Part shown: one piece after another, positions 1 through 51,325 of the stretch | Numbering within the stretch: position 1 is the first letter of the stretch | How the letters are laid out: each line of letters starts with the position of its first letter | NCBI GenBank assembly: GCA_045660125.1 | Contig: JAZRDG010000097.1 | Location: forward strand, 1 to 51,325 | Length of the DNA stretch: 51,325 nt | Reading direction: 5' to 3' | Source of the DNA: Eubacteriales bacterium | GTDB taxonomy: Bacteria; Bacillota; Clostridia; Oscillospirales; CAG-272 | The notes under the pieces: generated by a model | The model's input: only the letters and a program-made list of their open reading frames with translations | Told to the model about the DNA's origin: nothing | Databases searched by the model: none | Program-made: the position numbers and the translations under genes

Positions 1-153
1 TACGAGCTGGGTCTATAAGCCAATATATAATACATAGCTTCGTTTACAACCATGGCGTTAAAAGTCCGGTAGGCGCGGACAACCAAGCCCATCACAACGC
101 CTCTCATTCGACCCTTGTCCTTCGCGAAGCGAGGAAGTGGTCACGAATCCGCC

Positions 154-185
154 AAAAACCCGAAAGCAAATGCTTTCGGGTTTTT
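154..185 (+). terminator. Rho-independent, bidirectional-type terminator hairpin
   Basis: A5 run, stem CCCGAAAGC/GCTTTCGGG with a 4-nt loop, then T5. Lies immediately before hairpin array 1. No convincing ORF upstream within the window. Confidence 0.6.
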
Positions 186-340
186 CATTTGTGCCGCAGG
201 CACAACATCACTTGCACGTAAGGGCAACTTCATTGCCGCCCTGCGCGGCACAAATGAACGATGTTGAGGCTTTGCCTCAAATGAAGTTGCCTTCGGCAAA
301 TGATGTTGGCTTCGCCAAATGAAGTTGCGCTTCGCGCAAA
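186..340. repeat. Hairpin array 1: variable short hairpins separated by a constant word, mirrored orientation
   Basis: Hairpins: 189-205 (TTGTGCC gca GGCACAA), 212-227 (imperfect), 234-250 (TGCCGC/GCGGCA), 264-280 (TTGAGGC ttt GCCTCAA), 287-299 (TTGCC ttc GGCAA), 306-318 (TTGGC ttc GCCAA), 325-339 (TTGCGC ttc GCGCAA). Word (C)TTCATT(T) at 184-190 and 228-234. Its reverse complement AAATGA(A/T)(G) at 252-258, 279-286, 298-305 and 317-324. Confidence 0.85.
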
Positions 341-402
341 CGGACACGCCCACTCCGCAACTTCACCGCGCCATAAGCGCAAACCGCAGACGCAAATCCA
401 CC

Positions 403-431
403 TTGCACACCCCGCGAAGTTGTGATATAAT
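403..431 (+). promoter_or_regulatory. SigmaA-type promoter with extended -10 and no obvious gene
   Basis: TTGCAC (403-408), 17-nt spacer, TGaTATAAT (-10 at 426-431). Followed only by a 12-codon ORF (455-493) before the AraC promoter. Confidence 0.5.
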
Positions 432-521
432 AGCCCCAAGAAAGGCGGTGTAAAATGAGAAACCGCACCAAGCGAGTCGGTTTGAGTTTATGATTGTGCT
501 ATTTTTGTCGCCGTGCATGCT

Positions 522-550
522 TTGACAGATGCTTTACGGTATGTTAAAAT
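522..550 (+). promoter_or_regulatory. SigmaA-type promoter of the AraC-family gene
   Basis: TTGACA (522-527), 17-nt spacer, TAAAAT (545-550), about 40 nt upstream of the ATG at 590. Confidence 0.6.
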
Positions 551-589
551 AAATCAATGAGCTCATCCTTAGCAAGAAAGGAATCTATT

Positions 590-1435
590 ATGCAATATTC
601 CCCCGATCTGATCCGCATCTCCACAGAGCTTGAGGCAGACCCACAGAAGTTCTCGCTGTATCTTGTGCACGCAGACGCTTTTTCCTGTGAGCTATCCGAG
701 GTTCGGTGCTATCTCAACGGCTACACGCTCCTATGCCTGAACAACACCGACACCATCAAGGTGCACGGCGGCACGGGCGACGTGCTGGGCTTTTGCTTCC
801 GCCCCGATTTTTATAACATCGGGCTGAGTCGCACGGTCATTGAGAGTGACCGCTATCCCGACCTTCGTGCCAGATACAGTTATCCCGATTTTCACCTGTT
901 TCTGACGCGCGACGAGCGGTATTGCGGGGTTCTCCCCCTGACAGCCGATGCCTACCGCTCCCTGCTCGCCCATTTTCGCGCCGCCGAGCAGTTCATTCGT
1001 GCGCACGGCACCGACCCCATGTGGTCCTGCCACGCCCGTTCACAGCTCATTTCGGTCATGTGCCTTGCCGAAAGTGCCTATCAGGGCAAGCAAACGGGAG
1101 GCGAGGACGACATTGTCCGCTACATCAGAGAGCACGCCGAGCGTCCCATGTCGGTGGAATCCCTTTGCCGTATGTTCAACACCAACCGCACGACACTGAC
1201 CAAAACCATCAAAGCCGCAACGGGACTGCCACCCATGCAGTTCGTTTTGGAGGAACGGCTCAACCAAAGCCGCCCCGATCTGCTGTTCACCTCGCTCCCT
1301 ATTGGCTTTATCGCCATGAAATACGGCTTTTCCGATGCAAACTACTACATCCGTGCATTCAAGCAACGGTTTGGGCAATCCCCCCTGCAATTCCGCAACG
1401 AGCAAATTGAAAAGTGGCACGCCAACAAAGAATGA
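590..1435 (+). CDS. AraC-family transcriptional regulator
   Basis: C-terminal double-HTH AraC signature (IREHAERPMSVESLCRMFNTNRTTLTKTIK...GFSDANYYIRAFKQRFGQSPLQFR). The ATG at 590 has SD AAGAAAGGAA 8 nt upstream. The ORF track starts earlier, at 557. Confidence 0.85.
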   Translation: MQYSPDLIRISTELEADPQKFSLYLVHADAFSCELSEVRCYLNGYTLLCLNNTDTIKVHGGTGDVLGFCFRPDFYNIGLSRTVIESDRYPDLRARYSYPDFHLFLTRDERYCGVLPLTADAYRSLLAHFRAAEQFIRAHGTDPMWSCHARSQLISVMCLAESAYQGKQTGGEDDIVRYIREHAERPMSVESLCRMFNTNRTTLTKTIKAATGLPPMQFVLEERLNQSRPDLLFTSLPIGFIAMKYGFSDANYYIRAFKQRFGQSPLQFRNEQIEKWHANKE

Positions 1436-1447
1436 TAAGGAGTTTTC

Positions 1448-2083
1448 ATGAACAACCGTTATAACACAACTTCGTCCGATACCTACTCCCCCGAAAAGCC
1501 CAATTACGTCAGAACCGCCGTACACGCATTTTTCTACATAATCGTCTACCATATAGCCACCTATCTGCTGTACGCCATTCTCATGAGTCCCTTGGAAAAT
1601 CAGATGGTGGGCGATGGCTATGAACCGCGCTACCGCTTTGTGATGTTCGCCTTTTCGCTTCTCACCTTAGCCATACTTTCCATCGTCATGATTACGGTTT
1701 ACTTTAAGGACGGCTCACGCAAGCGCGCCTATCTTGCCGCCACATCGGTAGAGCTGCGCGGGAAAGAGAATGCGGCAGAAGGAGCAATCCGCTACCGCAA
1801 AACCGCGCTTGTAGAGTCAGTTGTCTCCACCGCACTCCCCGCCGTTCTATGGCTGATCCCCGCCCTTTTTTACACCGTTTCCCTGAGCATGTCCGGCTAT
1901 GGCTACGGCTACGCACAGGCTTGGGGGATCGAGAACTTTTTCATTGGCGCGGTGGGACTGTTCCAGCCCTTCCAAAACGCCCTTATAGGTTGGCTTCTGG
2001 GCGTTGGAATGCTGTTCTGCGTTCACTATTTCGGGCGCATTGCCGCTCATAAGAGCTGGGAAGATAACCGCATTCGCCATTGA
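1448..2083 (+). CDS. Polytopic membrane protein, function unknown
   Basis: SD TAAGGAG 6 nt upstream. Several hydrophobic helices (FFYIIVYHIATYLLYAIL, FAFSLLTLAILSIVMITVYF, LPAVLWLIPALFYTV, LIGWLLGVGMLFCVHYF). Coding-like composition. Confidence 0.7.
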   Translation: MNNRYNTTSSDTYSPEKPNYVRTAVHAFFYIIVYHIATYLLYAILMSPLENQMVGDGYEPRYRFVMFAFSLLTLAILSIVMITVYFKDGSRKRAYLAATSVELRGKENAAEGAIRYRKTALVESVVSTALPAVLWLIPALFYTVSLSMSGYGYGYAQAWGIENFFIGAVGLFQPFQNALIGWLLGVGMLFCVHYFGRIAAHKSWEDNRIRH

Positions 2084-2319
2084 GCAGATATCAAGGGGGC
2101 GAGATTACGTATCATCTTGAAAAGTTCGGCAGGATCCTATTGGAGCTGCGCAAGGAGCGCGGCTGGACACAAAGTACGTTGGCGAAAAAGATGAACCTTT
2201 CTGCACAGTCGGTTTCCAAATGGGAACGCGGCACAAGCTACCCCGATATTGAGTTATTCCCGGTTCTTGCCGAGATTTTTGATGTGGACATAGGCGTTCT
2301 GTTCGGAAAGGATATATGA
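2080..2319 (+). CDS. XRE-family helix-turn-helix transcriptional regulator (small)
   Basis: HTH_3-like motif LRKERGWTQSTLAKKMNLSAQSVSKWERGTSYPDIELFPVLAEIFDV. The TTG start overlaps the upstream stop. The exact start is uncertain (an ATT at 2104 after AAGGGGG is possible). Confidence 0.75.
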   Translation: MSRYQGGEITYHLEKFGRILLELRKERGWTQSTLAKKMNLSAQSVSKWERGTSYPDIELFPVLAEIFDVDIGVLFGKDI

Positions 2320-2351
2320 AAAAAGCACTTGCCCAAGGCAAGTGCTTTTTT
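2319..2351 (+). terminator. Rho-independent bidirectional-type terminator
   Basis: A6, stem AGCACTTGCC/GGCAAGTGCT with loop CAA, then T6. The stem arms are the same as those of the terminator at 51086-51117. Confidence 0.85.
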
Positions 2352-2446
2352 CTATCCAAGCCGCAGGCTTGGTATATCATCCGCCGCAAGGCGGTATATC
2401 ATCAAAGGCGGCACGCCGCCTTTGTATATCATCACGGCAACGCCGT
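2352..2446. repeat. Hairpin array 2: constant word TATATCAT(C) alternating with variable perfect hairpins
   Basis: Word at 2373-2380, 2395-2403 and 2425-2433. Hairpins: 2356-2372 (CCAAGCC gca GGCTTGG), 2381-2394 (CCGCC gcaa GGCGG), 2404-2423 (AAAGGCGG cacg CCGCCTTT), 2434-2446 (ACGGC aac GCCGT). Confidence 0.85.
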
Positions 2447-2579
2447 GCATAAAACCTCCTTTGGCACATTTTTTATTATAATATAATGATGATTTTTTCA
2501 TATGTTCACAGGCAATTTACAATTTTATGATATGATGTATTCTGTATAGTTTTGAAAACTTTTGAAAGGATCTATGATC

Positions 2580-3662
2580 ATGATAAAAATCGAACATCTG
2601 GTAAAAAACTACGGCTCTAACTGCGCTGTGGACGATATCAGCTTCTCGGTGGAATCCGGTGAGATCGTGGGCTTCCTGGGCCCCAACGGTGCCGGCAAAT
2701 CCACGACAATGAACATTCTGACCGGCTATCTCTCGGGTACGTCGGGTAAGGTATCCATCGACGGCATCGACATTCTTGCCGACCCCTTGGGTGCAAAAAA
2801 GCTGATCGGTTACTTGCCCGAACAGCCTCCCCTCTACCTTGACATGACGGTGGACGAATACCTGAATTTTGCTTACGAGCTCAAGGGCTGCAAGCTGCCC
2901 CGCGGCGAGCATATTGCAGAGGTATGCGAGGTCGTCAAGATCGGTGACGTGCGCAAGCGTGTCATCCGTAACCTCTCCAAGGGCTATCGCCAGAGAGTCG
3001 GCATTGCGCAGGCGCTGATCGGCACCCCCAAGGTCATTATCTTTGACGAGCCCACCATCGGCCTTGACCCCAAGCAGATCATTGAGATCCGTAACCTGAT
3101 CAGAACGCTGGGCAAGGGTCACACGGTCATTCTCTCCACGCACATCCTGCAGGAGGTGCAGGCGGTTTGCGACAGAATCGTGATCATCAACAAGGGCAAG
3201 ATCGTAGCGGACGAGCTGACCGAAAACATTTCCCGTGCGGTCGAGAACATCCGCCGCTTTAACGTCAAGATCTGCGGTCCTTCCCGTGAGGTGCTCTCGG
3301 CTATCAAGAGCATGAGCGGCATTGCTTACGCTGAGGTGCTGGCTGAGCGCGACGGCGAGGCTTATACTTACATGATCGAAAGCGAATACGGCGTTGACGT
3401 GCGCAAGAAGCTGTTCTACACCATGGCAGAGCGCGGCTGGGCGATCATTGGCCTGGAAGCGCTTGGCATGAGCCTTGAGGACATCTTTATTACGGTTGTG
3501 GACAAGTCTGCGGACGAGCGACTGAACAAGCCCGGCAGAACCGTGCGCCGCCGCTCTGGCACCAAGGACGCCCTGGAAAAGCAGGTGGCAGAGACCATGC
3601 TGCAGGAGGGCGCTGAAAAGCGTGCCGCTGCCGACGCAACCGAAATTGAGGACGAGGAATAA
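2580..3662 (+). CDS. ABC transporter ATP-binding protein (GldA-like, ABC-2 subfamily) with charged C-terminal tail
   Basis: Walker A GPNGAGKST, signature LSKGYRQRVGIAQAL, Walker B VIIFDEP. SD GAAAGGA lies 9 nt before the ATG at 2580 (ATG at 2574 is an alternative; the ORF track TTG is at 2562). Confidence 0.9.
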   Translation: MIKIEHLVKNYGSNCAVDDISFSVESGEIVGFLGPNGAGKSTTMNILTGYLSGTSGKVSIDGIDILADPLGAKKLIGYLPEQPPLYLDMTVDEYLNFAYELKGCKLPRGEHIAEVCEVVKIGDVRKRVIRNLSKGYRQRVGIAQALIGTPKVIIFDEPTIGLDPKQIIEIRNLIRTLGKGHTVILSTHILQEVQAVCDRIVIINKGKIVADELTENISRAVENIRRFNVKICGPSREVLSAIKSMSGIAYAEVLAERDGEAYTYMIESEYGVDVRKKLFYTMAERGWAIIGLEALGMSLEDIFITVVDKSADERLNKPGRTVRRRSGTKDALEKQVAETMLQEGAEKRAAADATEIEDEE

Positions 3663-3717
3663 AGTCCCCGCCACTAAAAATTCGAAAGGAGAACGGCTTT
3701 TCGCCGTGTAAAACAAT

Positions 3718-4464
3718 ATGCTTGCCATCTATAAAAAGGAGATGCGCTCTTATTTCATCAATCCCATCGGATACGTGTTTGCGGGTGTATTCTTCATCAT
3801 GTCGGCACTGCTGTGCTGCTACACCACCATCGTATCCTCCAGCTACGATACCTCCACCTACTTTATGACCCTGATCTTTGCCTTTATCATTCTCATTCCG
3901 CTCCTTACCATGCGTCTGTTTGCGGAAGAGAGAAAGCTGCGTACCGAGCAGCTTTTAATGACCGCCCCCGTTTCGATCACGGGCATGGTCATGGGCAAGT
4001 TCTTGGCAGCTCTGACGCTGTTTGCGTCTTCCCTGTTGATCTCCTGCATCAACTTCATTCCGATCTACGCATTTGCATCGGTTGAGCGCGGCAGCGAGTC
4101 GTACAACACCACCCACATCGGCCCCGTAACCGGTCAGGTCGTAGGCTGCCTTGTAGGCATTCTGCTGATCGGCGCAGCATTCATCGCAATCGGCACGTTT
4201 ATCTCGGCACTGACCGAAAACCAGCTTGCCGCTGCGGTTGTAACCATCTCGGTCATTCTGGGCATGGTGCTTTTGAGCTTTGTCAATACCCTGATCGACA
4301 ACTACGTCATTCGCTTTGTGGTTGACTGGTTCTCGGTTCTCAGCCGCTTCAACACCTTCAGCTACGGTCTGTTTGACTTCTCCGCACTGCTCTATTACCT
4401 CTCCCTGACCTTCGTATTCCTGTTCTTGACCGTCAGAGTATACGAAAAGCGCCGTTGGGGCTGA
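3718..4464 (+). CDS. ABC-2 type transporter permease (GldF-like)
   Basis: N-terminus MLAIYKKEMRSYFINPIGYVFAGVFF is typical of ABC-2 permeases. Six hydrophobic segments. Follows the ATPase directly. Confidence 0.85.
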   Translation: MLAIYKKEMRSYFINPIGYVFAGVFFIMSALLCCYTTIVSSSYDTSTYFMTLIFAFIILIPLLTMRLFAEERKLRTEQLLMTAPVSITGMVMGKFLAALTLFASSLLISCINFIPIYAFASVERGSESYNTTHIGPVTGQVVGCLVGILLIGAAFIAIGTFISALTENQLAAAVVTISVILGMVLLSFVNTLIDNYVIRFVVDWFSVLSRFNTFSYGLFDFSALLYYLSLTFVFLFLTVRVYEKRRWG

Positions 4465-4482
4465 TACGGAGGATAGCGCACA

Positions 4483-6021
4483 ATGAGAAGAACAGCGACA
4501 AGCCGCCGCTTTCGCTATGGCTCTTTGTCCGTGGTGCTGACGATTTTCGTCATTGCCGTGGTCGTGATGGTCAACGTCATTTTCCAGACGCTTGCAACGC
4601 GCTATTCCTGGTTCGTTGACATGACCTCCTCGGGCACGTTTACACTTTCGGACGATTGCCGCGATTACGTGGCGCAAAGCATCATCCCGCAAATTGACGC
4701 GGACAACGCGGGACTGAGCCAAAAGCAAAAGATCCGCATCATCTTCTGCGACGACAAGGCAGCGTGGGAAGAGCAGACTGTGCAGCAGTACCTGCTCAAC
4801 ACCGCCCGTGAGCTTGCAGAGGAGTTCCCCGATCACATTGAGATCGAGTACATCAACATCTGGAATCACCCCTCTCTTGCCAAGAAGTACAACGTGTATG
4901 CAGACACCAACGTGGTCATTGCATACGGTGAGAGATTCGTGCTGCGCCCCTTGAACGATTTTTACGTTTTCAACAGCGCAGACCAGGAGACCCCCATTGC
5001 TTATAACGGCGAAAAGAGCCTGGCTACGGGTATTTTGCACGTAGCACAAAAGGAAACGCCCATGGCGTACCTGACCGTCAACCACGGTGAGACCATGTAC
5101 GACAACGCGTTCCTCAACCTGCTGACCGATGCAGGCTACCGCTACACCTACCTTGACCTGATGAACTTTGATATCCCGACGGATTGCGAGCTGCTGGTAA
5201 CCTACAATCCCACCAAGGACTTTGCAATCAACGACGGTATCTCCGTCAAGGACGAGATCGCCAAGCTGGACGCTTACATGCAGGCGGGCGGCGCGTATAT
5301 GGTATTCGTCAACTCGGATACCTTCGTATCCGGCAGCTTTGTCAATTTCGAGACCTTCCTGGAGGGCTGGGGCATTGACTTTATGCACTCCGAGGTGGCA
5401 GGCATTGAGCACTGCTACACGGTAAAGGACACCTCGCAATCGCTCTCGGTTGACGGCTACACGCTGCTTGGCAGCTACACCACCAACCAGCGCGGCGCAA
5501 GCATTGCACAGGCTGCGGGCTACAGCCCCATGGTATTTGCGGGCGCGACCTGCATTTCCCCCGCGCAAGGCTTTACCGCAAGCGCAGACGGCACCTTCCA
5601 GAAGGACGGCTGCACGCTCTCTCCCATTCTGACCTCGGGTGAAAACGCACAGGCATGGGCAGGCGGCAAGGCAGTTGCAAGCGCCTCTGCAACCGATCCC
5701 TTTATCATGATGACGCTTTCCGAAAAGACGGTCGAGGGCGGTACGGGCTACATTCTCGCCTGCACCTCCACCAAGTTTGCAGACGAGGACGCGCTCAACT
5801 CCCCCGTTTACGGCAACTCGGGCGTGCTGCTTTCCTCGATTGAGACCATCGGCAACGACCGTATTCCCACGGCGCTGACCTCCAAGCCCTTTGCGGATTC
5901 CACCATTGATACCATCACGGTGGCGCAAAAGACCTACATTACCGTGCTGCTGGCAACCGTTCCTGCACTGATCGCTTGCGCTGCGGGCATGATCGTTCTC
6001 ATAAGGAGGAAGCACGCATGA
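4483..6021 (+). CDS. GldG-like ABC transporter auxiliary protein (ABC_transp_aux type), copy 1
   Basis: SD GGAGGA. N-terminal TM (SLSVVLTIFVIAVVVMVNVIF), large hydrophilic body and C-terminal TM (VLLATVPALIACAAGMIVLIRRK). Operon position after the ABC-2 permease. Confidence 0.75.
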   Translation: MRRTATSRRFRYGSLSVVLTIFVIAVVVMVNVIFQTLATRYSWFVDMTSSGTFTLSDDCRDYVAQSIIPQIDADNAGLSQKQKIRIIFCDDKAAWEEQTVQQYLLNTARELAEEFPDHIEIEYINIWNHPSLAKKYNVYADTNVVIAYGERFVLRPLNDFYVFNSADQETPIAYNGEKSLATGILHVAQKETPMAYLTVNHGETMYDNAFLNLLTDAGYRYTYLDLMNFDIPTDCELLVTYNPTKDFAINDGISVKDEIAKLDAYMQAGGAYMVFVNSDTFVSGSFVNFETFLEGWGIDFMHSEVAGIEHCYTVKDTSQSLSVDGYTLLGSYTTNQRGASIAQAAGYSPMVFAGATCISPAQGFTASADGTFQKDGCTLSPILTSGENAQAWAGGKAVASASATDPFIMMTLSEKTVEGGTGYILACTSTKFADEDALNSPVYGNSGVLLSSIETIGNDRIPTALTSKPFADSTIDTITVAQKTYITVLLATVPALIACAAGMIVLIRRKHA

Positions 6022-7670
6022 TGCATAAGTTTACCAAAAAGACTGTATTTTACGCTGTGACCGTGCTGGTCATTGCTTGCGTGCTGCTGCTCAACGCCGG
6101 CTTCCACGCACTTGCCACCAAGGGACTTTGGTTTATTGACTTTGCCATTCCCCGCTACCTTTCCATGGAAGGCACGCTTTACACGGTTTCGGATTCCTGT
6201 ATCGATCTGCTTGACCAAAACCTGCCCCACGCCGTTGATACCATCAACGCGCAAAGAGAGGCAAAGGGTGAAGAGCCCTTGAAGGTTGAGATCATTTTCT
6301 GTACCGATCCCGACACCCTGAACGACAACCAATACACCCGCTACATTCACTACACCGCGCTGGGTCTGCAAAAGGAGTTTTCCGACTATATTGACGTGCA
6401 GTACATCAACATCGTCAAGAACCCCTCTGCAATTCAGAAGTTCAAGGCAACCAGCGCAACCAACATCTACTCCTCCAACGTCATCGTTTCGTTCGGTACA
6501 GAGTACCGCGTATTCACGGTTGACGCACTCTTCACCTCCAACGATGCCTCGTCCACCGATTTCTGGGCATACAACGGTGAAAAGAAGCTGACCTCGGGCA
6601 TTCTGGCGGTCACGCGTGCCGAATCCCCCATTGCCTGCCTGACCACCAACCACGGCGAGCAGTTTGAGGGATACAACGAATTTATGAACCTGATCGAAGC
6701 CGCCGGCTTTGAGGTGCAGACGCTGGATCTGGAAAACCAGGAAATTCCCGAAAACTGCCGCTTGATCATCACCATGGCGCCGCAGACCGACTTCTTTGGT
6801 GATGCAAACGACGATCACGATGAGATCGACAAGCTGGACGCATTCCTTGACAAGGCGTACTCCTTCCTGTACGTCTGCGACCCCGACACCCCCGAGCTGC
6901 CCAACCTTGAGGAGTATCTGGAATTCTGGGGCATTACGCAGGCGCGCAAGACCGACAGCGCAGGTGTGAGCGAAAACTACCTCTTGCAGGACACCGAAGC
7001 CAACGTGGACGGCGAGGGCTTTGCGCTGATTGGCACCTACGAAACGCTTGGCAAGGGCGCATCCTTTACCACCGACCTGCGCGGCGAAGGATATCCCCCT
7101 ACCGTCATTTTTGACCAGGCAACCGCCATCAAGCCCGCAGAAAACTACAAGCCCACCTACGTGCTGGAGGACGAAACCACAGGCACACAGGCTTATATGT
7201 ACTATTCCTACCGCTCCAACGGTATTTCGCGTACCATGCACAACGTCTTTACCGCTCCCGCAACCGCTAACGGTATGGTAGACGGTAAGGTGCACGAGGC
7301 AGCAGGTCAGTACCCCTTCAGCGTTATGACGCTGACCGTGGAAAACCGCACCACGCAGGAAACCAACTACTCGGTAGCGCAAGAGCCCTCGTACGTTTGC
7401 TGCATCGCATCGACCGAATTTCTGTCTGACACGGTGCTGGCATCCGATGCGTACGGCAACGCTGACGTAGTGCTTGGCACGCTGCGCTCCATGGGTCGCG
7501 AGGTCATTCCCGTTACGCTGGAATTCAAGGCGTTCATGGTCTATGACATTGCAGAAGCGGTTACCGCCAAAAACAACCCCATGCCCATTATGATCGCGCT
7601 TGCCGCAGTTCCCGCTCTGATCTGCTTCGGCGTTGGTATTTTCAAAAACGTCAGGAGAAAATATTTATGA
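6018..7670 (+). CDS. GldG-like ABC transporter auxiliary protein, copy 2
   Basis: The ATG at 6018 overlaps the upstream TGA (ATGA), with SD AGGAGG 8 nt upstream. Same N-TM/body/C-TM architecture and alignable motifs (YNGEK...L/TSGIL, NHGE) with copy 1. Confidence 0.75.
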   Translation: MMHKFTKKTVFYAVTVLVIACVLLLNAGFHALATKGLWFIDFAIPRYLSMEGTLYTVSDSCIDLLDQNLPHAVDTINAQREAKGEEPLKVEIIFCTDPDTLNDNQYTRYIHYTALGLQKEFSDYIDVQYINIVKNPSAIQKFKATSATNIYSSNVIVSFGTEYRVFTVDALFTSNDASSTDFWAYNGEKKLTSGILAVTRAESPIACLTTNHGEQFEGYNEFMNLIEAAGFEVQTLDLENQEIPENCRLIITMAPQTDFFGDANDDHDEIDKLDAFLDKAYSFLYVCDPDTPELPNLEEYLEFWGITQARKTDSAGVSENYLLQDTEANVDGEGFALIGTYETLGKGASFTTDLRGEGYPPTVIFDQATAIKPAENYKPTYVLEDETTGTQAYMYYSYRSNGISRTMHNVFTAPATANGMVDGKVHEAAGQYPFSVMTLTVENRTTQETNYSVAQEPSYVCCIASTEFLSDTVLASDAYGNADVVLGTLRSMGREVIPVTLEFKAFMVYDIAEAVTAKNNPMPIMIALAAVPALICFGVGIFKNVRRKYL

Positions 7671-10600
7671 TACAAGAACAAATTTTTACCCTCTCGTTCC
7701 GTCCCGGAAAGGGTGAGGTCTCCCGCCGCTCCTTGGAGGTTAAGGTGGGAGAGCCCCTGCCCTCGCTGCCCATTCCGCAGCGCAAGGATTACACCTTTGG
7801 CGGATGGTACACCGAGGAGGGCGGCAAGGGACAAAAGTACGTGCCGGGCGACGTCCCCACGACGGATCTCGTGCTTTACGCACATTGGATCAAGCGCAAG
7901 GCAGCCAAGAAAAAGTCCCTTTACCGCACACAGAAAAACGCAGCCATTACGCTGGCTGTCAGCTTTGCTATACTGATCGGCGTGCTGATCGGCGTACGCG
8001 CCCTTGTCAGCATTCTGACCTACACCGAGCAGGTCAAAACCATTACCGAAAGCGGTGAGGTGGAGGTCATCTCGACCAAATACTACGTCAAAAAGATTGA
8101 CGGCGTTTATCACCTGTGCCACCTGGAGGGCTCGTTCCCCAATTTCAGCTTTGAGCCGCTGCCCCGCGACGCGGACGGCTACTTTGTCACCGACCACGAC
8201 TCGCTGATCGCGGTTGACCCCAAGACAGGCGCTTGTAAGATTTACGCCGTGGTGGAAACCGAGGGCTCCGAGGTGCTTGGCTACTCGGGCAGAGTCATGA
8301 TGTTCAGACAGCTGACCTACGACGCATCCTCCTCGCTTGGCAAAAAGCCGCAAAACCGCATTGACAAGATCGAGATCACCAACGAGCACGGCTCGTTTAC
8401 CCTGATCCGCCAAAAAGACACCAACGATTTTTATATCGACGGCTACGAGACCACCGCATTTAACCTGGAATCCTTTGCATCCCTGGCAAACGCATGCGGC
8501 TACACCATTTCGATGGAAAGACTTGCCGACCCCGAGCGTAACCCCGACGGTACCATTCGCTTTGCCGAGTACGGCTTGATTGCCGAGACCCGCAAGGACG
8601 AAGAAGGCAAGGAATACGACTACGTGCCCGCCAAGTTTACCACCACCGCAGGTGACGGTGCGGCTTACACGGTCATCATTGGTGACCCCATCGTTTCCGA
8701 AGCAGGCTACTACGTGCAGCTTGAGGGCAGAAACACCATCTACATCCTGTCCGCCTCGGGCATCAAGGATCTGATCCTGCAACCCATCGAGGTGCTGCTG
8801 ACCCCCATGATCACCTACCCCTCCTCCATGAACACCTACTTTGACGTGGAGAACTTTATCATCCAAAGCAACATTGACCACGAAAAGATCAACCAAGCCA
8901 TTTTCAACGAGGCTTGCCGCCGCATGGGCCTTGACGTGGAAAACATGACTAAGGAAGAGATCGAGCAGATCGACCAGACCGAGCTTGCAAAGTACTACAG
9001 CGAGGTTTCCGCCGAAATGTACGATACCCTGCTCAAGGAGCACTCCAAGCAGGTATGCGACTTCTCTTACCTGGATCTGGATGAACGCGAAAACACCATG
9101 TACTCCGCAATGTCCTACAAGACCAACTCGGAATACATGCAGGGCTACTTCCCCAACTATGACAACGTCAACAACGCGCTCTACAGCCTGTATTCGCTTG
9201 CTCCGCTGCGCATCGTCAAGCTTGACCCCGACGCAGACATGATGGAAGAATACGGCGTGCTGGAGCCCGCGCATCTGATCTCCTACTACTACGATGACAT
9301 AGACGACGAGGGCAATACCTACACGGTATTCAACCGCGTCAGCATCAGCAAGAAGTCCTCCTCCGGTATTTACTACGCTTACGGCGAGATTATGACCAAG
9401 GACGAGGACGGCGAATACTACTACCTCTATTCCCCCATGATCGTGGAGCTTTACGAAAGTGCAGTTCCCTTCCTTGAGTGGAGCGACGTGGACTGGTACG
9501 ATCCTTACTTCGTGCAGCTCAACATCGCTTACCTGCAGGACGTGATCTACTCTTGGGGCGATCACACAGTCAAGTTCGGTATTGACAACTCCGCAACCTC
9601 TCAAATGGTCTTCCTGCCCGGCAGAGGCAGCTCGCACACCGCAAAGGTAGGCGACAAGGAGCTGACCTACACGGTCAAGAAGGTCGGCGAGATTTACGTG
9701 CTGGTGGATGCCGAGGGCAACACCCTGACCCCCATTCAATCCTCGGATTACATGGTGTCCGGTCAGTACGCAACCAAGGGCACGGTAGAATACCCCATGC
9801 CGCAGTACGCAAGAGATTACATGTTTATAGAGACCAAGACGGATGACGCGACCGGTCGCTATACCTACTACATGTACTATCGCGCAGGCAGAGAGACAGG
9901 CTATAAGCTTTGCGCCGACGTCAAGGTGCTGGACGGTGCAACCGGTGCGATCCTGAGTGCCAACACGGTAGAGGGTCAGGCGGCTTACCAGACCGATTAC
10001 TTCTACACCAAGAGCGGATACCTGTTCATGCTGGATAAGGACAGCGTGCTGGGCAAGCAGCTGACCGAGGGCATGGGCGCTTGGGGCGAGGGTACGGTTT
10101 ACCTGACCGCCGACGGCAAGAACATTCTCATCGACAGCAGCACGGGCACCTGGTACACCATCAATACCCTGACTCCCCCCATCTACTTTACCGATAAGGA
10201 CACCTCCTCTATGGTCATCAACAGCGCGGACCGCAACGGTGTGACCTTCTATCCCACCGGCAACACGCCCCTGCGCTTTAACGAAACCGATGGCTACTTT
10301 GAGATCTACAACGTAGCCAAGCAGGCTTGGGCAAAGGCTAACACCTCCAACGTGACGTTGGGTGTTTGGGGCAACGGCTCTTACTACAAGACCGCCGACG
10401 GCTCTTACATCCTGGTAGACACCAAGACGGGCGAGTGGGGCTACCTGTACCTTTCGACCGTAGCGTCGGGTAACATGGTAGTCAGCGCGAACGGGCAAAA
10501 GCTTGACTACGAGGTCACCCTGCACACCGCGACCGGCAAGCCGCAAAACTCGTACGCATCCGAAAACTTCCGTAAGATGTATCAGGGTCTGCTGTACGCC

Positions 10601-10921
10601 TCTATCGAGGGCGCGGCTGATCTGACCGAAGCAGAAATGGCTGCCCTGCGTGCTACCCCCGACAGCGAATGCCAGCTCAAGCTGATCATTACCGCTGCTG
10701 ACCCGGACGGCACCACGCGCTACACCATCTACCGCTTCTACCGCTACACCAACCTCAAATCCTACATGACGGTTGAGCTTGTGGACTCCCCCGATGATCC
10801 GGGTGATCCGCAGAACGGCCAAGGCACCTTCTTCGTGCTCTCCACCTTTGTGGAAAAGCTGATTGCGGATGCCGAGCGCGTCATGAACGGCCAAGAGGTC
10901 GTATCGATCAGTAAGAATTGA
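7667..10921 (+). CDS. Large membrane-anchored protein: N-terminal InlB-B/Flg_new-like repeat, TM, long DUF4340-like ectodomain
   Basis: ATGA overlap with the upstream gene. The motif YTFGGWYTEEGGKGQKYVPGD...LVLYAHW precedes KRKAAKKK plus a TM (AITLAVSFAILIGVLIGV). About 950 aa of Tyr/Asp/Thr-rich sequence follows. Its position after GldG matches the usual DUF4340 slot. Confidence 0.7.
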   Translation: MIQEQIFTLSFRPGKGEVSRRSLEVKVGEPLPSLPIPQRKDYTFGGWYTEEGGKGQKYVPGDVPTTDLVLYAHWIKRKAAKKKSLYRTQKNAAITLAVSFAILIGVLIGVRALVSILTYTEQVKTITESGEVEVISTKYYVKKIDGVYHLCHLEGSFPNFSFEPLPRDADGYFVTDHDSLIAVDPKTGACKIYAVVETEGSEVLGYSGRVMMFRQLTYDASSSLGKKPQNRIDKIEITNEHGSFTLIRQKDTNDFYIDGYETTAFNLESFASLANACGYTISMERLADPERNPDGTIRFAEYGLIAETRKDEEGKEYDYVPAKFTTTAGDGAAYTVIIGDPIVSEAGYYVQLEGRNTIYILSASGIKDLILQPIEVLLTPMITYPSSMNTYFDVENFIIQSNIDHEKINQAIFNEACRRMGLDVENMTKEEIEQIDQTELAKYYSEVSAEMYDTLLKEHSKQVCDFSYLDLDERENTMYSAMSYKTNSEYMQGYFPNYDNVNNALYSLYSLAPLRIVKLDPDADMMEEYGVLEPAHLISYYYDDIDDEGNTYTVFNRVSISKKSSSGIYYAYGEIMTKDEDGEYYYLYSPMIVELYESAVPFLEWSDVDWYDPYFVQLNIAYLQDVIYSWGDHTVKFGIDNSATSQMVFLPGRGSSHTAKVGDKELTYTVKKVGEIYVLVDAEGNTLTPIQSSDYMVSGQYATKGTVEYPMPQYARDYMFIETKTDDATGRYTYYMYYRAGRETGYKLCADVKVLDGATGAILSANTVEGQAAYQTDYFYTKSGYLFMLDKDSVLGKQLTEGMGAWGEGTVYLTADGKNILIDSSTGTWYTINTLTPPIYFTDKDTSSMVINSADRNGVTFYPTGNTPLRFNETDGYFEIYNVAKQAWAKANTSNVTLGVWGNGSYYKTADGSYILVDTKTGEWGYLYLSTVASGNMVVSANGQKLDYEVTLHTATGKPQNSYASENFRKMYQGLLYASIEGAADLTEAEMAALRATPDSECQLKLIITAADPDGTTRYTIYRFYRYTNLKSYMTVELVDSPDDPGDPQNGQGTFFVLSTFVEKLIADAERVMNGQEVVSISKN

Positions 10922-10931
10922 TCCAAATAAC

Positions 10932-10967
10932 AAAAACGGCTCGTCGCAAGACGAGCCGTTTCTTTTT
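10932..10967. terminator. Bidirectional rho-independent terminator between convergent genes
   Basis: A5, stem ACGGCTCGTC/GACGAGCCGT with loop GCAA, then TTCTTTTT. Confidence 0.85.
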
Positions 10968-10973
10968 ATGCTT

Positions 10974-13900
10974 TTACTTTCTCTTCTTTTTCTTTGCACA
11001 CACCAAAGCCGCTGCCGCAACCGCTACGGGCACGATAGCACCCGCGGCACTCTTACAGCCGCTCTTTTTGTCCTCGGGCGCATCGGTTGCCTGCTCGCCC
11101 TCGGGCGCGGTGCCCTGCTCGGTGGGAGGAACGCTTTCCTGCTCCGTGCTCTGCTCGGGCGCGGGGAACGCAGCCTTGAGCGTGCGGATCAGCACGTCCA
11201 TGGAGGTGGAGGTCAGGTACGCATTCTCCATGCCTGCCTGTGCCTTGACGTAAGCTTGGGCGGTGATATCACCACCTGCAGCCACGTATTCGTCCATCAC
11301 ACTCTGCAAAGCGCTCTTATCGCAGATCGGCGTGCCGTACGCTTCAATCTCTGCCAGCTGCAGCATATAGCCGTCTGCCGCCGTGCTGCGCAGCTTGGTT
11401 GCCTCAAGCTTGATCATGGCAGCCTCGACCGGGCTTGCAAGCGTGACCACGTAATCGCCATTGGGCTTTTGCGCATCGGTCTGCTTGTCGATCGACGTCC
11501 AGTGCTCACCGTCCACCGAAACGAGGATCTCGAAATCCTTGGGCCACAAATCGCCAATCGGCGTGACCACTACCTTATCCAGCGCAAACAGGTCACCGAA
11601 ATCGATGATGACGTACTCGGTGGCGTTCTCCTTATCGTGGCGCTTGACGTTCGACGTCCAGCCGTTATTCTTGTTACCGTCGTTGATAAACTTGCCTGCC
11701 CAGCCCCAAGCCACGTATTCCAGACTTGTCTCGCTGGACACCTCAAAGGGTCTGTTGAGTGCAATATTCATGCCCTCGGTATAAATGATCTCCTCTGTGG
11801 GGCGATTGTTGGTGCCGGGTGCACCAACCGAGCCGTCATCCATAAAGATCTCAATCTCTGCAAGCGCGAGCGTCTTGCTGTAATTGGTAATATCCAGCTT
11901 GACGTAACGTGCGTTCACCGCATCAAAGGTGATGCTGGGAATTTCGTCTCTGGCGTTGACGTTCTGCGCGTCTGCCACCTCGGTCCAGCTCTTGCCGTCC
12001 TCGGATACGCTGATCTTGATCGACTTACCAAAGTTCTTGCCCTGCTTCTTTCCCGTGCCTGCGGGATACAGATCCACGCGGTTGAGCATTGTCGCATAGC
12101 CAATATCGATCACAATAACGGATTCTCTGGGACCGTTGGACGCCCAGCCCAGCGTGCCGTTTTCCTCGCATTCGCGCGCGCCGTCGTTGAGGTTGTTCAT
12201 GTACTGATTGGAGGTACCCGTGGAGCTGTCACAGATGATCTCGGCATCCTTGGCAAGATTGCTGCCAACGGGCGCAGGCGTGATCTCGTCTGCAAAGTCC
12301 AAGCCCTCGGGCAGCGCAAGCAGCTCGCCGTCACCTGCTGCCAGCGTCAGCGTCAGCTTGTTACCATCAAGGCTGACCTTACTAAAGCTGCCGTCCTGCT
12401 TGCTTGCACGCTCCAGCGAAGTGATGGATGCGTCCAGCTGCAGGGTAACGGTCTGCTCCTTGGAAAAGTTATTGTTGACTACCATCAGGTAGTTTCTGCC
12501 GCTCTCTTTGTCCTTGAGCAGCGAAACGGTATAGTTCTTTTTATCCGTGGGCTGCACCGGGAAATCCTCGGGAATGCTCTCCTGCCCCCACGTTTCGCCG
12601 TTGAGGTAGATCTCAAGCGCATCGCAGTTGATCAGGGTCTTACCCAGCGCAAGCACCTCGTGATTGACCTTGCTGACCGCTGCGTAATGCTTGTTGGGCA
12701 CGCCTGTGGGGGAAATGATACCGTCCGCAAACGGCTCGGAGCGATCCACGGGGGTAAACCACGTAAAGTACGAGATCTGCTTATAGCCGTACGCCAAGTA
12801 CATATAGATCTCATAGCGGATCTCGCTGTCGGTCGGACGGCGGAATCCACCGGGAATGCACACGCTCTGGATATACGCGCCGGTTTTGACGTCGTTGGCA
12901 AGGCCTACGTCATGGCAGGCGTCCATATTGGAAAGGAAGCCGACTCTGTCCATGCTGCCTGCCGCCACGCCGTAAGGATAGCGGTCATACATCAGATAAT
13001 CCAGCGGATAGCCCGTGGACGCGCAAAGCTTGCACCAGTCGTCCATCTGGCTGATATAGGTCTCCAGATTGGGATACGAGCCCGAGGGCAGGAAGTTGAG
13101 GTGCATGTACTTATCCGGCTCGGCGGACTTGAGCACGCGATACGCCTCGATAAAAGTGTTGGGGTTATACGGCTCGTCCAACATGTAGTAGCCACCCACG
13201 CCGGGCACGTTCTTGTATTCCTCCACCACAGCCAGAATTTCCTGCTCGCTCATGTTCAGAAGATTGCCGCCAAGACGGTAATCGCCAACCGTCATCAGCA
13301 TGCCGTACTTATCGCAAAGCTCCAGCATCTTTTCCTGCACGTGCTTGTCGCCCAGCGCGTCGCCCGAGCCCATGACGTAGGTAATGCCGGCATCTGCCAT
13401 CAGCTTATACTGCTCGTCGTTGATATAGTCCTTTGTGGGCGGCCAGAAGATCGAGACCATGATATTCTCGTCAAAGCGCGCCTTCTCGTCCACAACCTGC
13501 ACGCGGCAGGTCTCGGTCACGTTGCCTGCCTTGGCAGTAATGGTTGCCTCGCCCTTTGCCTTGGCTGTCACCTTACCGTTTGCATCCACGGCTGCAACAC
13601 CTCCCTTATCGCTGCTCCAGCTGATGCTTGGCGTGCTTGCAAAGCCCGAAAGCAGCATTTCCAGCTGTGCGCTCTCGCCCACGGTCAGCTCCAGCGCGTG
13701 CTTATTCAGCGTTGCCATCTGCACTGCCTTGCCGTAGACCTCAACCTCGCTCAGCTGCACCAGAAGTCCGTCCGAGGACTGTCCTCCGCCCGCAGACTCC
13801 ACGGCATAACGCTCGCTGACGTAGATCTGCACGTATCTTGCCTGCACGGGCGTAAAGTTGTGCACGTCCGCCTCGTTTTTGACGGCAGGATTGCCCACGC

Positions 13901-14333
13901 TGCGCCCTACCTCGGTATAGCTCTCGTTATCCAAGGAAACGCTTACCGTATAGGTCACGGGAAAATTTCTGCCGCTTTGAATGGGCGCGACCACCACGCA
14001 GCCGATCTCGGTTGCCTTGCCAAGGTCCAAGGTCACGCTCACGGGCTTGTATTTGTCGGTCTCCACGTCGTAAGGATTGGTTGACCAGCCGGTACCCGAC
14101 TTGCCGTCCACCAGCATAGCCTTGCTCCAGTTCTCGGCAGCCATCTCATAGGAATTTTCTCCCGAGGTCTTGCCCGACGCATTGGATACCGAAACAGTTG
14201 CATTCTTTGCAATATTTTCGTAGCCCGCAGGCAGATCCGCAGCCGCAACCGACGTGGGGATGATGCCGCAGCCTGCGATCATCGCAAGTGCAAAAAAGGC
14301 ACCCAAAATACGTTTTACTGTCAATTTTACCAT
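10974..14333 (-). CDS. Secreted multidomain glycosidase-like surface protein (discoidin/F5-8 type C domains, Big_2, central TIM-barrel-like module) with C-terminal TM anchor
   Basis: Signal peptide MVKLTVKRILGAFFALAMIAGCGIIP. Discoidin-like segments (...LVDGKSGTGWSTNPYD..., ...NDGNKNNGWTSN...). Big_2-like segment (LELTVGESAQLE...ISWSSDKGGVAAVDANGKVTAKAKGEATITA). GH-like core (YYMLDEPYNP). C-terminal acidic linker, SGCKS, a TM, then KKKKRK. Confidence 0.8.
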   Translation of the reverse strand: MVKLTVKRILGAFFALAMIAGCGIIPTSVAAADLPAGYENIAKNATVSVSNASGKTSGENSYEMAAENWSKAMLVDGKSGTGWSTNPYDVETDKYKPVSVTLDLGKATEIGCVVVAPIQSGRNFPVTYTVSVSLDNESYTEVGRSVGNPAVKNEADVHNFTPVQARYVQIYVSERYAVESAGGGQSSDGLLVQLSEVEVYGKAVQMATLNKHALELTVGESAQLEMLLSGFASTPSISWSSDKGGVAAVDANGKVTAKAKGEATITAKAGNVTETCRVQVVDEKARFDENIMVSIFWPPTKDYINDEQYKLMADAGITYVMGSGDALGDKHVQEKMLELCDKYGMLMTVGDYRLGGNLLNMSEQEILAVVEEYKNVPGVGGYYMLDEPYNPNTFIEAYRVLKSAEPDKYMHLNFLPSGSYPNLETYISQMDDWCKLCASTGYPLDYLMYDRYPYGVAAGSMDRVGFLSNMDACHDVGLANDVKTGAYIQSVCIPGGFRRPTDSEIRYEIYMYLAYGYKQISYFTWFTPVDRSEPFADGIISPTGVPNKHYAAVSKVNHEVLALGKTLINCDALEIYLNGETWGQESIPEDFPVQPTDKKNYTVSLLKDKESGRNYLMVVNNNFSKEQTVTLQLDASITSLERASKQDGSFSKVSLDGNKLTLTLAAGDGELLALPEGLDFADEITPAPVGSNLAKDAEIICDSSTGTSNQYMNNLNDGARECEENGTLGWASNGPRESVIVIDIGYATMLNRVDLYPAGTGKKQGKNFGKSIKISVSEDGKSWTEVADAQNVNARDEIPSITFDAVNARYVKLDITNYSKTLALAEIEIFMDDGSVGAPGTNNRPTEEIIYTEGMNIALNRPFEVSSETSLEYVAWGWAGKFINDGNKNNGWTSNVKRHDKENATEYVIIDFGDLFALDKVVVTPIGDLWPKDFEILVSVDGEHWTSIDKQTDAQKPNGDYVVTLASPVEAAMIKLEATKLRSTAADGYMLQLAEIEAYGTPICDKSALQSVMDEYVAAGGDITAQAYVKAQAGMENAYLTSTSMDVLIRTLKAAFPAPEQSTEQESVPPTEQGTAPEGEQATDAPEDKKSGCKSAAGAIVPVAVAAAALVCAKKKKRK

Positions 14334-14413
14334 GTTGTCTCTCCTTTATATATCAGTTATACAACAATTATACCATATCCTTTGCGGAAAGTCAAGCGAA
14401 CCGCGCGCCTCTC

Positions 14414-14442
14414 TTGACACGCTTTTGCAAAAGGTGTATAAT
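14414..14442 (+). promoter_or_regulatory. SigmaA-type promoter of the metF-metH operon
   Basis: TTGACA (14414-14419), 17-nt spacer, TATAAT (14437-14442), leaving only about 35 nt of leader before the metF ATG. Confidence 0.7.
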
Positions 14443-14477
14443 AAATTGAATGAATTTTTGACACGGAGTGCACGGAT

Positions 14478-15356
14478 ATGAAGCTGACAAGCATTTTACA
14501 TAGCGGCAAGCTTTCGCTTTCCTTTGAGGTATTCCCTCCCAAAACCGACTCGGCATTTGCAAGCGTGGAGCAAGCGACCATGCAGATCGCCTCGCTGCAG
14601 CCGCCCTTTATGAGCGTGACCTACGGCGCAGGCGGCGGCACAAGCAAATACACCTTGGAGATTGCAAGTCGCATCAAGGACACCTATAACGTGCCCATGC
14701 TTGCGCACCTGACCTGCGTGTCCTCCACCAAGCAAACGGTTGCAGCGCAGATTGAGGCGATCAAGGCGGCGGGCATTGAGAACGTCATGGCTTTGCGCGG
14801 CGACGTTCCCGCGCACATGCAGGGCGAGGACCGCAAGGATTGGGCATATCACCACGCCATTGACCTTGTGCGCGAATTGAAGGAGAGCGGCGCGGGCTTT
14901 TGCATTGGCGGCGCGTGCTATCCCGAGGTGCACCCCGAGAGCAAAAACCAAAAGGAGGATCTGCGCTACCTTGCCGAAAAGGTGGATGCAGGCTGCGACT
15001 TTTTGACCACGCAGATGTTTTTTGACAACAATCTGCTCTATAATTTCCTTTACAAGGCACGCGAGGCAGGCATTACCGTGCCCGTGGTGGCAGGCATTAT
15101 GCCCATCACAAACGCTTCGCAGGTCGAGCGAGCCGTCAGCCTTTCGGGCTCGCACGTGCCGCGCAGATTTTTGAGCCTTGTGGACAAGTTCGGAAGTGAC
15201 CCTGCCGCCATGAAGCAGGCAGGCATTGCTTACGCGACCGACCAGATCATTGACCTGTTTGCCAACAACGTGACCAACGTGCACGTATATTCCATGAACA
15301 AGCCCGAGGTGGCAGCCGCCATTATGGCAAACCTGTCCGACATTCTGGGCAAATAA
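14478..15356 (+). CDS. metF: 5,10-methylenetetrahydrofolate reductase
   Basis: Characteristic MetF N-terminus (LSFEVFPPKTD...MSVTYGAGGGT...LAHLTCV) and a length of 292 aa. Confidence 0.9.
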   Translation: MKLTSILHSGKLSLSFEVFPPKTDSAFASVEQATMQIASLQPPFMSVTYGAGGGTSKYTLEIASRIKDTYNVPMLAHLTCVSSTKQTVAAQIEAIKAAGIENVMALRGDVPAHMQGEDRKDWAYHHAIDLVRELKESGAGFCIGGACYPEVHPESKNQKEDLRYLAEKVDAGCDFLTTQMFFDNNLLYNFLYKAREAGITVPVVAGIMPITNASQVERAVSLSGSHVPRRFLSLVDKFGSDPAAMKQAGIAYATDQIIDLFANNVTNVHVYSMNKPEVAAAIMANLSDILGK

Positions 15357-15380
15357 TTTCATTTGCTTTGGAGGCATTTC

Positions 15381-17777
15381 ATGTCCTTAAAAGAACTTTT
15401 ATCCGACAATATCATATGCATGGACGGCGGCATGGGCACGCTGCTGCAAGCCGCAGGGCTTGCGCCGGGTGAGCAGCCCGAGCGCTGGAATCTTTCGCGC
15501 CCCGAGGTGGTGCAAAACGTGCATCGCGCGTATCTTGAGGCAGGCAGCCGCATTATCAGCACCAACACCTTTGGCGCAAATCCGTGGCACTACACCCAGG
15601 ACGAGCTGCGCAAAATCATCCCCGCAGCCGTGCAAAACGTGCGTGCAGCCATTGCAGACGCAGGCGTGAGCGATGCTTACGTGGCGCTGGATATCGGCCC
15701 CTCGGGCAAGCTTTTGCGCCCTTACGGCGACCTTGATTTCGAGGACGCGGTGGCAGGCTTTGCAAAGATCGTGCGCATTGGTGCGGACGCAGGCGCGGAT
15801 CTTGTGCTGATTGAGACCATGAACGATTGCGCCGAGACCAAGGCGGCACTTCTGGCGGTCAAGGAGAACTGCTCCCTGCCCGTATTCGTTTCCAACGTAT
15901 ACGGTGCTGACGGCAAGCTGATGACGGGCGCTGAGCCCGAGGCAATGGTTGCCATGCTGGAGGGCATGGGCGCTGACGCCATCGGTGCCAACTGCTCGCT
16001 TGGCCCCCGACAGCTCATTGAGGTTGCAAAACGCCTGATCGATTGCGCATCCGTCCCCGTGCTGCTCATGCCCAACGCAGGGCTGCCCCGTACCGACGCA
16101 CAGGGCAACACGGTCTTTGACGTGGACGCGGACGGCTTTGCCGAGGTCATGGCACAGGCAGTAACCCTTGGCGTGCGTCTGCCCGGCGGCTGCTGCGGTA
16201 CAACGCCCGCACACATTGCAGCTACCGCTGCGCGCATCGGGCACTTCACTCCTTCCCCCATAGAAGAAAAGACCGACACGGTCGTGTCCTCCTATACGCA
16301 TGCCGTACGCTTTGGCAGCAAGCCCTTGCTGATTGGCGAGCGCATCAACCCCACGGGCAAGAAACGCTTCAAGCAAGCGCTGATGGAGGGCGACATGCCC
16401 TATATCTTGGAGCAAGGCTTGGCGCAAGCCGAGCAGGGCGTGCACCTACTCGACGTCAACGTGGGCATTCCCGAGATCGACGAGCCGAGCTTGCTGTGCC
16501 GCACGGTTTGCGAACTGCAAGCCGTGAGTGACCTGCCCTTGCAGATCGACACCGCTGACCCCGTAGCCATGGAGCGCGCGCTGCGCTCTTACGTGGGTAA
16601 AGCCATGATCAACTCGGTTTCCGGCAAGCAGGAGAGCATGGACGCGGTGTTCCCTTTGGTCAAAAAATACGGCGGCGTGGTGGTTGCCCTGACGCTGGAC
16701 GAGCGCGGCATTCCCGAGACCGCAGAAGGACGCATTGAAATTGCCGAGCGCATTTTGCAAGAGGCTGCACGCTACGGCATTGACAAAAAGGATATCGTAT
16801 TCGACACGCTGACCATGACAGTCAGCACCGACCCGCAAGCCGCCGTGCACACGCTGCGCGCGCTCAAATATATCCGCGAGCACGTGGGCTGCCATACCGT
16901 GCTGGGCGTTTCCAACGTATCGTTTGGGCTGCCCGAGCGAGAGGTGCTCAATAGCCATTTCTTCACGCTCGCCATGGAAAACGGGCTTTCCGCAGCCATT
17001 ATGAACCCGAATTCTGCCGCTATGCGCAACGCATACCTCTCCTTCCTTGCCCTGCACGGCTTGGATGCAGGCTGCGCGGACTACATCTCGCGCGTCACGC
17101 CCGTGGGCGCATCGGCAAACGCGCCGCAAGCGACGCAAAAGGACGCGCTGCCCCCCTTGCAGCACGCCATTCTCAAGGGGCTTGCCGAGGTAGCCGCACG
17201 CGAGACAGACGCGTTGCTTGCAACCCACGCGCCCTTGGATATCATCAATACCCACGTCATTCCCGTGCTGGACTTGGTAGGCGCACGCTTTGAAGCAAAG
17301 CAGCTTTACCTGCCCCAGCTGCTGCTTGCCGCAGAAGCTGCCAAGGCAGCCTTTGCACGCATCAAGGCGCAGGCAAGCGCGCAAAATGGCGAGGACGGCA
17401 CGCAGATGCCCTTTGTGCTTGCCACGGTGGAGGGCGACGTGCACGATATCGGCAAAAACATCGTCAAGCTACTCTTGGAAAACTACAATTTCAAGGTCAT
17501 TGACCTTGGTCGCAACGTGCCAGCCGAGGACATTGTGGCAGCAGTGCTTGCGCACAGCGCACCGCTTTGCGGTCTGAGCGCCCTGATGACCACCACCGTG
17601 CCTGCCATGGAGCGCACCATTGCGCTGCTTCGTGATCAAGCCCCCGATTGCCGCATCGTTGTGGGCGGTGCGGTGCTGACCGCGGACTATGCCGCACGCA
17701 TTGGCGCGGATCATTTCGGCAGCGATGCCATGGAAACCGTCAGATACGCGGAACGCGTACGAAAGGAGCTTGCATGA
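15381..17777 (+). CDS. metH: Methionine synthase, cobalamin-dependent short form (Hcy-binding, pterin-binding, B12-binding; no activation domain)
   Basis: Hcy S-methyltransferase N-terminus (MDGGMGTLL...GCCGTTP), a pterin-binding middle region and the B12 motif DVHDIGKN. SD GGAGG lies before the ATG at 15381. Confidence 0.9.
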   Translation: MSLKELLSDNIICMDGGMGTLLQAAGLAPGEQPERWNLSRPEVVQNVHRAYLEAGSRIISTNTFGANPWHYTQDELRKIIPAAVQNVRAAIADAGVSDAYVALDIGPSGKLLRPYGDLDFEDAVAGFAKIVRIGADAGADLVLIETMNDCAETKAALLAVKENCSLPVFVSNVYGADGKLMTGAEPEAMVAMLEGMGADAIGANCSLGPRQLIEVAKRLIDCASVPVLLMPNAGLPRTDAQGNTVFDVDADGFAEVMAQAVTLGVRLPGGCCGTTPAHIAATAARIGHFTPSPIEEKTDTVVSSYTHAVRFGSKPLLIGERINPTGKKRFKQALMEGDMPYILEQGLAQAEQGVHLLDVNVGIPEIDEPSLLCRTVCELQAVSDLPLQIDTADPVAMERALRSYVGKAMINSVSGKQESMDAVFPLVKKYGGVVVALTLDERGIPETAEGRIEIAERILQEAARYGIDKKDIVFDTLTMTVSTDPQAAVHTLRALKYIREHVGCHTVLGVSNVSFGLPEREVLNSHFFTLAMENGLSAAIMNPNSAAMRNAYLSFLALHGLDAGCADYISRVTPVGASANAPQATQKDALPPLQHAILKGLAEVAARETDALLATHAPLDIINTHVIPVLDLVGARFEAKQLYLPQLLLAAEAAKAAFARIKAQASAQNGEDGTQMPFVLATVEGDVHDIGKNIVKLLLENYNFKVIDLGRNVPAEDIVAAVLAHSAPLCGLSALMTTTVPAMERTIALLRDQAPDCRIVVGGAVLTADYAARIGADHFGSDAMETVRYAERVRKELA

Positions 17778-18250
17778 ATCTTTATATCAAACAAAAGATC
17801 TTTTCCTGGAACGATTCCTTCTCGGTTTACGATGCATACGAAAACGAGCTTTTTACCATCAAGGGCGCATTGTTCTCGTTTGGCAAAAAGCTGACCGTTT
17901 TTGACCAAAACGGAAATGAGCTTTACCGCATTGAGCAGGAGCTGTTCCGCTTCCGCCCGCGCTACCATATCGTCAAGGACGGCGAGATACAAGCCACGGT
18001 GGTCAAGGAATTTTCCATGTTCAAGCCGTATTACACGGTCGAGGGTCCCGGCTGGGAGGTACAGGGCGATTTCTTTGATCACGATTATGAGATCACCGAC
18101 GCAGGCCGCCTTGTCGCCTCGGTGCAAAAGCAATGGTTTACTTGGGGAGACACCTACGAGATCAGCGTGGATGACCGCGCGTACGATCCCGTCGCCGTGC
18201 TTGCCGTCGCCGTTATCATCGATTGCGTGCTGGACAGTCAGGATAATTAA
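17774..18250 (+). CDS. LURP-one-related (tubby C-terminal-like, DUF567) family protein
   Basis: The ATG overlaps the metH TGA (ATGA). The sequence MNLYIKQKIFSWNDSFSVYDAYENELFTIKG...FGKKLTVFD.NGNELYRIEQ...W.DTYEI is typical of LOR/DUF567 proteins. Confidence 0.75.
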   Translation: MNLYIKQKIFSWNDSFSVYDAYENELFTIKGALFSFGKKLTVFDQNGNELYRIEQELFRFRPRYHIVKDGEIQATVVKEFSMFKPYYTVEGPGWEVQGDFFDHDYEITDAGRLVASVQKQWFTWGDTYEISVDDRAYDPVAVLAVAVIIDCVLDSQDN

Positions 18251-18286
18251 AAAATGGCAGAGAACGATAGTTCTCTGCCATTTTTT
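18249..18286. terminator. Bidirectional rho-independent terminator
   Basis: A6, stem TGGCAGAGAAC/GTTCTCTGCCA with loop GATA, then T6. Lies between convergent genes. Confidence 0.85.
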
Positions 18287-18337
18287 GTGGTGCGCGGAGC
18301 GGTGTAAAGTCCTTATCAAGCTTGACTTTATCTAATG

Positions 18338-19615
18338 CTACTTGCTCTCTAACTCATATAGCAATGCTTCAAATCTTAAGGCTTCATCCTGATTCATTTT
18401 ATACCAAATACCGCCCTCAAGTCGAACAAACATATTCGCATAATGATAAACAGTTTCACTTGTTCCGTTGTCATATGCGATTGTGATCTCCCATGACATG
18501 CCTGCATATTCCTTTGGGTTTTCATCAAAATCAGTAATCAAGTTCAAATTCACAAAATAATCCACCACCTCTTCGGCAGCCTCACCATCAAATGAATAGT
18601 GATATCCCTCGGGAACAGACGAAATGCTGACGGAAGAAACAGCTTCACGGGCAAGCAGATCGAACGAGGGGGCGGGACGCGGCGTTTCGGTCACTTCCCC
18701 TACACCGCTCTTGATCTCATCATTTTCCGTACCGTAATCCACGTGATGCATATTGATCTCGGCAAGCGCGATCAGCCAATTCAGATCTTGTTCGGATATC
18801 GGAAAGACAATTTCGTTTCTCAAGCACAAGTGTTGGTTAAAGGGATCAAGCGTGAACTCAATGGACGTATTATTTTTGAATTTCACGGTTACCTTTCGCA
18901 CGACTTGCGCTGTCAGCGGAAGTGTGCCATTCAAATATGCATCACTTTGCTTATGCACATACTGATATTCGGACGGTTGGTACTCCTCTCCTTCCAAAGC
19001 GCATGCTTGATCAAAAAAGTGCGTGATATTTGCACGGTCGTCCACAAGCACGCTTTGAACTTTTATTTCGCGATCGTTTTTATATGAGTACTCTTTTTCA
19101 AACTTGACGCTCCTTACGTCATCAGCAGAGGTCACGTTGTAAACCGTTTCGAGCAGAAATCCCAATGAAAAAGGCTCTGCTTGATCGTTGTTATAATAGT
19201 TCAACGCTTTAAATCTGAATAATTGTGCCTCCCCGTCGACAGGTACGACGATCAGTTCTGCGATATCGTCGTGTCCTTTGAGTTTGTAGAACTTCTGCGT
19301 TTCTGTTTCAAGATACAAGTCACCGATCTTGCCCTCGAGTGTCAGCCTTTCATAATTGCTCATTTCATTCACTCTGACATAAGATGCATAATATCTTTCA
19401 TTCAGTCTAATCAGCGTTGTGATTTCAACCTGCTCGTATGCGCCTTCGTCCGGTGCAATCAGCCACAGCGAAGCACTCACGAGCAAAACAAAGCACGCCG
19501 CAACCGATACCCACTTGATCCAAGCGTTCCTTTTCACCTTTTCGGCAGGTGCAGCCGCTTCGATCATTTTCGGATCTATATAGCAAAATTCTCTGTAAAA
19601 CTCTTTGCTTGTCAT
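18338..19615 (-). CDS. Membrane-anchored anti-sigma-like protein (cytoplasmic N-terminus, one TM, about 370-aa ectodomain)
   Basis: The start overlaps the sigma stop (ATGA). N-terminus FCYIDPKMIEAAAP...KRNAWIKW, then TM VSVAACFVLLVSASLWLIA. No recognisable catalytic motif. Confidence 0.65.
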   Translation of the reverse strand: MTSKEFYREFCYIDPKMIEAAAPAEKVKRNAWIKWVSVAACFVLLVSASLWLIAPDEGAYEQVEITTLIRLNERYYASYVRVNEMSNYERLTLEGKIGDLYLETETQKFYKLKGHDDIAELIVVPVDGEAQLFRFKALNYYNNDQAEPFSLGFLLETVYNVTSADDVRSVKFEKEYSYKNDREIKVQSVLVDDRANITHFFDQACALEGEEYQPSEYQYVHKQSDAYLNGTLPLTAQVVRKVTVKFKNNTSIEFTLDPFNQHLCLRNEIVFPISEQDLNWLIALAEINMHHVDYGTENDEIKSGVGEVTETPRPAPSFDLLAREAVSSVSISSVPEGYHYSFDGEAAEEVVDYFVNLNLITDFDENPKEYAGMSWEITIAYDNGTSETVYHYANMFVRLEGGIWYKMNQDEALRFEALLYELESK

Positions 19616-20166
19616 ACATCAAAGCCCTCCTTTTGCAAATGCGTTTTCAGCTTTTTGCGAGTGCGAAGCAAAAGCATGGCAACTGCACTTTCTTTCATGG
19701 CATACTCATGGGCAATTCCCTCAATCGAGCTTGCATACCAATATCTGCGAATAAAGACATTGCGCGTTTTGGTCGGCAACCCTTGCAAAAAGGTATTGAG
19801 TGAATCGTGCAAAGCTGCCCCGGCTGCCACATCCCATCCGTCGTTTTCCCCCGGCAAGCATTCAGTCAATTCATCCAGCACTAACGGCACCTGCCCTCTT
19901 TTTTTCGTATGCTGTTTTTCGTACAAGTTAAACGCCAACTGCCGACAGATCATGCCCACGTACGGCTTCAAGGACTCGGGGCGCTTTGGCGGTATCGTTT
20001 GCCACGTTTTCAGATACGTGTCATTCACGATCTCCTTTGCGTCCTCATCATTCTCAAGGATCTGAGCGGCGATGTATTGGCAGTATCTGCCGTACTTTTT
20101 CTCGGTCTCTGCGATAGCAGATTCGGAACGTTCCCAATACAGCTCCACTATTTGCTTATCTTCCAT
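19612..20166 (-). CDS. RNA polymerase sigma-70 family, group 4 (ECF-like) sigma factor
   Basis: Region 2 (DAKEIVNDTYLKTWQTIPP) and region 4 (SIEGIAHEYAMKESAVAMLLLRTRKKLK). SD GGAGTG. 184 aa. Confidence 0.85.
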   Translation of the reverse strand: MEDKQIVELYWERSESAIAETEKKYGRYCQYIAAQILENDEDAKEIVNDTYLKTWQTIPPKRPESLKPYVGMICRQLAFNLYEKQHTKKRGQVPLVLDELTECLPGENDGWDVAAGAALHDSLNTFLQGLPTKTRNVFIRRYWYASSIEGIAHEYAMKESAVAMLLLRTRKKLKTHLQKEGFDV

Positions 20167-20296
20167 ACTTCACACTCCTTTCGTGTGTTCTAAAGCGCTT
20201 CAACAACTATAACAGGAAACTGGGCAGTTGCATCACACATTCAGGAAAACTTTTTTATATGATAGCATATTTTTTCAAACATGTTGTGAACGAACA

Positions 20297-20328
20297 AAGA
20301 AGGATTGCCACATGGGGCAACCCTTCTT
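20297..20328 (-). terminator. Hairpin abutting the stop of the 159-aa membrane protein gene
   Basis: 13-bp stem AAGAAGGATTGCC/GGCAACCCTTCTT with one mismatch and a 6-nt loop. The T-run on the minus strand is weak. Confidence 0.4.
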
Positions 20329-20329
20329 T

Positions 20330-20809
20330 TTATGCATTCCAATAATTCTCCTTGATCATCTCTGCCACCTCGGGTGCATCAGGCAGGACAAGGTGGTATT
20401 CCTTGCCGTCCTTGGTGTACAGGCGCAGGTGTATTTCGTCCTGCTCGTATCTTGCAAGCTGATCCGCAGAGATGTGCTGCACGGCATAGGGGGTGCGCTC
20501 GATCGTGGCGAACACGATGCTCTCGCGGCACAAATACACCTTGCCGTGTACAACGCTGCCGCCCAGATTGAAGTTGGCAATGGTCTGATGGATCACGGGG
20601 CTTTGCAGCGTGCGCTCGATCTTGGCATACTGCTTGTTCAGGCGCACCTCGGAAATACACAGCACCACGTGCAACGCCATTGCGAACACCGCCATGGTCA
20701 AAAGCGCCACGGGCAGCGCAATCTCGGGGGCGACAAACAGCAAAATCAGCAAGGTCACCGCGCCAAACATTGCGCCTGCGATCAGCGAAAGAAAAATTTT
20801 ACCCTTCAT
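20330..20809 (-). CDS. Small membrane protein (two TMs plus a soluble C-terminal domain, possibly PH/GRAM-like)
   Basis: Two hydrophobic helices (FLSLIAGAMFGAVTLLILLFV, LPVALLTMAVFAMALHVVL), then about 95 aa of soluble sequence. Overlaps the PAP2 gene end by 11 nt. Confidence 0.65.
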   Translation of the reverse strand: MKGKIFLSLIAGAMFGAVTLLILLFVAPEIALPVALLTMAVFAMALHVVLCISEVRLNKQYAKIERTLQSPVIHQTIANFNLGGSVVHGKVYLCRESIVFATIERTPYAVQHISADQLARYEQDEIHLRLYTKDGKEYHLVLPDAPEVAEMIKENYWNA

Positions 20810-21488
20810 TCATCTTCCCTTTCTGCGCAAGCAAGGCGCAAACGCTCAAATATGCAAAGGTAATGACAAGCCCAAGCAGCACGCCGCCCACGATATCGGT
20901 TAGCCAATGCACGCCGCTTGACAGGCGCAAGGACACCGTGACGCATGCAAGACCGATCAGACAGCTACCGAGCGAGCCGTGCCAGATTTTGGGCTTCAGA
21001 TATTTGAACAAATACGCAGCGCCCATGCCTTCCACCGAGACAGCCAGCATGGCGTGGCTGGACGGATAGGACGCGGCAAGCGCACCGTCCTCCAGCACGG
21101 GACGGCAATTGATGACCACAACCTCAAAAAACAGATACGCCGCCGCCAGCAGCACGTATCCCCCTGCCATGACGTACAGCTCCCTGTCCGCGCGCAAGAT
21201 CCCCTTGCGGCGAATGACCTGCACAAGCCCCGTGACGCCAAACGCGCCCACGGCAGCGATCAACAAAGCACCGCACAGATCCGAAAGCTTCAAGCTAATG
21301 TCAGCCGCAGCATCTCCATGCTGCCCAAGCGCCTCAAACACCGCTTCATTGAGCGTGGCAAAGCCAACCTCTGCCCCACTCTCTCCCGCCGCGCGCACGT
21401 CCACGCAGGTCAAGGCAACGGTCAAAACCACAAAAGCAATCAGCAGCACGCACGTCACCGTACTATATATCCAAACTCGTTTGTTCAT
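20799..21488 (-). CDS. PAP2-family membrane phosphatase
   Basis: PAP2 motifs PSSHAM and SGVHWLTDIVGG. Multiple TMs. SD AGGAGG. Confidence 0.85.
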   Translation of the reverse strand: MNKRVWIYSTVTCVLLIAFVVLTVALTCVDVRAAGESGAEVGFATLNEAVFEALGQHGDAAADISLKLSDLCGALLIAAVGAFGVTGLVQVIRRKGILRADRELYVMAGGYVLLAAAYLFFEVVVINCRPVLEDGALAASYPSSHAMLAVSVEGMGAAYLFKYLKPKIWHGSLGSCLIGLACVTVSLRLSSGVHWLTDIVGGVLLGLVITFAYLSVCALLAQKGKMNEG

Positions 21489-21517
21489 GAAAACCTCCTA
21501 ACGTTATCCTCGGGATC

Positions 21518-21546
21518 ATTATAGCATAACCAAGGCGAAAATGCAA
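21518..21546 (-). promoter_or_regulatory. SigmaA-type promoter (extended -10) for the PAP2 operon
   Basis: On the minus strand: TTGCAT, 17-nt spacer, TGcTATAAT. Confidence 0.65.
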
Positions 21547-21568
21547 GGAAAATCCACCAACGGTAGAG

Positions 21569-21599
21569 AAAAAGGAGCTGCTTTACAGCAGCCCCTTTT
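21569..21599 (-). terminator. Rho-independent terminator after the 728-aa glycosidase gene
   Basis: On the minus strand: GGGGCTGC, loop, GCAGCTCC, then T5. Confidence 0.7.
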
Positions 21600-21613
21600 G
21601 ATATAAATTCAGA

Positions 21614-23800
21614 TTAGTCCTTCTTCTTTACCACGCATGCAACTGCCAGCATAGCAACAAGTGCAAATGCACCGCCGATCACGCTGCCGCAGCCCTTCTT
21701 CTCGGTTGCGGGCTCGGTCTCGGTTTCGGGAGCAGTGGTTGCTTCGGTCTCGGGAGCCACGGTGGTCTCGGGCTCGGTGACCTCCTCGGTGGTCTCCTCG
21801 GTCGATTCAACGGGAGCAGGAACCGCAAGGTTCTCAATGGTCAAGAAGTGCAGCGCCTTATCGTCCGCGCCGGGCGTGACGGCAAAGTGCACGCTCACGG
21901 TCTGACCCTGATACTGGCTCAGATCCACGCCAACGTTCTCAAACACGGCGTGACCTGCGGAAGCGGTCTTGATCCAACCGTTTGCCATAACCTGCTGCAC
22001 AAGATCGTCAGACGCATCTGCATACGTGCCGCCCTGTACCTCGAACCAGGTTTCCTTATCAAGAGAGTAAAGAATCTTCTTCTGCGAGCCGTTTGCAAAC
22101 GCATAGCCGCTGATGGTGAGCAGATAATCCTCGCCAAGCGTCAAGGTGCTGCCGTCCAGCGTTGCGGGCTGACGTGCCTCCGCTTCCTTCTGCTCGCCCG
22201 ACCAATCGGAGCTGTATGCAGGATTTCTCATACCCACAAGATCGGTATAAGGCTCATCGGTGCCGTTTACGCCCTTGCCGTTGATATAGGATACGTCACC
22301 TACGTAGTAGTAGGAATAAGAGGGCGCGCCCTGAATGTGCGGAGCGTTGGGATCGGGTGCTACGGGCTCACCGAAGGTGGACTCAAGACCCAGACCGTCC
22401 AAGAACTTAATGCCGTAAGTATCGCAGTTGGTGGGGTTGGCATCCGCGCCCTTATAGACCAGTGCCAGACCGCTGATGACGCTGCGCACGCTGTTCTCAC
22501 CGTCGGATACAGCGCATCTTCTGACGTAATTGTCGCCCTCAAGCGTTACAAACTGCGTAGATCCGCCGCCGTCAAACATGATAGCGGTATAGCAGCCAAG
22601 CTCAACTGCAAGCTCCTGCATGTTCTTCATCTGGCATGCTGCGCGAGAGCCGTCTGCCTGCGTGGTGGTGGAGATCATCAGAACCTTACCGTCCTGCTTG
22701 ATACCTACGATGGTGCAGGGATAGTTGGTGGTCAGCTCCTGACCTCTGTGCTTGCCCTTCTCAACCAGGGTGTAGAAGCCGCCCGTAGCCTCAACTACGT
22801 CACTCCACTCAGCCTTGTCGGTCAGATACAGCTTATCCATCTTGACAGAGCAGGTAAAGGACACGGTATCGCCTACCGCATAGTTGCCCTTCTGCGCGTC
22901 GATTGCCTTACCTCTTGCGGAAATAACGACCGTCTTTTCGGTAATAGCGGGACGGGCGTTCTTATCGCCGCTTTGAATGACGTGCGTGACCTTACCGCTG
23001 ATGGTCTTGCCATAGCCGAACGCAGAGCTGTCGCACTCTACGTAGATCTCGTACGCATCCTCATACGCCATGGACTCGGTGCCGCAGCGCTGGTTGTACA
23101 GAATGGTGGAATTGGGCGCAGGCAGACGGTTGATGCCCGCTGCACTCATGGTCTTGGACTTAGTCACGTTCTCAATGCTGATCGCGGTATAGGGAGAACC
23201 GATGATGGCAGTGCCGTCCTTCTTAACGGCAAAAATGGGCTGATTTGCAGCGCCCGTGCCGCGTTCTGCGTTGTCGTCCTTGGCAAGATAGTTCTCGTCG
23301 CCGATCTGCTCGGTTGCCCAGATCTCACCGTTCTTGATCATCAAGCCTCTGGAAACGGAAACGTGCTTGACCGCAGGGCCGGTTGCAGCCTTGCCGTCAC
23401 CGTCGTAGTCGGTGTGGTATACGATCCAGGGGTCGCCGTTCATGGCAGCAATGACCGTTCCCTCACCCGTCTGGTTGTACGCAACAGCCGCGTTACCCAT
23501 GGTGTCCTTGGACCAGGTGTAGTCGCCGCAGTTGAGCACCTTGAATGCAACGTTGGTGTTTTTTGGGTTGACCTCAATGACGTTGAGCAAGCCCGCAGTG
23601 CTGTTTGCATACACACTGCCCGAGGTCAGCGAATACTGGGTCAAGGAAATGCCGGTGTTCTTGCCGTTGACCACAATGGTCTCGGATGCCTTCTTGTCCA
23701 TGCCGGTAGGCTCGCCTGCTGCCAGGACAGCAAAGCTAAGCACCGACGCCAGCATCAGCGCACACAAAGCAATGGAAGTAATTTTCTTCATCAATTTCAT
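21614..23800 (-). CDS. Secreted phosphodiester glycosidase (NAGPA/DUF2233-like) family protein with C-terminal TM anchor
   Basis: Signal peptide MKLMKKITSIALCALMLASVLSFAVLA. Motifs AAMNGDPW and AIMFDGGGSTQF. C-terminal Thr/Glu/Pro linker, KKGCGS, a TM, then KKKD. Confidence 0.8.
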   Translation of the reverse strand: MKLMKKITSIALCALMLASVLSFAVLAAGEPTGMDKKASETIVVNGKNTGISLTQYSLTSGSVYANSTAGLLNVIEVNPKNTNVAFKVLNCGDYTWSKDTMGNAAVAYNQTGEGTVIAAMNGDPWIVYHTDYDGDGKAATGPAVKHVSVSRGLMIKNGEIWATEQIGDENYLAKDDNAERGTGAANQPIFAVKKDGTAIIGSPYTAISIENVTKSKTMSAAGINRLPAPNSTILYNQRCGTESMAYEDAYEIYVECDSSAFGYGKTISGKVTHVIQSGDKNARPAITEKTVVISARGKAIDAQKGNYAVGDTVSFTCSVKMDKLYLTDKAEWSDVVEATGGFYTLVEKGKHRGQELTTNYPCTIVGIKQDGKVLMISTTTQADGSRAACQMKNMQELAVELGCYTAIMFDGGGSTQFVTLEGDNYVRRCAVSDGENSVRSVISGLALVYKGADANPTNCDTYGIKFLDGLGLESTFGEPVAPDPNAPHIQGAPSYSYYYVGDVSYINGKGVNGTDEPYTDLVGMRNPAYSSDWSGEQKEAEARQPATLDGSTLTLGEDYLLTISGYAFANGSQKKILYSLDKETWFEVQGGTYADASDDLVQQVMANGWIKTASAGHAVFENVGVDLSQYQGQTVSVHFAVTPGADDKALHFLTIENLAVPAPVESTEETTEEVTEPETTVAPETEATTAPETETEPATEKKGCGSVIGGAFALVAMLAVACVVKKKD

Positions 23801-23833
23801 AAAAGCCGTTCCTTTCGAAATTAGGTTGCATTC

Positions 23834-23862
23834 ATTATAGCATACCGCGCAAGCATTTGCAA
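23834..23862 (-). promoter_or_regulatory. SigmaA-type promoter (extended -10) for the glycosidase gene
   Basis: On the minus strand: TTGCAA, 17-nt spacer, TGcTATAAT. Confidence 0.65.
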
Positions 23863-23890
23863 GTGGATTTCGTATAATTTACAAGCAAAA

Positions 23891-23924
23891 AGCCGCAAAA
23901 CAGCCGCGGCGAAAGCCGCGGCTG
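23891..23924 (-). terminator. GC-rich GAAA-loop hairpin terminator (family copy 1 of 4)
   Basis: CAGCCGCGGC gaaa GCCGCGGCTG (23901-23924), followed on the minus strand by TTTTGCGGCTTTTTGC. Downstream of lipoprotein a. Confidence 0.7.
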
Positions 23925-24001
23925 CAATGGTTATGACTGTTGCCCGAAAACGTACAGGCAATCATTCTCCGGGATGGGATTTGCGGGCTTTGTATTCGGC
24001 A

Positions 24002-25126
24002 TCATTCGTAAGGATTGAATTTGATCAACTTATATTCATCGGTTACCACGTTGACGAGGAGCATATCAGTAAGGCCAAGGGCTGCCCCTCCCCACGAATC
24101 CTCATCCGGGTAGTAATTCATGGAGATGATCCCGACCCAATCACCACATGCTATGGAGGGCATGTTTCCATAGTAAAAATCTTCCACGTGGCATAACAGA
24201 TGGTTATCAGTTCCATCGGAGTTCACAATATAAACGTTTCCGCCAAATTCATCTTTGATGGTTGCACCGGCTTCCGTTTTGATATACCTTGGCTCATCCA
24301 ATTTCTTGTGGTAAAGGATCTTGTCTGCATAAAAGTAACAGCGTTCAACGTTCTGTGCGATCAGGATTTTTTCACCGGTGGAACGATTTGTTCTGTACAG
24401 ACAGGCCATACCGCCACCGGGCGCCAGTTGCCATGAGTAAACGTAATTCCCCCATTCACGTTGCAATATTGGGGAATAGTCGCGCTCATCTTCTCCGCTT
24501 AAATCTGTAGAGAAATATTCATCTCCGTGCTCCCAAATAATTCTGCCCGCTTCGATTTTGTCAATGGTCGCATACGGGTAATCGCAATCGATCACGTCGG
24601 TCTTTCCGCTCTGCGTATCCCATCTGTAAATGACAGCACCGATGATATTTCCGTCCGTTACCTCCAACTCGGAATAATAGAGATAGTAGTTATAGGAAAA
24701 AAGACGGCTCAAAACACCGTTTGAGGTGCGTAGCTCCTTGATCTCCATGCTGTCACCGTCATAGGAACGCAGACTGTATTGGCCGTCTATCTCCGTAACA
24801 TAGTACAAGATATTGCCTATTGCTGCATACCTAAATTCCGGCACTTTGAACTGACAATTTAAACTATGCTCACAAAACGGATCCTGGCAGACCCAGGTTG
24901 CCGTGCCCGACGGAATATGGTATTTGATCAATTTGGAGTTTGTCGACGCGTAAATGTAGTCTCCGCCGATATTTCCGGTTTCCATTTCACCGTATTCCGG
25001 CTCGCTTGACGTAGTTGTTTCGGACGGCTGCTTCGGAGGCTTCATGGGTCTGTCCGGCTGCTTTTCGCAGGAGCAAGCGAAAATCGCCAGCAAGGCAAGG
25101 ATCATGATGAAAAATCTGCGTTTCAT
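24002..25126 (-). CDS. Lipoprotein, beta-propeller-like (DUF5050-like) paralog a
   Basis: Lipobox signal MKRRFFIMILALLAIFAC|SC. SD GAAGGTG before the ATG at 25126. Conserved KYHIPSGTATWVCQDPFCEH and YNYYLYYSE motifs shared by paralogs a-f. Confidence 0.85.
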   Translation of the reverse strand: MKRRFFIMILALLAIFACSCEKQPDRPMKPPKQPSETTTSSEPEYGEMETGNIGGDYIYASTNSKLIKYHIPSGTATWVCQDPFCEHSLNCQFKVPEFRYAAIGNILYYVTEIDGQYSLRSYDGDSMEIKELRTSNGVLSRLFSYNYYLYYSELEVTDGNIIGAVIYRWDTQSGKTDVIDCDYPYATIDKIEAGRIIWEHGDEYFSTDLSGEDERDYSPILQREWGNYVYSWQLAPGGGMACLYRTNRSTGEKILIAQNVERCYFYADKILYHKKLDEPRYIKTEAGATIKDEFGGNVYIVNSDGTDNHLLCHVEDFYYGNMPSIACGDWVGIISMNYYPDEDSWGGAALGLTDMLLVNVVTDEYKLIKFNPYE

Positions 25127-25157
25127 AAAAGCACCTTCTTTCAAATTCGGGGTTTTA

Positions 25158-26306
25158 TCATTCGAAAGGATTGAATTTGATCAACTCATATTCATCGGTC
25201 ACTACGTTGACGATGAGCATATCGGTGGTGCAAAAGGCTGCCCCTCCCCACGTGTTCTCATGGGGATAGTAATTCTGTGAAGCCATTCCAACCCAATCAC
25301 CGCAAACCCACTGGTTGTTCCCTCTGGATGAAAATCCTCCATAGTAGAAATCTTCCACGTGGCACAACCGATGGCTATCGGTTCCGTCGGAGTTCATGAC
25401 GTAAACGTTTCCGCCCCATTCATCCTTGATGGTTGCACCGGCTTCCGTTTTGATATACCTCGGCTTATCCAATTTCTTGAAGTAAAGGACCTTGTCACCA
25501 TAAAAATAAAACCAGTCAATATTTTGCGCAATCATAATCTCTTTATTTGTTGAAAGGTCCTTTCTGTATAATCCAACAATGCGACCATTGCTATCGAGCG
25601 TCCATCTGTAAACATACTGCCCCCATTCCCGCTGCAATATTGGGGTATACTCGCGCTCATCTTCTCCGTTTAAGTCCGTAGAGAAATATTCATCTCCCTG
25701 CTCCCAAATAATTCTGCCCGCTTCGATTTTGTCAATGGTCGCATACGGATGACCGCAATCAATGATATCGGTCTTGCCGTTCTGCGTATCCCACCTGTAA
25801 ATGACGGTGTCCAACAAGTTTCCGTCTTCGAGTTTCGACTCGGAAAAATAGAGATAATAATTATAGGTAAAAAGACGGCTCAGGACACCGTTTGAGGTGC
25901 GTAGCTCCTCGACTTTCATGCTGTCACCGTCATAGGAACGCAAGCTCCATCGGTTGTCTGTTTTATTGGCGTAATATATTATGTTTCCCATTGCTGCATA
26001 ACCGAAAGGTGATACCGCGAACGGACAGTGCATCGTATCATGCTCGCAAAACACGTCCTGACAGACCCACGTCGCCGTACCCGAGGGAATATGGTATTTG
26101 ATCAATATGTTGTTTACCGATACTCCGTATATATAATTCCCCCCGATATTTCCGGTTTCCATTTCTCCGTATTCCGGCTCGCTTGACGTAATTGTTTCGG
26201 ACGGCTGCTTCGGGGGCTTCATGGGTCTGTCCGGCTGCTTCTGCTCGCAGGAGCAAGCGAAAATCGCCAGCAAGGCAAGGATCATAAGTAAAAATCTCTG
26301 CTTCAT
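25158..26306 (-). CDS. Lipoprotein, DUF5050-like paralog b
   Basis: Lipobox MKQRFLLMILALLAIFAC|SC. Collinear with paralog a along its whole length. Confidence 0.85.
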   Translation of the reverse strand: MKQRFLLMILALLAIFACSCEQKQPDRPMKPPKQPSETITSSEPEYGEMETGNIGGNYIYGVSVNNILIKYHIPSGTATWVCQDVFCEHDTMHCPFAVSPFGYAAMGNIIYYANKTDNRWSLRSYDGDSMKVEELRTSNGVLSRLFTYNYYLYFSESKLEDGNLLDTVIYRWDTQNGKTDIIDCGHPYATIDKIEAGRIIWEQGDEYFSTDLNGEDEREYTPILQREWGQYVYRWTLDSNGRIVGLYRKDLSTNKEIMIAQNIDWFYFYGDKVLYFKKLDKPRYIKTEAGATIKDEWGGNVYVMNSDGTDSHRLCHVEDFYYGGFSSRGNNQWVCGDWVGMASQNYYPHENTWGGAAFCTTDMLIVNVVTDEYELIKFNPFE

Positions 26307-26333
26307 AGATTTCCTCTCTCAATAATGTGAATA

Positions 26334-26354
26334 AGGTGGATCTTCCGCATTCGG
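26334..26354 (-). promoter_or_regulatory. Conserved upstream motif CCGAaTGCGGAAGATcC (copy 1 of 3)
   Basis: 28-48 nt upstream of the paralog b ATG. The same 17-mer core occurs at 30560-30579 and, inverted, at 31298-31316. Confidence 0.35.
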
Positions 26355-26385
26355 GTTTGTTTTTATATGCAAAACAGCCTTTGCG

Positions 26386-27300
26386 TTATGATTGCTGCCC
26401 AAACACGTAGAGGTAATAATCCTCCAAGGTGGGGCTTGCAGGCTTTGCATCGGCAAAGGGCTGCGTGTCGGACAGGATACGCAGCGTGACCGCCTGCTCT
26501 GCCGTATCGGATTTGGCAATGCCCGTGACCGTGAACTTGTTTTGCATTGCGGACACCTCGCTCTCGGGCGCGTCGGTTGTCCAGACCTTATCCGCGATCT
26601 GATGCAAAAGCTCTTGCTGGGGCGCGATGCAAAGCACCTCGCCTTTGCGCAAAAGAATGATCTCCTTTGCGATAAACTCCACGTCGGACACCACGTGCGT
26701 GGCAATGATCACGATCTTGTTGAGCGCAATGCGCGAGATGTAGTTACGCACGGCAATGCGCTGCTTGGGGTCAAGTCCTGCGGTGGGCTCGTCTAAGATC
26801 AGGATCTTGGGGTCACCCAGCACGGCTTGCGCCAAGGCAAGACGCTGCTTCATGCCGCCCGAAAGCGTGCTGATCCTGCGGTGAGATACGTCGGACAGCT
26901 CCACCGCCTGCAAAACGCCGTCGATCTGCGCCTTGATCAATGCCTTGCGCTGCTCTCGTGGCAAATCGTCACCGAGGTTTTTGAGCGTGGCAATATACCA
27001 CAAAAATTCCTCCAAGGTGAAATTGCCGTACATACCGGGATACTGCGGCATAAAGCCTAACAGCCCGCGGAAACGCTTGCCCATTGCGGCAATGCTTTCC
27101 ACCTCTCCGTTCTCTCCGGAAAACATGATTGTGCCCGCATCCGCCTTGAGATTGCCCGTGAGAATATTCATCAGCGTGGTCTTTCCCGAGCCGTTGGGAC
27201 CCAGCAGCGCATACACGCCGGGGGTAAGGCTGGCGGAAAAATCGATCAGCGCACGGGTCTTTCCGTATGATTTACTTACGTTTTGAAATGCAAGGATCAC
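26386..27300 (-). CDS. ABC transporter ATP-binding protein (ABC-2/DrrA-like), module 1
   Basis: Walker A GPNGSGKTT, signature LSGGMKQRLALAQAVL, Walker B ILILDEP. The GTG start follows the permease TAA directly, with SD GGAGG 8 nt upstream. Confidence 0.9.
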   Translation of the reverse strand: MILAFQNVSKSYGKTRALIDFSASLTPGVYALLGPNGSGKTTLMNILTGNLKADAGTIMFSGENGEVESIAAMGKRFRGLLGFMPQYPGMYGNFTLEEFLWYIATLKNLGDDLPREQRKALIKAQIDGVLQAVELSDVSHRRISTLSGGMKQRLALAQAVLGDPKILILDEPTAGLDPKQRIAVRNYISRIALNKIVIIATHVVSDVEFIAKEIILLRKGEVLCIAPQQELLHQIADKVWTTDAPESEVSAMQNKFTVTGIAKSDTAEQAVTLRILSDTQPFADAKPASPTLEDYYLYVFGQQS

Positions 27301-29406
27301 TTAAACGACCTCCTTGTTTTGATTTTGATGAAGAATTGCAAGCCCGATGCCGAGCAGCAAGAAAACAATACCTACAGCACCCGCCTTGAGCCAGCCCTCA
27401 TTCATGCCGTCAAGCAGGAATGCGTTGCCGTCCAAAAACGTTGTCAATCGAAAATGCTGCAACGCGTCAACGCCCATGCCGTAAATTACCTGCGGCAGCT
27501 GTATGACCGCAATCAGGATCACGAGCGAGAGATACGACACCTTGACAGGCGCGGTCACGTGGCACGCAAGCACGCATAAAAAGATGCAGGTGACGTAGCG
27601 AATGGCGAGGATCAGCACAACGTATTGCCACAACCTCAGATCGGTGGGCGCGTTTTTATAAACTTCAAGGCTGATCAGCGTGGCGTTTGCGTCCTCAAAG
27701 GTGGAGGACAGCACAACGGGAAGCAGCTGCATAAACGTAAACACAACAAAGAATGCGGTAGTCAGCAGCGTGCTTACAAGCAGCTTTGCGCGCAGCGTGT
27801 CTTTTCGTCCGCGCACCGTGGTGGGCAAAATGCCCGAGAACTTGGAGGAGTACTCCACCGCTACAAGGAACGTGGCAACCATTAAGATCGCCAAGAACAG
27901 CAGCACGTCATCTCCCATTTGGTACAGGCGCATCCAGCCCGTGTCGTAAAGCAGCGTCAAGCCCTCAAGTCCGCGCTCGCTTTGGTACGCGCACGCCTGC
28001 GATACCCTTGCCAAGGGCATCTCGTGCAGGCAGGCGTAATAATATTCGGTCTCGATCTGTATCATATCAAGCCCTTCGGGCAGCATATCGGGCGTTTCGT
28101 TGCGGTATTTGTAGTAGTTTCGATACCCATCCGATACTCGCTCTGCCTCGGCATCAAGATACGCCCAGCGCTGCGCGTCATCCAAGGGCGCAAGATCCTG
28201 CACGTAATCGTAATAGATCTGATCCGACTTGCTTGTGTATTCCTTGTAATGCATCACCGCACTTGCCGCAGATGCGACCAACAAAAGCGCAACGGTGAGC
28301 ACCACGAAGCGGTTTTTGAGTATTTTTTTGAACTCCCAGCCAAGCAGCGCAGTGCCCGCGCCCACAGACGCACGCGTGCCTGCCTTGTGGCGTTCTTTGG
28401 CGTTGAACCGAAATCGCGCCAGACACAGGTGCAGCAGCACGGTCAAGCCCATGCAGACAAGGGAAAGCACGGCACACAGCACAAAAATGGCAACCAGTAC
28501 GGGCACGGGCTTGCCCAGCACGCGCACGCATTGGTACTTTGCAAGGAAGGTGGCAGCATCGGGCGCCGCAATCAGATTGCAATGGTCAAAAATCACGTCA
28601 CTGTTGAGATATTGGCGGTCGTTGACCACAATATTGACCGCATAGACCAGCACCGAGAGCACCAAGGCGACCAAGCGATTGCCCAGCGCGTAGGTCATAA
28701 AGCCGACAAGCGCACACACAGCAACCGTCATACAGGTGCGCACCGCGAACAAAAGCAGCACGGATTGCCAGACGCGCAAGGAATAGGGTGCCGCGATAAA
28801 TGCAAAAAAGCTTTGCACGTATTCGCCAAGCCCCACAAAGGCGTAAGGGGTCTCGGCAGCCCGCGCACCAAGCAGCATGCCGCACATGGAAATGCCTGCG
28901 AACAAGACGTTCAAGGCAACTGCGCACAGCAGCATGGCGCATATCTTGCTGAGAATGTATTTGAGTCTGCCGTCAGCCGTTGCATACAGGATGGGCTGCA
29001 TGCCGGTTTTGCCGTCCACGCTGAACAGCTGCACAGAGAGGAAGACGACGCAGATCAAAAGCAGCGGATTTGCCGCGTTGAACGAAAGATAGGTATCCCA
29101 TCCGCTGACGGGCTGCTCTGCAAGCTCAAGATCCTTCAGATCGGTATAAATTTCAATGACATCTTCAAAATAGAGCGTCGCATAGCTGTCCTCGGAGTTG
29201 TAAAGGCTTTGCTGATACTGCCGCTTGGCATTGGAGATCACGGCGGAGATCTTTTTCTCGTATTGCCGTGTCTGCTGCGACTCGGGTGCCTTGGATGCCT
29301 GATTATAGGCAAGTCCGCCCGTCACAAGCAGCAATATAAGCACGATTGCCACCGTCAGCTTGGACAGGCTGATTTTTCTGAGTTCAAATAATAGTTGTTT
29401 CATCAT
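27301..29406 (-). CDS. Fused double-TMD ABC-2-like permease (701 aa), module 1
   Basis: Two halves, each opening with a TM followed by a hydrophilic loop of 70-150 aa, then multiple helices. The ATG overlaps the lipoprotein c stop (ATGA). The ATPase follows directly. Confidence 0.8.
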   Translation of the reverse strand: MMKQLLFELRKISLSKLTVAIVLILLLVTGGLAYNQASKAPESQQTRQYEKKISAVISNAKRQYQQSLYNSEDSYATLYFEDVIEIYTDLKDLELAEQPVSGWDTYLSFNAANPLLLICVVFLSVQLFSVDGKTGMQPILYATADGRLKYILSKICAMLLCAVALNVLFAGISMCGMLLGARAAETPYAFVGLGEYVQSFFAFIAAPYSLRVWQSVLLLFAVRTCMTVAVCALVGFMTYALGNRLVALVLSVLVYAVNIVVNDRQYLNSDVIFDHCNLIAAPDAATFLAKYQCVRVLGKPVPVLVAIFVLCAVLSLVCMGLTVLLHLCLARFRFNAKERHKAGTRASVGAGTALLGWEFKKILKNRFVVLTVALLLVASAASAVMHYKEYTSKSDQIYYDYVQDLAPLDDAQRWAYLDAEAERVSDGYRNYYKYRNETPDMLPEGLDMIQIETEYYYACLHEMPLARVSQACAYQSERGLEGLTLLYDTGWMRLYQMGDDVLLFLAILMVATFLVAVEYSSKFSGILPTTVRGRKDTLRAKLLVSTLLTTAFFVVFTFMQLLPVVLSSTFEDANATLISLEVYKNAPTDLRLWQYVVLILAIRYVTCIFLCVLACHVTAPVKVSYLSLVILIAVIQLPQVIYGMGVDALQHFRLTTFLDGNAFLLDGMNEGWLKAGAVGIVFLLLGIGLAILHQNQNKEVV

Positions 29407-30533
29407 TCATATTGATTAAATTTAATAAGCTTATATTCACCCGTGATCACGTTGACGAAAAGCGTATCGGCTAAACTGTAATTCACTTGCCCGTACGTAT
29501 CCAAATAATAATTCTGGGATTGGAACCCCACCCAGTCTCCGCAGACCCACTCGTTATTTCTTGCCGATGACGTTCCCGCATAATAAAAATCATCCACGTG
29601 GCATAACAGCCGGTTTTCGGTTCCGTCGGAGTTCATGATGTAAACGTTCCCACCGTATTCATCTTTGATTTTTTTGCCGGTTTCGGTATCTATGATTCTT
29701 GGAGTCTGCAGTTTTTTGAAGTAAAGAACCTTATCTCCGTAAAAGAAAAAGAACGCAATATCCCGTTCGAGCAGGATCTCTTTATTGGTGGTGAGGTCTT
29801 TTCTGTACAGCGCAGCAAATTTCGTTCCGTCGAATACCCATCTGTAAACGTATTTTCCCCATTCGCGCTGATACGTTTGGTTATATTCCCGCTCATCGTC
29901 TCCATCCAAATTTGTTGAAAACAACGTATCTCCCTGTTTCCAAACGATCCTTCCTGCTTGAATTTTTTCTATTTTAGCACCGGGATAACCGCAGTCAATG
30001 GTCTCGGTCTTACCGCTCTGCGTATCCCACCTGTAAATGACGGTGTCACTCAAGTTACCGTCTACAAGCTTCGACTCGGAAAAATAGAGATAATAATTAT
30101 ACGAAAAAAGGCGATTCAGGACACCGTTTGAGGTGCGCAGCTCCTCGGTTTTCATGCTGTCACCGTCATAAGAGCGTAAATGGAATTGTTCATCGATCCG
30201 AACTGTGTAATACAGCATATTCCCGATCGCTGCCAAATTGTGTCCACCTGCGAGGAAGGGGCATTCCATATTGATGTTGTGGTTGCAAAACGGATCCGGA
30301 CATACAAAAGATGCCGTGCCGGTCGGAATATGGTACTTGACAAGAATACGGGCATCTATCATCCTGTAAACGTAATCTCCCGCAACCGTTCCGGTCTCAA
30401 CCTCTCCGTATTCCGGCTCACTTGACGTGATTTTTTCAAACGTCGGTCGCTCGGGGCGTGGCTGCTTTTGCTCACAGGAGCACAGCAGGATAGCAAATAT
30501 TATAAGAGTAATCAATAAAAATTTGTGTTTCAT
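29403..30533 (-). CDS. Lipoprotein, DUF5050-like paralog c (first gene of module 1)
   Basis: Lipobox MKHKFLLITLIIFAILLC|SC. Motifs KYHIPTGTASFVCPDPFCNH and YNYYLYFSE. Confidence 0.85.
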   Translation of the reverse strand: MKHKFLLITLIIFAILLCSCEQKQPRPERPTFEKITSSEPEYGEVETGTVAGDYVYRMIDARILVKYHIPTGTASFVCPDPFCNHNINMECPFLAGGHNLAAIGNMLYYTVRIDEQFHLRSYDGDSMKTEELRTSNGVLNRLFSYNYYLYFSESKLVDGNLSDTVIYRWDTQSGKTETIDCGYPGAKIEKIQAGRIVWKQGDTLFSTNLDGDDEREYNQTYQREWGKYVYRWVFDGTKFAALYRKDLTTNKEILLERDIAFFFFYGDKVLYFKKLQTPRIIDTETGKKIKDEYGGNVYIMNSDGTENRLLCHVDDFYYAGTSSARNNEWVCGDWVGFQSQNYYLDTYGQVNYSLADTLFVNVITGEYKLIKFNQYE

Positions 30534-30559
30534 AAAATTCCTCTTTCAATGATGGTATT

Positions 30560-30579
30560 AGGTGAATCTTCCGCAACCG
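30560..30579 (-). promoter_or_regulatory. Conserved upstream motif CGGtTGCGGAAGATTC (copy 2 of 3)
   Basis: 27-46 nt upstream of the paralog c ATG, in the same orientation and at the same distance as copy 1. Confidence 0.35.
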
Positions 30580-30592
30580 AATATGTCTGCTC

Positions 30593-30672
30593 TCAGTTAC
30601 GGTCAGCTACTGTCAGTTATTTTCACTTTCCGTTAGTCGCTGTTGGTTGTCATTAGTTGCTGTTAGTTGGAC
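30593..30672. repeat. Degenerate tandem repeat with exact 10-bp phasing (8 units)
   Basis: Units: TCAGTTACGG, TCAGCTACTG, TCAGTTATTT, TCACTTTCCG, TTAGTCGCTG, TTGGTTGTCA, TTAGTTGCTG, TTAGTTGGAC. The last unit overlaps the stop of the 200-aa gene. Confidence 0.7.
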
Positions 30673-31265
30673 ATTTGAATGAATCCATCGTCACCGGTCA
30701 CCCAAGCATAACTTACTGTTTTCTCCATTATGGCAGTAAAGTAAATTCTTTCTCTTGCACTACCTGGGATCTCTAATTCCTCAAGGACAATGGCACAGCT
30801 GCCGTTGTCGTTACGGCGTCCGATAATCGCGGTTGCCATACCATGTGTAGGTACGAAAGTAACCCTTTTCGTCATGCTGACACTGTGCTCGCAGTAATTG
30901 TCAACTGTTCCGACAAAATACGCTGCATCCGTTTCAAATACGTTGTTTGTATCATGATAATAATTGCGCACGTCATCACCATAATACTCTTCGCCCTCTC
31001 CTGTAAGCGGATTGACTCCATAAATTGATGCAAAGCATATACCCACCGAGAAATTAGCCCCGCTGGCTTTTTGCAGCTCTGCATAAGCCGTGTAGCGCAG
31101 AGTCTGATTGTTTGCATTACTTACCGCAATGGAGAAAAGGCTGTTGCCGTTTTCATCCCAATACGTATTTCCTCCAAGAATGTAAGCATGAGAGCCCACG
31201 CAATAAAAAGAGGCAAGCATAATCATAGCAAGCGTGCAAAGCACGATTCTTTTCGCAGTTTTCAT
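30663..31265 (-). CDS. Secreted hypothetical protein (200 aa)
   Basis: Signal peptide MKTAKRIVLCTLAMIMLASFYCVGSHA. SD AAGGAGAA. Visibly AT-richer than its neighbours. No family recognised. Confidence 0.65.
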   Translation of the reverse strand: MKTAKRIVLCTLAMIMLASFYCVGSHAYILGGNTYWDENGNSLFSIAVSNANNQTLRYTAYAELQKASGANFSVGICFASIYGVNPLTGEGEEYYGDDVRNYYHDTNNVFETDAAYFVGTVDNYCEHSVSMTKRVTFVPTHGMATAIIGRRNDNGSCAIVLEELEIPGSARERIYFTAIMEKTVSYAWVTGDDGFIQMSN

Positions 31266-31297
31266 TTTGTGTTCTCCTTTTTTTCTTTTTTTGTTTC

Positions 31298-31316
31298 CCG
31301 ATTGCGGAAGATTCTG
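31298..31316 (+). promoter_or_regulatory. Conserved motif CCGAtTGCGGAAGATTC (copy 3 of 3, inverted relative to its gene)
   Basis: 33-51 nt upstream of the ATG of the 200-aa gene, but on the opposite strand compared with copies 1 and 2. Confidence 0.3.
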
Positions 31317-31421
31317 TGAGAGCTGACACCAAATAATGGCTGAAAACTGCGTTTTGTTACAGTTTTTGGAGAATGTTTACAAAATATGCACAAATTCCGT
31401 GTGGTTTGCCTTAATCCCCGT

Positions 31422-31679
31422 CTATACGGTAATAACGTCCTCAAAGTACAGCGTCGCATAGCTATCCTCGGAGTTGTAAAGGCTTTGCTGATACTGCCGC
31501 TTAGCGTTCGTGATGACCGATGTGATCGCTTTCTCGTATCCCTTGGTCTGCACCGACTCGGGTGCCTTGGATGCCTGATTGTAGGCAAGAGCGCCCGTCA
31601 CAAGCAGCAATATAAGCACGATTGCCACCGTCAGCTTGGACAGGCTGATTTTTCTGATTTCAAAAAATAGTTGTTTCAT
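31422..31679 (-). pseudogene. 5' remnant of a third fused-permease gene (85 codons)
   Basis: MKQLFFEIRKISLSKLTVAIVLILLLVTGALAYNQASKAPES...QYQQSLYNSEDSYATLYFEDVI aligns with the first ~85 aa of the 701-aa permease. Nucleotide homology to 29150-29406 ends near 31430. Confidence 0.8.
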
Positions 31680-31694
31680 AGTTTTTGTTATTTT

Positions 31695-32822
31695 TTATTC
31701 GTAAGGATTGTATTTTACGTATCTGTACTCCCCCGTCACAACGTTGACGATCAGCATATCTGTCTCCTGAACACCGCCATCATAGATACACCACGTCAGA
31801 ATGCCCACCCAGTCGCCGCTGCAAAGCTGGTTGTTGCGGTGCGATGACATACCCAGAATCGGGCAATCGTCTACGTGACACAAAAGCCGCTTATCCGAGC
31901 CGTCCAAGTTCATAACGTAAACGTTTCCGCCTAAGGTGTCATAAGAAGTACCATACTCGTCCGAATACCAGATCTCGGGGTTTTCTACAGGCTTGAAATA
32001 CAGGATCTTATCCCCGTAAAAGTAGAAAAACTCCAATTTTTCATCCGAAATCACGATCTCCTCACCGGTGGTGTGATCCTTGCGGTACATTTTCGTGTAA
32101 TATTTGTAGTCCTCGGAACATTCCCACCTGTACGTATAGTTGCCGTAAGGGCGGCTGAAATTCATGACGTATACGTCTTCATCATCACCGTTCAAGTCGG
32201 TAGAAAAATACTCGTTTCCCCGCTTCCAGACAATTCTGCCCGCCTCGATCGTATAAATCCTGGCTGCTTCGTACCCGCAATCAATGACCTCGAGTACACC
32301 GCTTTGCGTATCCAATCTGTAATGCGTGTACTTGAACTCCTCTTCGACCTTAGTGGGTAGCTTTTCCCAAAAATACAGGTAGTAATTATAGGTAAAGGGA
32401 TTGCCTATCATCCCGTTTGAGGTGCGGATCTCTTCGATCTTCATATCGTCGCCGTTATAGGAGCGCAGATGAATCTGCTCGTCACTTTCCACTATGTAAT
32501 ACAGCGTATTTCCGATAGCAGCCATACGCGGCCAGGAGACCTGAAATTCGCAAGAGGAGGACCACTCCTCGTGCGTGCAAAACGGGTCCGGGCAAACGGT
32601 CGATACCGTTCCCGTGGGAATATGGTATTTCAACAGCACTCCGTCGTTTGAATGGTATAGGTAATCTCCCGGCACGGTGCCTGTTCCCATCTCACCATGG
32701 TCAGTCTCGCTTGAGGTGACGGTTTCTTTTGGTGGTTTCATGGGTCTGTCCGGCTGCTTTTCGCAGGAGCACGCGAAAATCGCCAGCAAAGCAAGGATCA
32801 TGATGAAAAATCTGCGTTTCAT
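31695..32822 (-). CDS. Lipoprotein, DUF5050-like paralog d
   Basis: Lipobox MKRRFFIMILALLAIFAC|SC. Motifs KYHIPTGTVSTVCPDPFCTH and YNYYLYFWE. Confidence 0.85.
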   Translation of the reverse strand: MKRRFFIMILALLAIFACSCEKQPDRPMKPPKETVTSSETDHGEMGTGTVPGDYLYHSNDGVLLKYHIPTGTVSTVCPDPFCTHEEWSSSCEFQVSWPRMAAIGNTLYYIVESDEQIHLRSYNGDDMKIEEIRTSNGMIGNPFTYNYYLYFWEKLPTKVEEEFKYTHYRLDTQSGVLEVIDCGYEAARIYTIEAGRIVWKRGNEYFSTDLNGDDEDVYVMNFSRPYGNYTYRWECSEDYKYYTKMYRKDHTTGEEIVISDEKLEFFYFYGDKILYFKPVENPEIWYSDEYGTSYDTLGGNVYVMNLDGSDKRLLCHVDDCPILGMSSHRNNQLCSGDWVGILTWCIYDGGVQETDMLIVNVVTGEYRYVKYNPYE

Positions 32823-32851
32823 AAAAGCTACCTTCTTTCAAAATCGGAGTT

Positions 32852-33994
32852 TCACATTTCGTAAGGATTGCATTTGATAAATCTGTATTCCCCCGTGACC
32901 ACATTGACAAAAAGTATGTTAGTTGCGAGAAATGACGGGCTGTTCCCCGGTGCCGACACATAGAAGCTCTCGGAAACAAAGCCCACCCAGTCACCGCATA
33001 CAAACTCGTTGTTTCTGTCCGGTGACGTCATCACATATGCAAAATCCTCCACGTGGCACAAAAGACGATCTCCCGTGCCGTCCAAATTTACAACGTACAC
33101 GTTACCGCCGTATCGATCTTTGATCTCCACACCGTTTTCATCAGTCCAGACTCTCGTAGGGGCATACTTAAAGTAGAGCAGCTTGTCGCCGTAAACGTAG
33201 AAGTCTGCAATATCCTCTGCAATCAAAACCTCTTCGCCCGTGGTAAGATCCTTGCAGTACATCTTATCGATAGTCCACTTGTCAGGCATCTCCCAACGCA
33301 GCAGATATTTTCCCCATTCGCGGCAGTAGTTTTGCTCATATATGCGCCAATCGTCTCCGAGCAGATCAGTAGAGTAATAAATGAGATCATCCACCCATAC
33401 GATTCTGCCTGCTTCCACGAAATCCATCCTGGCAAACGGATGACCGCAATCGATGACTTCAAGTGCGCCGCTTTGCGTGTCCAATCTGTAGACAGTCGTT
33501 GTAAATTCGCCTTCAACCTTGGTAGGAAGATGCTCCGTAAAATAGAGATAATAATTGTAAGAGAAAATGCGGCTCAATCTTCCGTTTGTGGCGCGTATTT
33601 CTTCCACCTTCATGCTGTCGGCGTCATACGAGCGCAGGCTCTGATGTCCTTCCGGATCAACCAAGGTGTAATACAGCACGTTTCCAATAGAGGTCATCAA
33701 GCGCGAATCAACGGCAAACTGACAGTCGGATCCGTATCTTTGGTGCGGACAAAACGGATCCGGACAGACAATGGCTGCCGTGCCCGTGGGAATATGATAT
33801 TTCAACAAAATACCATTGTCGGCGTAAAATACGTACTCTCCCCCGACGTTTCCTATCTCCACCCCTGCCACTTCAAGCTGGCTTTCTGTGATCTTTTCTT
33901 TTGGTGGCTTCATAGGTCTGTCGGGCTGCTTTTCACAGGAGCACGTAAAGATTGCCAGCAAGGCAAGGGTTATAAGAAAATATTGGCGTTTCAT
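32852..33994 (-). CDS. Lipoprotein, DUF5050-like paralog e
   Basis: Lipobox MKRQYFLITLALLAIFTC|SC. Motifs KYHIPTGTAAIVCPDPFCPH and YNYYLYFTE. Confidence 0.85.
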   Translation of the reverse strand: MKRQYFLITLALLAIFTCSCEKQPDRPMKPPKEKITESQLEVAGVEIGNVGGEYVFYADNGILLKYHIPTGTAAIVCPDPFCPHQRYGSDCQFAVDSRLMTSIGNVLYYTLVDPEGHQSLRSYDADSMKVEEIRATNGRLSRIFSYNYYLYFTEHLPTKVEGEFTTTVYRLDTQSGALEVIDCGHPFARMDFVEAGRIVWVDDLIYYSTDLLGDDWRIYEQNYCREWGKYLLRWEMPDKWTIDKMYCKDLTTGEEVLIAEDIADFYVYGDKLLYFKYAPTRVWTDENGVEIKDRYGGNVYVVNLDGTGDRLLCHVEDFAYVMTSPDRNNEFVCGDWVGFVSESFYVSAPGNSPSFLATNILFVNVVTGEYRFIKCNPYEM

Positions 33995-34026
33995 AAAAAC
34001 TCCCTTCTTTCAAAATAGGCGTTTCA

Positions 34027-35196
34027 TTATTCAAAGGGATCATATCTGATCAGCTTATATTCCCCCGTGACTACGTTCACGATCAGCATATCGGTGTCTG
34101 TATAGGTCTCAGGCTGCTCGGTACCGGTTGGTCTTAAGTAAATGTTTTCCACCGCAATACCAACCCAATCTCCGCAATTATACTCGTTGTTTCTGCTTGA
34201 TGACATACCTCCGATCACGCAATCGTCCACGTGGCACAGCAGACGGTTGTCCGAGCCGTCCATATTCATAACGTACACGTTACCGCCAAAGCGATCGATA
34301 TAGTCCAAGCCGTCCATCACAGCCCAGACTCTCGGATTTTCTTCAAACATGAAATAAAGGATCTTGTCACCGTAGAAATAGTTTGGTCCTATATCCTTGG
34401 CAACCACAAATTCCTCCTTGGTGGCTGGGTCCTTGCGGTATATCGTTTGGGTAAAGGTCATATTTCCCGCGCCATACTCGACTTCCCATCTGTACCTGTA
34501 GCCTCCCCACTGTTGGCAGAAATTCCATTCATACACGTCCACGCAGTCACCGTCCAGATCCGTCGATAAATACTCGTTACCTTCCTTCCAGATAATCATG
34601 TTGTCCTGCACCGTGTAGATCTTGGCAAGCGGATGTCCGCAGTCGATGACGTCAAGCGCGCCGCTTTGCGTGTCCAGACGATAAACCGTCGTCTTGAATT
34701 CCTCTTCTACGTTGGTAGGCAGTTTTTCGAAAAAGTACAGGTAATAATTGTACGCAAACAGATTGCCGATCACCCCATCAGAGGCGCGAAGCTCTTCAAT
34801 TTTCATATCTTCACCGTTATAAGAGCGCAGGTGCATCTGCTCGTCGTCTTCGCTTCTGACTACGTAATACAGCATGTTTCCGATGGCTGACATTTGGGAT
34901 GGGCCGATAGAAAACGGGCAAGTGATGGCATCGTGATCGCAAAAAGGATCTTGGCAGACTGTGGTTGCCGTGCCCGTGGGGATATGGTATTTTAATAAGA
35001 GCCCCTTGTTGCCGACGTTGATTGACCGATAAATGTAATCTCCTGGGATGGTTCCCGTTTCCACCCCTGCCACTTCAAGCTGGCTTTCTGTGATCTTTTC
35101 TTTTGGTGGCTTCATAGGTCTGTCGGGCTGCTTTTCACAGGAGCAGATAACGACCGTCAATACCGCAAGAAAAACGAGTAATGCTTTGCATTTCAT
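34027..35196 (-). CDS. Lipoprotein, DUF5050-like paralog f
   Basis: Lipobox MKCKALLVFLAVLTVVIC|SC. Motifs KYHIPTGTATTVCQDPFCDH and YNYYLYFFE. Confidence 0.85.
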   Translation of the reverse strand: MKCKALLVFLAVLTVVICSCEKQPDRPMKPPKEKITESQLEVAGVETGTIPGDYIYRSINVGNKGLLLKYHIPTGTATTVCQDPFCDHDAITCPFSIGPSQMSAIGNMLYYVVRSEDDEQMHLRSYNGEDMKIEELRASDGVIGNLFAYNYYLYFFEKLPTNVEEEFKTTVYRLDTQSGALDVIDCGHPLAKIYTVQDNMIIWKEGNEYLSTDLDGDCVDVYEWNFCQQWGGYRYRWEVEYGAGNMTFTQTIYRKDPATKEEFVVAKDIGPNYFYGDKILYFMFEENPRVWAVMDGLDYIDRFGGNVYVMNMDGSDNRLLCHVDDCVIGGMSSSRNNEYNCGDWVGIAVENIYLRPTGTEQPETYTDTDMLIVNVVTGEYKLIRYDPFE

Positions 35197-35227
35197 AAGA
35201 GCATCCTTTCAAAACGAGTTAATTCAC

Positions 35228-35255
35228 GACAGCCGCGGCTTTCGCTGCGGCTGTC
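35228..35255. terminator. GC-rich hairpin (family copy 2 of 4, loop inverted)
   Basis: GACAGCCGC ggctttcgct GCGGCTGTC. Lies between the anti-sigma-like gene stop (35276) and the lipoprotein f start. No clear T-run. Confidence 0.4.
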
Positions 35256-35275
35256 GGGGTTGGGGAAAACAATGA

Positions 35276-36796
35276 CTATTGGGGATAAATGATAAAGAAC
35301 GGTTGCTCCATATCCGACGTGTGCAGATAGATGCAGTCATGCTTATCCACCTTTCCGTAAACGACGTTGCTCTCCCACTCTGCAAGCGTGCCGGGATAAT
35401 TGTAGATCACTTGATAAGCATGCGAATATTCCTTTTCACCGCCAAAGAACTTTAAGCTTGCGGGCAGGTAGATATGCACGATCGGCTGATCTTCGACCAA
35501 CGCGTCGTTTGCAAAGCAATGGCGTCCGATCTGGATCACGCCCTCGGGAATGCGCAAGGCAACCTCGCCCTGAGCATTCGGCTGCAGGCGACAGTACAGA
35601 AAAGCGTTAGGATCCATGATGCGAATATCCACGTCCGTGGGGAAATCGCCGTCCTCGCGCAGATACAGCTTGAGCGTACCCGTGGCGGTGTCCACCAGAC
35701 ACCCGTCGATCATCTTGAGCGTAGGATTCTCCTCTGCTACCGTGACCGTCTCCAGCGAGGGCAGATTTGCCCACATGGCGTTATTGATCGAGCTGACGGT
35801 TTTGGGAATGGTAATACCCACGGCACAAGACAAAGCCGCGTCACGCAAAATGGTCAGGCACAGCTCGGCACTTTCCCTGCTGCCGCTCTGCTTTGCCAAC
35901 TGCACGACCTCACTCACGCTCTGCTCGTACTTTTCCTCATCCCATTCGCAGTACTTGGTCAGATATCCGTAGATCTTGCTGACTTCGGCACTCGATGCAA
36001 GCAAGTCAAACACGTATACGTCACCCATCTCTGCAATGGGGTAGATGTTCGCAAGCTCCTCGCGACCGATATCGTCAAGGCCTGCAACCGACAGGTTTAA
36101 ATAATACGCTCTGAGCTTCTCCAGCTCAAAATTGCTGATGCCGTTTTGCTTTGCAACTTCACACAGCGCTTGCAAGGTCTGGGCGGTCAGCACGTACGGG
36201 AAAGACGCAACGTGCGATTGCTTGACTCCGGTAAACTGATCAATATCGATTGCCGTGACGATATCCCCTGCGGGAGAGGTCTCGGGGATCTCGATCACAA
36301 AATCCTCGGTAACGCCGGGGGCGGTGGTGATATACTCCAGCGTGCAGGTGCCGTCGCCGCCCGAAACGAAATACAGGCGGTAGGGCTTGCCGTCTTCAAA
36401 CGTGTCCTGCGCGCTAAGACCTGCAAACTGCGACTGCGCCAGCACGTTTACTACGGGCAGATCCTGCATCAGCGTCCAAAGTGGCTGCGGCAGCGTTTGC
36501 TCCAGCTTCCCTGCCATCTTGTCCTGCCAGAGCACGAATCCATCAATTTTCATGAGCTCTTGGGTCAACGCCTCGGAGTCACCCTGAAGCACCGCTCTGC
36601 CCACGGGGTTTGATAACATGCCGGCGGGCACGCAGGCGCAAAGTAAGATTGCCACGCAAGCCGCCACGGCAAGCACGCGCACGCGCATTCTTTTTCGAGC
36701 ATGCTTGCGCGCAAGCTCTTTATCCATTGTAAAATACTGCGCCAAAAGCTGATCGTCCAGCTCTGTCAGTTCTACGAAAAGCTGCTTTCTTTTCAT
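35276..36796 (-). CDS. Membrane-anchored anti-sigma-like sensor with BspA-type LRR-like ectodomain (pair 1)
   Basis: ATGA overlap with its sigma gene. N-terminal module (LTELDDQLLAQYFTMDKELARKHARKRMRVRVLAVAACVAILLCACVP). Ectodomain repeats (IPKTVSSINNAMW...NPTLKMIDGCLVD...GTLKLYL). Paralog of 40195..41727. Confidence 0.75.
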   Translation of the reverse strand: MKRKQLFVELTELDDQLLAQYFTMDKELARKHARKRMRVRVLAVAACVAILLCACVPAGMLSNPVGRAVLQGDSEALTQELMKIDGFVLWQDKMAGKLEQTLPQPLWTLMQDLPVVNVLAQSQFAGLSAQDTFEDGKPYRLYFVSGGDGTCTLEYITTAPGVTEDFVIEIPETSPAGDIVTAIDIDQFTGVKQSHVASFPYVLTAQTLQALCEVAKQNGISNFELEKLRAYYLNLSVAGLDDIGREELANIYPIAEMGDVYVFDLLASSAEVSKIYGYLTKYCEWDEEKYEQSVSEVVQLAKQSGSRESAELCLTILRDAALSCAVGITIPKTVSSINNAMWANLPSLETVTVAEENPTLKMIDGCLVDTATGTLKLYLREDGDFPTDVDIRIMDPNAFLYCRLQPNAQGEVALRIPEGVIQIGRHCFANDALVEDQPIVHIYLPASLKFFGGEKEYSHAYQVIYNYPGTLAEWESNVVYGKVDKHDCIYLHTSDMEQPFFIIYPQ

Positions 36797-37380
36797 ACTG
36801 TGATGCCCTCCTGTTCCAATTTTTCGCGCAGCTCAAGCTTGATCGCGGCAAGCTCTTTTCTGACCAGCGTTTGACTGCAGCCAAGTCTTTCAGCAATCTG
36901 CGCAATGGTCAGGGAAAAGAAAAATCGCGAGATGAAAATATACATTCTGCGCTTGGTGGTAGACTTCAAGTACGTATTGACGATTGCCATCACGGTTGCG
37001 GCTTGCAGCTCTGCTTCGGGGTCGTTCTCGCCCGGCAAAACCTCCTGCACTTCCTCAAAGGGAACGCACGATGCACTCGGCACGCGCTTTTTCCTGTGAT
37101 CGGTTTCGTAGCGATGTAAGGACAGATTGCGTGTGATCTTGACCAAAAACGCCGGAAATACGCGCGGACGCTCGGGCGGAACGGCATTCCACACACGCAA
37201 ATACGTATCCTGCAGGCATTCCTCGGTATCCTGCTCGTTGGATAAAATATTAAACGCGACGGTATGCAAATATGCGCTGTATTTCTTATCGGTCTCGGCA
37301 ATCGCGCGCTCCTCGCGGGCAAAATACAGATCAATGATCTGTTCGTCCGAAAGAAACACATCCGGTTGTTTTCTCGCCAT
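36793..37380 (-). CDS. ECF-like sigma-70 family sigma factor (pair 1)
   Basis: SD GGAGGTG lies 4 nt before the ATG at 37380 (the ORF track starts at 37407). Region 2 DTEECLQDTYLRVWNAVPP, region 4 LTIAQIAERLGCSQTLVRKELAAIKLELR. Confidence 0.85.
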   Translation of the reverse strand: MARKQPDVFLSDEQIIDLYFAREERAIAETDKKYSAYLHTVAFNILSNEQDTEECLQDTYLRVWNAVPPERPRVFPAFLVKITRNLSLHRYETDHRKKRVPSASCVPFEEVQEVLPGENDPEAELQAATVMAIVNTYLKSTTKRRMYIFISRFFFSLTIAQIAERLGCSQTLVRKELAAIKLELREKLEQEGITV

Positions 37381-37417
37381 GCTGCACCTCCATGTTTTTT
37401 GCTTCAATCCCCTTATC

Positions 37418-37450
37418 TATCTATATAGACCGCATTTGCGTCCGAAATCG
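37418..37450 (-). promoter_or_regulatory. Shared promoter-proximal motif GCAAA..TGC(C/G)GTCTATATAG (copy 1 of 4)
   Basis: Minus strand reads CGATTTCGGACGCAAATGCGGTCTATATAGAT and ends 37 nt upstream of the sigma ATG. Confidence 0.55.
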
Positions 37451-37478
37451 CACCGCTTTTTCAGGGTTTTTCAAAATT

Positions 37479-37507
37479 ATTTTATCATATAGGAAGAATT
37501 TTGACAA
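37479..37507 (-). promoter_or_regulatory. SigmaA-type promoter upstream of sigma gene 1
   Basis: On the minus strand: TTGTCA, 17-nt spacer, TAAAAT. The same sequence block recurs at 40076-40104. Confidence 0.55.
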
Positions 37508-37510
37508 GTG

Positions 37511-37547
37511 GGGCGCGCGCAGGAAGATTTTTCCCCTGCGCGCGCCC
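37511..37547. other. Perfect 13-bp GC-rich hairpin
   Basis: GGGCGCGCGCAGG / CCTGCGCGCGCCC with an 11-nt loop, AAGATTTTTCC. The equivalent position upstream of sigma 2 (about 40108-40140) has only the left arm. Confidence 0.6.
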
Positions 37548-37550
37548 GTG

Positions 37551-37587
37551 CAAAAGCAAAACAGCGGCGGGGCGAAAGCCGCGGCTG
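37551..37587 (-). terminator. GC-rich GAAA-loop hairpin terminator (family copy 3 of 4)
   Basis: CAGCGGCGG..cgaaag..CCGCGGCTG with one mismatch, followed on the minus strand by TTTTGCTTTTGC. Just after the stop of the 599-aa gene. Confidence 0.65.
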
Positions 37588-37595
37588 AAATTGTG

Positions 37596-39395
37596 TTATT
37601 TGATAGGCTCGGTCAGATAGATCAGCAAGGATGCGGAATCGAACACGGGATTTGCATACCCCGGAAGGTCATTCATCACCTGCACCTGGCAATCCATTGC
37701 CAAGCGACCGTCCTGCGTGATCACAAAGCCGTTAAATTGGCGATAGGCATAGCTGCTCGTTTCCTCCATGCCATCCAGCGTATCAAGCATAGATTGCTTT
37801 AAATACTCAGGAATGCTATCCAGCAAACGCAACGAGCCGGTATAGGCCAGCAGAAAGCCCTCGATGACACGGTTGTCGCTATCGTACAATACATATACGG
37901 CATCACAGGACTCATAGCAGCCATTGATTCTTCTGGTATAACCGTACCAATCTTCCCCTTGATAAGATACATGGACACCGGAATCATACTGATCGAAATC
38001 GCTTACCAGAGTTTTCAAGTATTCCATTTCAGCGGTAAATATATCTTCGTAAATGCCCTGGTCCATAAACCCGCCTTCAAGCCAAAACATGACGCATTCC
38101 CCTGTTTCCTGATCAAAGCGCGCTTGATATTTTCTGCCGTCCGCAGTCTTGCCGGTATAATAATGCGTTGCCTGCAGGACAAGATCCTGCGTGGTGGAAT
38201 AGCTATACGTCAAAGCATACTCCACGTCGTGCAGCGTCAGCGTTCTTTCCTTGGGGGCGTTGGCGTCAATATAATTCTCACCTTCCACGTCGATATCCTT
38301 GACAAACGGATCAAGCTGGGGAGACGGCGTAGCGTCATAGGTCAGATACGCATGGTATTCCGGTTGCTCCAAAAACGCGCCGAACTGCGTATTCTCCCAT
38401 GCGTATTTGGGCTCTTCTATGGGCGGCTGAATGATCTGCTCAATAATGCCGGTAACCTCCAGCGAGCCAAACAGCTCGGATGCCTTGACCTCTTTTTGGC
38501 TGTCAACGTAGTAGCAGATCTCAACAAAGTTCCCATCAACCTCGCCCCACCACGTAACCGTATCGCCCGTGCCCGACGGGTGCGGCTCGCGCTGTTGCGC
38601 AAGCAAAAGCATGCGGTGGTCGTCTGTCAGCACAGGACCGTCCATGCCCATGTCTCCGCCAAGTGCATCCAGCACGGCAGTCAGGCGCGCTGCGGTATCC
38701 TGCTTTGTCCACGAGTACGTGCAGCGTACCCATTCCCCGTTGTCGGCTTCCACCGTCACGTAAAACGCCTCGTAAGGCTCGCCCGTGTCAACGCTGACCC
38801 CCTTGGAGTAGTTCAGCCACGTGATCTCGCCTTGCAAAAGGTGTACAAAAGGCGTCGTGTCCACCAGATTGACAAAATCGATCAGATCTTGACGGCTTTG
38901 CGCACCGCCGCCCATCACGCTTGACAGGTATTGCTGCAGCTCCTGCTCGTCCTGACAAAGTATCATCTCGCGCATTTCTGCAAGCTCGGCTGCACTGCGC
39001 AGATCAATGGATTCGGGCGGCTGGGGCACGTCCGGAGGCTCGGTTGCGTCCTCACCCGAATCGGTCGTGGTGTCGGGTTCTACGGGCGCGGTGCCATCCT
39101 CTGCGTTTGTCGTGTCCTCATAGATCGTCGTATCCTGCTCGCCGCTCGACTGCTCAGGCCAAACGATCTCTCCCGGGTTGATCACGGGCGGTTCTTTTTC
39201 AATACTTGCAATCAGCATGCCCACGGGCACGCACGCACTCATCAAAATTGCAAGGCATGCCGCCACGGCAAGCACGCGTATGACGTTCTTTTTACGCGCA
39301 TGCTTACGCGCCAGACGTATATCCATGCGGTGATAACGGTCTAATATGCCGTCATCGATCTCGCCAACTGCATCAAAAAGCAGTTCCTTATTCAT
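37596..39395 (-). CDS. Membrane-anchored anti-sigma-like sensor (pair 2), acidic linker plus large unique ectodomain
   Basis: ATGA overlap with its sigma gene. N-terminal module MNKELLFDAVGEIDDGILDRYHRMDIRLARKHARKKNVIRVLAVAACLAILMSACVP, then a Thr/Glu/Asp/Pro-rich linker and about 480 aa with no recognised domain. Confidence 0.75.
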   Translation of the reverse strand: MNKELLFDAVGEIDDGILDRYHRMDIRLARKHARKKNVIRVLAVAACLAILMSACVPVGMLIASIEKEPPVINPGEIVWPEQSSGEQDTTIYEDTTNAEDGTAPVEPDTTTDSGEDATEPPDVPQPPESIDLRSAAELAEMREMILCQDEQELQQYLSSVMGGGAQSRQDLIDFVNLVDTTPFVHLLQGEITWLNYSKGVSVDTGEPYEAFYVTVEADNGEWVRCTYSWTKQDTAARLTAVLDALGGDMGMDGPVLTDDHRMLLLAQQREPHPSGTGDTVTWWGEVDGNFVEICYYVDSQKEVKASELFGSLEVTGIIEQIIQPPIEEPKYAWENTQFGAFLEQPEYHAYLTYDATPSPQLDPFVKDIDVEGENYIDANAPKERTLTLHDVEYALTYSYSTTQDLVLQATHYYTGKTADGRKYQARFDQETGECVMFWLEGGFMDQGIYEDIFTAEMEYLKTLVSDFDQYDSGVHVSYQGEDWYGYTRRINGCYESCDAVYVLYDSDNRVIEGFLLAYTGSLRLLDSIPEYLKQSMLDTLDGMEETSSYAYRQFNGFVITQDGRLAMDCQVQVMNDLPGYANPVFDSASLLIYLTEPIK

Positions 39396-39979
39396 ATATC
39401 GATGCCCTCCTTATCCAAACATTTGCGGAGCTCTCGCCGAATCTCGGTAAGCTCCTTATTGACCAAGGTAGTGCTGCATGAAAGTCGCTTTGCGATCTGC
39501 GGAATGGTCAGAGAATAGAAATAACGTGACACAAATACGTACATGCGGCGATCGGATACGCTTTCCAAGTAACGGCTGATCACCTGCGCAATCGCCTTTG
39601 ATTTCAGCTCGCGCGCAAGCTCTTGCTGATCGGACACGCATTCGCCAAGCTCGTCAAGCGAAACGCTGACCTCACAGGGCACGCGCTTCTGCCGCTTTGC
39701 CGCCTTGTAGCGGTTGAGCGAAACGTTGCGCGTGATCTTTGCCAGATACGAATGGAAAAGCTTGGGGCGATCCGGAGGAATGGCGTTCCACGCGCGCAAA
39801 TAGGTGTCCTGCAAGCATTCTTCCACGTCCTGCTCGTTGGCAAGAATGTTGTACGCTACAGTATACAGATATTGGCAGTATTTTTTGTCGGTCTCGACAA
39901 TCGCGCGCTCCTCGCGTGCGAAGTACAGATCGATGATCTGCTCGTCGGACAGATACGCTTCTCGTTGTATTCTTGCCAT
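39392..39979 (-). CDS. ECF-like sigma-70 family sigma factor (pair 2)
   Basis: SD GGAGGTG. Region 2 DVEECLQDTYLRAWNAIPP, region 4 LTIPQIAKRLSCSTTLVNKELTEIRRELR. Confidence 0.85.
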   Translation of the reverse strand: MARIQREAYLSDEQIIDLYFAREERAIVETDKKYCQYLYTVAYNILANEQDVEECLQDTYLRAWNAIPPDRPKLFHSYLAKITRNVSLNRYKAAKRQKRVPCEVSVSLDELGECVSDQQELARELKSKAIAQVISRYLESVSDRRMYVFVSRYFYSLTIPQIAKRLSCSTTLVNKELTEIRRELRKCLDKEGIDI

Positions 39980-40014
39980 GCTGCACCTCCTTTGAGTGGA
40001 TTGTAAGGATCCTT

Positions 40015-40048
40015 CACCTATAAAGACACCGTTTTTTGCAAACCGTAC
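40015..40048 (-). promoter_or_regulatory. Shared promoter-proximal motif (copy 2 of 4, most diverged)
   Basis: Minus strand reads GTACGGTTTGCAAAAAACGGTGTCTTTATAGGTG and ends 35 nt upstream of the sigma ATG. Confidence 0.5.
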
Positions 40049-40075
40049 ACGCCTTTTTCCTGCTTTTTCAAATTT

Positions 40076-40104
40076 ATTTTACCATATAGCGAGAATTTTG
40101 ACAA
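40076..40104 (-). promoter_or_regulatory. SigmaA-type promoter upstream of sigma gene 2
   Basis: On the minus strand: TTGTCA, 17-nt spacer, TAAAAT. Confidence 0.55.
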
Positions 40105-40150
40105 GTGGGGTGCGCGCAGGAAGATATTTCCTCTTCGTTTGCCCATACAA

Positions 40151-40184
40151 AAAGCACAACAGCCGCGGCGAAAGCCGCGGCTGT
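40151..40184 (-). terminator. GC-rich GAAA-loop hairpin terminator (family copy 4 of 4)
   Basis: ACAGCCGCGGC gaaa GCCGCGGCTGT (40159-40184), followed on the minus strand by TTGTGCTTTTTGT. Just after the stop of the 510-aa gene. Confidence 0.7.
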
Positions 40185-40194
40185 CGGTGGCGCA

Positions 40195-41727
40195 TTACTT
40201 AGTCGGGAATTGGAATATGACCGTGCTCGTTGCGTCTGTTGTACGCAAATAGATATAGTCACCCCTATCCATATTGCCAAAGGTGATGCCGCTCTCCCAC
40301 TCCTCCATAGTACCGGGGTAGCAGAAGACCAAATAGTGATAATAATATGCGTCCTGCATCTGTCCGCCAAAGACGCTTAAGCTTGCGGGCAGATGGATAT
40401 TGACAACCATCGCCTCCCCAAAGTAAACGTCTTCAAAGCAATTCTTTTTGATTTCGGTAATGCCCTCGGGAAGCTGCAGGGTTACTTCACCTTCCACTTC
40501 TCCCGTGCCGAGCTGCAGATCGCAAAGCGCAAATGCATGCGAATCCAAAACGCGAATATCCGCATTCTCCGGGAATTTGCCGTCCTCGCGCAGATACAGC
40601 TTGAGCGTGCCCGTGTCGGTGTCCACAAGACATCCGTCGATCATCTTGAGCGTAGGATTCTCCTCTGCTACCGTGACCGTCTCCAGCGAGGGCAAACTCC
40701 GCCACACGGCGTTATTGATCGAGCTGACTGTTTTGGGAATGGAAATGCCAACCACCTGTCGCAAAGCCGCGCTGCGCAAAACGGTCAGGCAAAGCTCTGC
40801 CTGTTCCCTGCTATCGCTCTTCTTTGCCAGCTTTACGAGCGCATCAATGCTCTGCGCATACTTCTCCTCATTCCATTCGCAGTACTCGGTCAGGCTTGCG
40901 TAAACCTTGTTCAATTCGGTTGTCGTTGCACCCGCGTCAAAGACGTATATATCGCCCAGAGCCGCAATCGGGTATGCATCGAGCAACTCCTGACGCGCGT
41001 TCTCATCAAGACCTGCAACCGACAATTTCAAATAACGCGCGGCTATACGCGCGTAATCAAAATCGCTGATGCCGTTGGCTTTTGCAGTTTCGCACAGGGA
41101 AACCATATCGGCAGCCGTCAAAACGTAGGGAAAATCTGCAGGAGCCCCCGTCTTGACAAAAGAAGGCTGATGGATATTGATCGCGGTCACAACGTCTCCC
41201 GCAGGAGAGGTTTCGGGAATCTCGATCACAAAATTCTCGGTAATCGCGGGATCGGTGGTAACGTACTCCAGCGTGCAGGTGCCGTCGCCGCCCGAAACAA
41301 AATACAGGCGGTAGGGCTTGCCGTCTTCAAGCGTGTCCTGCGCGCTAAGACCTGCAAACTGCGACTGCGTCAGCACGTTTACTACGGGCAAATCCTGCAT
41401 CAGCGTCCAAAGTGGCTGCGGCAGCGTTTGCTCCAGCTTCTCTGCCATCTTGTCCTGCCAGAGCGCAAATCCATCAATTTTTATGAGCTCTTGGGTCAGC
41501 GCCTCGGAGTCACCCTTAAGCACCGCTCTGCCTGCAGGATGCGCAAGCATGCCAACGGGCACGCAGGCGCAAAGCAAGATCGCCAAGCAAGCCGCCACGG
41601 CAAGCACGCGCACGGCAAGCGCCTTGCGTGTGTGCTTTTTCGCCAGGCGCGTATCAATGGCGTGATAACGCTCTAAAATACGGTCGTCCATCTCGCCGAT
41701 GCCTCTGATAAAGGTTTCTTGTTTCAT
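40195..41727 (-). CDS. Membrane-anchored anti-sigma-like sensor with BspA-type LRR-like ectodomain (pair 3)
   Basis: ATGA overlap with its sigma gene. N-terminal module MKQETFIRGIGEMDDRILERYHAIDTRLAKKHTRKALAVRVLAVAACLAILLCACVP. Mosaic high identity to 35276..36796. Confidence 0.75.
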   Translation of the reverse strand: MKQETFIRGIGEMDDRILERYHAIDTRLAKKHTRKALAVRVLAVAACLAILLCACVPVGMLAHPAGRAVLKGDSEALTQELIKIDGFALWQDKMAEKLEQTLPQPLWTLMQDLPVVNVLTQSQFAGLSAQDTLEDGKPYRLYFVSGGDGTCTLEYVTTDPAITENFVIEIPETSPAGDVVTAINIHQPSFVKTGAPADFPYVLTAADMVSLCETAKANGISDFDYARIAARYLKLSVAGLDENARQELLDAYPIAALGDIYVFDAGATTTELNKVYASLTEYCEWNEEKYAQSIDALVKLAKKSDSREQAELCLTVLRSAALRQVVGISIPKTVSSINNAVWRSLPSLETVTVAEENPTLKMIDGCLVDTDTGTLKLYLREDGKFPENADIRVLDSHAFALCDLQLGTGEVEGEVTLQLPEGITEIKKNCFEDVYFGEAMVVNIHLPASLSVFGGQMQDAYYYHYLVFCYPGTMEEWESGITFGNMDRGDYIYLRTTDATSTVIFQFPTK

Positions 41728-42311
41728 ACGTAGATCTCCTCCTTTTCCAAAAGGATGCGCAGCTCGCGCTTGATCTGTGCCAATTCCTTGCTCACCAAGG
41801 ACTCACTGCAGGAAAGCCGCTTGGCGATCTGCGGAATGGTCAGCGCGAAGAAATAACGGGATACGAACACGTACAGACGGCGGTCGGTCGTGCCGTCCAA
41901 ATACTCCGTGATGATCCTGCCAATGGCTGCCGCCTGCACCTGACGCGCAAGGTCGCTCCCATCTGGCAAAAATTCCTGCACCTCCTCCAGCGGCACGCAC
42001 ATGTTGGAGGGCACGCGCTTTTGTCTGCCGTCGCGCTCGTAGCGATCCAGACTCAGATTGCGCGTGATCTTTGCCAAAAACGCGCGGAACACGCGCGGAC
42101 GCTCGGGTGGAATGGTATTCCAGGTCTTGAGATACGTATCCTGCAAGCATTCCTCTGCATCCTGCTCGTTGGACAAAATGCTATACGCCACGGTGTGCAG
42201 ATATTCACAGTATTTTTTGTCGGTCTCTTCGATGGCGCGTTCTTCCCTTGCAAAGTACAGATCAATGATCTGCTCGTCCGAAAGACACGCCTCGCGTGTT
42301 ATCTTTCCCAT
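41724..42311 (-). CDS. ECF-like sigma-70 family sigma factor (pair 3)
   Basis: SD GGAGAT. Region 2 DAEECLQDTYLKTWNTIPP, region 4 LTIPQIAKRLSCSESLVSKELAQIKRELR. Confidence 0.85.
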   Translation of the reverse strand: MGKITREACLSDEQIIDLYFAREERAIEETDKKYCEYLHTVAYSILSNEQDAEECLQDTYLKTWNTIPPERPRVFRAFLAKITRNLSLDRYERDGRQKRVPSNMCVPLEEVQEFLPDGSDLARQVQAAAIGRIITEYLDGTTDRRLYVFVSRYFFALTIPQIAKRLSCSESLVSKELAQIKRELRILLEKEEIYV

Positions 42312-42345
42312 ATTGCATCTCCTTTTGTGTGTTTCAGGGGCTCTT

Positions 42346-42379
42346 ACCTATATAGACGGCATTTTTGCAAAACCTTGTA
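42346..42379 (-). promoter_or_regulatory. Shared promoter-proximal motif (copy 3 of 4)
   Basis: Minus strand reads TACAAGGTTTTGCAAAAATGCCGTCTATATAGGT and ends 34 nt upstream of the sigma 3 ATG. It matches the plus-strand copy at 42513-42546 at 30 of 34 positions. Confidence 0.6.
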
Positions 42380-42412
42380 AAAAACAATTCCATTTATTTT
42401 ATTATACTGTTT

Positions 42413-42441
42413 ATTATACTATAAATACTGCGCGAATACAA
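42413..42441 (-). promoter_or_regulatory. SigmaA-type promoter upstream of sigma gene 3
   Basis: On the minus strand: TTGTAT, 17-nt spacer, TATAAT. A second TATAAT lies 12 nt downstream (direct repeat TTATTATACT x2 on the plus strand). Confidence 0.5.
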
Positions 42442-42512
42442 GAACAACAAGCGTATATCGATGGCTCACTCCGTTATCTGCGGGAGGCATCCTTCTCTTT
42501 ACAACCTTCTTT

Positions 42513-42546
42513 TACAAGCTTTGGCAAAAATGCCGTCTATATATAT
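42513..42546 (+). promoter_or_regulatory. Shared promoter-proximal motif (copy 4 of 4) in front of the plus-strand surface-protein/ABC operon
   Basis: TACAAGCTTTGGCAAAAATGCCGTCTATATATAT, ending 29 nt upstream of the ATG at 42576. A CGTC-type -10 is typical of ECF promoters. Confidence 0.6.
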
Positions 42547-42575
42547 GGGTGGGAAAATTTTCAAAGGAGACTGAT

Positions 42576-43706
42576 ATGGAAAACGAAAAAAGACGCATTG
42601 CTTTGCCTTGGTGGGTGCCGTACAGCATCCCCGTGGTCATCTTTGCCGCGATCATGATATTTATCATTGCAGATAAGCCGGAATACACGGTCACGTTTTC
42701 TCCGGGCTACGATGGCGGCAGAAGCAAAACCGAGACGGTGGAGAAAAAGGACACTCTTGCCGTGCCCGATGATATCTATCGCCCGGGCTATACGTTTGAC
42801 GGCTGGTGGTATGAGGACGAGAGCGGCTGGCGGCTTTGGGATTTTGAAAATGACAAGGTCTACGAGGATATCACGCTGACTGCGCGTTGGGAGCACGTTA
42901 CGTATACAATGACCTTAGATGCCAACGGCGGCGAGTGCGATATTACGGAATACACCGTGCAGAGTGGAGTGCCATATGAGATGCCTGCTCCTACGCGTAA
43001 AGGGTATACCTTTGCGGGTTGGTATTGCGGTTGTCAGAACATGACCAAAGGCATATATCCGTACATTGATGATGTACCTGTCAAAGCAAGATGGGTCACG
43101 TATCCGCTTGGCATGTCGGTTCACATTGGCAGATTCGAGCAGGACGGCAACCTTGATAACGGACCCGAAGAGATTGAATGGTATGTGGTGGATTACAAGG
43201 ATGGAAAATACTATTTACTCAGCAAATACATGCTGTTTGAAATGCGATATTCGAAAAATTACCCGGATGGAGATGAAAATTATGAAGATACAAATTGGGA
43301 GACCTCGCTCATCCGTGCGTATCTGAACGACGAATTCCTTGACACGGCATTCACAGAGCAGGAGCAGCAGTATATCGTTCCAACTGCTTTGCCGGAAGGC
43401 GTCACCGATCGCGTTTTTCTGTTAAGCAAAGATGACGTTGAGCAAATCGTAGTCGAAGGACTTCTTACTATGGGCATTCCGAGTAATTATTTGATTGCGC
43501 AAGGTGTCGAAACAAGAAATGGGCATTGTGATCTCATGGAGCCCGAAACCGTATACAACACAACCTGGTATTACATGCGAGACAAAGTAGAAGTAGACGG
43601 ATGGGCTTATTGTTACTACAGTTCCATTTCCTTAGTAAGACCGGTTATGTGGATTGATGAGAGTTATTTGATCGGAACAAGCCCCGAGAAAGGAGAGACA
43701 CCATGA
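42576..43706 (+). CDS. TM-anchored surface protein: two InlB-B/Flg_new-like repeats plus a DUF6273-like C-terminal domain (copy 1)
   Basis: SD AAAGGAG 6 nt before the ATG at 42576. TM WWVPYSIPVVIFAAIMIFIIA. Repeats (YRPGYTFDGWWYEDE..., TRKGYTFAGWYCG...). C-terminal domain IEWYVVDYKDGKYYLLSKYML...WETSLIRAYLNDEF. Confidence 0.75.
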   Translation: MENEKRRIALPWWVPYSIPVVIFAAIMIFIIADKPEYTVTFSPGYDGGRSKTETVEKKDTLAVPDDIYRPGYTFDGWWYEDESGWRLWDFENDKVYEDITLTARWEHVTYTMTLDANGGECDITEYTVQSGVPYEMPAPTRKGYTFAGWYCGCQNMTKGIYPYIDDVPVKARWVTYPLGMSVHIGRFEQDGNLDNGPEEIEWYVVDYKDGKYYLLSKYMLFEMRYSKNYPDGDENYEDTNWETSLIRAYLNDEFLDTAFTEQEQQYIVPTALPEGVTDRVFLLSKDDVEQIVVEGLLTMGIPSNYLIAQGVETRNGHCDLMEPETVYNTTWYYMRDKVEVDGWAYCYYSSISLVRPVMWIDESYLIGTSPEKGETP

Positions 43707-44773
43707 AAAAGCTCCCCTGGTGGGTGCCGTACAGCGTCCCCGTGATCATATTTGCCGCGATCATGATATTTATCATTGCAGATAAACCCGAATACACGGT
43801 CACATTCTCTCCGGGTTACGACGGTGGCAGAAGCAAAACCGAGACGGTGGAGAAAAAGGACACAGTTTCTGTGCCCGATGAAATTTACCGCCCAGGCTAC
43901 ATCTTTGCCGGCTGGTGGTACAAGGATGAGGACGGCTGGAGGTTGTGGGATTTTGAGAACGACAAGGTGCTCGAGGACATCACGTTGACTGCAAGGTGGG
44001 AGCACGTTACGTATACAATGACCTTAGATGCCAATGGCGGCGAGTGCGATATGACCGAATATAAAGCTTACCCGAACGAAAAACTCAAGCTGCCCGTACC
44101 CACAAGAGAGGGCTACACTTTTGCGGGATGGTTTATCGGTGAATACGATGCCGACAAAGGTATTTACGTTTGGCCCGGCGATTGCTATGCCAAAGCCAAA
44201 TGGGTGACCTACCCGCTTGGTATGACGGTTACGATCGGTCGCTTTGAGCAGGATAACAATCTTGAAAACGGGCCTGAAGAGATCGAATGGTACGTCATTG
44301 ATTACCAGGACGGGAAATATTTTTTAGTCAGCAAATACCTCTTGACCTACCACAGATATGCCGAGAGTAATTATGACAGGACATGGGAAACTTCCTTGCT
44401 TCGCGCCTATCTGAACGGTGAGTTTTATGATACGGCATTCACCGAACAGGAAAAGCAATTCATCACGCCCACCGTATTGCCCGAGGGCGTGACCGACCGC
44501 GTATTCTCTCTTTCAAAAAAAGACGTGGAGGATGTCGTCATCGATTGGAAAATGGTTATGGGCATCGCGACTGACTACGCTGTTTCGCAGGGTTTGAGGG
44601 TGTATAACACTGCCTTCAACCCCATGCACGAGAACAGGGTGTCCTATGACATCGCATGGTACTCCATACGTGGAGCTTCCGTTCTGTGTGGTGCTTTTGG
44701 CAACACATTCGGCAAAAATGGAGTTCGCCCTGCTATGTGGATCGATGAGAGTTATGTAACCGGTAACGAATGA
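43703..44773 (+). CDS. TM-anchored surface protein, Flg_new-like repeats plus a DUF6273-like domain (copy 2)
   Basis: ATGA overlap with copy 1, SD AAAGGAGAG. Collinear paralog of copy 1; the first ~110 aa are nearly identical. Confidence 0.75.
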   Translation: MKKLPWWVPYSVPVIIFAAIMIFIIADKPEYTVTFSPGYDGGRSKTETVEKKDTVSVPDEIYRPGYIFAGWWYKDEDGWRLWDFENDKVLEDITLTARWEHVTYTMTLDANGGECDMTEYKAYPNEKLKLPVPTREGYTFAGWFIGEYDADKGIYVWPGDCYAKAKWVTYPLGMTVTIGRFEQDNNLENGPEEIEWYVIDYQDGKYFLVSKYLLTYHRYAESNYDRTWETSLLRAYLNGEFYDTAFTEQEKQFITPTVLPEGVTDRVFSLSKKDVEDVVIDWKMVMGIATDYAVSQGLRVYNTAFNPMHENRVSYDIAWYSIRGASVLCGAFGNTFGKNGVRPAMWIDESYVTGNE

Positions 44774-44799
44774 ATTGATTATGAAGGAGAATTGACTAT

Positions 44800-44958
44800 A
44801 TGAAAAAACAAGATCTTTTCAGATGCATTGGTCAGATAGATGACCACATATTGGCGAGGTATTTTGCAATAGATAAGAAGTACTTGCGTCGGAGTAAACG
44901 GCGTGTATTTGGTATTGCACGACACAGAAAACATTGTTGTAAGAGTAACGATAAATAA
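44800..44958 (+). CDS. 52-codon ORF encoding only the N-terminal module of the anti-sigma-like family (mini-protein or gene remnant)
   Basis: SD GAAGGAGA 8 nt upstream. MKKQDLFRCIGQIDDHILARYFAIDKKYLRRSKRRVFGIARHRKHCCKSNDK aligns with MNKELLFDAVGEIDDGILDRYHRMDIRLARKHARKK... No TM follows. It is below the ORF-track length cutoff. Confidence 0.45.
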   Translation: MKKQDLFRCIGQIDDHILARYFAIDKKYLRRSKRRVFGIARHRKHCCKSNDK

Positions 44959-44985
44959 GAAAACCATTAAGAAAGGAATACATAT

Positions 44986-46188
44986 ATGAGCTTTAAGAGA
45001 CTTGCTTGCTTTACCTTAGCTGCATTGCTGTTATGCAGTATTTGTGTGTCGTATGCGGCTTGCAACGACAAAGATAAACACGAGATCAACGAGCTGCACC
45101 AAACCAAGGTAGTCAAAAACGACCTTGCCGAATACGGTAACTTTGTCTGGGCGGAATCGAGCAGAATTTATCGCTTTAACCGAAAGACCGAGACCTTTTA
45201 TACCGCCTGCATCGATCCCGAATGCGACGGCAAATGCCCTGTGGATTGCGTCTTCAGTTACTTTGCGGGCGTGCACGATCAAAAGCTGTATTTTTTAGGC
45301 TGGCAGCAGTTTACGAACATCACTATGCTTGCCTATCAGGACGTTGTGACCGGCGAGACCCACGTGCTCAAGACCATGAGCGACACCGCAGACCCCAATG
45401 CCTACTTGACCTTTATTGACGGCGATTGGTGGTACTACAAATGCATGCTGCTCAAGGAGGGCGGAGACGCCACCAAGCCCACGGATTACGAGCCCTATAT
45501 TTGCAGAATTTCGCTTGACGGCTCCAAGGACGAAACCGTTTTCAAGCTTGCAGATACCGAATTTTTATATATGGCAGCGGACGGCAAGGTGGTGACCGCG
45601 CACACGGATAAGCTGTACGTAACCGACGCGGAGACCAAGCAAAAGGACGAGCTTTTCAATTTTACGCAAAACGGATATAAGTCCGTCATGTCCAATGCGC
45701 AATATTTTGACGGCAAGATGTATTTCACCGCCTTAAGTCCCAACATGGCAACCGTGCAATATACGGGCGGACAGCAGCGCATGTCTTTCCTCGTGCGCAT
45801 TGACCTTGACACCCGACAGGCAGAACGAGTGGTGGAAGGACCCGTGGAAAACTTTACCGTGACCGAGCAAGGTATCTATTACGTGCCTTTCAAGATCCGT
45901 TATCATTACGTACCGGATGATTACGAAAGAAACCCCAATAAGGTGACCTACTGCTTGTTTGAAGAGTCCATCTATTTGTGTAACCACGACGGAAGTAACG
46001 CCAAGGTCGTGTACACCAACGACAAGCTTGACTTTACGTTCTATTTCACGGTCATCGACAACACGCTGTACGGCTGGCTGTCCGATTACAATGAGCAGGA
46101 AAAAAGATTTTCCTCCTCGGGCTATTTCGGATCGGTCAACTTTGACACGGGGCGCATCGTACACGCCGTAAAGCCGGATAAGGAATGA
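44986..46188 (+). CDS. Lipoprotein, DUF5050-like distant paralog g (first gene of module 2)
   Basis: Lipobox LLLCSICVSYAAC|N. SD AAAGGAA. Motif FYTACIDPECDGKCPVDCVF at the position equivalent to VCPDPFCxH in paralogs a-f. Confidence 0.8.
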   Translation: MSFKRLACFTLAALLLCSICVSYAACNDKDKHEINELHQTKVVKNDLAEYGNFVWAESSRIYRFNRKTETFYTACIDPECDGKCPVDCVFSYFAGVHDQKLYFLGWQQFTNITMLAYQDVVTGETHVLKTMSDTADPNAYLTFIDGDWWYYKCMLLKEGGDATKPTDYEPYICRISLDGSKDETVFKLADTEFLYMAADGKVVTAHTDKLYVTDAETKQKDELFNFTQNGYKSVMSNAQYFDGKMYFTALSPNMATVQYTGGQQRMSFLVRIDLDTRQAERVVEGPVENFTVTEQGIYYVPFKIRYHYVPDDYERNPNKVTYCLFEESIYLCNHDGSNAKVVYTNDKLDFTFYFTVIDNTLYGWLSDYNEQEKRFSSSGYFGSVNFDTGRIVHAVKPDKE

Positions 46189-48551
46189 TGCGCCTATATA
46201 AATCCGAGCTGCGAAAGCTATGCAGCTCGCGGACGGTATGCATTGTTTTCATCGTGCTGCTGTGTATCAATTTTCTGCTTACGGCATATCTGTCAAAGCC
46301 CTTGCCCCACGAGGACGCCAAGAGGCAGGCATTCGAGGACTATTTGACCGATCCCGAGAAGACCGCGCAATATTACAAGGAACTGCAAATGCTTGCATCC
46401 TTGAACGAGCGCGAGGAGCAGCCGAATTTTCCGTACTCCTACTACGGCTCGCCCGAGTACGATGATTTTCTGATCCTGCGACTGATGTATAAGCGTGCTG
46501 AGTATCTTGAAAGCGGTTATACCAAGCAGGTCGACAGCATCATTTCGATGAGCGAGCGTAAGCTGGACGATATGTACAGCTTTTACTACGACGACGGCGA
46601 CTATGAGATCAAGGAACAAAAAGCGATCCTTGAGAGATACCGATCGATCAAGCAAAACGTGCAGCTTCCGCGCGAATACGCGCACGGCTACGACACCTAC
46701 ATCCAAAACAATACGGTCTCAGTCTTTGTGCTGCTGTGCGTATTGGTCTTTGCGTCGTACCTGTTTTTGGACGAGCGCGCCTCGGGCTTTGAGAGCATTT
46801 TACGCTGTGCCAAGCACGGGCGCGGCAGGACGTTCGTTGCCAAAACCCTTGCTCTGCTGACTTGTACGCTCTTTTTCGTGGTGGTCTTTTCGCTGACTAC
46901 CTTTGCTGCGGTGGGGTTGATGCAAGGCTACTCGGATATCACCAGCCCCATCCAAGTCTTTGAGGACTTCGCCAAGGTGCCTTACGAGGTGTCGATCCTT
47001 GGCTATATGCTGCTGCAAATGCTTGTGCGCGTGGTGGCGTTTGCGCTGATTGCCGCCTTTGTATCTTGCCTTGCGTGCCTGCGATTGCCCTACGTTGCCT
47101 CGATCGGCGGGGGGATTGCGCTATACGGTGTCAACGTGCTGATCAGTACGCGCACCTACATGGGCACAACGCCTGCGGTGCGCTATCTCAATCCTGCCGC
47201 CATGATCGAAGCCTGCGCATTGCTTGGATTTGACCGATACCTTTCATTGTTCGGCTTGCCCGTTTCTTACGTTGTAACGGCACTGCTGCTCTCGGTCATG
47301 GCAACGGTAGCGCTGTTTGTAACGGGCGGGATTCTGTTCTGCCAAAACGTGCGCGTGCCAAGCCTGCGGAAAAGCTTCAAGATGCCTAAGATTCTTGTTC
47401 CCAATCTTCCCGTGGCAAGAAAAAAGCACGGAAAAGTGCACACTTTTGCTTGGTATGAGCTCAAAAAGAACCGCTTTTTACTGCTTCTGGCTGCAATATG
47501 CGTGCTTTTGGCTATCAAAAGTGCGTACGTGGACAAGACTGTGGGTACGATGGAGAGCTATGACCAAGCCATTTATTACGAGTACGTGACCACCGTGCAG
47601 CCCATGGAAAGCGACGAGCGCACCGCATACATGAGGGCAGAGCGGGAGCGCATTGATACGATTCTGTTTGCCGCAGAATCCAATCGAAACGCATTCTCCA
47701 ATGACCAAATGACGGCAGAGGAATATTTTGCCTATTGCGAGCAGCTGACCGACGCAAGGGCACGCAACGGTGTGTTTGCCCGTGTGGAGAACTACGTAAA
47801 TTATATTGAGCGCAAGAATGCCGAAACGGGCGGTGACGCCAAAATCATTTACAGCATCGGCTACGAGCGGCTTTACAACTTGCCCTCCGACGCATTTGTG
47901 TGCGCTGCGCTGATGCTCTTATGCGTGGGTACGTTTGCGGTAGAATACGCGTCGCAATCCTCAAAGGGCGGCTTTTCGCAGATCTTGCGTGCCACCAAGC
48001 ACGGCAGAAAGCACACCTTTGCTTGCAAGATCATCACCTATGGCGCACTCGGCGCGTGCATCTCGGTCGCCTTTCGTGCTGCAACGCTGTTGATCGTGTC
48101 TCGCAATTACGTGCTGCCCGATTTGGATGCCGCGCTGTATTCTATCCAAGCCTTTTCCGATGTGACGTCGGACGTCACGATCGGGCAATACCTGCTGCTT
48201 GACCTTGGGCTGCAGATCCTGCTTGGCGCGATCTTTGCCGTGGTAGTCTGCACGCTCTCCTGCTTTTGCAAGCGTCCGCTTGCCACAATCGTTGCGAGCG
48301 TATTTGCCATCGGCTTGCCCGAGGTGCTTGCGAGCACCGTGCTGCCGCAGTTCGCGGCGTTCAGCATTCTCTCGCTTTCCTCACCGCTGCGCGTGACCGC
48401 CCTTTCAGCGCAAAAGCAGCTGTCCGGCGGTGATTTCACATATTTTTGGCGTGCTTTGACGCTGTATCTTTTGTTGGGCGCGGCACTCGTGCTGCTTGCA
48501 GGGCGCAAATTCTGCAAATCTTATTACAATGGGGGCTGCCATGAAGCTTGA
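46185..48551 (+). CDS. Fused double-TMD ABC-2-like permease (788 aa), module 2
   Basis: ATGA overlap with lipoprotein g. Same two-half architecture as 27301..29406: a TM plus a long hydrophilic loop, then helices, twice. Confidence 0.8.
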   Translation: MMRLYKSELRKLCSSRTVCIVFIVLLCINFLLTAYLSKPLPHEDAKRQAFEDYLTDPEKTAQYYKELQMLASLNEREEQPNFPYSYYGSPEYDDFLILRLMYKRAEYLESGYTKQVDSIISMSERKLDDMYSFYYDDGDYEIKEQKAILERYRSIKQNVQLPREYAHGYDTYIQNNTVSVFVLLCVLVFASYLFLDERASGFESILRCAKHGRGRTFVAKTLALLTCTLFFVVVFSLTTFAAVGLMQGYSDITSPIQVFEDFAKVPYEVSILGYMLLQMLVRVVAFALIAAFVSCLACLRLPYVASIGGGIALYGVNVLISTRTYMGTTPAVRYLNPAAMIEACALLGFDRYLSLFGLPVSYVVTALLLSVMATVALFVTGGILFCQNVRVPSLRKSFKMPKILVPNLPVARKKHGKVHTFAWYELKKNRFLLLLAAICVLLAIKSAYVDKTVGTMESYDQAIYYEYVTTVQPMESDERTAYMRAERERIDTILFAAESNRNAFSNDQMTAEEYFAYCEQLTDARARNGVFARVENYVNYIERKNAETGGDAKIIYSIGYERLYNLPSDAFVCAALMLLCVGTFAVEYASQSSKGGFSQILRATKHGRKHTFACKIITYGALGACISVAFRAATLLIVSRNYVLPDLDAALYSIQAFSDVTSDVTIGQYLLLDLGLQILLGAIFAVVVCTLSCFCKRPLATIVASVFAIGLPEVLASTVLPQFAAFSILSLSSPLRVTALSAQKQLSGGDFTYFWRALTLYLLLGAALVLLAGRKFCKSYYNGGCHEA

Positions 48552-49458
48552 ACTTAAACATATCAGTAAATCATACGGTGCTGTTCGTGCGCTCTCGGAT
48601 TTTTCCGCAGAGCTGACGCCCGGCATTTACGCGCTGCTGGGGCCCAACGGCTCGGGCAAGACCACGCTGATGCACATTCTGACCGACAACTTAAAAGCGG
48701 ACACAGGAGAGATCTTGTATGCGGATGATAACTGTGAGAAGCAAAACGTAAAGGCTATGGGCGAGCAATTCCGCGAGAAGATCGGTTTTATGCCGCAGTA
48801 CCCGGGCATGTACCCCAATTTCACAGCCAGGCAGTTTTTGCAGTACGTTGCCGCACTCAAGGGTGTTGGCGAGAAAGAGAAAAAGCGCGCCAGAGACGCG
48901 AAAATCGACAGACAAATCACCGAGATTTTGGACGAATTGGAGCTTTCCGACGTGGCAACACGCAAGATCGGCACCTTTTCGGGCGGCATGAAGCAGCGCC
49001 TCGCCCTTGCGCAGGCTGTGCTGGGCGATCCCAAAATCTTGATTCTTGACGAGCCCACCGCAGGGCTTGACCCCAAGCAGCGTATCGCGGTGCGCAACTA
49101 CATCTCGCGCATCTCGCAGGACAAGATCGTCATCATCGCCACGCACGTGGTGTCCGACGTCGAATTTATCGCCAAGGAGATCATCATGCTCCGTAAGGGC
49201 GAGATCGTCAACATGGCAGCTCCGCACGTGCTGCTGCAGGAGCTTGCGGGCAAGGTGTGGGAGATCTGTGCAGAACAAGACCGGATTGTCGAGCTGCAAA
49301 ACGCCTTTGCGGTCACCAATATCGCAACCTCGGAAAAGCACGCGGGTAAGGTAGTGCTGCGCGTGCTGTCCGACATACAGCCGACAGCGGACGCGACTCC
49401 TCTTTCCCCCATGCTGGAAGACTATTATTTGTACACATTCGGCAAAAAAGAGCAATAA
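48541..49458 (+). CDS. ABC transporter ATP-binding protein (ABC-2/DrrA-like), module 2
   Basis: MKLELKHISKSYG..., Walker A GPNGSGKTT, LSGGMKQRLALAQAVL, ILILDEP. The start at 48541 overlaps the permease end by 11 nt. Close paralog of 26386..27300. Confidence 0.9.
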   Translation: MKLELKHISKSYGAVRALSDFSAELTPGIYALLGPNGSGKTTLMHILTDNLKADTGEILYADDNCEKQNVKAMGEQFREKIGFMPQYPGMYPNFTARQFLQYVAALKGVGEKEKKRARDAKIDRQITEILDELELSDVATRKIGTFSGGMKQRLALAQAVLGDPKILILDEPTAGLDPKQRIAVRNYISRISQDKIVIIATHVVSDVEFIAKEIIMLRKGEIVNMAAPHVLLQELAGKVWEICAEQDRIVELQNAFAVTNIATSEKHAGKVVLRVLSDIQPTADATPLSPMLEDYYLYTFGKKEQ

Positions 49459-49466
49459 ATATCAAC

Positions 49467-49502
49467 GCAGGACCGCGGCACTTCGCGGTCCTGCATATTT
49501 TT
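49467..49502. terminator. Bidirectional rho-independent terminator
   Basis: Stem GCAGGACCGCG/CGCGGTCCTGC with a 6-nt loop, then ATATTTTT. Lies between convergent genes. Confidence 0.8.
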
Positions 49503-49507
49503 GCATA

Positions 49508-50884
49508 TTACATCTCCTCAGCCAAGGTTCTGCGCTTTTTCCATTTTCCCGAGAGGAAATAGATCAGGCTGGGGATGGCGTAGCCGTAGGGTGCAAGACC
49601 GTAGCCCAGCACGAAGCCGAAGAATCCCCATCCGAACGCGATGCCGAACAGCCACGAAAGTCCTACGCGCAGCACCACGCCGTCCAAAAGCGCCAGCACC
49701 ATGCACAGCTTGGCGTGCCCAAGTCCTTGGATAAACGCGCCGCTGCCGCGCATGACGGCAAACGCCGGGAACATCCAAAGGATCGCCGCGATAAACTCGC
49801 CCGACATGGCGTGCACGGCGGGGTCGTCCGAGAACATCATAAACATCTGCTTGCCGAAGCACACGTAAGCGAGAATGAAGGCTGCCGTGAGCGCAAAGGA
49901 ATAGATCCACGCCCAGCGCACCACCTGCACGGCGCGCTTTTGCTCGCCCGCGCCGATGTTCTGGCTGATCATGGGCATGGCAGCATACTGAATGCCCTGC
50001 GAGATCTTGTTGATGATATCGTCAATGCGCACGCCTACGCCAAAGGTAGCGGACGCCTCGACGCTGATGATATTGATCTGCGCGTTGACCACCAGCATGG
50101 AAAGATTGATAAAGCCGGATTGGATCGCCATGGGTACGCCCTGCTTGGCGATCATGCCCACGTATTTCAAATTGGGTATAAAGTTCTCTGCAGCAAAATC
50201 GAAGCCGAACGCCTCTCTCTTGCGGTACAGATAAAACAGCGAAAAGACAAACGACGCGCCCTGACCGATGATGGTTGCCCACGCAGCACCTGCCACGCCC
50301 CAGCCAAGCCAGCCGGTGAACAAAAGGTCAAGCACCAGATTGACCGCGGACGCAATGCCGATGAACATAAACGGACGCTTGGCGTCTCCCATGCCGCGCA
50401 GCACGGCGGACACCATGTTGTACCCCGCGGTAAATAACAGACCCAACGCGCAGATGACCAGATAATCCATTGCCATTGCGTAGGACTCGGGCGGGATATG
50501 CATAGCGATCAAAATGGGATTGCGGAAGGTCAGAATCACGCCTGCCAGCACCAAGGAAAGCGCCAGCACGAACCCGAACAGCGTGCCCATAATGCGGCTC
50601 ATTTCCTTTTTCTTGCCCGCACCGAGCGCTTGCGCAACCAGCACCTGCCCCGCGTTGGAAAAGCCGAGACAGACCATGGTAGCAAAGTTGACGATCTGCG
50701 AGGATTGCGACACGGCGCTAAGTCCCGGCGTGCCCACAAACTCGCCCACGATGATCATGTCAATGGTGCTGTACAGCACCTGCATGGCGTTGGACGCCAT
50801 AAAAGGCAGCGCAAAAAGCAGCAGCTGCCGTGAAATATTCCCTTGTGTAAAGTCCTTTCGAAGCGTCTTGGTCGCCAAGGTCAT
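49508..50884 (-). CDS. MATE-family multidrug/toxin efflux transporter
   Basis: 458 aa with 12 hydrophobic helices. N-terminus LLLFALPFMASNAMQVLYSTIDMIIVG is typical of MATE (NorM/DinF-like) proteins. Confidence 0.85.
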   Translation of the reverse strand: MTLATKTLRKDFTQGNISRQLLLFALPFMASNAMQVLYSTIDMIIVGEFVGTPGLSAVSQSSQIVNFATMVCLGFSNAGQVLVAQALGAGKKKEMSRIMGTLFGFVLALSLVLAGVILTFRNPILIAMHIPPESYAMAMDYLVICALGLLFTAGYNMVSAVLRGMGDAKRPFMFIGIASAVNLVLDLLFTGWLGWGVAGAAWATIIGQGASFVFSLFYLYRKREAFGFDFAAENFIPNLKYVGMIAKQGVPMAIQSGFINLSMLVVNAQINIISVEASATFGVGVRIDDIINKISQGIQYAAMPMISQNIGAGEQKRAVQVVRWAWIYSFALTAAFILAYVCFGKQMFMMFSDDPAVHAMSGEFIAAILWMFPAFAVMRGSGAFIQGLGHAKLCMVLALLDGVVLRVGLSWLFGIAFGWGFFGFVLGYGLAPYGYAIPSLIYFLSGKWKKRRTLAEEM

Positions 50885-50910
50885 GCCCTTCTTTCTGTGT
50901 TCTACCCTTC

Positions 50911-50939
50911 ATTATAGCATAGATTGCCGAACTTTGCAA
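50911..50939 (-). promoter_or_regulatory. SigmaA-type promoter (extended -10) for the MATE gene
   Basis: On the minus strand: TTGCAA, 17-nt spacer, TGcTATAAT. Confidence 0.65.
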
Positions 50940-50969
50940 TGTAAAAATTCTTTTTTTGCGAAAAAAGGC

Positions 50970-50998
50970 TTGACGAACCGCCAAACCCATGATATAAT
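50970..50998 (+). promoter_or_regulatory. SigmaA-type promoter for tRNA-Gln
   Basis: TTGACG (50970-50975), 17-nt spacer, TATAAT (50993-50998), 11 nt before the tRNA 5' end. Confidence 0.75.
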
Positions 50999-51009
50999 AT
51001 ACGAGTTAT

Positions 51010-51084
51010 TGGGGTGTCGCCAAGCGGTAAGGCACTAGACTTTGACTCTAGCATTCGTCAGTTCAAATCTGGCCACCCCAGCCA
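51010..51084 (+). tRNA. tRNA-Gln (anticodon UUG) with encoded CCA
   Basis: Acceptor stem TGGGGTG/CACCCCA, anticodon stem CTAGA/TCTAG with loop CTTTGAC (TTG), T-arm GTTCAAATC, then discriminator G plus CCA. Confidence 0.9.
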
Positions 51085-51085
51085 G

Positions 51086-51117
51086 AAAAAAGCACTTGCT
51101 TAGGCAAGTGCTTTTTT
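51086..51117 (+). terminator. Rho-independent bidirectional-type terminator
   Basis: A6, stem AGCACTTGC/GCAAGTGCT, T6. The stem arms are the same as at 2319-2351. Confidence 0.85.
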
Positions 51118-51300
51118 CAGTGAAATAAATCCCTGACGGGATTTGTGAAATGCACTTCGTGCGTGAAATACGCTTCGCGTGTGAAATGCGCTGCGGCGCG
51201 TGAGGGGATTTATTTCATTTCACATTGCGACCAACGGGAGCAATATTTCACAATTCACGAAGTGAATTATTTCACATTCGCCGCAAGGCGAATATTTCAC
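51118..51300. repeat. Hairpin array 3: constant word GTGAAAT (left) / ATTTCAC (right) alternating with variable hairpins
   Basis: GTGAAAT at 51120-26, 51145-51, 51163-69 and 51181-87 (degenerate GTGAGG at 51200-05). ATTTCAC at 51217-23, 51245-51, 51269-75 and 51294-300. Hairpins: 51127-44 (AAATCCC tgac GGGATTT), 51152-62 (GCAC ttc GTGC), 51170-80 (ACGC ttc GCGT), 51188-99 (GCGC tgcg GCGC), 51224-44 (imperfect), 51252-68 (AATTCAC gaa GTGAATT), 51276-93 (ATTCGCC gcaa GGCGAAT). Confidence 0.85.
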
Positions 51301-51325
51301 CAAATTTTCGACTCTAAAGTTTTTC

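Follow-up and report, generated by a model that had tools for sequence, protein, structure and literature searches.

Word-hairpin array of a terminator-to-promoter module in gut Clostridia: a divergent Gut-1 dialect and candidate DNA platform for Avd-like four-helix-bundle proteins

What does a chain of short hairpins joined by an almost constant word do behind a terminator? The question is raised by positions 154-345 of the 51,325-nt stretch of Eubacteriales DNA analyzed here (the window), which open with a bidirectional intrinsic-terminator hairpin (154-185) featuring a perfect 14-bp stem (AAAAACCCGAAAGC / GCTTTCGGGTTTTT), the loop AAAT and a T-run after the stem on either strand. This hairpin is the left boundary of the module; a simple terminator scan passes it over, since it assigns the T-run to the stem. 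The left arm (186-233) belongs to the minus strand, on which its RTGAWR linkers lie (CAT at 186-188, CATCAC at 206-211 and CTTCAT at 228-233), and the outermost minus-strand word spans TTCAT at 184-188; the original prediction had read CTTCATT at 184-190, where the actual letters are TTCATTT. Two hairpins stand between these linkers, L1 at 189-205 (TTGTGCC(GCA)GGCACAA, 7 bp, loop GCA) and L3 at 212-227 (TTGCAC(GTAA)GGGCAA, 5 of 6 bp with one A.G mismatch, loop GTAA), and alignment to relatives places the family hairpin L2 in a 23-nt deletion of the window copy. The centre hairpin (234-250, TGCCGC(CCTGC)GCGGCA, 6 bp) is followed by the central linker CAAATGAACGATG (251-263), nearly invariant in 40 copies, where the polarity of the words flips and the first plus-strand word, ATGAAC, begins at 254.

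The right arm (264-339, plus strand) consists of hairpins R1 (264-280, 7 bp), R2 (287-299, 5 bp), R3 (306-318, 5 bp) and R4 (325-339, 6 bp), joined by ATGAAG at 281, ATGATG at 300 and ATGAAG at 319. R2, R3 and R4 share the loop TTC and differ in the interiors of their stems (TTGCC/GGCAA, TTGGC/GCCAA and TTGCGC/GCGCAA, respectively), in agreement with the fully compensatory changes and 19-nt period originally described for the last three units; Tandem Repeats Finder reports a period of 19 with 3.2 copies at 278-340. The sequence of R4, TTGCGCTTCGCGCAA, is found again in 31 other loci. The array ends at 340-352 (plus strand) with a conserved AACGGA and then CACGCC, the 5' arm of an optional terminal hairpin of the family, CACGCC(TTC)GGCGTG, which is complete in three relatives (copy 2 of L018, L084 and L091) and breaks off at the loop in the window copy. 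The predicted succession of a terminator and seven mini-hairpins was borne out, and the array lies far above chance expectation: 186-340 contains six perfect hairpins of at least 5 bp totaling 36 bp, whereas 1000 dinucleotide shuffles average 1.3 hairpins and 7.1 bp and never exceed 5 hairpins or 29 bp. The open reading frames that cross the array were rightly taken for by-products of the repeat and are not coding, because a 23-nt indel falls inside them among close relatives and the same stretch is noncoding in dozens of genomes.

The array is not a local invention. It shares homology with an element of about 160-200 nt whose position is conserved and which was identified in uncultured gut Clostridia as 48 near-full copies at 42 loci. 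The parts follow one another as a terminator, three GNA-loop hairpins with CATCAT joints, the centre hairpin, four TNC-loop hairpins with ATGAWG joints, ACGGA and an extended -10 promoter, with homologous terminators (AAAAAATCC...GGATTTTTT) standing before the copies. Hairpins keep the same order across copies and every position has its own identity, so that the generative mechanism considered earlier gives way to homology with at least 42 loci of other species. The motif TGnTATAAT is present in 34 of the 48 copies, starting 34-37 or 51-54 nt from the array edge, and a plus-strand promoter lies behind the array in 31 of 43, its -10 hexamer ending at 44-47 or 62-64 nt from that edge. Among the 42 copies with mapped start and end, 24 begin 31-36 nt after a tRNA gene, the tRNAs being of seven identities. 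We are highly confident that 154-345, together with the promoter at 403-431, is one instance of a conserved intergenic module that is multicopy in uncultured gut Clostridia and made of terminator, word-hairpin array, extended -10 promoter and ribosome-binding site, here in a divergent Gut-1 dialect with the linker ATGAWG/CATCAT. The context overlooked in the original prediction is that the array is the upstream half of such a module, and that the PF05635 partner gene is missing here. The complete module sits 31-36 nt behind a tRNA gene and ahead of a small Avd-like PF05635 four-helix-bundle gene, which it probably drives.

The flanks show how the window copy departs from this scheme. The first feature of the window, at 2-37 (plus strand), is the tail of a 79-aa ORF (the final 11 codons and the stop, with a match at 4752-5051 on the minus strand of L018 ending in ...TSWVYKPIYNT*). 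In L018, a 95%-identical relative, its counterpart comes after a canonical Gut-1 array (66.4 bits), a four-helix-bundle gene and two tRNA genes, tRNA-Thr and tRNA-Tyr, the neighboring 115-aa protein being PF05635 at E=1e-24. Positions 2-37 belong to cassette 1, which lies mostly upstream of the window. Between this ORF and the terminator, 68-153 has a T-arm-like GGTCACGAATCC and a CCA end; a tRNA-like reading of the segment was dismissed on the lack of an Rfam tRNA match at E<10. On the other side of the array, the spacer (353-402, plus strand) holds a 4-bp hairpin and an additional minus-strand word, GTGAAG at 358-363, which in its own reading direction comes before TTG (355-357); the spacer is identical in L016, L018 and L108. 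It leads to the extended -10 promoter (403-431, plus strand, TTGCAC-17-TGaTATAAT) and to a cassette-type ribosome-binding site, AGAAAGGCGGTG (438-449, plus strand), the same as that ahead of the four-helix-bundle gene of L018. The sole ORF behind this site has 12 codons (455-493, plus strand) and enters the remnant of an older terminator (about 459-486), beyond which lies an AraC-family gene; the ancestral terminator-AraC arrangement is displayed by L109-L111. A tblastn search detected no remnant of a four-helix-bundle gene after the 403-431 promoter (E >= 7.6), and the contig index gave no exact match to the AraC protein. The window module is the second of a tandem pair, without a gene of its own.

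This gene-less copy is nevertheless constrained more tightly than the noncoding DNA beside it. Positions 251-470 differ from L018 and L016 by one and zero mismatches in 220 nt, the right arm (264-339) by none from either, and 346-470 by none in 125 nt from L108, as opposed to 14, 10 and 9 mismatches per 119 nt in the adjoining noncoding 471-589 of relatives. Such near-perfect conservation of array and promoter suggests continuing use.

To ask what is being maintained, we examined 27 stem pairs in 40 homologous copies against 500 shuffles and slid alignments. Stem cells are paired in 97.1% of cases, compared with 25-51% in the slid controls, double-sided changes occur in 11 of the 27 pairs (86 cells) with only four wobble cells, and none of the 500 shuffles attains the observed pairing or double-change values. 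The hairpins are held by selection for base pairing, and the neutral decay of slippage duplicates, named at the outset as the outcome that would speak against a generative mechanism or shared function, was not seen.

Whether the selected pairing belongs to RNA or to DNA is less easily read. Avd works with RNA in DGRs, and tRNA operons are heavily transcribed, so that even weak read-through would suffice to produce a transcript of the array. Gut-1 itself is classed by Rfam as an sRNA with covariation and was rated "certainly RNA" by Weinberg et al. 2010 (Genome Biol 11:R31; PMC2864571), and the published view, together with the strong stem covariation seen here, would make the array a structured RNA: a hairpin chain transcribed by, e.g., read-through of tRNA or gene terminators that serves as a protein sponge, as a stabilizing 3' or 5' structure, or as RNP partner of the four-helix-bundle protein. 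Array-like sequence does occur in two metatranscriptome runs, but as contigs only, and in these contig data its depth relative to flanking genes (about 15-fold in RNA runs) is not above that in DNA runs (5- to 15-fold). Among 78 single non-Watson-Crick stems, G.T (21) does not exceed A.C (20), and wobble intermediates are nearly absent. In a dense-array subset of 91 units, the loops on the word strand are T..C in 56 and G..A in none, and 83 of the 91 close with 5'C-G3', so that the opposite strand reads C-GNA-G; of the 384 units in the full set, 254 have a C-G closing pair. The prevalent loops on the supposed sense strand are C-G-closed triloops, not UUCG or GNRA tetraloops, and a "sense" arm is found on both strands of each element, with the arm order opposite in the two dialects. 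Finally, the array is bounded by a strong terminator on one side and by a promoter facing outward on the other, with no conserved promoter pointing inward. The window does have a promoter-like TTTACA-16-TATTAT on the minus strand (454-427); a dedicated promoter into the array was discarded as a general feature, since no more than 15 of 43 copies have such a minus-strand site, and these sites are scattered and lack TG. We consider the structured-RNA explanation unlikely: the dominance of C-GNA-G triloops, the lack of a G·T excess and the lack of a conserved promoter into the array would favor a role at the DNA level.

A DNA element that pairs with itself might also be a selfish or recombinogenic repeat, akin to REP/BIME or attC, that marks a site for cassette insertion, exchange or copying behind terminators and tRNA genes through a recombinase in trans or hairpin-prone replication, and has no regulatory role of its own. 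Each strand of the array folds as a long imperfect hairpin (z = -7.6 and -7.2), the distance from the tRNA gene is constant in the 24 copies noted above, and tandem modules of array, promoter and gene accumulate behind a single tRNA (three in L095). Turnover is rapid at a second array of the window, array 2 (2318-2447, minus strand), a terminator and four hairpins joined by TATATCAT, which is ATGATATA on the minus strand: its site holds three or four different sequences among relatives about 95% identical, and in L018 it has been replaced by a copy of array 1 whose left junction falls within a hairpin loop (GCC-GCA-GGC), just as the window copy of array 1 ends at the loop of its terminal hairpin. 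The number of right-arm units likewise changes from four to eight between relatives with 98% identical AraC proteins. Yet a survey of 107 array loci of up to 8 kb revealed no recurrent integrase, transposase or other recombinase, target-site duplications are absent, each module has its own promoter, unlike integron cassettes, and hairpin identities are positionally conserved between species, unlike those of attC. The constraint on 251-470 and the absence of the dialect from phage, plasmid and IMG/VR collections add to these objections, and we regard an element that is only recombinogenic as improbable. Neither 50,697 phage records (INPHARED) nor 72,556 plasmid records (PLSDB) contain a match to the dialect, nor does IMG/VR, where eight exact-pattern matches proved to be coding tandem repeats; with a chromosomal context behind tRNA genes, a phage or plasmid origin was rejected. 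The variation in unit number also fails to support an obligatory pairing between arms into a ladder of four-way junctions, as the arms change independently (two plus the centre versus four in the window, three versus four in L016 and L018, and eight right-arm units in L108); the word columns themselves never vary and leave no covariation to read for such pairing.

The sole protein family that recurs in the 107 array loci is PF05635. This very large family, named "23S rRNA intervening sequence protein", is related to Avd, and we know of no function for its free-standing members. All 11 clade-I genes have ATGAWG arrays upstream at a fixed offset, and four of five clade-II genes have GTGAAAT arrays, the divergent fifth having GATGAAAT. 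Reciprocally, when three clade-I proteins were chosen on protein alone, words were found at every one of the 25 sites whose upstream sequence extends to 160 nt or more. Judged from these neighborhoods, the four-helix-bundle clade tracks the word dialect, a covariation that can also be explained by co-inheritance of whole cassettes, as the three dialect-clade pairs are not phylogenetically independent. The part of the unit that does not vary is the stem foot with its 6-nt linker, CAA-ATGAWG-TTG, whereas the stem ranges from 5 to 9 bp above a fixed TTG...CAA foot, and this combination fits recognition of a folded hairpin foot better than a duplex operator of fixed spacing.

An alternative that dispenses with PF05635 is that the array is a control element or insulator upstream of the promoter, read by an unrelated host factor (a nucleoid protein or a supercoil-sensitive structure) and separating a strong upstream unit from the next promoter. 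The constant place between terminator and extended -10 promoter at fixed offsets is what such an element would show, as are the recurrence of words every 19-23 bp, or about two helical turns, the superior conservation of the promoter-proximal arm, and the fact that 38 of the 48 copies precede genes other than the four-helix-bundle gene. A duplex-binding factor, however, does not require hairpin covariation, the spacing of the TTG...CAA feet shifts with stem length, the dialect follows the four-helix-bundle clade, and to our knowledge the array contains no known operator. We hold this explanation to be distinctly unlikely.

We tentatively favor a model where the array acts as nucleic acid, most likely as DNA, and constitutes a cis platform for the four-helix-bundle protein, a proposal built on comparative sequence evidence that we consider plausible but far from secure. 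GC-rich palindromes would extrude as mini-hairpins, whereupon one strand would present C-GNA-G or GNRA loops, and the roughly four units on either arm would together make up a polar platform, to be recognized by an oligomeric four-helix bundle from the corresponding clade. Complete cassettes would provide this protein in cis; the window locus would receive it, if at all, in trans. The role of the platform would be to control or mark the promoter beside it or the cassette boundary, while stem interiors would be free to vary as long as pairing is kept and units could be swapped between arrays by recombination. Several points weigh against this model: Avd reportedly binds nucleic acid with no sequence preference, palindromes of 13-17 bp are short for spontaneous extrusion, read-through from a strong tRNA operon could still yield array RNA, and most copies (38/48) are not followed by the gene of the presumed reader. 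A bolder extension, which we put forward as rather doubtful at present, is that Gut-1-type arrays in general are DNA elements and not small RNAs: chains of extrudable C-GNA-G mini-hairpins with lineage-specific linkers that would be the specific nucleic-acid ligand of free-standing PF05635 oligomers, within a tRNA-anchored cassette system widespread in gut Clostridia whose gene-less copies would put neighbors, here the AraC-family regulator, under the same control in trans.

Several known systems share parts of this architecture. CRISPR arrays alternate between constant 23-50-nt repeats and unique spacers similar to them in length, in most cases beside cas genes; this identity was rejected for an array with a constant part of 6-12 nt, a variable 13-17-nt palindrome, a period of 19-23 nt and no recurrent cas-like family in the 107 loci. 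Iterons are direct repeats of 17-22 bp beside a rep gene on a replicon or phage, and an iteron or plasmid-origin identity was set aside on the same database and chromosomal evidence as above. Integron attC sites come with a nearby intI, promoterless cassettes and R''-L''/L'-R' boxes with extrahelical bases, whereas no integrase recurs in the flanks of the 107 loci and 31-34 copies have their own extended -10 promoter. REP/BIME elements resemble the family as multicopy extragenic palindromes after gene ends or terminators, with alternating orientation, short conserved linkers and rapid turnover between strains. REP stems, however, are conserved in sequence within a genome, measure 20-40 nt and are associated with a GTAG-type 5' tetranucleotide and RAYT (IS200/IS605-like) transposases, whereas here stems vary, linkers are conserved, a promoter lies within the module and no transposase family recurs in the 107 loci. 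Iteron- or centromere-like arrays upstream of a small autoregulated gene, such as parC-ParR of plasmid R1, are reminiscent in their possible working: short repeats recur about every 20 bp in two sets next to a small gene's promoter, and the oligomer which that gene encodes would be their binding protein. Those repeats, however, are duplex DNA bound by ribbon-helix-helix proteins, lack hairpin covariation and reside on plasmids.

A further parallel is the DGR target site, which works with Avd and requires hairpin or cruciform DNA whose GC stem may have any sequence and whose GRNA loop is strand-specific (Guo et al. 2011, PMC3240598). Both have GC-rich stems that act (in the array, presumably) at the DNA level through structure and not sequence, a G-(R)N-A loop on one strand only and an Avd-family four-helix bundle in the system, with the caveat that Avd is not established as the reader of the DGR hairpin. 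In contrast to the single DGR hairpin of 7-10 bp with a 4-nt loop beside a variable repeat, the array family has seven to nine hairpins of 5-9 bp, mostly with triloops, and conserved linkers, and neither a reverse transcriptase cluster nor a template/variable repeat recurs in the 107 loci.

The nearest relative is Gut-1, which we take to have stood in Rfam since 2010 without organism, partner or function. Canonical Gut-1 occurs just upstream in relatives and in the window itself at 51118-51302, within array 3 (51085-51302), a Gut-1 pair behind tRNA-Gln whose GTGAAAT words converge on the centre and which the Rfam model (RF01706) matches at 51118-51192 (66.9 bits) and 51212-51302 (55.5 bits). 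On array 1 the same model gives 28.5 bits at 256-330 on the plus strand, with E=0.0021 for a search of 700 nt and E=0.16 for one of the entire window, in a cmscan alignment that runs from model position 1 to 77 and so covers its full length. The left arm (177-235, minus strand) reaches 19.7 bits, and both scores are below the gathering cut-off of 50 bits. Arrays 1 and 3 are of one class, as first proposed, with array 3 above and array 1 below threshold, but two parts of that proposal fall: the supposedly different words share an RTGAW core (ATGAAG/ATGATG in array 1, GTGAAAT in array 3 and the minus-strand ATGATATA in array 2), and array 1 does not mirror array 3, as the arm order is opposite and words diverge from the centre in the former and converge in the latter. 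Array 1 is further set apart by its ATGAWG linker framed by the fixed TTG...CAA stem foot, in place of GUGAAAU, and by divergent, not convergent, arms. Gut-1 was described as three hairpins, without context or function and without a terminator-array-promoter module, tRNA anchoring or a PF05635 partner (PMC2864571). The locus and its relatives suggest that the orphans Gut-1 and PF05635 belong together, that the Gut-1 element is a larger polar module of terminator, array and promoter behind tRNA genes, and that its sequence statistics fit DNA hairpins better than RNA; if so, Rfam would have an "RNA" to reclassify, there would be a testable ligand for a large protein family, and a new kind of promoter-linked cassette boundary would be defined in abundant gut bacteria. 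Array 1 and Gut-1 have several features in common: tandem GC-rich mini-hairpins with C-UUC-G-type loops, four consecutive ones on the plus strand (ATGAAG/ATGATG) and three on the minus strand with the same core, purine-rich linkers containing TGAA between them, stems that covary (here in 40 homologous copies), and an origin in gut Clostridia or gut metagenomes.

A reading of positions 1-900 and a scan for perfect hairpins bore out the description of array 1 (154-340) in the original prediction: a terminator-type hairpin at 154-185 (14 bp, with A5 and T5 on its flanks) is followed by seven small hairpins at 189-205, 212-227 (one A.G mismatch), 234-250, 264-280, 287-299, 306-318 and 325-339. Tandem Repeats Finder reports 278-340 with a period of 19 and 3.2 copies, and the last three stems (TTGCC/GGCAA, TTGGC/GCCAA, TTGCGC/GCGCAA) indeed differ only by compensatory changes, each with a TTC loop. 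On the plus strand, the linkers right of the centre hairpin (234-250) read ATGAAG, ATGATG and ATGAAG, and those to its left (CTTCAT, CATCAC, (T)TCAT) are reverse complements of these words. The stretch 186-340 holds six perfect hairpins of at least 5 bp, totalling 36 bp, whereas 1000 dinucleotide shuffles average 1.3 hairpins and 7.1 bp, and reach at most 5 hairpins and 29 bp. Single-strand folding of the region is likewise far above shuffles (z = -7.6 and -7.2 for the two strands), partly because the arms can pair with each other via their linkers.

For this architecture the original prediction argued for a generative mechanism or a shared function. Array 1 proves to be no local creation but one copy of an element conserved in other genomes. 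Scanning one genome per prokaryote species for the exact pattern gave 107 loci, some 90% of them in MAGs of uncultured Clostridia, Eubacteriales or Oscillospiraceae from ruminant, rabbit and human guts, and BLAST of 185-350 against these loci gave 48 near-full copies in 42 loci at ~72-96% identity. All parsed copies have one hairpin order: a terminator, AAAAAATCC..GGATTTTTT, then CAT; a left arm of L1, TTGTG(T)CC(gca)GG(A)CACAA, L2, TTGCGTG(gca/cttg)CACGCAA, and L3, TTGRSC(gnna)GSYCAA, each followed by CATCAT; a centre hairpin, TGCCGC(n5)GCGGCA, then CAAATGAACGAKG; a right arm of R1, ATGAWG, R2, ATGATG, R3, ATGAWG and R4, TTGCGC(ttc)GCGCAA, then ACGGA; and an optional CACGCC(ttc)GGCGTG, 30-50 nt and TGnTATAAT. 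This shared order gives each hairpin position its own identity across species, and R4 and L1 recur verbatim in 31 and 12 other loci, respectively. The window copy is slightly damaged, with L2 deleted (23 nt), a C>A mismatch in L3 and the terminal hairpin cut at its loop. Several MAGs supply three or four separate array loci each; searches of phage, plasmid and IMG/VR collections did not find the array 1 dialect, or word variant.

Pairing, assessed on a MAFFT alignment of 40 copies that was fitted to no structure, is under selection. In the local hairpins L2, L3, R1, R2 and R4, 97.1% of 1068 cells are paired, with double-sided changes in 11 of 27 pairs (86 cells); none of 500 column shuffles matched any of five pairing measures, and sliding the 3' partners by 1-3 columns lowers pairing to 25-51%. 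Wobble intermediates occupy only 4 cells, and many of the stem switches exchange C-G for G-C; this points to stem variants being replaced as a whole and not drifting step by step. Array 1 is a selected, conserved, multicopy module of terminator, array and promoter.

The Rfam model Gut-1 (RF01706; cut-off 50 bits) scores above threshold at the other end of the window, at 51118-51192 (plus strand, 66.9 bits) and 51212-51302 (minus strand, 55.5 bits), where the canonical pair, array 3, sits directly behind a tRNA and its terminator. On array 1 the model aligns end to end, below cut-off, at 256-330 (plus strand, 28.5 bits) and 177-235 (minus strand, 19.7 bits). Gut-1 was described from 43 human-gut metagenome sequences and rated a non-coding RNA, without function or context (Weinberg et al. 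2010, PMC2864571); we found no later functional work on it in the literature. Array 2 (2318-2447) consists of a terminator and four hairpins joined by TATATCAT, or ATGATATA on the minus strand. The words of all three arrays, predicted to be different, have an RTGAW core in common, and array 1 does not mirror array 3 as had been proposed: the arm order differs, the words converging in the canonical array and diverging in array 1. Within the Gut-1 class, the array 1 module represents a new dialect and a new topology. Terminators behind unrelated genes (window 2318-2352 and 51085-51118; 5566-5599 of L018, a locus from another genome) have almost the same stem (GAAAAAAGCACTTGC...GCAAGTGCTTTTTTC) and vary only in the loop, so that the terminator behaves as part of the repeated module.

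Among the 42 copies with mapped ends, 24 start 31-36 nt, taken up by the terminator, past the 3' terminus of a tRNA gene on their own strand, with seven tRNA identities represented; the remainder are mostly second or third modules in tandem series. TGnTATAAT lies at fixed offsets past the right edge in 34/48 copies, and a full -35/-10 rule gives a plus-strand promoter in 31/43, minus-strand promoter-like sites (15/43) being scattered and lacking the TG. The sequence preceding the window start is revealed by L018, ~95% identical to the window over 2.4 kb: tRNA-Thr, tRNA-Tyr, a terminator, a canonical Gut-1 array (66.4 bits), a promoter TGATATAAT, an RBS AGAAAGGCGGTG, a gene for a 115-aa PF05635 protein (E=1e-24) and a 79-aa ORF that reaches into the window, its final codons being positions 2-37. 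This layout places array 1 in a second module. Its promoter, at 403-431 with an extended -10, is gene-less: in this part of the window (346-493) the promoter and a cassette-type RBS at 438-449, the same as in L018, are followed only by a 12-codon ORF, which continues into what is left of an older terminator. In more distant relatives, whose AraC is 83-85% identical, the locus consists of a HAD-phosphatase gene, that older terminator and AraC, without tRNA, array or cassette, and the window holds no PF05635 four-helix-bundle gene or remnant. The array 1 module, tied as a family to tRNA gene ends and PF05635 genes, is present without its gene. At the end of the 3' untranslated stretch 68-153, ahead of the terminator, a T-arm-like GGTCACGAATCC followed by GCCA resembles the 3' end of the L018 tRNA-Tyr; the stretch has no Rfam or tRNA match, and this end may be what remains of a tRNA terminus that travelled with the module.

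The stretch 251-470, from the right arm through spacer and promoter to the RBS, carries one mismatch in 220 nt against L018 and none against a second relative, L016; 346-470 is identical at 125/125 positions in L016 and in L108, a third relative, and at 124/125 in L018. The adjacent non-coding 471-589 has 14, 10 and 9 mismatches in 119 nt against three relatives (88-92% identity), and coding regions among close relatives are 95-98% identical. With stems kept paired and 251-470 nearly unchanged beside a diverging 471-589, the neutral decay considered in the original prediction is not what the copies display. The near-identity of 346-470 next to this neighbour suggests that the orphan promoter is still in use, possibly feeding the AraC-family gene. 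The left arm, by contrast, is variable: it holds the 23-nt indel, and a compensated switch from C-G to A-T in L3 separates L018 from L016. L108 (AraC protein 98% identical) has eight right-arm units against four in the window.

Clustering of all ORFs of at least 70 aa from the 107 loci yielded the four-helix bundle (16 loci) as the only real family common to many of them, divided into two clades. An ATGAWG array precedes 11/11 clade I genes (MREDKLGDLSMEL...), R4 ending 78-98 nt before the start codon (93-98 in 9/10) and the promoter lying 30-34 nt before it; GTGAAAT arrays precede 4/5 clade II genes (MA[D/E]SKLR...), and the most divergent clade II member has a GATGAAAT dialect upstream. Co-inheritance alone could cause this co-variation. 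Reciprocally, a protein search alone (1321 clusters, all PF05635) supplied three clade I proteins, which led to 26 places belonging to three locus types; the words occur in all 25 places where the upstream sequence extends to 160 nt or more, and tRNAs lie upstream wherever contigs reach. Clade I is very abundant, those clusters being drawn at 90% identity. After 38/48 array copies comes some other gene, encoding a small membrane protein or a lipoprotein among others, and the four-helix-bundle gene heads operons of varied cargo, the clade I gene seemingly acting as an operon head with changing cargo. At the clade I protein loci L121-L146 it overlaps the start of varied downstream genes (for a 176-aa protein of unknown function or a sulfite/nitrite-reductase-like ferredoxin protein), or an esterase gene lies ~65 nt past it. 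The nearest solved structure is 2RLD (E=8e-23), an uncharacterised protein, and the family resembles Avd of diversity-generating retroelements (PMC10053308); our literature search found no link of PF05635 to Gut-1 or hairpin arrays.

Arrays are also exchanged. In L018 (2226-2391) a second copy of array 1 occupies the array 2 site, its left junction in the loop region GCC-GCA-GGC common to the first hairpins of arrays 1 and 2 and its terminal hairpin intact; L016 has yet another sequence there (about 4150-4240) with a different terminator, and a DNA run holds a fourth allele of 96 nt. That the array is a recombination site or a selfish repeat nonetheless appears improbable to us; the clustered ORFs of the 107 loci include no recurring recombinase, transposase or reverse transcriptase. 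The array 2 site (window 2318-2447) lies between an XRE gene and an ABC-transporter promoter, with a different terminator-plus-array in each of three ~95% identical relatives. In L016 a 1.6-kb insertion (357-1976) interrupts the terminator hairpin at the place that corresponds to the loop of the window's 154-185 terminator; it bears, in opposite orientation, a gene for a 374-aa XRE-HTH/TPR-like protein. In another locus, L095 (986-3245, minus strand), one tRNA-Gln is followed by three array-promoter-gene modules in succession, a layout with the look of a cassette series, with no integrase near it.

Four sequence statistics of the arrays lean towards a function as DNA. In a set of 384 distinct word-plus-hairpin units, the stems in which just one pair is non-Watson-Crick have G.T in 21 cases and A.C in 20, which we count towards DNA because in a functional RNA strand G.U ought to be clearly in excess. 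Most loops are triloops (TTC 53, TGC 30, TAC 19), which are not known to be favoured in RNA, and the closing pair is 5'C-G3' in 254/384; on the word strand of dense arrays 56/91 loops are T..C and none G..A, giving C-GNA-G and GNRA loops on the complementary strand. According to Hirao, Yoshizawa and colleagues, d(C-GNA-G) is reportedly an extraordinarily stable DNA mini-hairpin motif. Stems vary from 5 to 9 bp on a fixed foot (TTG...CAA) and linker, which would suit recognition of a folded hairpin foot and not a duplex operator of fixed spacing; we hold it to be quite improbable that the array serves some unrelated host factor as operator or insulator. A strong terminator and an outward promoter flank the array, and the -35/-10 rule found no conserved promoter reading into it in 43 copies. 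Related sequence appeared in only two metatranscriptome runs, as contigs only; array/flank depth ratios are ~15 in RNA runs and 5-15 in DNA runs, as a multicopy repeat would give. Our tentative proposal is that a matching four-helix-bundle oligomer would use the array as a cis platform, probably in the form of extruded DNA hairpins, and that this platform would be coupled to the promoter or cassette boundary next to it. A read-through RNA we regard as unlikely. An Avd-linked DNA hairpin has a precedent in the target site of diversity-generating retroelements (PMC3240598), where a GC stem of 7-10 bp matters by structure, not sequence, and carries a strand-specific GRNA loop.

Follow-up and report, generated by a model that had tools for sequence, protein, structure and literature searches.

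The present analysis supports the view that a β-propeller lipoprotein, an internally duplicated permease and an ATPase form a conserved, uncharacterised unit, which in an uncultured gut Clostridia genome is encoded together with a set of ECF-type σ-factors. Within the window (the whole stretch of DNA analysed, 51,325 nucleotides), the locus comprises three tandem pairs of an ECF-type σ and a one-TM partner, six close lipoprotein paralogues plus a remote one, two lipoprotein–permease–ATPase modules and the remnant of a further permease, together with two membrane proteins of the Flg_new/DUF6273 type. The exporter encoded by each module is of type V (ABC-2), with two nonidentical transmembrane domains in one chain and a separate ATPase; each module also has at least one DUF5050-like β-propeller lipoprotein, one gene being translationally coupled to the transporter genes. 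Each of the three paralogous σ-factors is cotranslated with its partner; the partners share an N-terminal module on the cytoplasmic side and have large ectodomains. Our reading, held tentatively, is that the locus is a σ-controlled envelope module that combines an ABC exporter with lipoproteins, and not a nutrient importer.

The ORF coordinates given in a first-pass annotation all held on recheck. That annotation had also described the region as an accessory island, but an accessory or mobile character finds no support in the gene content: the window has no integrase or transposase genes, MetH/MTHFR and a MATE gene flank the locus, and the latter neighbour is retained in one other genome. A second ABC-2 system, accompanied by ABC_transp_aux proteins and giant Flg_new proteins, lies at 2.5–14 kb in the same window, and a NAGPA surface protein is encoded next door.

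Transporters and lipoproteins

On the minus strand, the stop of lipoprotein c (29403..30533) overlaps the start of permease 1 (27301..29406) by 4 nt, and permease 1 directly abuts ATPase 1 (26386..27300; 304 aa). On the plus strand, the stop of lipoprotein g (44986..46188) likewise overlaps the start of permease 2 (46185..48551; 788 aa) by 4 nt, and permease 2 overlaps ATPase 2 (48538..49458), provided that the latter starts at the ATG at 48538. Both ATPases belong to the ABC_tran family and are 64% identical to each other; for ATPase 1, the nearest subfamilies are GldA, DrrA, and lantibiotic protection, each matched below its cutoff. The permeases are only 24% identical, yet in both the two halves are homologous (E 7e-8 and 1e-9), in agreement with their initial description as fused double permeases. 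A 5′ remnant of a third permease (31422..31679, minus strand), also proposed at that stage, is 86% identical to residues 2–86 of permease 1. The fused architecture has a precedent: Rv1217c–Rv1218c, in which the permease is fused from two ABC-2 halves and the ATPase is encoded separately, as here, has been characterised (PMC11406275). Sequence matches of the permeases are weak, to ABC2_membrane_4 (including permease 2) and to PmtD, and for a Ruminococcus relative there is a match to ABC2_membrane_3 at 4e-7. In fold, the permease model, which is of medium confidence (pLDDT 69), comes nearest to PmtD, NosY, and Rv1217c, the last itself fused, all of them weak matches (E ~0.05).

The remaining lipoprotein genes lie on the minus strand: a (24002..25126, with a likely start at the ATG at 25126 and not the TTG at 25144), b (25158..26306), d (31695..32822), e (32852..33994), and f (34027..35196). 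The proposal of seven paralogues stands for a–f, which are 47–73% identical (73% for a and b), whereas g is only a remote DUF5050-like relative (hhalign probability 55%, E 1e-4) that has C.DP.C but not the full motif. The family motif is C-x-DP-x-C-x-H-x5-C, and its Cys3His knuckle is invariant; KYHIP.GT..VC.D..C.H and Y..YL, close to the motifs originally noticed, are invariant across 40 family members. DUF5050 was not detected directly in any lipoprotein of the window and was reached transitively only: a family profile found 422 clusters, and among 76 relatives sampled, DUF5050 was matched by 22. By sequence, the family appears to be a divergent DUF5050 branch. The predicted β-propeller fold was recovered in a model of lipoprotein c (pLDDT 86), which within the PDB most resembles 3s25 and TolB.

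In permease 1, the first TM of each half is followed by a sizeable helical insert on the extracytoplasmic side. These inserts, together with a lipoprotein that is obligately adjacent and translationally coupled and an invariant knuckle that could be a functional site, would suit a mechanotransmission engine, in which nothing is transported and ATP hydrolysis moves the bound propeller lipoprotein, as in FtsEX or MacB-type systems, so that it acts on the wall or on surface glycans or proteins. We consider this improbable. To our knowledge, characterised mechanotransmitters use the FtsX/MacB (type VII) fold, whereas modelling suggests a type V fold for the permease, and no hydrolase-like domain was detected in the lipoprotein.

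Conservation of the module

The gene neighbourhood of the three-gene module proved to be conserved. In all ~16 loci with upstream sequence, the gene that immediately precedes the transporter genes encodes a DUF5050-like lipoprotein, in most cases with a 4-nt overlap (stop/start overlaps of this length occur in more than 12 loci). This adjacency is kept across permease identities from 92% to ~20% and two gene orders, the lowest identity being that of Ruminococcus/Oscillospiraceae relatives. Every subfamily of permeases is paired with a lipoprotein subfamily of its own, and some loci have two lipoprotein–permease pairs and one ATPase. Among genomes, the lipoprotein adjoining permease 1 varies in subtype (c-, e-, or f-like). 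As the first-pass annotation had suggested, the lipoprotein and permease pair falls outside characterised families: searches of Pfam, NCBIfam, PDB sequences, and the literature returned no characterised system for it.

σ-Factors, their partners and a common promoter-like element

The three pairs, all on the minus strand, are sensor 1 (35276..36796) and σ 1 (36793..37380), sensor 2 (37596..39395) and σ 2 (39392..39979), and sensor 3 (40195..41727) and σ 3 (41724..42311), the sensors being putative anti-σ factors. The σ-factors have Sigma70_r2 and r4_2 domains and match the NCBIfam sigma70-ECF superfamily model, and the ATGA stop/start overlap reported between σ and partner is present at all four junctions in the window. 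Partners 1–3 each have one predicted TM and share an N-terminal module of ~60 aa at 59–64% identity, to which no known anti-σ domain matched. The partner of the fourth pair (18338–19615), thought to be of the same kind, lacks this module by BLAST. The ectodomains are less divergent than first described: the 540-aa ectodomain of sensor 2 is indeed unrelated to the others and without a family, but between sensors 1 and 3 the full-length identity is 64%. BspA-type LRRs, suggested at first for two of the ectodomains, gave a sub-threshold signal in sensor 1: the LRR_5 match scores 16.5 bits against a cutoff of 27.7, and comparison with PDB LRR proteins gave E-values of 0.16–0.47. Judged by identity, pairs 1–3 are a local triplication of recent date with merely two ectodomain types, which does not bear out the idea of multiplexed sensing. 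A 52-aa mini-ORF with an RBS (44800..44958, plus strand) encodes the sensor N-terminal module alone, without a TM.

A promoter-like element of fixed register, [TTTTAC or GCGTG]-N18-NGTCTWTA, precedes the genes for σ 1 (37424..37465, minus strand; AGCGGTGC-N18-GGTCTATA), σ 2 (40013..40055, minus strand), and σ 3 (42351..42392, minus strand; TTTTTTAC-N18-CGTCTATA), as well as the plus-strand operon of Flg_new/DUF6273, lipoprotein g and permease genes (42500..42541; TCTTTTAC-N18-CGTCTATA). The positions of the last two copies are both conserved in the related locus L001, and there, as in the window, the –35-like class in front of the σ 3-type gene is also that of the divergent Flg_new operon. The element also lies ahead of module operons in seven other loci that have no local σ gene. 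It occurs 10 times in 262 kb of nonredundant sequence against 0.13 in shuffles, a count made with a regular expression refined on some of the instances counted; each of the 10 copies lies 30–130 nt upstream of, and points toward, a σ gene or module operon. Further copies are present in L020 and L022/L023, and none was found upstream of the modules in L002 and L004. These sequence patterns support a regulatory link, through the common element, between the σ-factors and the modules and surface proteins. Since its spacer is unusually conserved and partly palindromic, the element could instead be an operator for another regulator.

A housekeeping-type promoter-like site (TTGTCA-17-TG-TAAAAT; 37479..37507, minus strand) also lies upstream of σ 1. 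Terminator-like hairpins follow sensor 3 (40157..40186, minus strand, with a T tract) and close the plus-strand operon (49467..49494). The terminator assigned to pair 1 is not convincing, because the hairpin after sensor 1 (35230..35253), a copy of a repeated intergenic hairpin, lacks a T tract, is probably leaky, and lies ~30 nt from lipoprotein f. The long minus-strand lipoprotein run has no element copy of its own and would therefore depend on read-through. In L001, the genes for σ, sensor, lipoproteins, permease, and ATPase follow one another in a single direction, uninterrupted by a strong terminator, and the window probably has the same operon structure.

The σ/sensor pair adjoins the module in only one other, closely related contig, there as a single pair, contrary to the expectation that this association would be conserved; regulators in distant relatives are agr-type quorum sensing, an OmpR-type two-component system, or an ECF σ with a DUF4367 partner. 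This, and the changing lipoprotein subtype beside permease 1, could mean that there is no functional coupling at all, and that a variable lipoprotein family merely sits beside an ordinary drug-efflux ABC-2 pump while the σ-factors regulate something else. We disfavour this reading as highly improbable in view of the recurrent stop/start overlaps, an adjacency that survives ~20% permease identity and a change in gene order, the matching of lipoprotein to permease subfamilies even in loci with two pairs and one ATPase, and the promoter-like element that ties σ genes to modules.

Surface proteins and secreted proteins

The plus-strand operon is led, as initially noted, by two TM-anchored repeat proteins, each with two Flg_new repeats and DUF6273 (42576..43706, with a likely start at the ATG at 42576, preceded by an RBS, and 43703..44773). 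Such genes also lead the permease 2 operon in L001. Alternatively, then, the pump might export or anchor a surface polymer or lipid-linked component in the manner of Wzm/Wzt, TarGH, or GldAFG, or aid display of the Flg_new/DUF6273 proteins and of the secreted protein p200, with the propeller lipoproteins as extracellular scaffolds. GldA is the best NCBIfam match of the ATPase, and both the second ABC-2 system of the window and the NAGPA protein would fit. However, the GldA match falls far under its cutoff (171 versus 403 bits), the Flg_new link counts as one observation because the window and L001 are closely related, and most module loci have no Flg_new, glycosyltransferase, or polymer-synthesis genes. 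A role in surface assembly thus seems quite unlikely.

The gene for p200 (30663..31265, minus strand), a secreted protein of 200 aa without a known family, is flanked by the arms of a conserved inverted repeat (GAATCTTCCGCAACCG, 30564..30579, and its partner, 31299..31314). Homologues adjoin the module in L009, L013, and L021, the last with three copies. In Ruminococcus/Oscillospiraceae loci, secreted proteins of 117–137 aa rich in Gly, Ser, Thr, and Tyr recur near the module, and the module of L016 and L019 is flanked to one side by agrB together with an AgrD-like peptide and a secreted protein, and to the other by a LytTR regulator and AgrC-like kinase. Module copy number is variable, and loci contain decayed fragments. 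A producer self-immunity cassette might account for these features: p200 and the smaller proteins would be secreted antagonists, the pump and lipoproteins would protect the producer or export the toxin, and the extra lipoproteins would be orphan immunity genes against competitors' variants. The diverging paralogue arrays and gene fragments do resemble orphan-immunity arrays, and PmtD, the best fold match, is, according to PDB entry names, part of an exporter of the cell's own peptide toxins. We nevertheless regard this as unlikely, as neither p200 nor any of the small secreted proteins gave a match to a toxin or bacteriocin family, candidate toxins are far fewer than lipoproteins, and no p200-like gene adjoins the module in many loci (L002, L004, L010, L011, L014, and L022).

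Implications for the envelope

A location within agr-like or two-component loci beside small secreted proteins is typical of peptide export and immunity, and its occurrence in distant relatives points to an exporter or immunity-type system. Variable copy number and decayed fragments, in turn, fit a fast-evolving antagonism locus. Counting against the reading favoured here, no substrate, toxin, or biosynthetic gene was identified. In the σ-controlled envelope exporter that we tentatively favour, the one-TM partners would act as anti-σ sensors from which a surface signal frees the σ-factor; freed σ would activate its own expression and then turn on the modules along with the surface proteins of the Flg_new/DUF6273 type. 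The pump may clear from the outer leaflet an amphipathic compound associated with the membrane, which could be a lipid, an amphiphile from the host or from bile, or else an antimicrobial peptide or bacteriocin. The helical inserts of the permease, on the extracytoplasmic side, would be the docking site of the propeller lipoprotein, which would capture, shield, or accept the compound, and by analogy the same logic may join pump and lipoprotein here as in LanFEG with LanI and in Pmt. Arrays of spare lipoprotein paralogues would then provide alternative specificities.

A Conserved Lipoprotein–Permease–ATPase Unit

The first-pass annotation described two modules that combine a lipoprotein, a fused double ABC-2 permease, and an ATPase (module 1, lipoprotein c/permease 1/ATPase 1, 26386–30533; module 2, lipoprotein g/permease 2/ATPase 2, 44986–49458), and the ORF positions that it gave are confirmed. 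In both modules the lipoprotein and permease genes overlap by 4 nt. Contexts of lipoprotein and permease homologs from uncultured Eubacteriales and Clostridia MAGs were annotated against the window proteins, and in all of the homolog loci one to five lipoprotein genes are followed by a gene for a ~700-aa permease and then one for a 304-aa ATPase, with the lipoprotein stop usually overlapping the permease start. The neighborhoods of these modules are mutually unrelated, containing glycoside hydrolases, BipA, Spo0A, or a recombinase. A superfamily profile also places propeller lipoprotein genes directly upstream of transporter genes in three further loci (L006, L015, and L016), as does hhalign in a locus of Ruminococcus callidus (L019); in these four the permease is only ~20% identical, and in L015, L016, and L019 the gene order is lipoprotein–ATPase–permease. 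Thus, the three-gene module stands as a conserved unit, even where the permeases are this divergent. This adjacency, which we rank as the strongest result, argues from gene order that lipoprotein and pump are one functional unit.

In three loci, two lipoprotein–permease pairs have a single ATPase in common, and each permease subfamily goes with its own lipoprotein subfamily. The tandem pairs, one permease 1-type and the other permease 2-like, occupy L010 8844–16562, L013 8832–16561, and L020 8844–16571, each ahead of the one ATPase gene, which implies that one ATPase serves two different fused permeases. That permease 1 always goes with a single lipoprotein subtype was considered and rejected, as the adjacent copy is c-, e-, or f-like depending on the genome. 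Short fragments of permease and ATPase genes and a split lipoprotein gene in the arrays of other genomes (L021 4859–5020 and 11290–11454; L013 2531–3700) show that duplication and decay are frequent there.

The Lipoproteins Belong to a Divergent Branch of DUF5050 Propellers

Lipoproteins a–f (24002–35196, minus strand) are 47–73% identical to one another; of the seven paralogs originally proposed, these six hold, whereas g (44986–46188, plus strand) is only a remote relative (hhalign probability 55%). The lipoproteins match no Pfam or NCBIfam model and no PDB sequence, and a direct check against the DUF5050 profile, a family raised in the first-pass annotation, returned no window lipoprotein at E ≤ 0.01; the homology is instead recovered through intermediates. 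A search of 1.84 billion representative proteins with the lipoprotein family profile gave 422 clusters at E ≤ 1e-3, with relatives at E ≤ 1e-9, and 22 of 76 sampled relatives match DUF5050, the best at 1.6e-12. A structure model built from a 40-sequence alignment is a β-propeller (pLDDT 86) with its top TM score to 3s25, followed by TolB. Homology to members and the propeller fold together place the family in DUF5050 (PF16472).

The comparators (PDB 3S25, EUBREC_1955; TsgL of T7SSg, bioRxiv 10.1101/2024.01.30.577966) have the same fold, and homology to them is transitive. The window branch differs in falling below the Pfam model, in its predicted lipidation, in a C-x-DP-x-C-x-H-x5-C motif, and in being tied to ABC-2 genes. 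Although the lipoproteins did not fit the strict lipobox pattern, they have an N-terminal hydrophobic helix, and S19-C20 (L/A-C-S-C) is invariant in 40/40 family members. Across the superfamily, the lipobox Cys and the C-x-DP-x-C-x-H-x5-C motif are at least 90% conserved. The latter sits in a loop of the model, from which we infer a zinc knuckle or a disulfide knot. Literature searches on DUF5050 or β-propeller lipoproteins with ABC transporters brought up no characterized system in which a DUF5050-type lipoprotein is paired with an ABC-2 pump.

The Pump Resembles Type V Exporters

Permease 1 matches no Pfam or NCBIfam model and no PDB sequence. The two halves of each permease are homologous (E 7e-8 and 1e-9), and each half consists of a positively charged N-terminus, a TM, a helical insert, and then five more TMs. 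Among 14 members of the permease family, four match ABC2_membrane_4 (best 4.6e-5, under the gathering score); permease 2 does so weakly (1.3e-3), and a distant relative matches ABC2_membrane_3 at 4e-7, slightly under the cutoff. The top fold matches, weak throughout (E 0.05–0.5, model pLDDT 69), are all type V: PmtD, which is also a weak sequence match, Rv1217c, and NosY, followed by ABCG and KpsM. The ATPase matches ABC_tran at 1e-30 and belongs to the DrrA/GldA/NatA-like group, its best subfamilies being GldA, DrrA, and lantibiotic protection, all under their equivalog cutoffs. A fragment at window 31422–31679 shares 86% identity with the permease 1 N-terminus.

Several known systems share parts of this design. 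In LanFEG transporters with LanI (e.g., NisFEG/NisI and SpaFEG/SpaI), a dedicated envelope regulator controls an ABC-2 exporter and a surface lipoprotein that act together against a membrane-active peptide. The window module would follow the same logic, and its ATPase matches the lantibiotic-protection family TIGR03740 (2e-38; 132 bits vs. a family cutoff of 310). However, LanI is not a β-propeller, LanE and LanG are not fused to each other, and none of the window genes scanned was a lantibiotic gene; membership was therefore rejected. The Pmt exporter of Staphylococcus is agr-controlled, and Ruminococcus and Oscillospiraceae relatives of the module lie in agr-like loci. PmtABCD/PmtCD, the phenol-soluble-modulin exporter (PDB 6XJH and 9Q2N), gives the best match to one TMD by both sequence profile and fold, below significance (E ~3 by sequence, 0.05 by fold), and according to the PDB entry names it is an ABC-2 exporter of amphipathic peptides. 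Its permease subunits, unlike those of the window, are separate proteins of ~250 aa, and it lacks a lipoprotein partner. NosDFY–NosL matures nitrous oxide reductase in Gram-negative bacteria. This system (PDB 7O0Y and 7ZNQ) is a type V ABC-2 transporter with dedicated extracytoplasmic partners, including a lipoprotein, and NosY is among the best fold matches. NosD is a β-helix rather than a propeller, however, and there are no nos genes in the window; membership in that family was likewise rejected for lack of its defining features.

A characterized precedent for the fused architecture is Rv1217c–Rv1218c of Mycobacterium tuberculosis, in which two non-identical type V TMDs lie in one chain and the separate ATPase is an NBD homodimer (PDB 8K1M–8K1O; PMC11406275). 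The window system shares with it a fused permease, here type V-like, and a separate ATPase, and Rv1217c, aligned over the whole length, ranks with the top fold matches, but this match is weak (TM 0.35–0.45, E 0.07), with no detectable sequence similarity. The Mycobacterium system has neither an accessory lipoprotein nor ECF control, and the inserts after TM1 are much larger in the window permease (~70 and ~110 aa). Thus, a fused permease is not unprecedented, and its uniqueness was overstated in the initial account. No FtsX domain was matched in permease 1 or 2, and membership in the BceAB-type/FtsX (type VII) class was rejected.

Upstream of the MTHFR/MetH genes, window 2517–14084 holds a second, unrelated ABC-2 system, comprising an ABC2_membrane_3/4 permease (3718–4464), two ABC_transp_aux (GldG-like) proteins (4483–7670), and two proteins of >1000 aa, one of which has a Flg_new repeat.

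σ-Factors and Their Membrane Partners

All four window σ-factors (184–195 aa) carry Sigma70_r2 and Sigma70_r4_2 and pass the sigma70-ECF superfamily model (TIGR02937; 64 bits against a cutoff of 42.9). With regions 2 and 4 only and a length of ~200 aa, they are ECF (group IV) σ-factors. Each is joined to a downstream one-TM gene by an ATGA stop/start overlap (4/4 pairs). In the three tandem pairs (35276–42311), the partners have in common an N-terminal ~60 aa (the N-module; 59–64% identical). Partners 1 and 3 align end to end at 64% identity, whereas the ectodomain of partner 2 is unrelated to theirs. No ectodomain has a match in Pfam, NCBIfam, or the PDB sequences; an LRR_5 signal appears in partners 1 and 3 but stays below threshold.

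The N-module falls outside known anti-σ families. The N-terminal 73 aa of the partners match nothing in Pfam at E ≤ 10, the full-length partners match no anti-σ family at E ≤ 0.01, and partner N-termini show neither zf-HC2, RskA, RsgI_N, DUF4179, or DUF4367 matches in Pfam nor the H-x3-C-x2-C motif of zinc anti-σ factors; a word-index homolog search with the 61-aa N-module yielded no candidates. A 52-aa ORF with a good RBS at 44800–44958 (plus strand) encodes the N-module only (MKKQDLFRCIGQIDDHILARYFAIDKK...), without TM or ectodomain, and a stand-alone copy also lies within the L021 lipoprotein array (2655–2867; E 1e-22 to the module profile). These mini-ORFs could encode soluble mini anti-σ factors or could be decay products.

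The N-module is absent from the partner in the fourth pair (18338–19615). That pair (18338–20166) has a different partner N-terminus (…FCYIDPKMIEAA…) and no copy of the promoter-like element described below. It is adjoined by genes for a PAP2 membrane phosphatase (20799–21488) and a 728-aa surface protein (21614–23800) that combines a NAGPA (phosphodiester glycosidase) domain with a TM anchor at its C-terminus.

The SigI/RsgI systems of cellulolytic clostridia likewise comprise several paralogous σ/anti-σ pairs per genome, which target cellulosome genes; in RsgI proteins, a conserved cytoplasmic domain of small size at the N-terminus is followed by one TM and by ectodomains that diverge (PMC6582324 and PMC6056542). 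The window partners resemble this multi-pair set and anti-σ architecture, but the window σ-factors have a canonical region 4 (Sigma70_r4_2) rather than the SigI-type C-terminal domain, and RsgI_N was not found; with the defining features missing, membership in that family was rejected. In Bacillus subtilis sigY-yxlCDEFG, an ECF σ-factor, a membrane partner, and an ABC-2 transporter form one co-directional unit, as they do in L001 and probably in the window, and some ECF groups are noted as ABC transporter-associated, e.g., ECF258, whose partners contain DUF4179 (PMC7826278). In contrast to the window, these systems lack lipoproteins and a fused permease, and DUF4179 was not detected in the window partners. 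Multiplexed sensing by the σ/sensor pairs, as first proposed, is overstated.

A Shared Promoter-Like Element Supports a Link Between σ-Factors and Modules

A regulatory link between σ-factors and modules is supported by a common promoter-like element: an 8-mer resembling TTTTTTAC (class A) or AGCGTGGC (class B), 18 nt, and NGTCTWTA. It precedes σ-factors 1, 2, and 3 and, divergently, the Flg_new operon, whose two plus-strand proteins each have two Flg_new repeats, DUF6273, and one N-terminal TM; L001 keeps this σ/divergent Flg_new arrangement. The element also lies upstream of the first module-operon gene in L009, L010, L011, L013, L014, L020, and L022/L023, where no σ-factor of this family is local. 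In a pattern scan, 10 copies were found in 262 kb versus 0.13 in shuffles, all facing σ genes or module operons, the pattern having been refined on some of the instances counted. In orthologous intergenic regions, the end boxes are more conserved than the spacer. Before σ-factors 1–3 and the L001 σ-factor, the element is conserved, in fixed register, and has a downstream box of CGTC type; housekeeping-type promoter-like sites also lie just upstream. From these sequence patterns we take the element to be the probable target promoter of this σ family.

Fixed adjacency of σ-factors and modules, by contrast, is not found. A window-type σ/sensor pair is adjacent only in L001/L012, as a single pair between two modules; L006 has an ECF σ-factor with a DUF4367 partner, L008 an OmpR-type two-component system, and L016 and L019 an agr-like set of agrB, an AgrD-like peptide, a LytTR regulator, and an AgrC-like kinase, together with a small secreted protein. 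The agr-like loci (L019 5499–13537; L016 4166–11803) run in the order agrB, AgrD-like propeptide (…CGSASAWGMYQPKEPKKL), secreted protein (117–137 aa, Gly/Ser/Thr/Tyr-rich, with two Cys), lipoprotein, ATPase, and fused permease; the LytTR regulator and AgrC-like kinase lie downstream in L019 and upstream on the opposite strand in L016. The initial observation is borne out in large part and its interpretation in part: the module and its regulatory link hold, while σ adjacency and fused-permease uniqueness were overstated.

The minus-strand genes running from lipoprotein f through lipoprotein a lack the element and follow sensor 1 past a hairpin without a T tract; read-through from the σ1 operon into this run is therefore likely, as in L001. 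The GC-rich hairpin (CAGCCGCGGCTTTCGCCGCGGCTG) occurs in near-identical copies at 23901–23924, 35230–35253, and 40160–40183, with a degenerate one near 37560, and recurs downstream of the sensor genes and of lipoprotein a. At three sites a promoter block of housekeeping type (CCACTTGTCAAAAT...TG.TAAAAT), near-identical each time, comes next. The combination resembles an intergenic cassette that was copied repeatedly as the tandem duplications arose. A class B-like site (CCGTGTGG...CCCGTCTATA) lies on the opposite strand at the permease remnant junction (31389–31432, plus strand). An inverted promoter or inverton was considered and rejected, as the L009 alignment is collinear, not inverted, and ~3 such 8-mers should occur in the window by chance. 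The comparison with L009 suggests that the site is chance or rearrangement debris.

p200 and Base Composition

In three genomes, conserved inverted motifs, TTGCGGAAGATTC and an adjacent CTGAGAGCAGAC box, lie on both sides of the gene for the secreted 200-aa protein p200 (30663–31265, minus strand; motifs at window 30564–30579/31299–31314, L009 5722–5739/6406–6423, and L013 8151–8181/8807–8844). The p200 proteins are only 35–66% identical among these genomes, and searches of Pfam, NCBIfam, and PDB sequences gave no match to p200. As each of the two boxes is inverted on its own, their pairing would cross, and neither a simple RNA stem nor a plain inversion is likely. Some lipoprotein genes that lack p200 also have the B box upstream (window 26338–26350; L004 9955–9966). 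The main rival account of the module, which we regard as unlikely, is producer self-immunity, with p200 or the small secreted proteins at its center.

The proposal of a mobile accessory island has been abandoned. No integrase or transposase was found among the window genes scanned by Pfam, and the MATE flank is also kept in L002. By gene (window 24000–46000), GC is ~45–48% for lipoprotein and Flg_new/DUF6273 genes versus ~52–54% for permease, ATPase, σ, and sensor genes, with flanks at 54–59%; low GC is thus gene-specific and does not mark one foreign block.

Function and Implications

An inducible envelope defense or export module fits better than import or polymer synthesis, because the TMDs resemble those of type V exporters, drug and lantibiotic-protection pumps are among the relatives of the ATPase, the regulators are of kinds usual for peptide resistance and bacteriocin systems, and the loci turn over fast, as seen in copy-number change, the permease remnant, lipoprotein truncations, fragments of permeases and ATPases, and free-standing N-module mini-ORFs. 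We tentatively favor a pump acting on the outer leaflet, from which it would clear an amphipathic compound; the propeller lipoprotein would be its extracytoplasmic partner. Mechanotransmission by the ABC-2 complex and the assembly of surface structures are both improbable alternatives. A bolder proposal, which we hold to be doubtful, is that the modules are type V ABC machines of a new class, whose obligate extracytoplasmic subunit would be a lipidated DUF5050-type propeller with a Cys3His knuckle; the propeller arrays would be swappable specificity adaptors of one pump, and the whole would be wired to an ECF σ family via an undescribed anti-σ N-module that is also free-standing as mini-proteins. 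Arrays acting as adaptors would be the exporter-side counterpart of the swappable substrate-binding proteins of importers.

The gut Clostridia (Eubacteriales, Oscillospiraceae, and Ruminococcus) are mostly uncultured, and their envelope defense and surface systems are poorly known. The present analysis defines in them a conserved, unannotated three-part unit of propeller lipoprotein, fused ABC-2 permease, and ATPase, which is under ECF, agr-type, or two-component control in different lineages, together with a promoter-like cis-element usable for regulon prediction. If the lipoprotein is a true subunit or specificity adaptor, this would widen the accessory-protein repertoire of type V ABC exporters and may offer a handle on peptide or bile resistance, or on interbacterial antagonism, in gut anaerobes.

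Follow-up and report, generated by a model that had tools for sequence, protein, structure and literature searches.

Between the gene of an ECF sigma factor (sigma 3) on the minus strand and an operon of surface-protein and ABC transporter genes on the plus strand lie two nearly identical 34-nt sequences in inverted orientation. The question raised by this locus is whether the pair represents two copies of one promoter, each directed at the gene that it faces, or the arms of an invertible promoter switch, both of which had been put forward in a sequence-only reading. We analyzed the pair in the window, i.e., the whole stretch of 51,325 nucleotides that contains it. The match claimed by that reading, 30 of 34 positions between the minus strand from 42379 to 42346 (TACAAGGTTTTGCAAAAATGCCGTCTATATAGGT) and the plus strand from 42513 to 42546 (TACAAGCTTTGGCAAAAATGCCGTCTATATATAT), was recovered, together with the distances to the start codons: the minus copy ends 34 nt from the ATG at 42311 and the plus copy 29 nt from the ATG at 42576. 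Using a repeat search, the best-fit arms were placed 3-4 nt further inward, at 42349-42382 and 42510-42543, where 32 of the 34 nt (94%) are complementary and the inner segment measures 127 nt. A 20-mer common to both arms, GCAAAAATGCCGTCTATATA, occurs exactly twice in the 51 kb, once per strand, with up to three mismatches allowed, and was never encountered in 100 dinucleotide-preserving shuffles of the window. The exact sequence GTCTATATA is present three times in the window, each time 5' of a sigma gene or of the operon at 42576-49458, and precedes the third sigma gene with one mismatch. The motif search returned no further copy in the interior of this operon, and within the window the motif is confined to the 5' ends of transcription units. 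Searching Rfam, we obtained no family in the intergenic region; the matches were all far under the threshold (MIR4208, 31.9 bits vs 140 required) and reflect nothing beyond the hairpin-like repeat.

The genes around the pair, and the paralogous modules of the window, are the following:

41724-42311, minus strand: ECF sigma factor 3, 195 aa (Pfam Sigma70_r2 and Sigma70_r4_2; TIGR02937)
40195-41727, minus strand: putative membrane anti-sigma factor 3, 510 aa, whose start overlaps the stop codon of sigma 3 (41727/41724)
39392-39979 and 37596-39395, minus strand: sigma 2 and anti-sigma 2
36793-37380 and 35276-36796, minus strand: sigma 1 and anti-sigma 1
19612-20166 and 18338-19615: fourth sigma and anti-sigma pair, 38% identical
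42576-49458, plus strand: candidate target operon of six reading frames, with overlapping or closely spaced genes
42576-43706 and 43703-44773, plus strand: two proteins with Flg_new (Listeria-Bacteroides repeat) and DUF6273 matches (Pfam/NCBIfam)
44800-44958, plus strand: mini-ORF, 52 aa
44986-46188, plus strand: 400-aa ORF with no family match, called lipoprotein g in the sequence-only reading
46185-48551, plus strand: putative ABC-2-type permease, 788 aa, with a weak Pfam match only
ending at 49458, plus strand: ABC ATPase (Pfam/NCBIfam)
49465-49496, both strands: bidirectional intrinsic terminator with a G+C-rich stem of 12-13 bp

Sigma 3 consists of regions 2 and 4 only (Sigma70_r2 at 3e-12, Sigma70_r4_2 and Sigma70_ECF), scores 63.7 bits against TIGR02937 (cut-off 42.9) and shares 65-67% of its residues with sigma 1 and sigma 2. 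The start of sigma 1 is likely the ATG at 37380 and not the TTG at 37407, which gives a protein of 195 aa. The product of the ORF at 40195-41727 begins with a cytoplasmic segment of about 35 aa, which is followed by a single transmembrane helix and a large extracytoplasmic domain; it had no Pfam or NCBIfam match, including to zf-HC2 or any other anti-sigma Pfam. Its N-terminus is conserved and common to the other anti-sigmas, and the ORF is syntenic in all the relatives. We regard it as a putative non-zinc anti-sigma factor. On the plus strand, the operon is broken by a 212-nt gap that contains the mini-ORF, and its transcription as one unit as far as the ATPase is therefore presumed. The terminator at 49465-49496 closes both the operon and a convergent MatE gene.

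Each arm of the pair can be divided into the same parts. The motif is bipartite, TTTACA-N18-GTCTATA, with a CGTC-TATA core. A search pattern with the 16-nt spacing between TACAAG and CGTC that had been read earlier missed the motif and was discarded; the true spacing is 15 nt, equivalent to 18 nt from TACA to GTC. Three predicted promoters occupy the intergenic region:

42344-42383, minus strand: sigma-side ECF-type promoter (predicted), P_sig3, which orthologues carry at an equal distance from the ATG; TTTT-TACA at 42383-42376, 18-nt T-tract/A-tract spacer at 42375-42358, GTCTAT at 42357-42352 (CGTC at 42358-42355), then ATAGGTAA
42509-42548, plus strand: operon-side ECF-type promoter (predicted), P_op; CTTT-TACA at 42509-42516, 18-nt spacer at 42517-42534, GTCTAT at 42535-42540 (CGTC at 42534-42537), then ATATATGG
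42413-42441, minus strand: sigma-A-like promoter inside the inner segment, directed toward the sigma gene; TTGTAT at 42441-42436, 17 nt, TATAAT at 42418-42413

The -10 region, CGTCTATA, is the same as that of the promoter of Tt-RpoE1, a clostridial ECF sigma factor for which tGTTAC-N16-CGTC followed by a TATA box was mapped experimentally, with transcription beginning 39 nt ahead of the start codon and CGTC at -13 to -10 (PMC3397946). By analogy with this promoter, transcription from P_sig3 is predicted to start at about 42345-42348, and that from P_op at about 42547, with a leader of about 29 nt to the ATG at 42576. In the inner segment, the TATAAT is duplicated at 42406-42401, also on the minus strand, and promoter prediction reports an overlapping TTTATA-N18-TAAAAT at the sigma-A-like site. 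The orthologues possess TTGTAA or TTGTGT-N17-TATAAT at the same place and in constant orientation. The TATAAT boxes noticed in the sequence-only reading are thus present, but all of them are on the minus strand, so they are directed at the sigma gene and not at the operon. Promoter prediction on the locus gave no sigma-A-like promoter facing the operon at 42576-49458. The inner promoter probably provides basal expression of the sigma and anti-sigma genes.

The motif is also found as a single copy 5' of the two other paralogous sigma genes:

40014-40053, minus strand: single-copy promoter (predicted) 5' of sigma 2, GTGTA-CGGTTTGCAAAAAACGGT-GTCTTTATAGGTGAAGG, with GTC 48 nt before the ATG; the upstream sequence reads ...GTGTACGGTTTGCAAAAAACGGTGTCTTTATAGG
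37417-37456, minus strand: single-copy promoter (predicted) 5' of sigma 1, GTGCG-ATTTCGGACGCAAATGCG-GTCTATATAGAT, with GTC 50 nt before the ATG at 37380; the upstream sequence reads ...GTGCGATTTCGGACGCAAATGCGGTCTATATAGAT

Orthologues of the sigma 2 promoter were present in L007, L016 and L017, and one of the sigma 1 promoter in L019. Overall, the three paralogous sigma genes of the window and about 30 homologues from other loci all have the motif 46-50 nt 5' of their ATG. At sigma 1 and sigma 2 it is preceded by TTGTCA-N17-TAAAAT, and the fourth sigma gene (19612-20166) carries a related TGTGATG...GTTATAG upstream. The layout common to the sigma genes is a sigma-A promoter, T(T/G)(T/G)AC(A), the 18-nt T/A-tract spacer, GTCT(A/T)TA and the RBS. 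We compared 80 loci encoding sigma homologues in GTDB species representatives, using the fixed-spacing pattern N8-N4-N18-GTCT.TA. Among the homologues listed with at least 54% identity, 29 of 30 possess TACA-N18-GTCT(A/T)TA upstream, with a constant spacing of 18 nt and at 37-69 nt from the matched start. Related motifs were observed down to about 37% identity, and distant homologues carry TGTGAC...GT(N)TATA variants. Across genomes, the strict 23-base pattern matched six loci only, and a looser pattern, TTTACAAG-N14-CCGTCTATA, matched 23. About 10 of these 23 were set aside as chance occurrences within unrelated coding regions (Flavobacteriia, Vibrio, Bacillus and others), which can be told apart by the missing T/A-tract spacer. 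These observations are in line with the general behavior of ECF sigma factors, which usually autoregulate and whose promoters are routinely found as conserved motifs 5' of their own genes (PMC3817407).

Since an exact-protein look-up of sigma 3 returned no record, orthologues with 84% and 77% identity were compared instead. The inverted pair was observed only where the Flg_new/DUF6273 operon is divergent, i.e., in L003, L005, L008 and L013/L014 and in 16 independent metagenome assemblies from two orthologous lineages (P0011, seven assemblies; P0030, nine). When the divergent intergenic regions of six orthologous loci were aligned for footprints, conservation was limited to the two motifs, the sigma-A -10 and the RBSs, and the gap from motif to motif ranges from 50 to 125 nt in the divergent orthologues. 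The P_op copy is kept 5' of orthologous Flg_new/DUF6273 genes in L003, L005, L008, L082 and L091, and occurs unlinked in L114. Other arrangements were found among the relatives. L106, from a species-level relative (JAZOLE01), is 97.8% identical to the window over 42111-42381; the two sequences cease to match at 42381, where the motif has its inner edge, and match again from the MatE gene on (49500-50904), so that the spacer, the second motif copy and 7 kb of the operon are all missing and the motif is single. A single copy by a co-directional MatE gene was also found in L002, L006, L015, L018 and L028. Two copies in direct orientation, 1.3 kb apart, are present in L105 and L101, the first 5' of a secreted-protein gene (no family match) and the second 5' of the sigma gene. 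In the MAG JAZNBB01 (L002), the homologues of the permease, the ATPase and the 400-aa ORF are convergent and lie downstream of the anti-sigma gene. In L114, a sigma 3-type motif, TTTTACAAGTTTTTTTCAAAACACCGTCTATATA, stands 5' of a homologue of the first operon gene, with 45 nt from the motif end to the ATG; over the first 91-97 residues of this homologue the identity is 72-79%, and a NAGPA-domain gene adjoins it. The L114 contig is likely linked with L002, both belonging to JAZNBB01. Since the association held across divergent, single, direct and unlinked arrangements, the motif tracks the 5' ends of the sigma and target genes. The orthologous loci, to which the sequence-only reading had pointed as a check, thus carry the motif, which follows the transcription units and not the inverted-repeat geometry.

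To which sigma factor the motif belongs is suggested by its variable positions. From clade to clade, changes in the -35 block and in the base preceding GTC go along with changes in the region 4.2 helix (CSxSLV-S/N/R/K-KEL) and likewise in the SL(D/N/H)R motif of region 2. The pairings are as follows:

CS(Q/E)SLVSKEL: -35 TTTACAAGG, -10 CCGTC
CSTS(L/T)VNKEL: -35 TTACACAC, -10 (T/G)GTC
CS(T/V)xxVN(K/R)EL: -35 (T/G)(A/G)CACGG, -10 GTCTTT
CSQTLVRKEL: -35 GTGCG(A/T)TT, -10 not scored
CSxSLVKKEL: -35 GTGACCGAT, -10 not scored

The operon copy of the window is of the sigma 3 type (TACAAG...CCGTC) and differs from the sigma 1 type (GTGCGAT...GCGGTC) and from the sigma 2 type (GTGTACGG...GGTGTCTTT). 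Such co-variation between the -35 block and region 4.2 is what a cognate relation between sigma factor and promoter would predict; it follows the clades and is therefore confounded by, and not independent of, phylogeny.

Taken together, these results make it very probable that the pair consists of two outward ECF-sigma promoters, which would serve the autoregulation of sigma 3 and the expression of the divergent operon, and that both would be read by sigma 3. P_sig3, on the minus strand, would transcribe the sigma 3 and anti-sigma 3 genes and establish a positive autoregulation, and P_op, on the plus strand, would transcribe the operon at 42576-49458 with its surface proteins and ABC transporter. 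The inner sigma-A-type promoter would supply basal amounts of sigma and anti-sigma; both ECF-type promoters would then fire once the membrane anti-sigma releases sigma 3. Because the operon lacks a sigma-A-type promoter, we propose that it may be strictly dependent on sigma 3. The appearance of an inverted repeat would arise because one asymmetric promoter is present twice and is transcribed divergently. Comparative evidence from paralogues, orthologues and four gene arrangements thus strongly supports the proposal of the sequence-only reading that sigma 3 autoregulates and drives the divergent operon from the same promoter. Sigma 1 or sigma 2, with their identity of 65-67%, may cross-talk at the sigma 3 promoters. 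Some features of the motif are less usual: the -35 block TTTACA does not contain the classical AAC core; when its TTAC is aligned with the GTTAC of Tt-RpoE1, CGTC follows about 2 nt later than the N16 of that promoter would place it; and the whole spacer is conserved, more than most ECF promoters show. The conservation of the spacer could reflect an additional binding factor or a DNA-bending requirement.

We considered whether the motif could instead be the operator of a DNA-binding regulator other than a sigma factor, encoded elsewhere and co-regulating the sigma genes and the target operons. The entire 30-nt stretch is conserved, including the T-tract/A-tract spacer, beyond what a minimal -35 and -10 need, and a short palindrome follows the -10 in many of the sigma-side leaders, which would both suit an operator. 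However, the motif is bipartite, its 18-nt spacing is fixed, as is its position relative to the ATG, it is asymmetric and always oriented to the downstream gene, and its -10 matches a biochemically defined ECF promoter (PMC3397946). Moreover, it varies mostly within the -35 block and at the base preceding GTC, tracking the DNA-reading helices of the adjacent sigma factor, and only the sigma and anti-sigma genes travel with the motif, with no other regulator gene. We therefore judge such an operator to be unlikely. A dimeric transcription-factor operator formed by the two arms was rejected on the grounds that they are 127 nt apart and asymmetric. The terminal repeats of a transposon or MITE were likewise rejected, as there is no transposase and the copies stand at fixed distances from start codons.

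It is also conceivable, with a low probability, that the promoter copies double as recombination substrates, either by rare inversion between the arms or as a portable junction. If rare inversion occurred, the only sigma-A-type promoter would move from the sigma gene to the operon, turning an inducible circuit into constitutive expression of the surface proteins and silencing the sigma gene. As a portable junction, the conserved 30-nt promoter would let paralogous sigma modules swap, lose or gain target operons. The end of the L106 homology at the motif edge and the varying position of the operon among close relatives are a hint in the direction of a portable junction.

A true promoter switch, in which the arms are the sites of a site-specific invertase and a flip of the segment at 42383-42509 redirects the inner sigma-A-type promoter to the operon, has in our view only a very slight chance of being correct. 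The geometry suits it, with 34-nt inverted repeats around a 127-nt AT-rich segment that carries a TATAAT promoter, and several metagenome contigs (L081, at window position 42513, and L084, L089 and L090) end in or at an arm. A metagenome scan with an interior 28-mer retrieved a single contig, L081, that breaks off where the right arm has its inner edge; its left junction has the same orientation as the window, its right junction is not covered, and its other end falls in a region common to the paralogous sigma genes. However, de Bruijn assembly is expected to break contigs at short repeats that are inverted or paralogous. The TATAAT faces the sigma gene in all 23 assembled sequences that span the inner segment (the window, L081, L003, L005, L008, L013, L014, seven P0011 and nine P0030 assemblies). 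In relatives, the so-called arm also occurs singly, as a direct repeat or on a separate contig, always at a fixed distance from a start codon, and the arms are asymmetric, promoter-like and conserved far beyond what a crossover site needs. The inverton alternative of the sequence-only reading is thus not supported, with no flip in the spanning sequences and single, direct or unlinked copies in the relatives. Its remark that the window contains no recombinase gene holds for the ORFs of at least 150 aa, in which no recombinase domain was detected. Invertases can act from afar, as RecV does in C. difficile (PMC7446863), and as they may be encoded far off, a missing recombinase in the window is not decisive.

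The idea that the copy facing the operon was left behind, without function, when the sigma promoter region was recently duplicated or underwent gene conversion, with the operon transcribed from elsewhere, is scarcely credible: the two copies of the window are indeed 32/34 identical, in a rearrangement-prone locus where the presence and placement of the operon vary among close relatives, but this copy is kept in at least five orthologous lineages, whose sigma factors are 72-84% identical to sigma 3 (lowest in L008, 72%), while the non-coding DNA around it diverged or changed length, the motif is retained where the operon lies elsewhere in the genome (L114), and no sigma-A-type promoter points toward the operon.

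The two-promoter reading places the locus among known ECF systems. Like the autoregulated Tt-RpoE1 locus of Thermoanaerobacter/Caldanaerobacter tengcongensis, it combines a clostridial ECF sigma gene, an anti-sigma gene downstream (putative here), and a promoter (predicted here) before the sigma gene with a CGTC-TATA -10, a T-rich xTTAC-type -35 and a leader of about 30-40 nt. In contrast to Tt-RpoE1, the -35 is TTTTACA(A/C) here, with TTAC about 2 nt further from CGTC, the spacer is conserved as a T-tract plus A-tract, the anti-sigma is unrelated and has no Pfam match (that of T. tengcongensis is TolB-like), and the locus is known from sequence alone. The window also resembles the SigW, SigX and SigM systems of B. 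subtilis, in which sigma factors of regions 2 and 4 only are co-transcribed with a membrane anti-sigma (putative here) and one bipartite promoter stands 5' of the sigma gene and of envelope or transport targets. It differs from them by its uncharacterised clade in uncultured gut Clostridia/Oscillospiraceae, by the short non-zinc N-terminus of its anti-sigma, by its three paralogous modules in tandem, each with a -35 block of its own, and by its targets, Flg_new/DUF6273 surface proteins and an ABC-2-type transporter. The Sigma-I/RsgI systems of Clostridium thermocellum comprise several paralogous pairs of sigma and membrane anti-sigma per genome, with variable extracellular sensor domains, and each pair autoregulates and drives extracellular-protein genes from paralogue-specific promoters. 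With its several paralogous pairs of sigma and membrane anti-sigma factors, the window may work in a comparable way. Membership of that family was rejected, as the sigma factors were matched by ECF models and no RsgI_N or other Pfam match at E < 0.01 was obtained for the anti-sigmas; the promoter consensus differs as well. With invertons such as the flagellar switch of C. difficile or the capsule promoters of Bacteroides, the locus shares short inverted repeats on either side of a promoter segment, about 130 bp long, that separates a regulator gene from surface-protein genes. Unlike in invertons, the repeats are themselves predicted outward promoters that also occur as single, direct or unlinked copies in relatives, one orientation was seen in 23 sequences and no recombinase domain was found in the ORFs of at least 150 aa of the window. 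Judged from these comparisons of sequence, the locus is most likely an ordinary autoregulated ECF sigma module with the same promoter on a divergent target operon. The principle of a consensus shared within autoregulated ECF modules was used by Staron 2009 and Rhodius 2013 (PMC3817407).

The locus is also a caution for inverton predictors that work without reads, as divergent copies of an alternative-sigma promoter can mimic inverton geometry, even with a TATAAT between the repeats. The clade-wise pairing of region 4.2 with the -35 block may offer candidate orthogonal sigma/promoter pairs for Gram-positive anaerobes. According to the record titles, the clade is rich in paralogues and belongs to uncultured Clostridia and Oscillospiraceae of animal guts. 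For the biology of this highly expanded family of ECF sigma factors, large membrane anti-sigmas, Flg_new/DUF6273 surface proteins and ABC transporters, whose hosts are uncultured Clostridia of ruminant and other animal guts, the finding would provide a regulatory map, which proposes the promoter read by each sigma factor and the genes of its minimal regulon.

We analyzed the start of sigma 1, one of three paralogous ECF sigma genes on the minus strand, and the genes that follow it in the same direction.

36793-37407, minus strand, longest sigma 1 ORF, starting at TTG 37407
24002-36796, minus strand, second, paralogous gene set, downstream of sigma 1 and anti-sigma 1
29403-30533, minus strand, unannotated ORF of 376 aa in this set
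27301-29406, minus strand, unannotated ORF of 701 aa in this set
26386-27300, minus strand, ABC ATPase in this set

An RBS (GGAGG), the alignment of the paralogues and the distance to the promoter together point to ATG 37380, rather than TTG 37407, as the real start of sigma 1, with a predicted product of 195 aa, as for sigma 2 and sigma 3. Two more ORFs of the second gene set have DUF5050-like matches below threshold, and the set includes additional unannotated ORFs. A motif search of the window found no copy of the ECF-type promoter motif belonging to this set upstream of it, and the set may be a regulon reached by read-through from the sigma 1 promoter copy, P_sig1. We also observed a fourth ECF sigma, which shares 38% identity with sigma 3 and has a gene for a membrane protein downstream (locus 18338-20330, minus strand). 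It has a related promoter of its own, TGTGATG...GTTATAGTTGTTGAAGCGCTT, preceded by a sigma-A-like promoter.

19612-20166, minus strand, fourth ECF sigma

In sigma-side leaders, a short palindrome lies directly 3' of the -10 throughout the family, including homologues at 37-45% identity (for example GAAGGGCCCTTC, GAAGCGCTTC and GAAAGGCCTTTC; AGGGGCCCCT on metagenome contig L081).

About 42330-42345, minus strand, palindrome on the sigma side of the window
42549-42560, plus strand, palindrome on the operon side, GAAAATTTTC

Co-variation was seen at the centre of this palindrome, which may form a 5'-terminal stem or serve as a protein-binding site.

The AT-rich inner segment between the two inverted motif copies is about 60 nt longer in the window than in every aligned orthologue, owing to an insertion between the sigma-A -35 and the operon-side motif (42444-42505); the segment further carries AGTATAATAAA(C/A) as a tandem duplication of 12 nt. 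In relatives, G+C-rich palindromic REP/MITE-like elements (CCGTAGGGGCGG...CCGCCCCTACGG and GGACCGTCGGGGACGCCGGTCCCTAC, for example) recur in the intergenic DNA adjoining sigma genes, namely upstream at L006, L021, L023, L026 and L029, and at 280-400 of L106, a close relative without the operon, where one such element stands in place of the AT-rich spacer. At the window end, two Gut-1 RNA matches in opposed orientations, both exceeding the Rfam gathering score, lie 3' of a tRNA gene.

51010-51084, plus strand, tRNA-Gln
51118-51192, plus strand, Gut-1 RNA match (66.9 bits)
51212-51302, minus strand, Gut-1 RNA match (55.5 bits)

Within the plus-strand operon, a mini-ORF resembles the anti-sigma factors.

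44800-44958, plus strand, mini-ORF of 52 aa with a good RBS

Its product shows approximately 40% identity to all three anti-sigma factors over their cytoplasmic N-terminus (~35 residues), with the common pattern MKxxxLFxxIGEIDDxILxRYxxxD..., and, unlike them, has no transmembrane helix. The mini-ORF is missing from the L107 operon (90-95% identical to that of the window), where the flanking genes are just 36 nt apart. Its product could be a soluble mini-anti-sigma, providing negative feedback. Alternatively, the mini-ORF could be a leftover of recombination.

The anti-sigma genes of the window were compared with those of L082, L091 and L101.

35276-36796, minus strand, anti-sigma 1
37596-39395, minus strand, anti-sigma 2
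40195-41727, minus strand, anti-sigma 3

The outer domain is near-identical in anti-sigma 1 and anti-sigma 3, and that of anti-sigma 2 is unrelated. Only anti-sigma 1 scored a BspA-type LRR (LRR_5) match, which is weak and sub-threshold; the relatives' anti-sigmas have RHS-repeat matches that range from weak to faint. Extracytoplasmic domains are exchanged both between paralogues and between orthologues, which suggests that sensors are exchanged as modules among anti-sigmas.

Follow-up and report, generated by a model that had tools for sequence, protein, structure and literature searches.

A tRNA-anchored composite repeat of uncultured gut Clostridia that contains the Gut-1 RNA motif

Gut-1 is an RNA motif described by Weinberg et al. 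(2010, Genome Biol 11:R31, PMC2864571), for which no function has been published. It has been classed as a 'certain' structured RNA since 2010 without an organism, a genomic context or a function being attached to it, and its representatives come only from uncultured gut bacteria (PMC2864571). The published motif corresponds to the proximal three hairpins of the element described here, and is documented by 43 representatives and one descriptive sentence (PMC2864571). A search of the literature for Gut-1, RF01706 and GTGAAAT/GUGAAAU returned nothing later than that 2010 study. The window analyzed here is a stretch of 51,325 nucleotides from a Eubacteriales bacterium (GenBank assembly GCA_045660125.1, contig JAZRDG010000097.1), the right end of which carries an array of 7-nt words and hairpins behind a tRNA-Gln gene.

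Other described repeats also alternate short motifs with secondary structure. REP, BIME and REPIN sequences are multi-copy intergenic hairpins that follow genes, carry a conserved 5' motif, occur in inverted pairs and have termination-related roles; RAYT, a linked transposase gene, lies beside some REP copies. Pneumococcal BOX, Neisseria Correia and MITE-type repeats are modular, structured intergenic repeats that may carry terminators or promoters, MITEs having terminal inverted repeats and a target-site duplication. CRISPR arrays consist of repeats of 23–50 nt and unique spacers of similar length, with cas genes, and integron attC sites are palindromes bounded by inverted inverse-core and core sites beside cassette ORFs. 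Finally, sRNAs from tRNA 3' external transcribed spacers are trailers of tRNA transcripts that have a role of their own.

Gut-1 identity and layout of the window copy

The initial annotation of the array could not place it in any named class, and this proved to be wrong: the RF01706 covariance model matches 51118–51192 on the plus strand with 66.9 bits and 51212–51302 on the minus strand with 55.5 bits, both above the gathering score of 50. The tRNA-proximal half of the element is the Rfam family Gut-1, and the annotation was a correct observation of a known, poorly characterized family. The model alignment and the pairing of the spacers give the three hairpins separated by GUGAAAU, with covarying stems, that define Gut-1, and the hosts are again uncultured and gut-derived, as hairpin-type arrays occur almost only in gut and rumen metagenome-assembled genomes (MAGs), the nearest relatives of the window being Eubacteriales/Oscillospiraceae MAGs. 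At nine related loci the tRNA-proximal arm scores 63–86 bits with the Rfam model on the strand of the tRNA, and the scores of the distal arm are weaker or absent in many of them. The features of the window copy are as follows.

50970–50998, plus strand: sigma-70-type promoter of the stand-alone tRNA-Gln gene (TTGACG-17-TATAAT, TG-extended; 11/12 matches)
51010–51084, plus strand: tRNA-Gln, anticodon UUG, with encoded CCA at 51082–51084 (ARAGORN; Rfam tRNA 61.3 bits)
51085–51118, no strand assigned: hp0, a hairpin of 15 bp that includes an A-run and a T-run, GAAAAAAGCACTTGC-TTAG-GCAAGTGCTTTTTTC (inverted-repeat search)
51118–51192, plus strand: proximal arm, the Rfam Gut-1 match (66.9 bits, E 2.5e-13, gathering score 50)
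51120, 51145, 51163 and 51181, plus strand: GTGAAAT words (read from the sequence)
51127–51144, 51152–51162 and 51170–51180, plus strand: proximal-arm hairpins hp1, hp2 and hp3 (read from the sequence)
51188–51204, plus strand: hp4 (GCGC-TGCG-GCGC), then a degenerate last word, GTGAG (position conserved in 20 aligned elements)
51205–51217, plus strand: 3' strand of the P1 helix, GGGATTT+ATTTCA (complementary to TGAAAT+AAATCCC at 51121–51133, 13 nt, 100%)
51217–51300, plus strand: distal arm, the right end of the element (sequence, 20-element alignment and end conservation)
51217, 51245, 51269 and 51294, plus strand: ATTTCAC words (read from the sequence)
51224–51244, 51252–51268 and 51276–51293, plus strand: distal-arm hairpins hpA, hpB and hpC, the last with a GCAA loop (read from the sequence)
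51301–51325, no strand assigned: flanking DNA outside the array, CAAATTTTCGACTCTAAAGTTTTTC (homologous flank in relatives)

The mirrored series of words and hairpins reported by the initial annotation is present as described, with four GTGAAAT and four ATTTCAC words and a hairpin in every spacer between words. The proximal stems are AAATCCC-TGAC-GGGATTT, GCAC-TTC-GTGC, ACGC-TTC-GCGT and GCGC-TGCG-GCGC, and the distal ones ATTGC...GCAAT, AATTCAC-GAA-GTGAATT and ATTCGCC-GCAA-GGCGAAT. Eight of the 16 GTGAAAT/ATTTCAC sites of the whole window fall inside 181 nt; shuffled windows contain a mean of 7.87 such sites over their whole length, which by arithmetic leaves about 0.03 expected per 181 nt. 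The folding energy of the array also stands out from that of shuffles (z of −9.6 for RNA of the plus strand, −8.2 for RNA of the minus strand and −10.1 for DNA). A loose scan for clusters of 4-bp hairpins was non-discriminating, clusters of 4–7 being found in shuffled windows too, and was discarded as a statistic; the signal of the array lies in the combination of constant words with whole-spacer palindromes. A MatE protein is encoded in the neighborhood of the element. Neither this protein, by exact look-up, nor an exact 50-mer of the array had a match in the collections searched, and orthologous loci were used for comparison in place of the source contig.

The tRNA-Gln gene is the upstream anchor of the element, and hp0 starts at the base right after its CCA, with 15-nt arms that are 100% complementary. 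By inspection hp0 combines its 15-bp stem with A6 and T6 and looks like a bidirectional intrinsic terminator, which a consensus terminator scan did not list because the T-run lies inside the stem. At the other side, the initial annotation had allowed that the array may continue past the window edge, but it does not: the number of distal words is exactly four in 98 of 128 copies, and sequence conservation ends one base beyond the last of them. Since, in addition, 51301–51325 is flanking DNA that is homologous in two relatives that carry an array behind the tRNA-Gln (L129 and L163) and in an array-free one (L133), the array ends at 51300. The segment 51085–51300 is one complete copy of about 215 bases, an ordinary member of its family without a linked gene. 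We are close to certain of this family membership and of the anatomy of the copy.

In comparison with the published Gut-1, the motif in the window is half of a larger element with a terminator-like hairpin, a closing helix, a distal arm and a tRNA anchor, and some composite copies have a linked gene as well. The Rfam model thus covers the element only in part, and its minus-strand call for the distal arm is probably mistaken. The literature that we searched appears to contain neither the composite layout of the element nor its anchoring at tRNA genes, its strand, its sister families or its linkage to a PF05635 gene, all set out below. Gut-1 is thereby given a position after tRNA genes and a defined strand, within a discrete repeat of which it makes up one half and which includes a terminator-like hairpin.

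Copies, ends and tRNA context

Word-plus-hairpin arrays were collected by a pattern scan of one genome per species, and a second scan brought the total to 128 composites in MAGs of uncultured gut Clostridia. As all of the relatives are MAG contigs, the copy numbers given are minimum values, and some contigs may be misbinned. The arrays come almost entirely from uncultured gut and rumen Clostridia, among them Oscillospiraceae and Acutalibacteraceae, and very often a plus arm is followed by a minus arm 26–33 nt later.

An alignment of 20 elements gives a fixed order: hp0, a first word, hp1, three further pairs of word and hairpin (hp2 to hp4), GTGAG, X'+ATTTCA and the distal arm. Here hp1 has the form X-loop-X', and a second copy of X' is joined to ATTTCA after GTGAG. 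The first proximal word is often degenerate, A(A/G)(C/T)GAAAT; the proximal series then continues as GTGAAAT, hp2, GTGAAAT, hp3, GTGAAAT, hp4 and GTGAG, and the distal series reads TTTCAC, hpA, ATTTCAC, hpB, ATTTCAC, hpC and ATTTCAC. Across copies hp0 measures 10–15 bp; it is usually of the terminator type, with both runs present, and is sometimes a G+C hairpin that lacks the T-run. On the right the element ends sharply, with information content at background after position +1 (ATTTCAC+T). The junction with a tRNA reads CCA|GAAAAAAGC, and the flanks of the element are ...TTTTTTCA or CCA on the left and T(T/A)AAA on the right.

A co-oriented tRNA lies directly upstream in 54 of the 106 composites with enough upstream sequence, and none of the 106 has a tRNA on the opposite strand at that position. 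The 54 linked elements cover 25 anticodons, and the 3' end of the tRNA is 114–153 nt from the center of the element, which places the start of hp0 directly after the CCA. The GTGATAT sister family described below shows the same tRNA link in about a quarter of its composites. No conserved −10 element was found in the right flank when conservation was evaluated over the 128 elements, and the left side is occupied by hp0 or the tRNA. With no conserved promoter in either flank, any RNA from the element must come from read-through of hp0. Judged by the resemblance of hp0 to an efficient terminator, the arms may be transcribed rarely.

Several observations identify a discrete multi-copy intergenic element of uncultured gut Clostridia. 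The whole unit of the window is 75–86% identical over 180–250 nt to copies in many other genomes. The RGIG4012 MAG holds at least five copies, the RGIG4707 MAG holds three near-identical copies with different left flanks, and tandem copies occur on two contigs (L274 and L276). Alleles of hp0 recur behind different tRNAs and in different genomes: that of the window is 94–98% identical in L061, L073 (twice) and L129, and is found again in the window itself at 2318–2353, ahead of another array. At the locus of the window copy, the content behind the tRNA-Gln differs among related species. One of them (L163) has the same distal arm as the window except for one compensatory swap in hpC, with a different proximal arm; L129 has an hp0 of the window type followed by a GTGATAT/ATATCAC element; L130 retains a decayed distal arm; L132 and L133 carry another repeat; and L149 has a plain terminator.

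Clustering of the 1062 ORFs within 2.5 kb of the 128 elements, in which one strongly recurrent family emerged (see below), was used in comparing the element with the known classes. Like REP and REPIN sequences, it consists of post-gene intergenic hairpins with a short motif 5' of each, inverted arms, multiple copies and a linked gene at some of them. Unlike in REP, the hairpins within one element all differ and the word is a heptamer (7 nt), not a tetranucleotide; unlike in the REP/RAYT pair, the linked gene encodes a four-helix-bundle protein, and the copy numbers seen are low. No recurrent Y1 (IS200/IS605-like) transposase was found beside the repeats among the clustered ORFs. Corresponding hairpins are homologous between copies and unrelated within one element, and the statement of the initial annotation that the stems share no sequence thus holds inside a single copy but fails between copies. 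As in CRISPR, a short constant unit alternates with variable units; unlike CRISPR, the constant unit is 7 nt and the variable units are palindromes of 9–31 nt, and with no recurrent cas-like family among the clustered ORFs either, the array is not a CRISPR, in agreement with the earlier view. An attC identity was rejected, as the words on either side of the hairpins are direct rather than inverted repeats and no cassette ORFs are present. The arms are inverted as in a MITE, but the flanks show no target duplication. BOX and Correia repeats have no sequence relationship to the element, which lacks terminal repeats with a target duplication, and, as against the tRNA-trailer sRNAs, a trailer of the element is not known to be released. 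Arm-type integrase sites of a tRNA-inserted island were rejected because relatives share the right flank whether or not they carry the array, and because the neighboring ORFs include no recurrent family of integrase type; an invertible segment bounded by the P1 repeats was rejected because all 128 copies have the same orientation. ATTTCAC is also the box A heptamer of P1 plasmid parS, but a parS-like identity would be unlikely for a dispersed chromosomal repeat with palindromic spacers. Nor is this a translated repeat, the hairpin lengths not being multiples of three.

Stem conservation, strand and sister word families

The initial annotation had proposed that structure rather than sequence is maintained in the stems, and the copies bear this out. 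The 128 elements contain 103 different proximal and 235 different distal spacers; 58% of the former and 76% of the latter pair over at least 4 bp from both ends, against 0.7% for shuffled spacers. When MAFFT and RNAalifold were applied, hp1 aligned well and hp2 and hp3 were misaligned owing to their variable lengths; the statistics on hairpins and P1 were therefore taken from word-anchored, alignment-free counts instead. In ten sequences, hp1 has changes on both sides in 5 of its 8 pairs. The stem structure is thus selected and kept through compensatory change.

The long-range complementarity noted in the initial annotation between 51120–33 and 51205–17 also turned out to be real. In the window it spans 13 nt at 100% (51121–51133 with 51205–51217), and across copies it covaries. 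Under the criterion that the six bases before the central ATTTC exactly complement the six bases after the first GAAAT, this helix, P1, is present in 86 of 115 distinct elements, whereas with permuted partners the mean is 29 and the highest value 39. It occurs in 19 sequence variants, as perfect helices of 11–16 bp, and closes the proximal arm in competition with hp1. Another array of the window (array 1) has this topology with unrelated sequence, CATTTGTGCC ... GGCACAAATG. Minimum-energy folds favor pairing of word to word and leave the covarying P1 unused; thermodynamic folding cannot decide among local hairpins, a word-to-word rod and P1.

Mismatches within the stems carry information on the strand. 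In the distal arm, read on the strand of the tRNA, G-T mismatches outnumber A-C mismatches 22:5 over distinct hairpins, spread across many hairpins and positions. This ratio comes from a de-duplicated, filtered count over the 128 elements (a first count over 33 elements gave an uninformative 13:14), and the bias is confined to the distal arm, the proximal arm giving 2:2. In hpA, a tandem G-A/A-G internal loop is conserved when read in the ATTTCAC sense; the other sense gives pyrimidine mismatches. The mismatch ratio and the conserved tandem G-A together place the distal arm on the strand of the tRNA, and it accordingly looks as though selection has acted on a single strand of the whole element, the one with the sense of the upstream gene. 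Wobble pairs make up only about 1.5% of pairs; such great rarity, together with the unbiased proximal arm, is unusual for a structure selected purely as RNA and would suit palindromic DNA.

At least three further word families with the same architecture were found. The GTGATAT/ATATCAC family is abundant and reaches the Gut-1 threshold in L129, the only further family with an above-threshold Rfam result, and an ATGAAAT/ATTTCAT family with the same architecture was also recovered. Two other arrays of the window belong to such families: array 1 to the ATGAAGT/ATGATGT family, with a sub-threshold Gut-1 match of 28.5 bits, and array 2 to the TATATCAT family, with no Rfam match. Words always match between the two arms (88:0): GTGAAAT arrays have 45 ATTTCAC and no ATATCAC partner arms, and GTGATAT arrays have 43 ATATCAC and no ATTTCAC partner arms. 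This matching fits word-to-word pairing, a common reader or simple descent.

Linked PF05635 gene and competing explanations

The sole strongly recurrent family in the ORF clustering is PF05635. The linked protein is of about 115 aa and matches Pfam PF05635 with 85.7 bits and TIGR02436 ('four helix bundle protein') with 96.8 bits. Its gene is found at a fixed distance behind about 18 of 125 elements (~12–15% of copies), the remaining 85–88% of copies, the window included, having no PF05635 gene nearby, and 80 control loci gave no PF05635 hits. In 15 of 17 instances the gene starts 45–65 nt past the last word, on the same strand, and the −35 hexamer of its promoter adjoins the last word. In the reverse direction, at least three ATTTCAC words lie upstream in 29 of 44 non-redundant metagenome loci that encode close homologs, and most of the other 15 loci have variant-word arrays upstream; in all, about 90% of close PF05635 homologs have such an element ahead of them. 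The clades of the protein, among them the MAESKL, MKENKL and MSNSIL types, follow the type of word, a pattern that linkage alone could give.

To our knowledge, PF05635 is a very common family of which the Avd accessory protein is the only studied member. The family resembles Avd of diversity-generating retroelements (PMC10053308), and the linked protein is likewise of that fold family (PMC10053308); no recurrent reverse-transcriptase-like family was found among the ORFs within 2.5 kb of the elements. Intervening sequences of 23S rRNA encode a PF05635 protein, S23p (family description as cited in PMC10053308). These sequences resemble the element in being structured insertions at a highly transcribed stable-RNA gene with a PF05635 gene, and differ from it in that the element lies behind tRNA genes and its ORF stands outside the folded part, with its own promoter. 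A literature search on HEPN plus intervening sequence found nothing. The closest solved structure of the linked protein is 2RLD, one entry with five chains of the same sequence.

The link between Gut-1 and PF05635 joins two 'function unknown' entries into a single question, namely whether the protein binds to the arms, as RNA or as DNA. It could be plain linkage of a cargo gene. The PF05635 protein is nevertheless the best candidate for a reader or partner of the words, a role that we put forward tentatively. More speculatively, and in our judgment with rather less chance of being right, the Gut-1 composite would be the cis element of an unrecognized system in which a PF05635 protein, probably a pentamer, reads about five heptamers per arm. 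Element and gene together would colonize tRNA genes at their 3' ends, in a manner comparable to the intervening sequences of 23S rRNA, with copies of the window type being non-autonomous and the sister word families having protein clades of their own.

We suggest that the element is a dispersed repeat that probably acts as a single folded strand of the same sense as the upstream tRNA. In the simplest form this strand would be RNA, produced by polymerase reading through hp0, and in the alternative form the same strand would act as single-stranded DNA; we lean towards RNA. The variable hairpins would serve to space the invariant 7-nt words and to present them in a defined arrangement, and these words would be read by the PF05635 protein encoded behind a minority of copies. 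The element may also supply the terminator of the upstream gene and insulate the next promoter, and its distribution suggests persistence and spread in the manner of REP or MITE repeats. Taken as a whole, we consider this the best explanation and a reasonably likely one.

The main rival to the single-strand display is that the element leads a REP- or MITE-like life as single-stranded DNA: a non-autonomous mobile DNA of the REP/REPIN or MITE kind, in which an enzyme recognizes the hairpins and heptamers in single-stranded form and copies them to the ends of further genes, without the element needing to serve the host. In its favor are the near-identical copies found at separate sites of a single genome, the sharp ends, the inverted arms with repeated subterminal words and the near absence of wobble pairs, as well as the mosaic exchange of arms and hp0 between copies seen in the window against L163 and L129 and in the hp0 alleles. 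Some copies away from tRNA genes retain 8–12 nt of a tRNA 3' end plus CCA, and the linked gene, like RAYT genes in REP families, accompanies a minority of copies. Against it, the element loci examined yielded neither a transposase nor a target-site duplication or clean empty site, no transposase-like family recurs among the 1062 neighboring ORFs, and similar DNA was not found in phage and plasmid collections. Copy numbers are so far low (3–5 per MAG), and the tRNA-Gln site has long been occupied across species. We therefore regard this account as possible rather than likely, both as a complete explanation and as the principal competitor.

It is more doubtful that the functional form is the one envisaged in the initial annotation, in which the whole locus zips into a word-to-word rod with side hairpins or extrudes as a cruciform. 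Minimum-energy folds of both RNA and DNA use word-to-word pairing, and the arms carry complementary words in every family. The covariation that can be measured, however, is confined to the helix closing the proximal arm, a helix that cannot coexist topologically with a fully nested rod. In the family with mixed words, the odd one opens each arm instead of lying at nested partner positions, and common descent or a common reader explains the matching of the words equally well. We thus consider the rod unlikely.

An array of double-stranded DNA sites, whose heptamers would be recognized by a recombinase, a partition-type protein or a regulator acting on the adjacent promoter, is improbable. It would account for four plus four identical heptamers in two orientations, for the outward promoter whose −35 abuts the last word in several copies (ATTTCAC|TTGAAA-17-TATAAT) and for the tracking of word type with the clade of the adjacent protein, but it leaves unexplained why the palindromic spacers are kept by compensatory change, why a long-range helix of 11–16 bp covaries and why the mismatches are strand-specific. 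The words are moreover irregularly spaced (18–25 bp), and most copies have no promoter alongside.

Least probable of all is the literal Rfam reading of two independent, convergent small-RNA genes, one per strand and each a three-hairpin Gut-1 RNA with GUGAAAU: although both strands exceed the gathering score in the window, L163 and L107, and the arms share similar loops of the C-UNC-G type when each is read along its GTGAAAT strand, neither arm has a conserved promoter outside it (the right flank is at background and the left is hp0 or tRNA), the distal-arm scores are weaker or absent in many loci, the 22:5 mismatch ratio and the tandem G-A of the distal arm favor the plus strand, and the constant spacing of 26–33 nt makes the two arms one unit.

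Two further arrays in the window

Besides the Gut-1 element (Rfam RF01706) behind tRNA-Gln, the window carries two arrays of words and hairpins.

155-345: array 1, a terminator followed by two word arms
2318-2447: array 2, beginning where an XRE-type HTH gene (2080-2319) ends with its stop codon

Array 1 opens with the terminator AAAAACCCGAAAGC-AAAT-GCTTTCGGGTTTTT, after which the first arm carries the words ACATCA/ACTTCATT and the second the words AATGAAGT/AATGATGT, with TTCG loops in its hairpins; the closing pair of the proximal arm is CATTTGTGCC...GGCACAAATG. The topology is that of Gut-1, although the word arms stand in reverse order, and the only Rfam match to Gut-1 within the array is sub-threshold (256-330, 28.5 bits). 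The same family is present at three loci of other genomes (L241, L273 and L021). In array 2, a terminator hairpin nearly identical to that directly after tRNA-Gln (51085-51118) is followed by a series of hairpins with TATATCAT between them. Array 2 has no match in Rfam and no clear mirrored arm, whereas both arms are found in L283.

Altered words and a gene behind the composites

Two groups of loci in other genomes bear on the words and on the adjoining genes.

L450, L452, L460, L467-L480: Gut-1 variant with altered words
L011, L045, L211, L213, L241, L261, L273, L287 and others; L421-L500: PF05635 gene

In the variant, most proximal words read ATGAAAT and most distal words ATTTCAT, and the one word left unchanged in each arm is the first of that arm. 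The change is concerted, and is at odds with simple nested word-to-word pairing.

Directly behind approximately 12-15% of Gut-1 composites lies a gene for an Avd-like four-helix-bundle protein of approximately 115 aa (PF05635 / TIGR02436), which is absent from the window. A Gut-1-type element stands in front of approximately 90% of the close homologues of this gene, and the protein clades track the word type.

Arrays and repeats in other genomes

Single-arm GTGAAAT hairpin arrays are also carried by contigs binned as Akkermansia/Akkermansiaceae (L006, L012 and L072), with three inside 1 kb in L006, and one composite is Bacteroidaceae-binned (L003). Horizontal spread or mis-binning could account for these copies.

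In related species the place of Gut-1 behind tRNA-Gln is taken by a different repeat, in which caatcaaattcctcgac segments recur alongside pieces that resemble a tRNA T arm (ccgatttgaacc..., ggttcgtaaatccgg).

L132, L133, L121, L127: different repeat, downstream of tRNA genes

Other features of the window and a relative

44986-46188 (400 aa) and 46185-48551 (788 aa): two adjacent long ORFs upstream of an ABC ATPase gene
21700-21802: overlapping tandem repeats with periods of 6, 12 and 24 (GGTCTC.../CTCGGTGACCTC)

Neither ORF has a Pfam match at E <= 0.001. The tandem repeats probably lie inside a coding region. In L163 (at 1711-2826), a relative with the same right flank as the window, the next gene after the element has its own promoter and codes for a protein with an Imm26 (immunity protein 26) domain.
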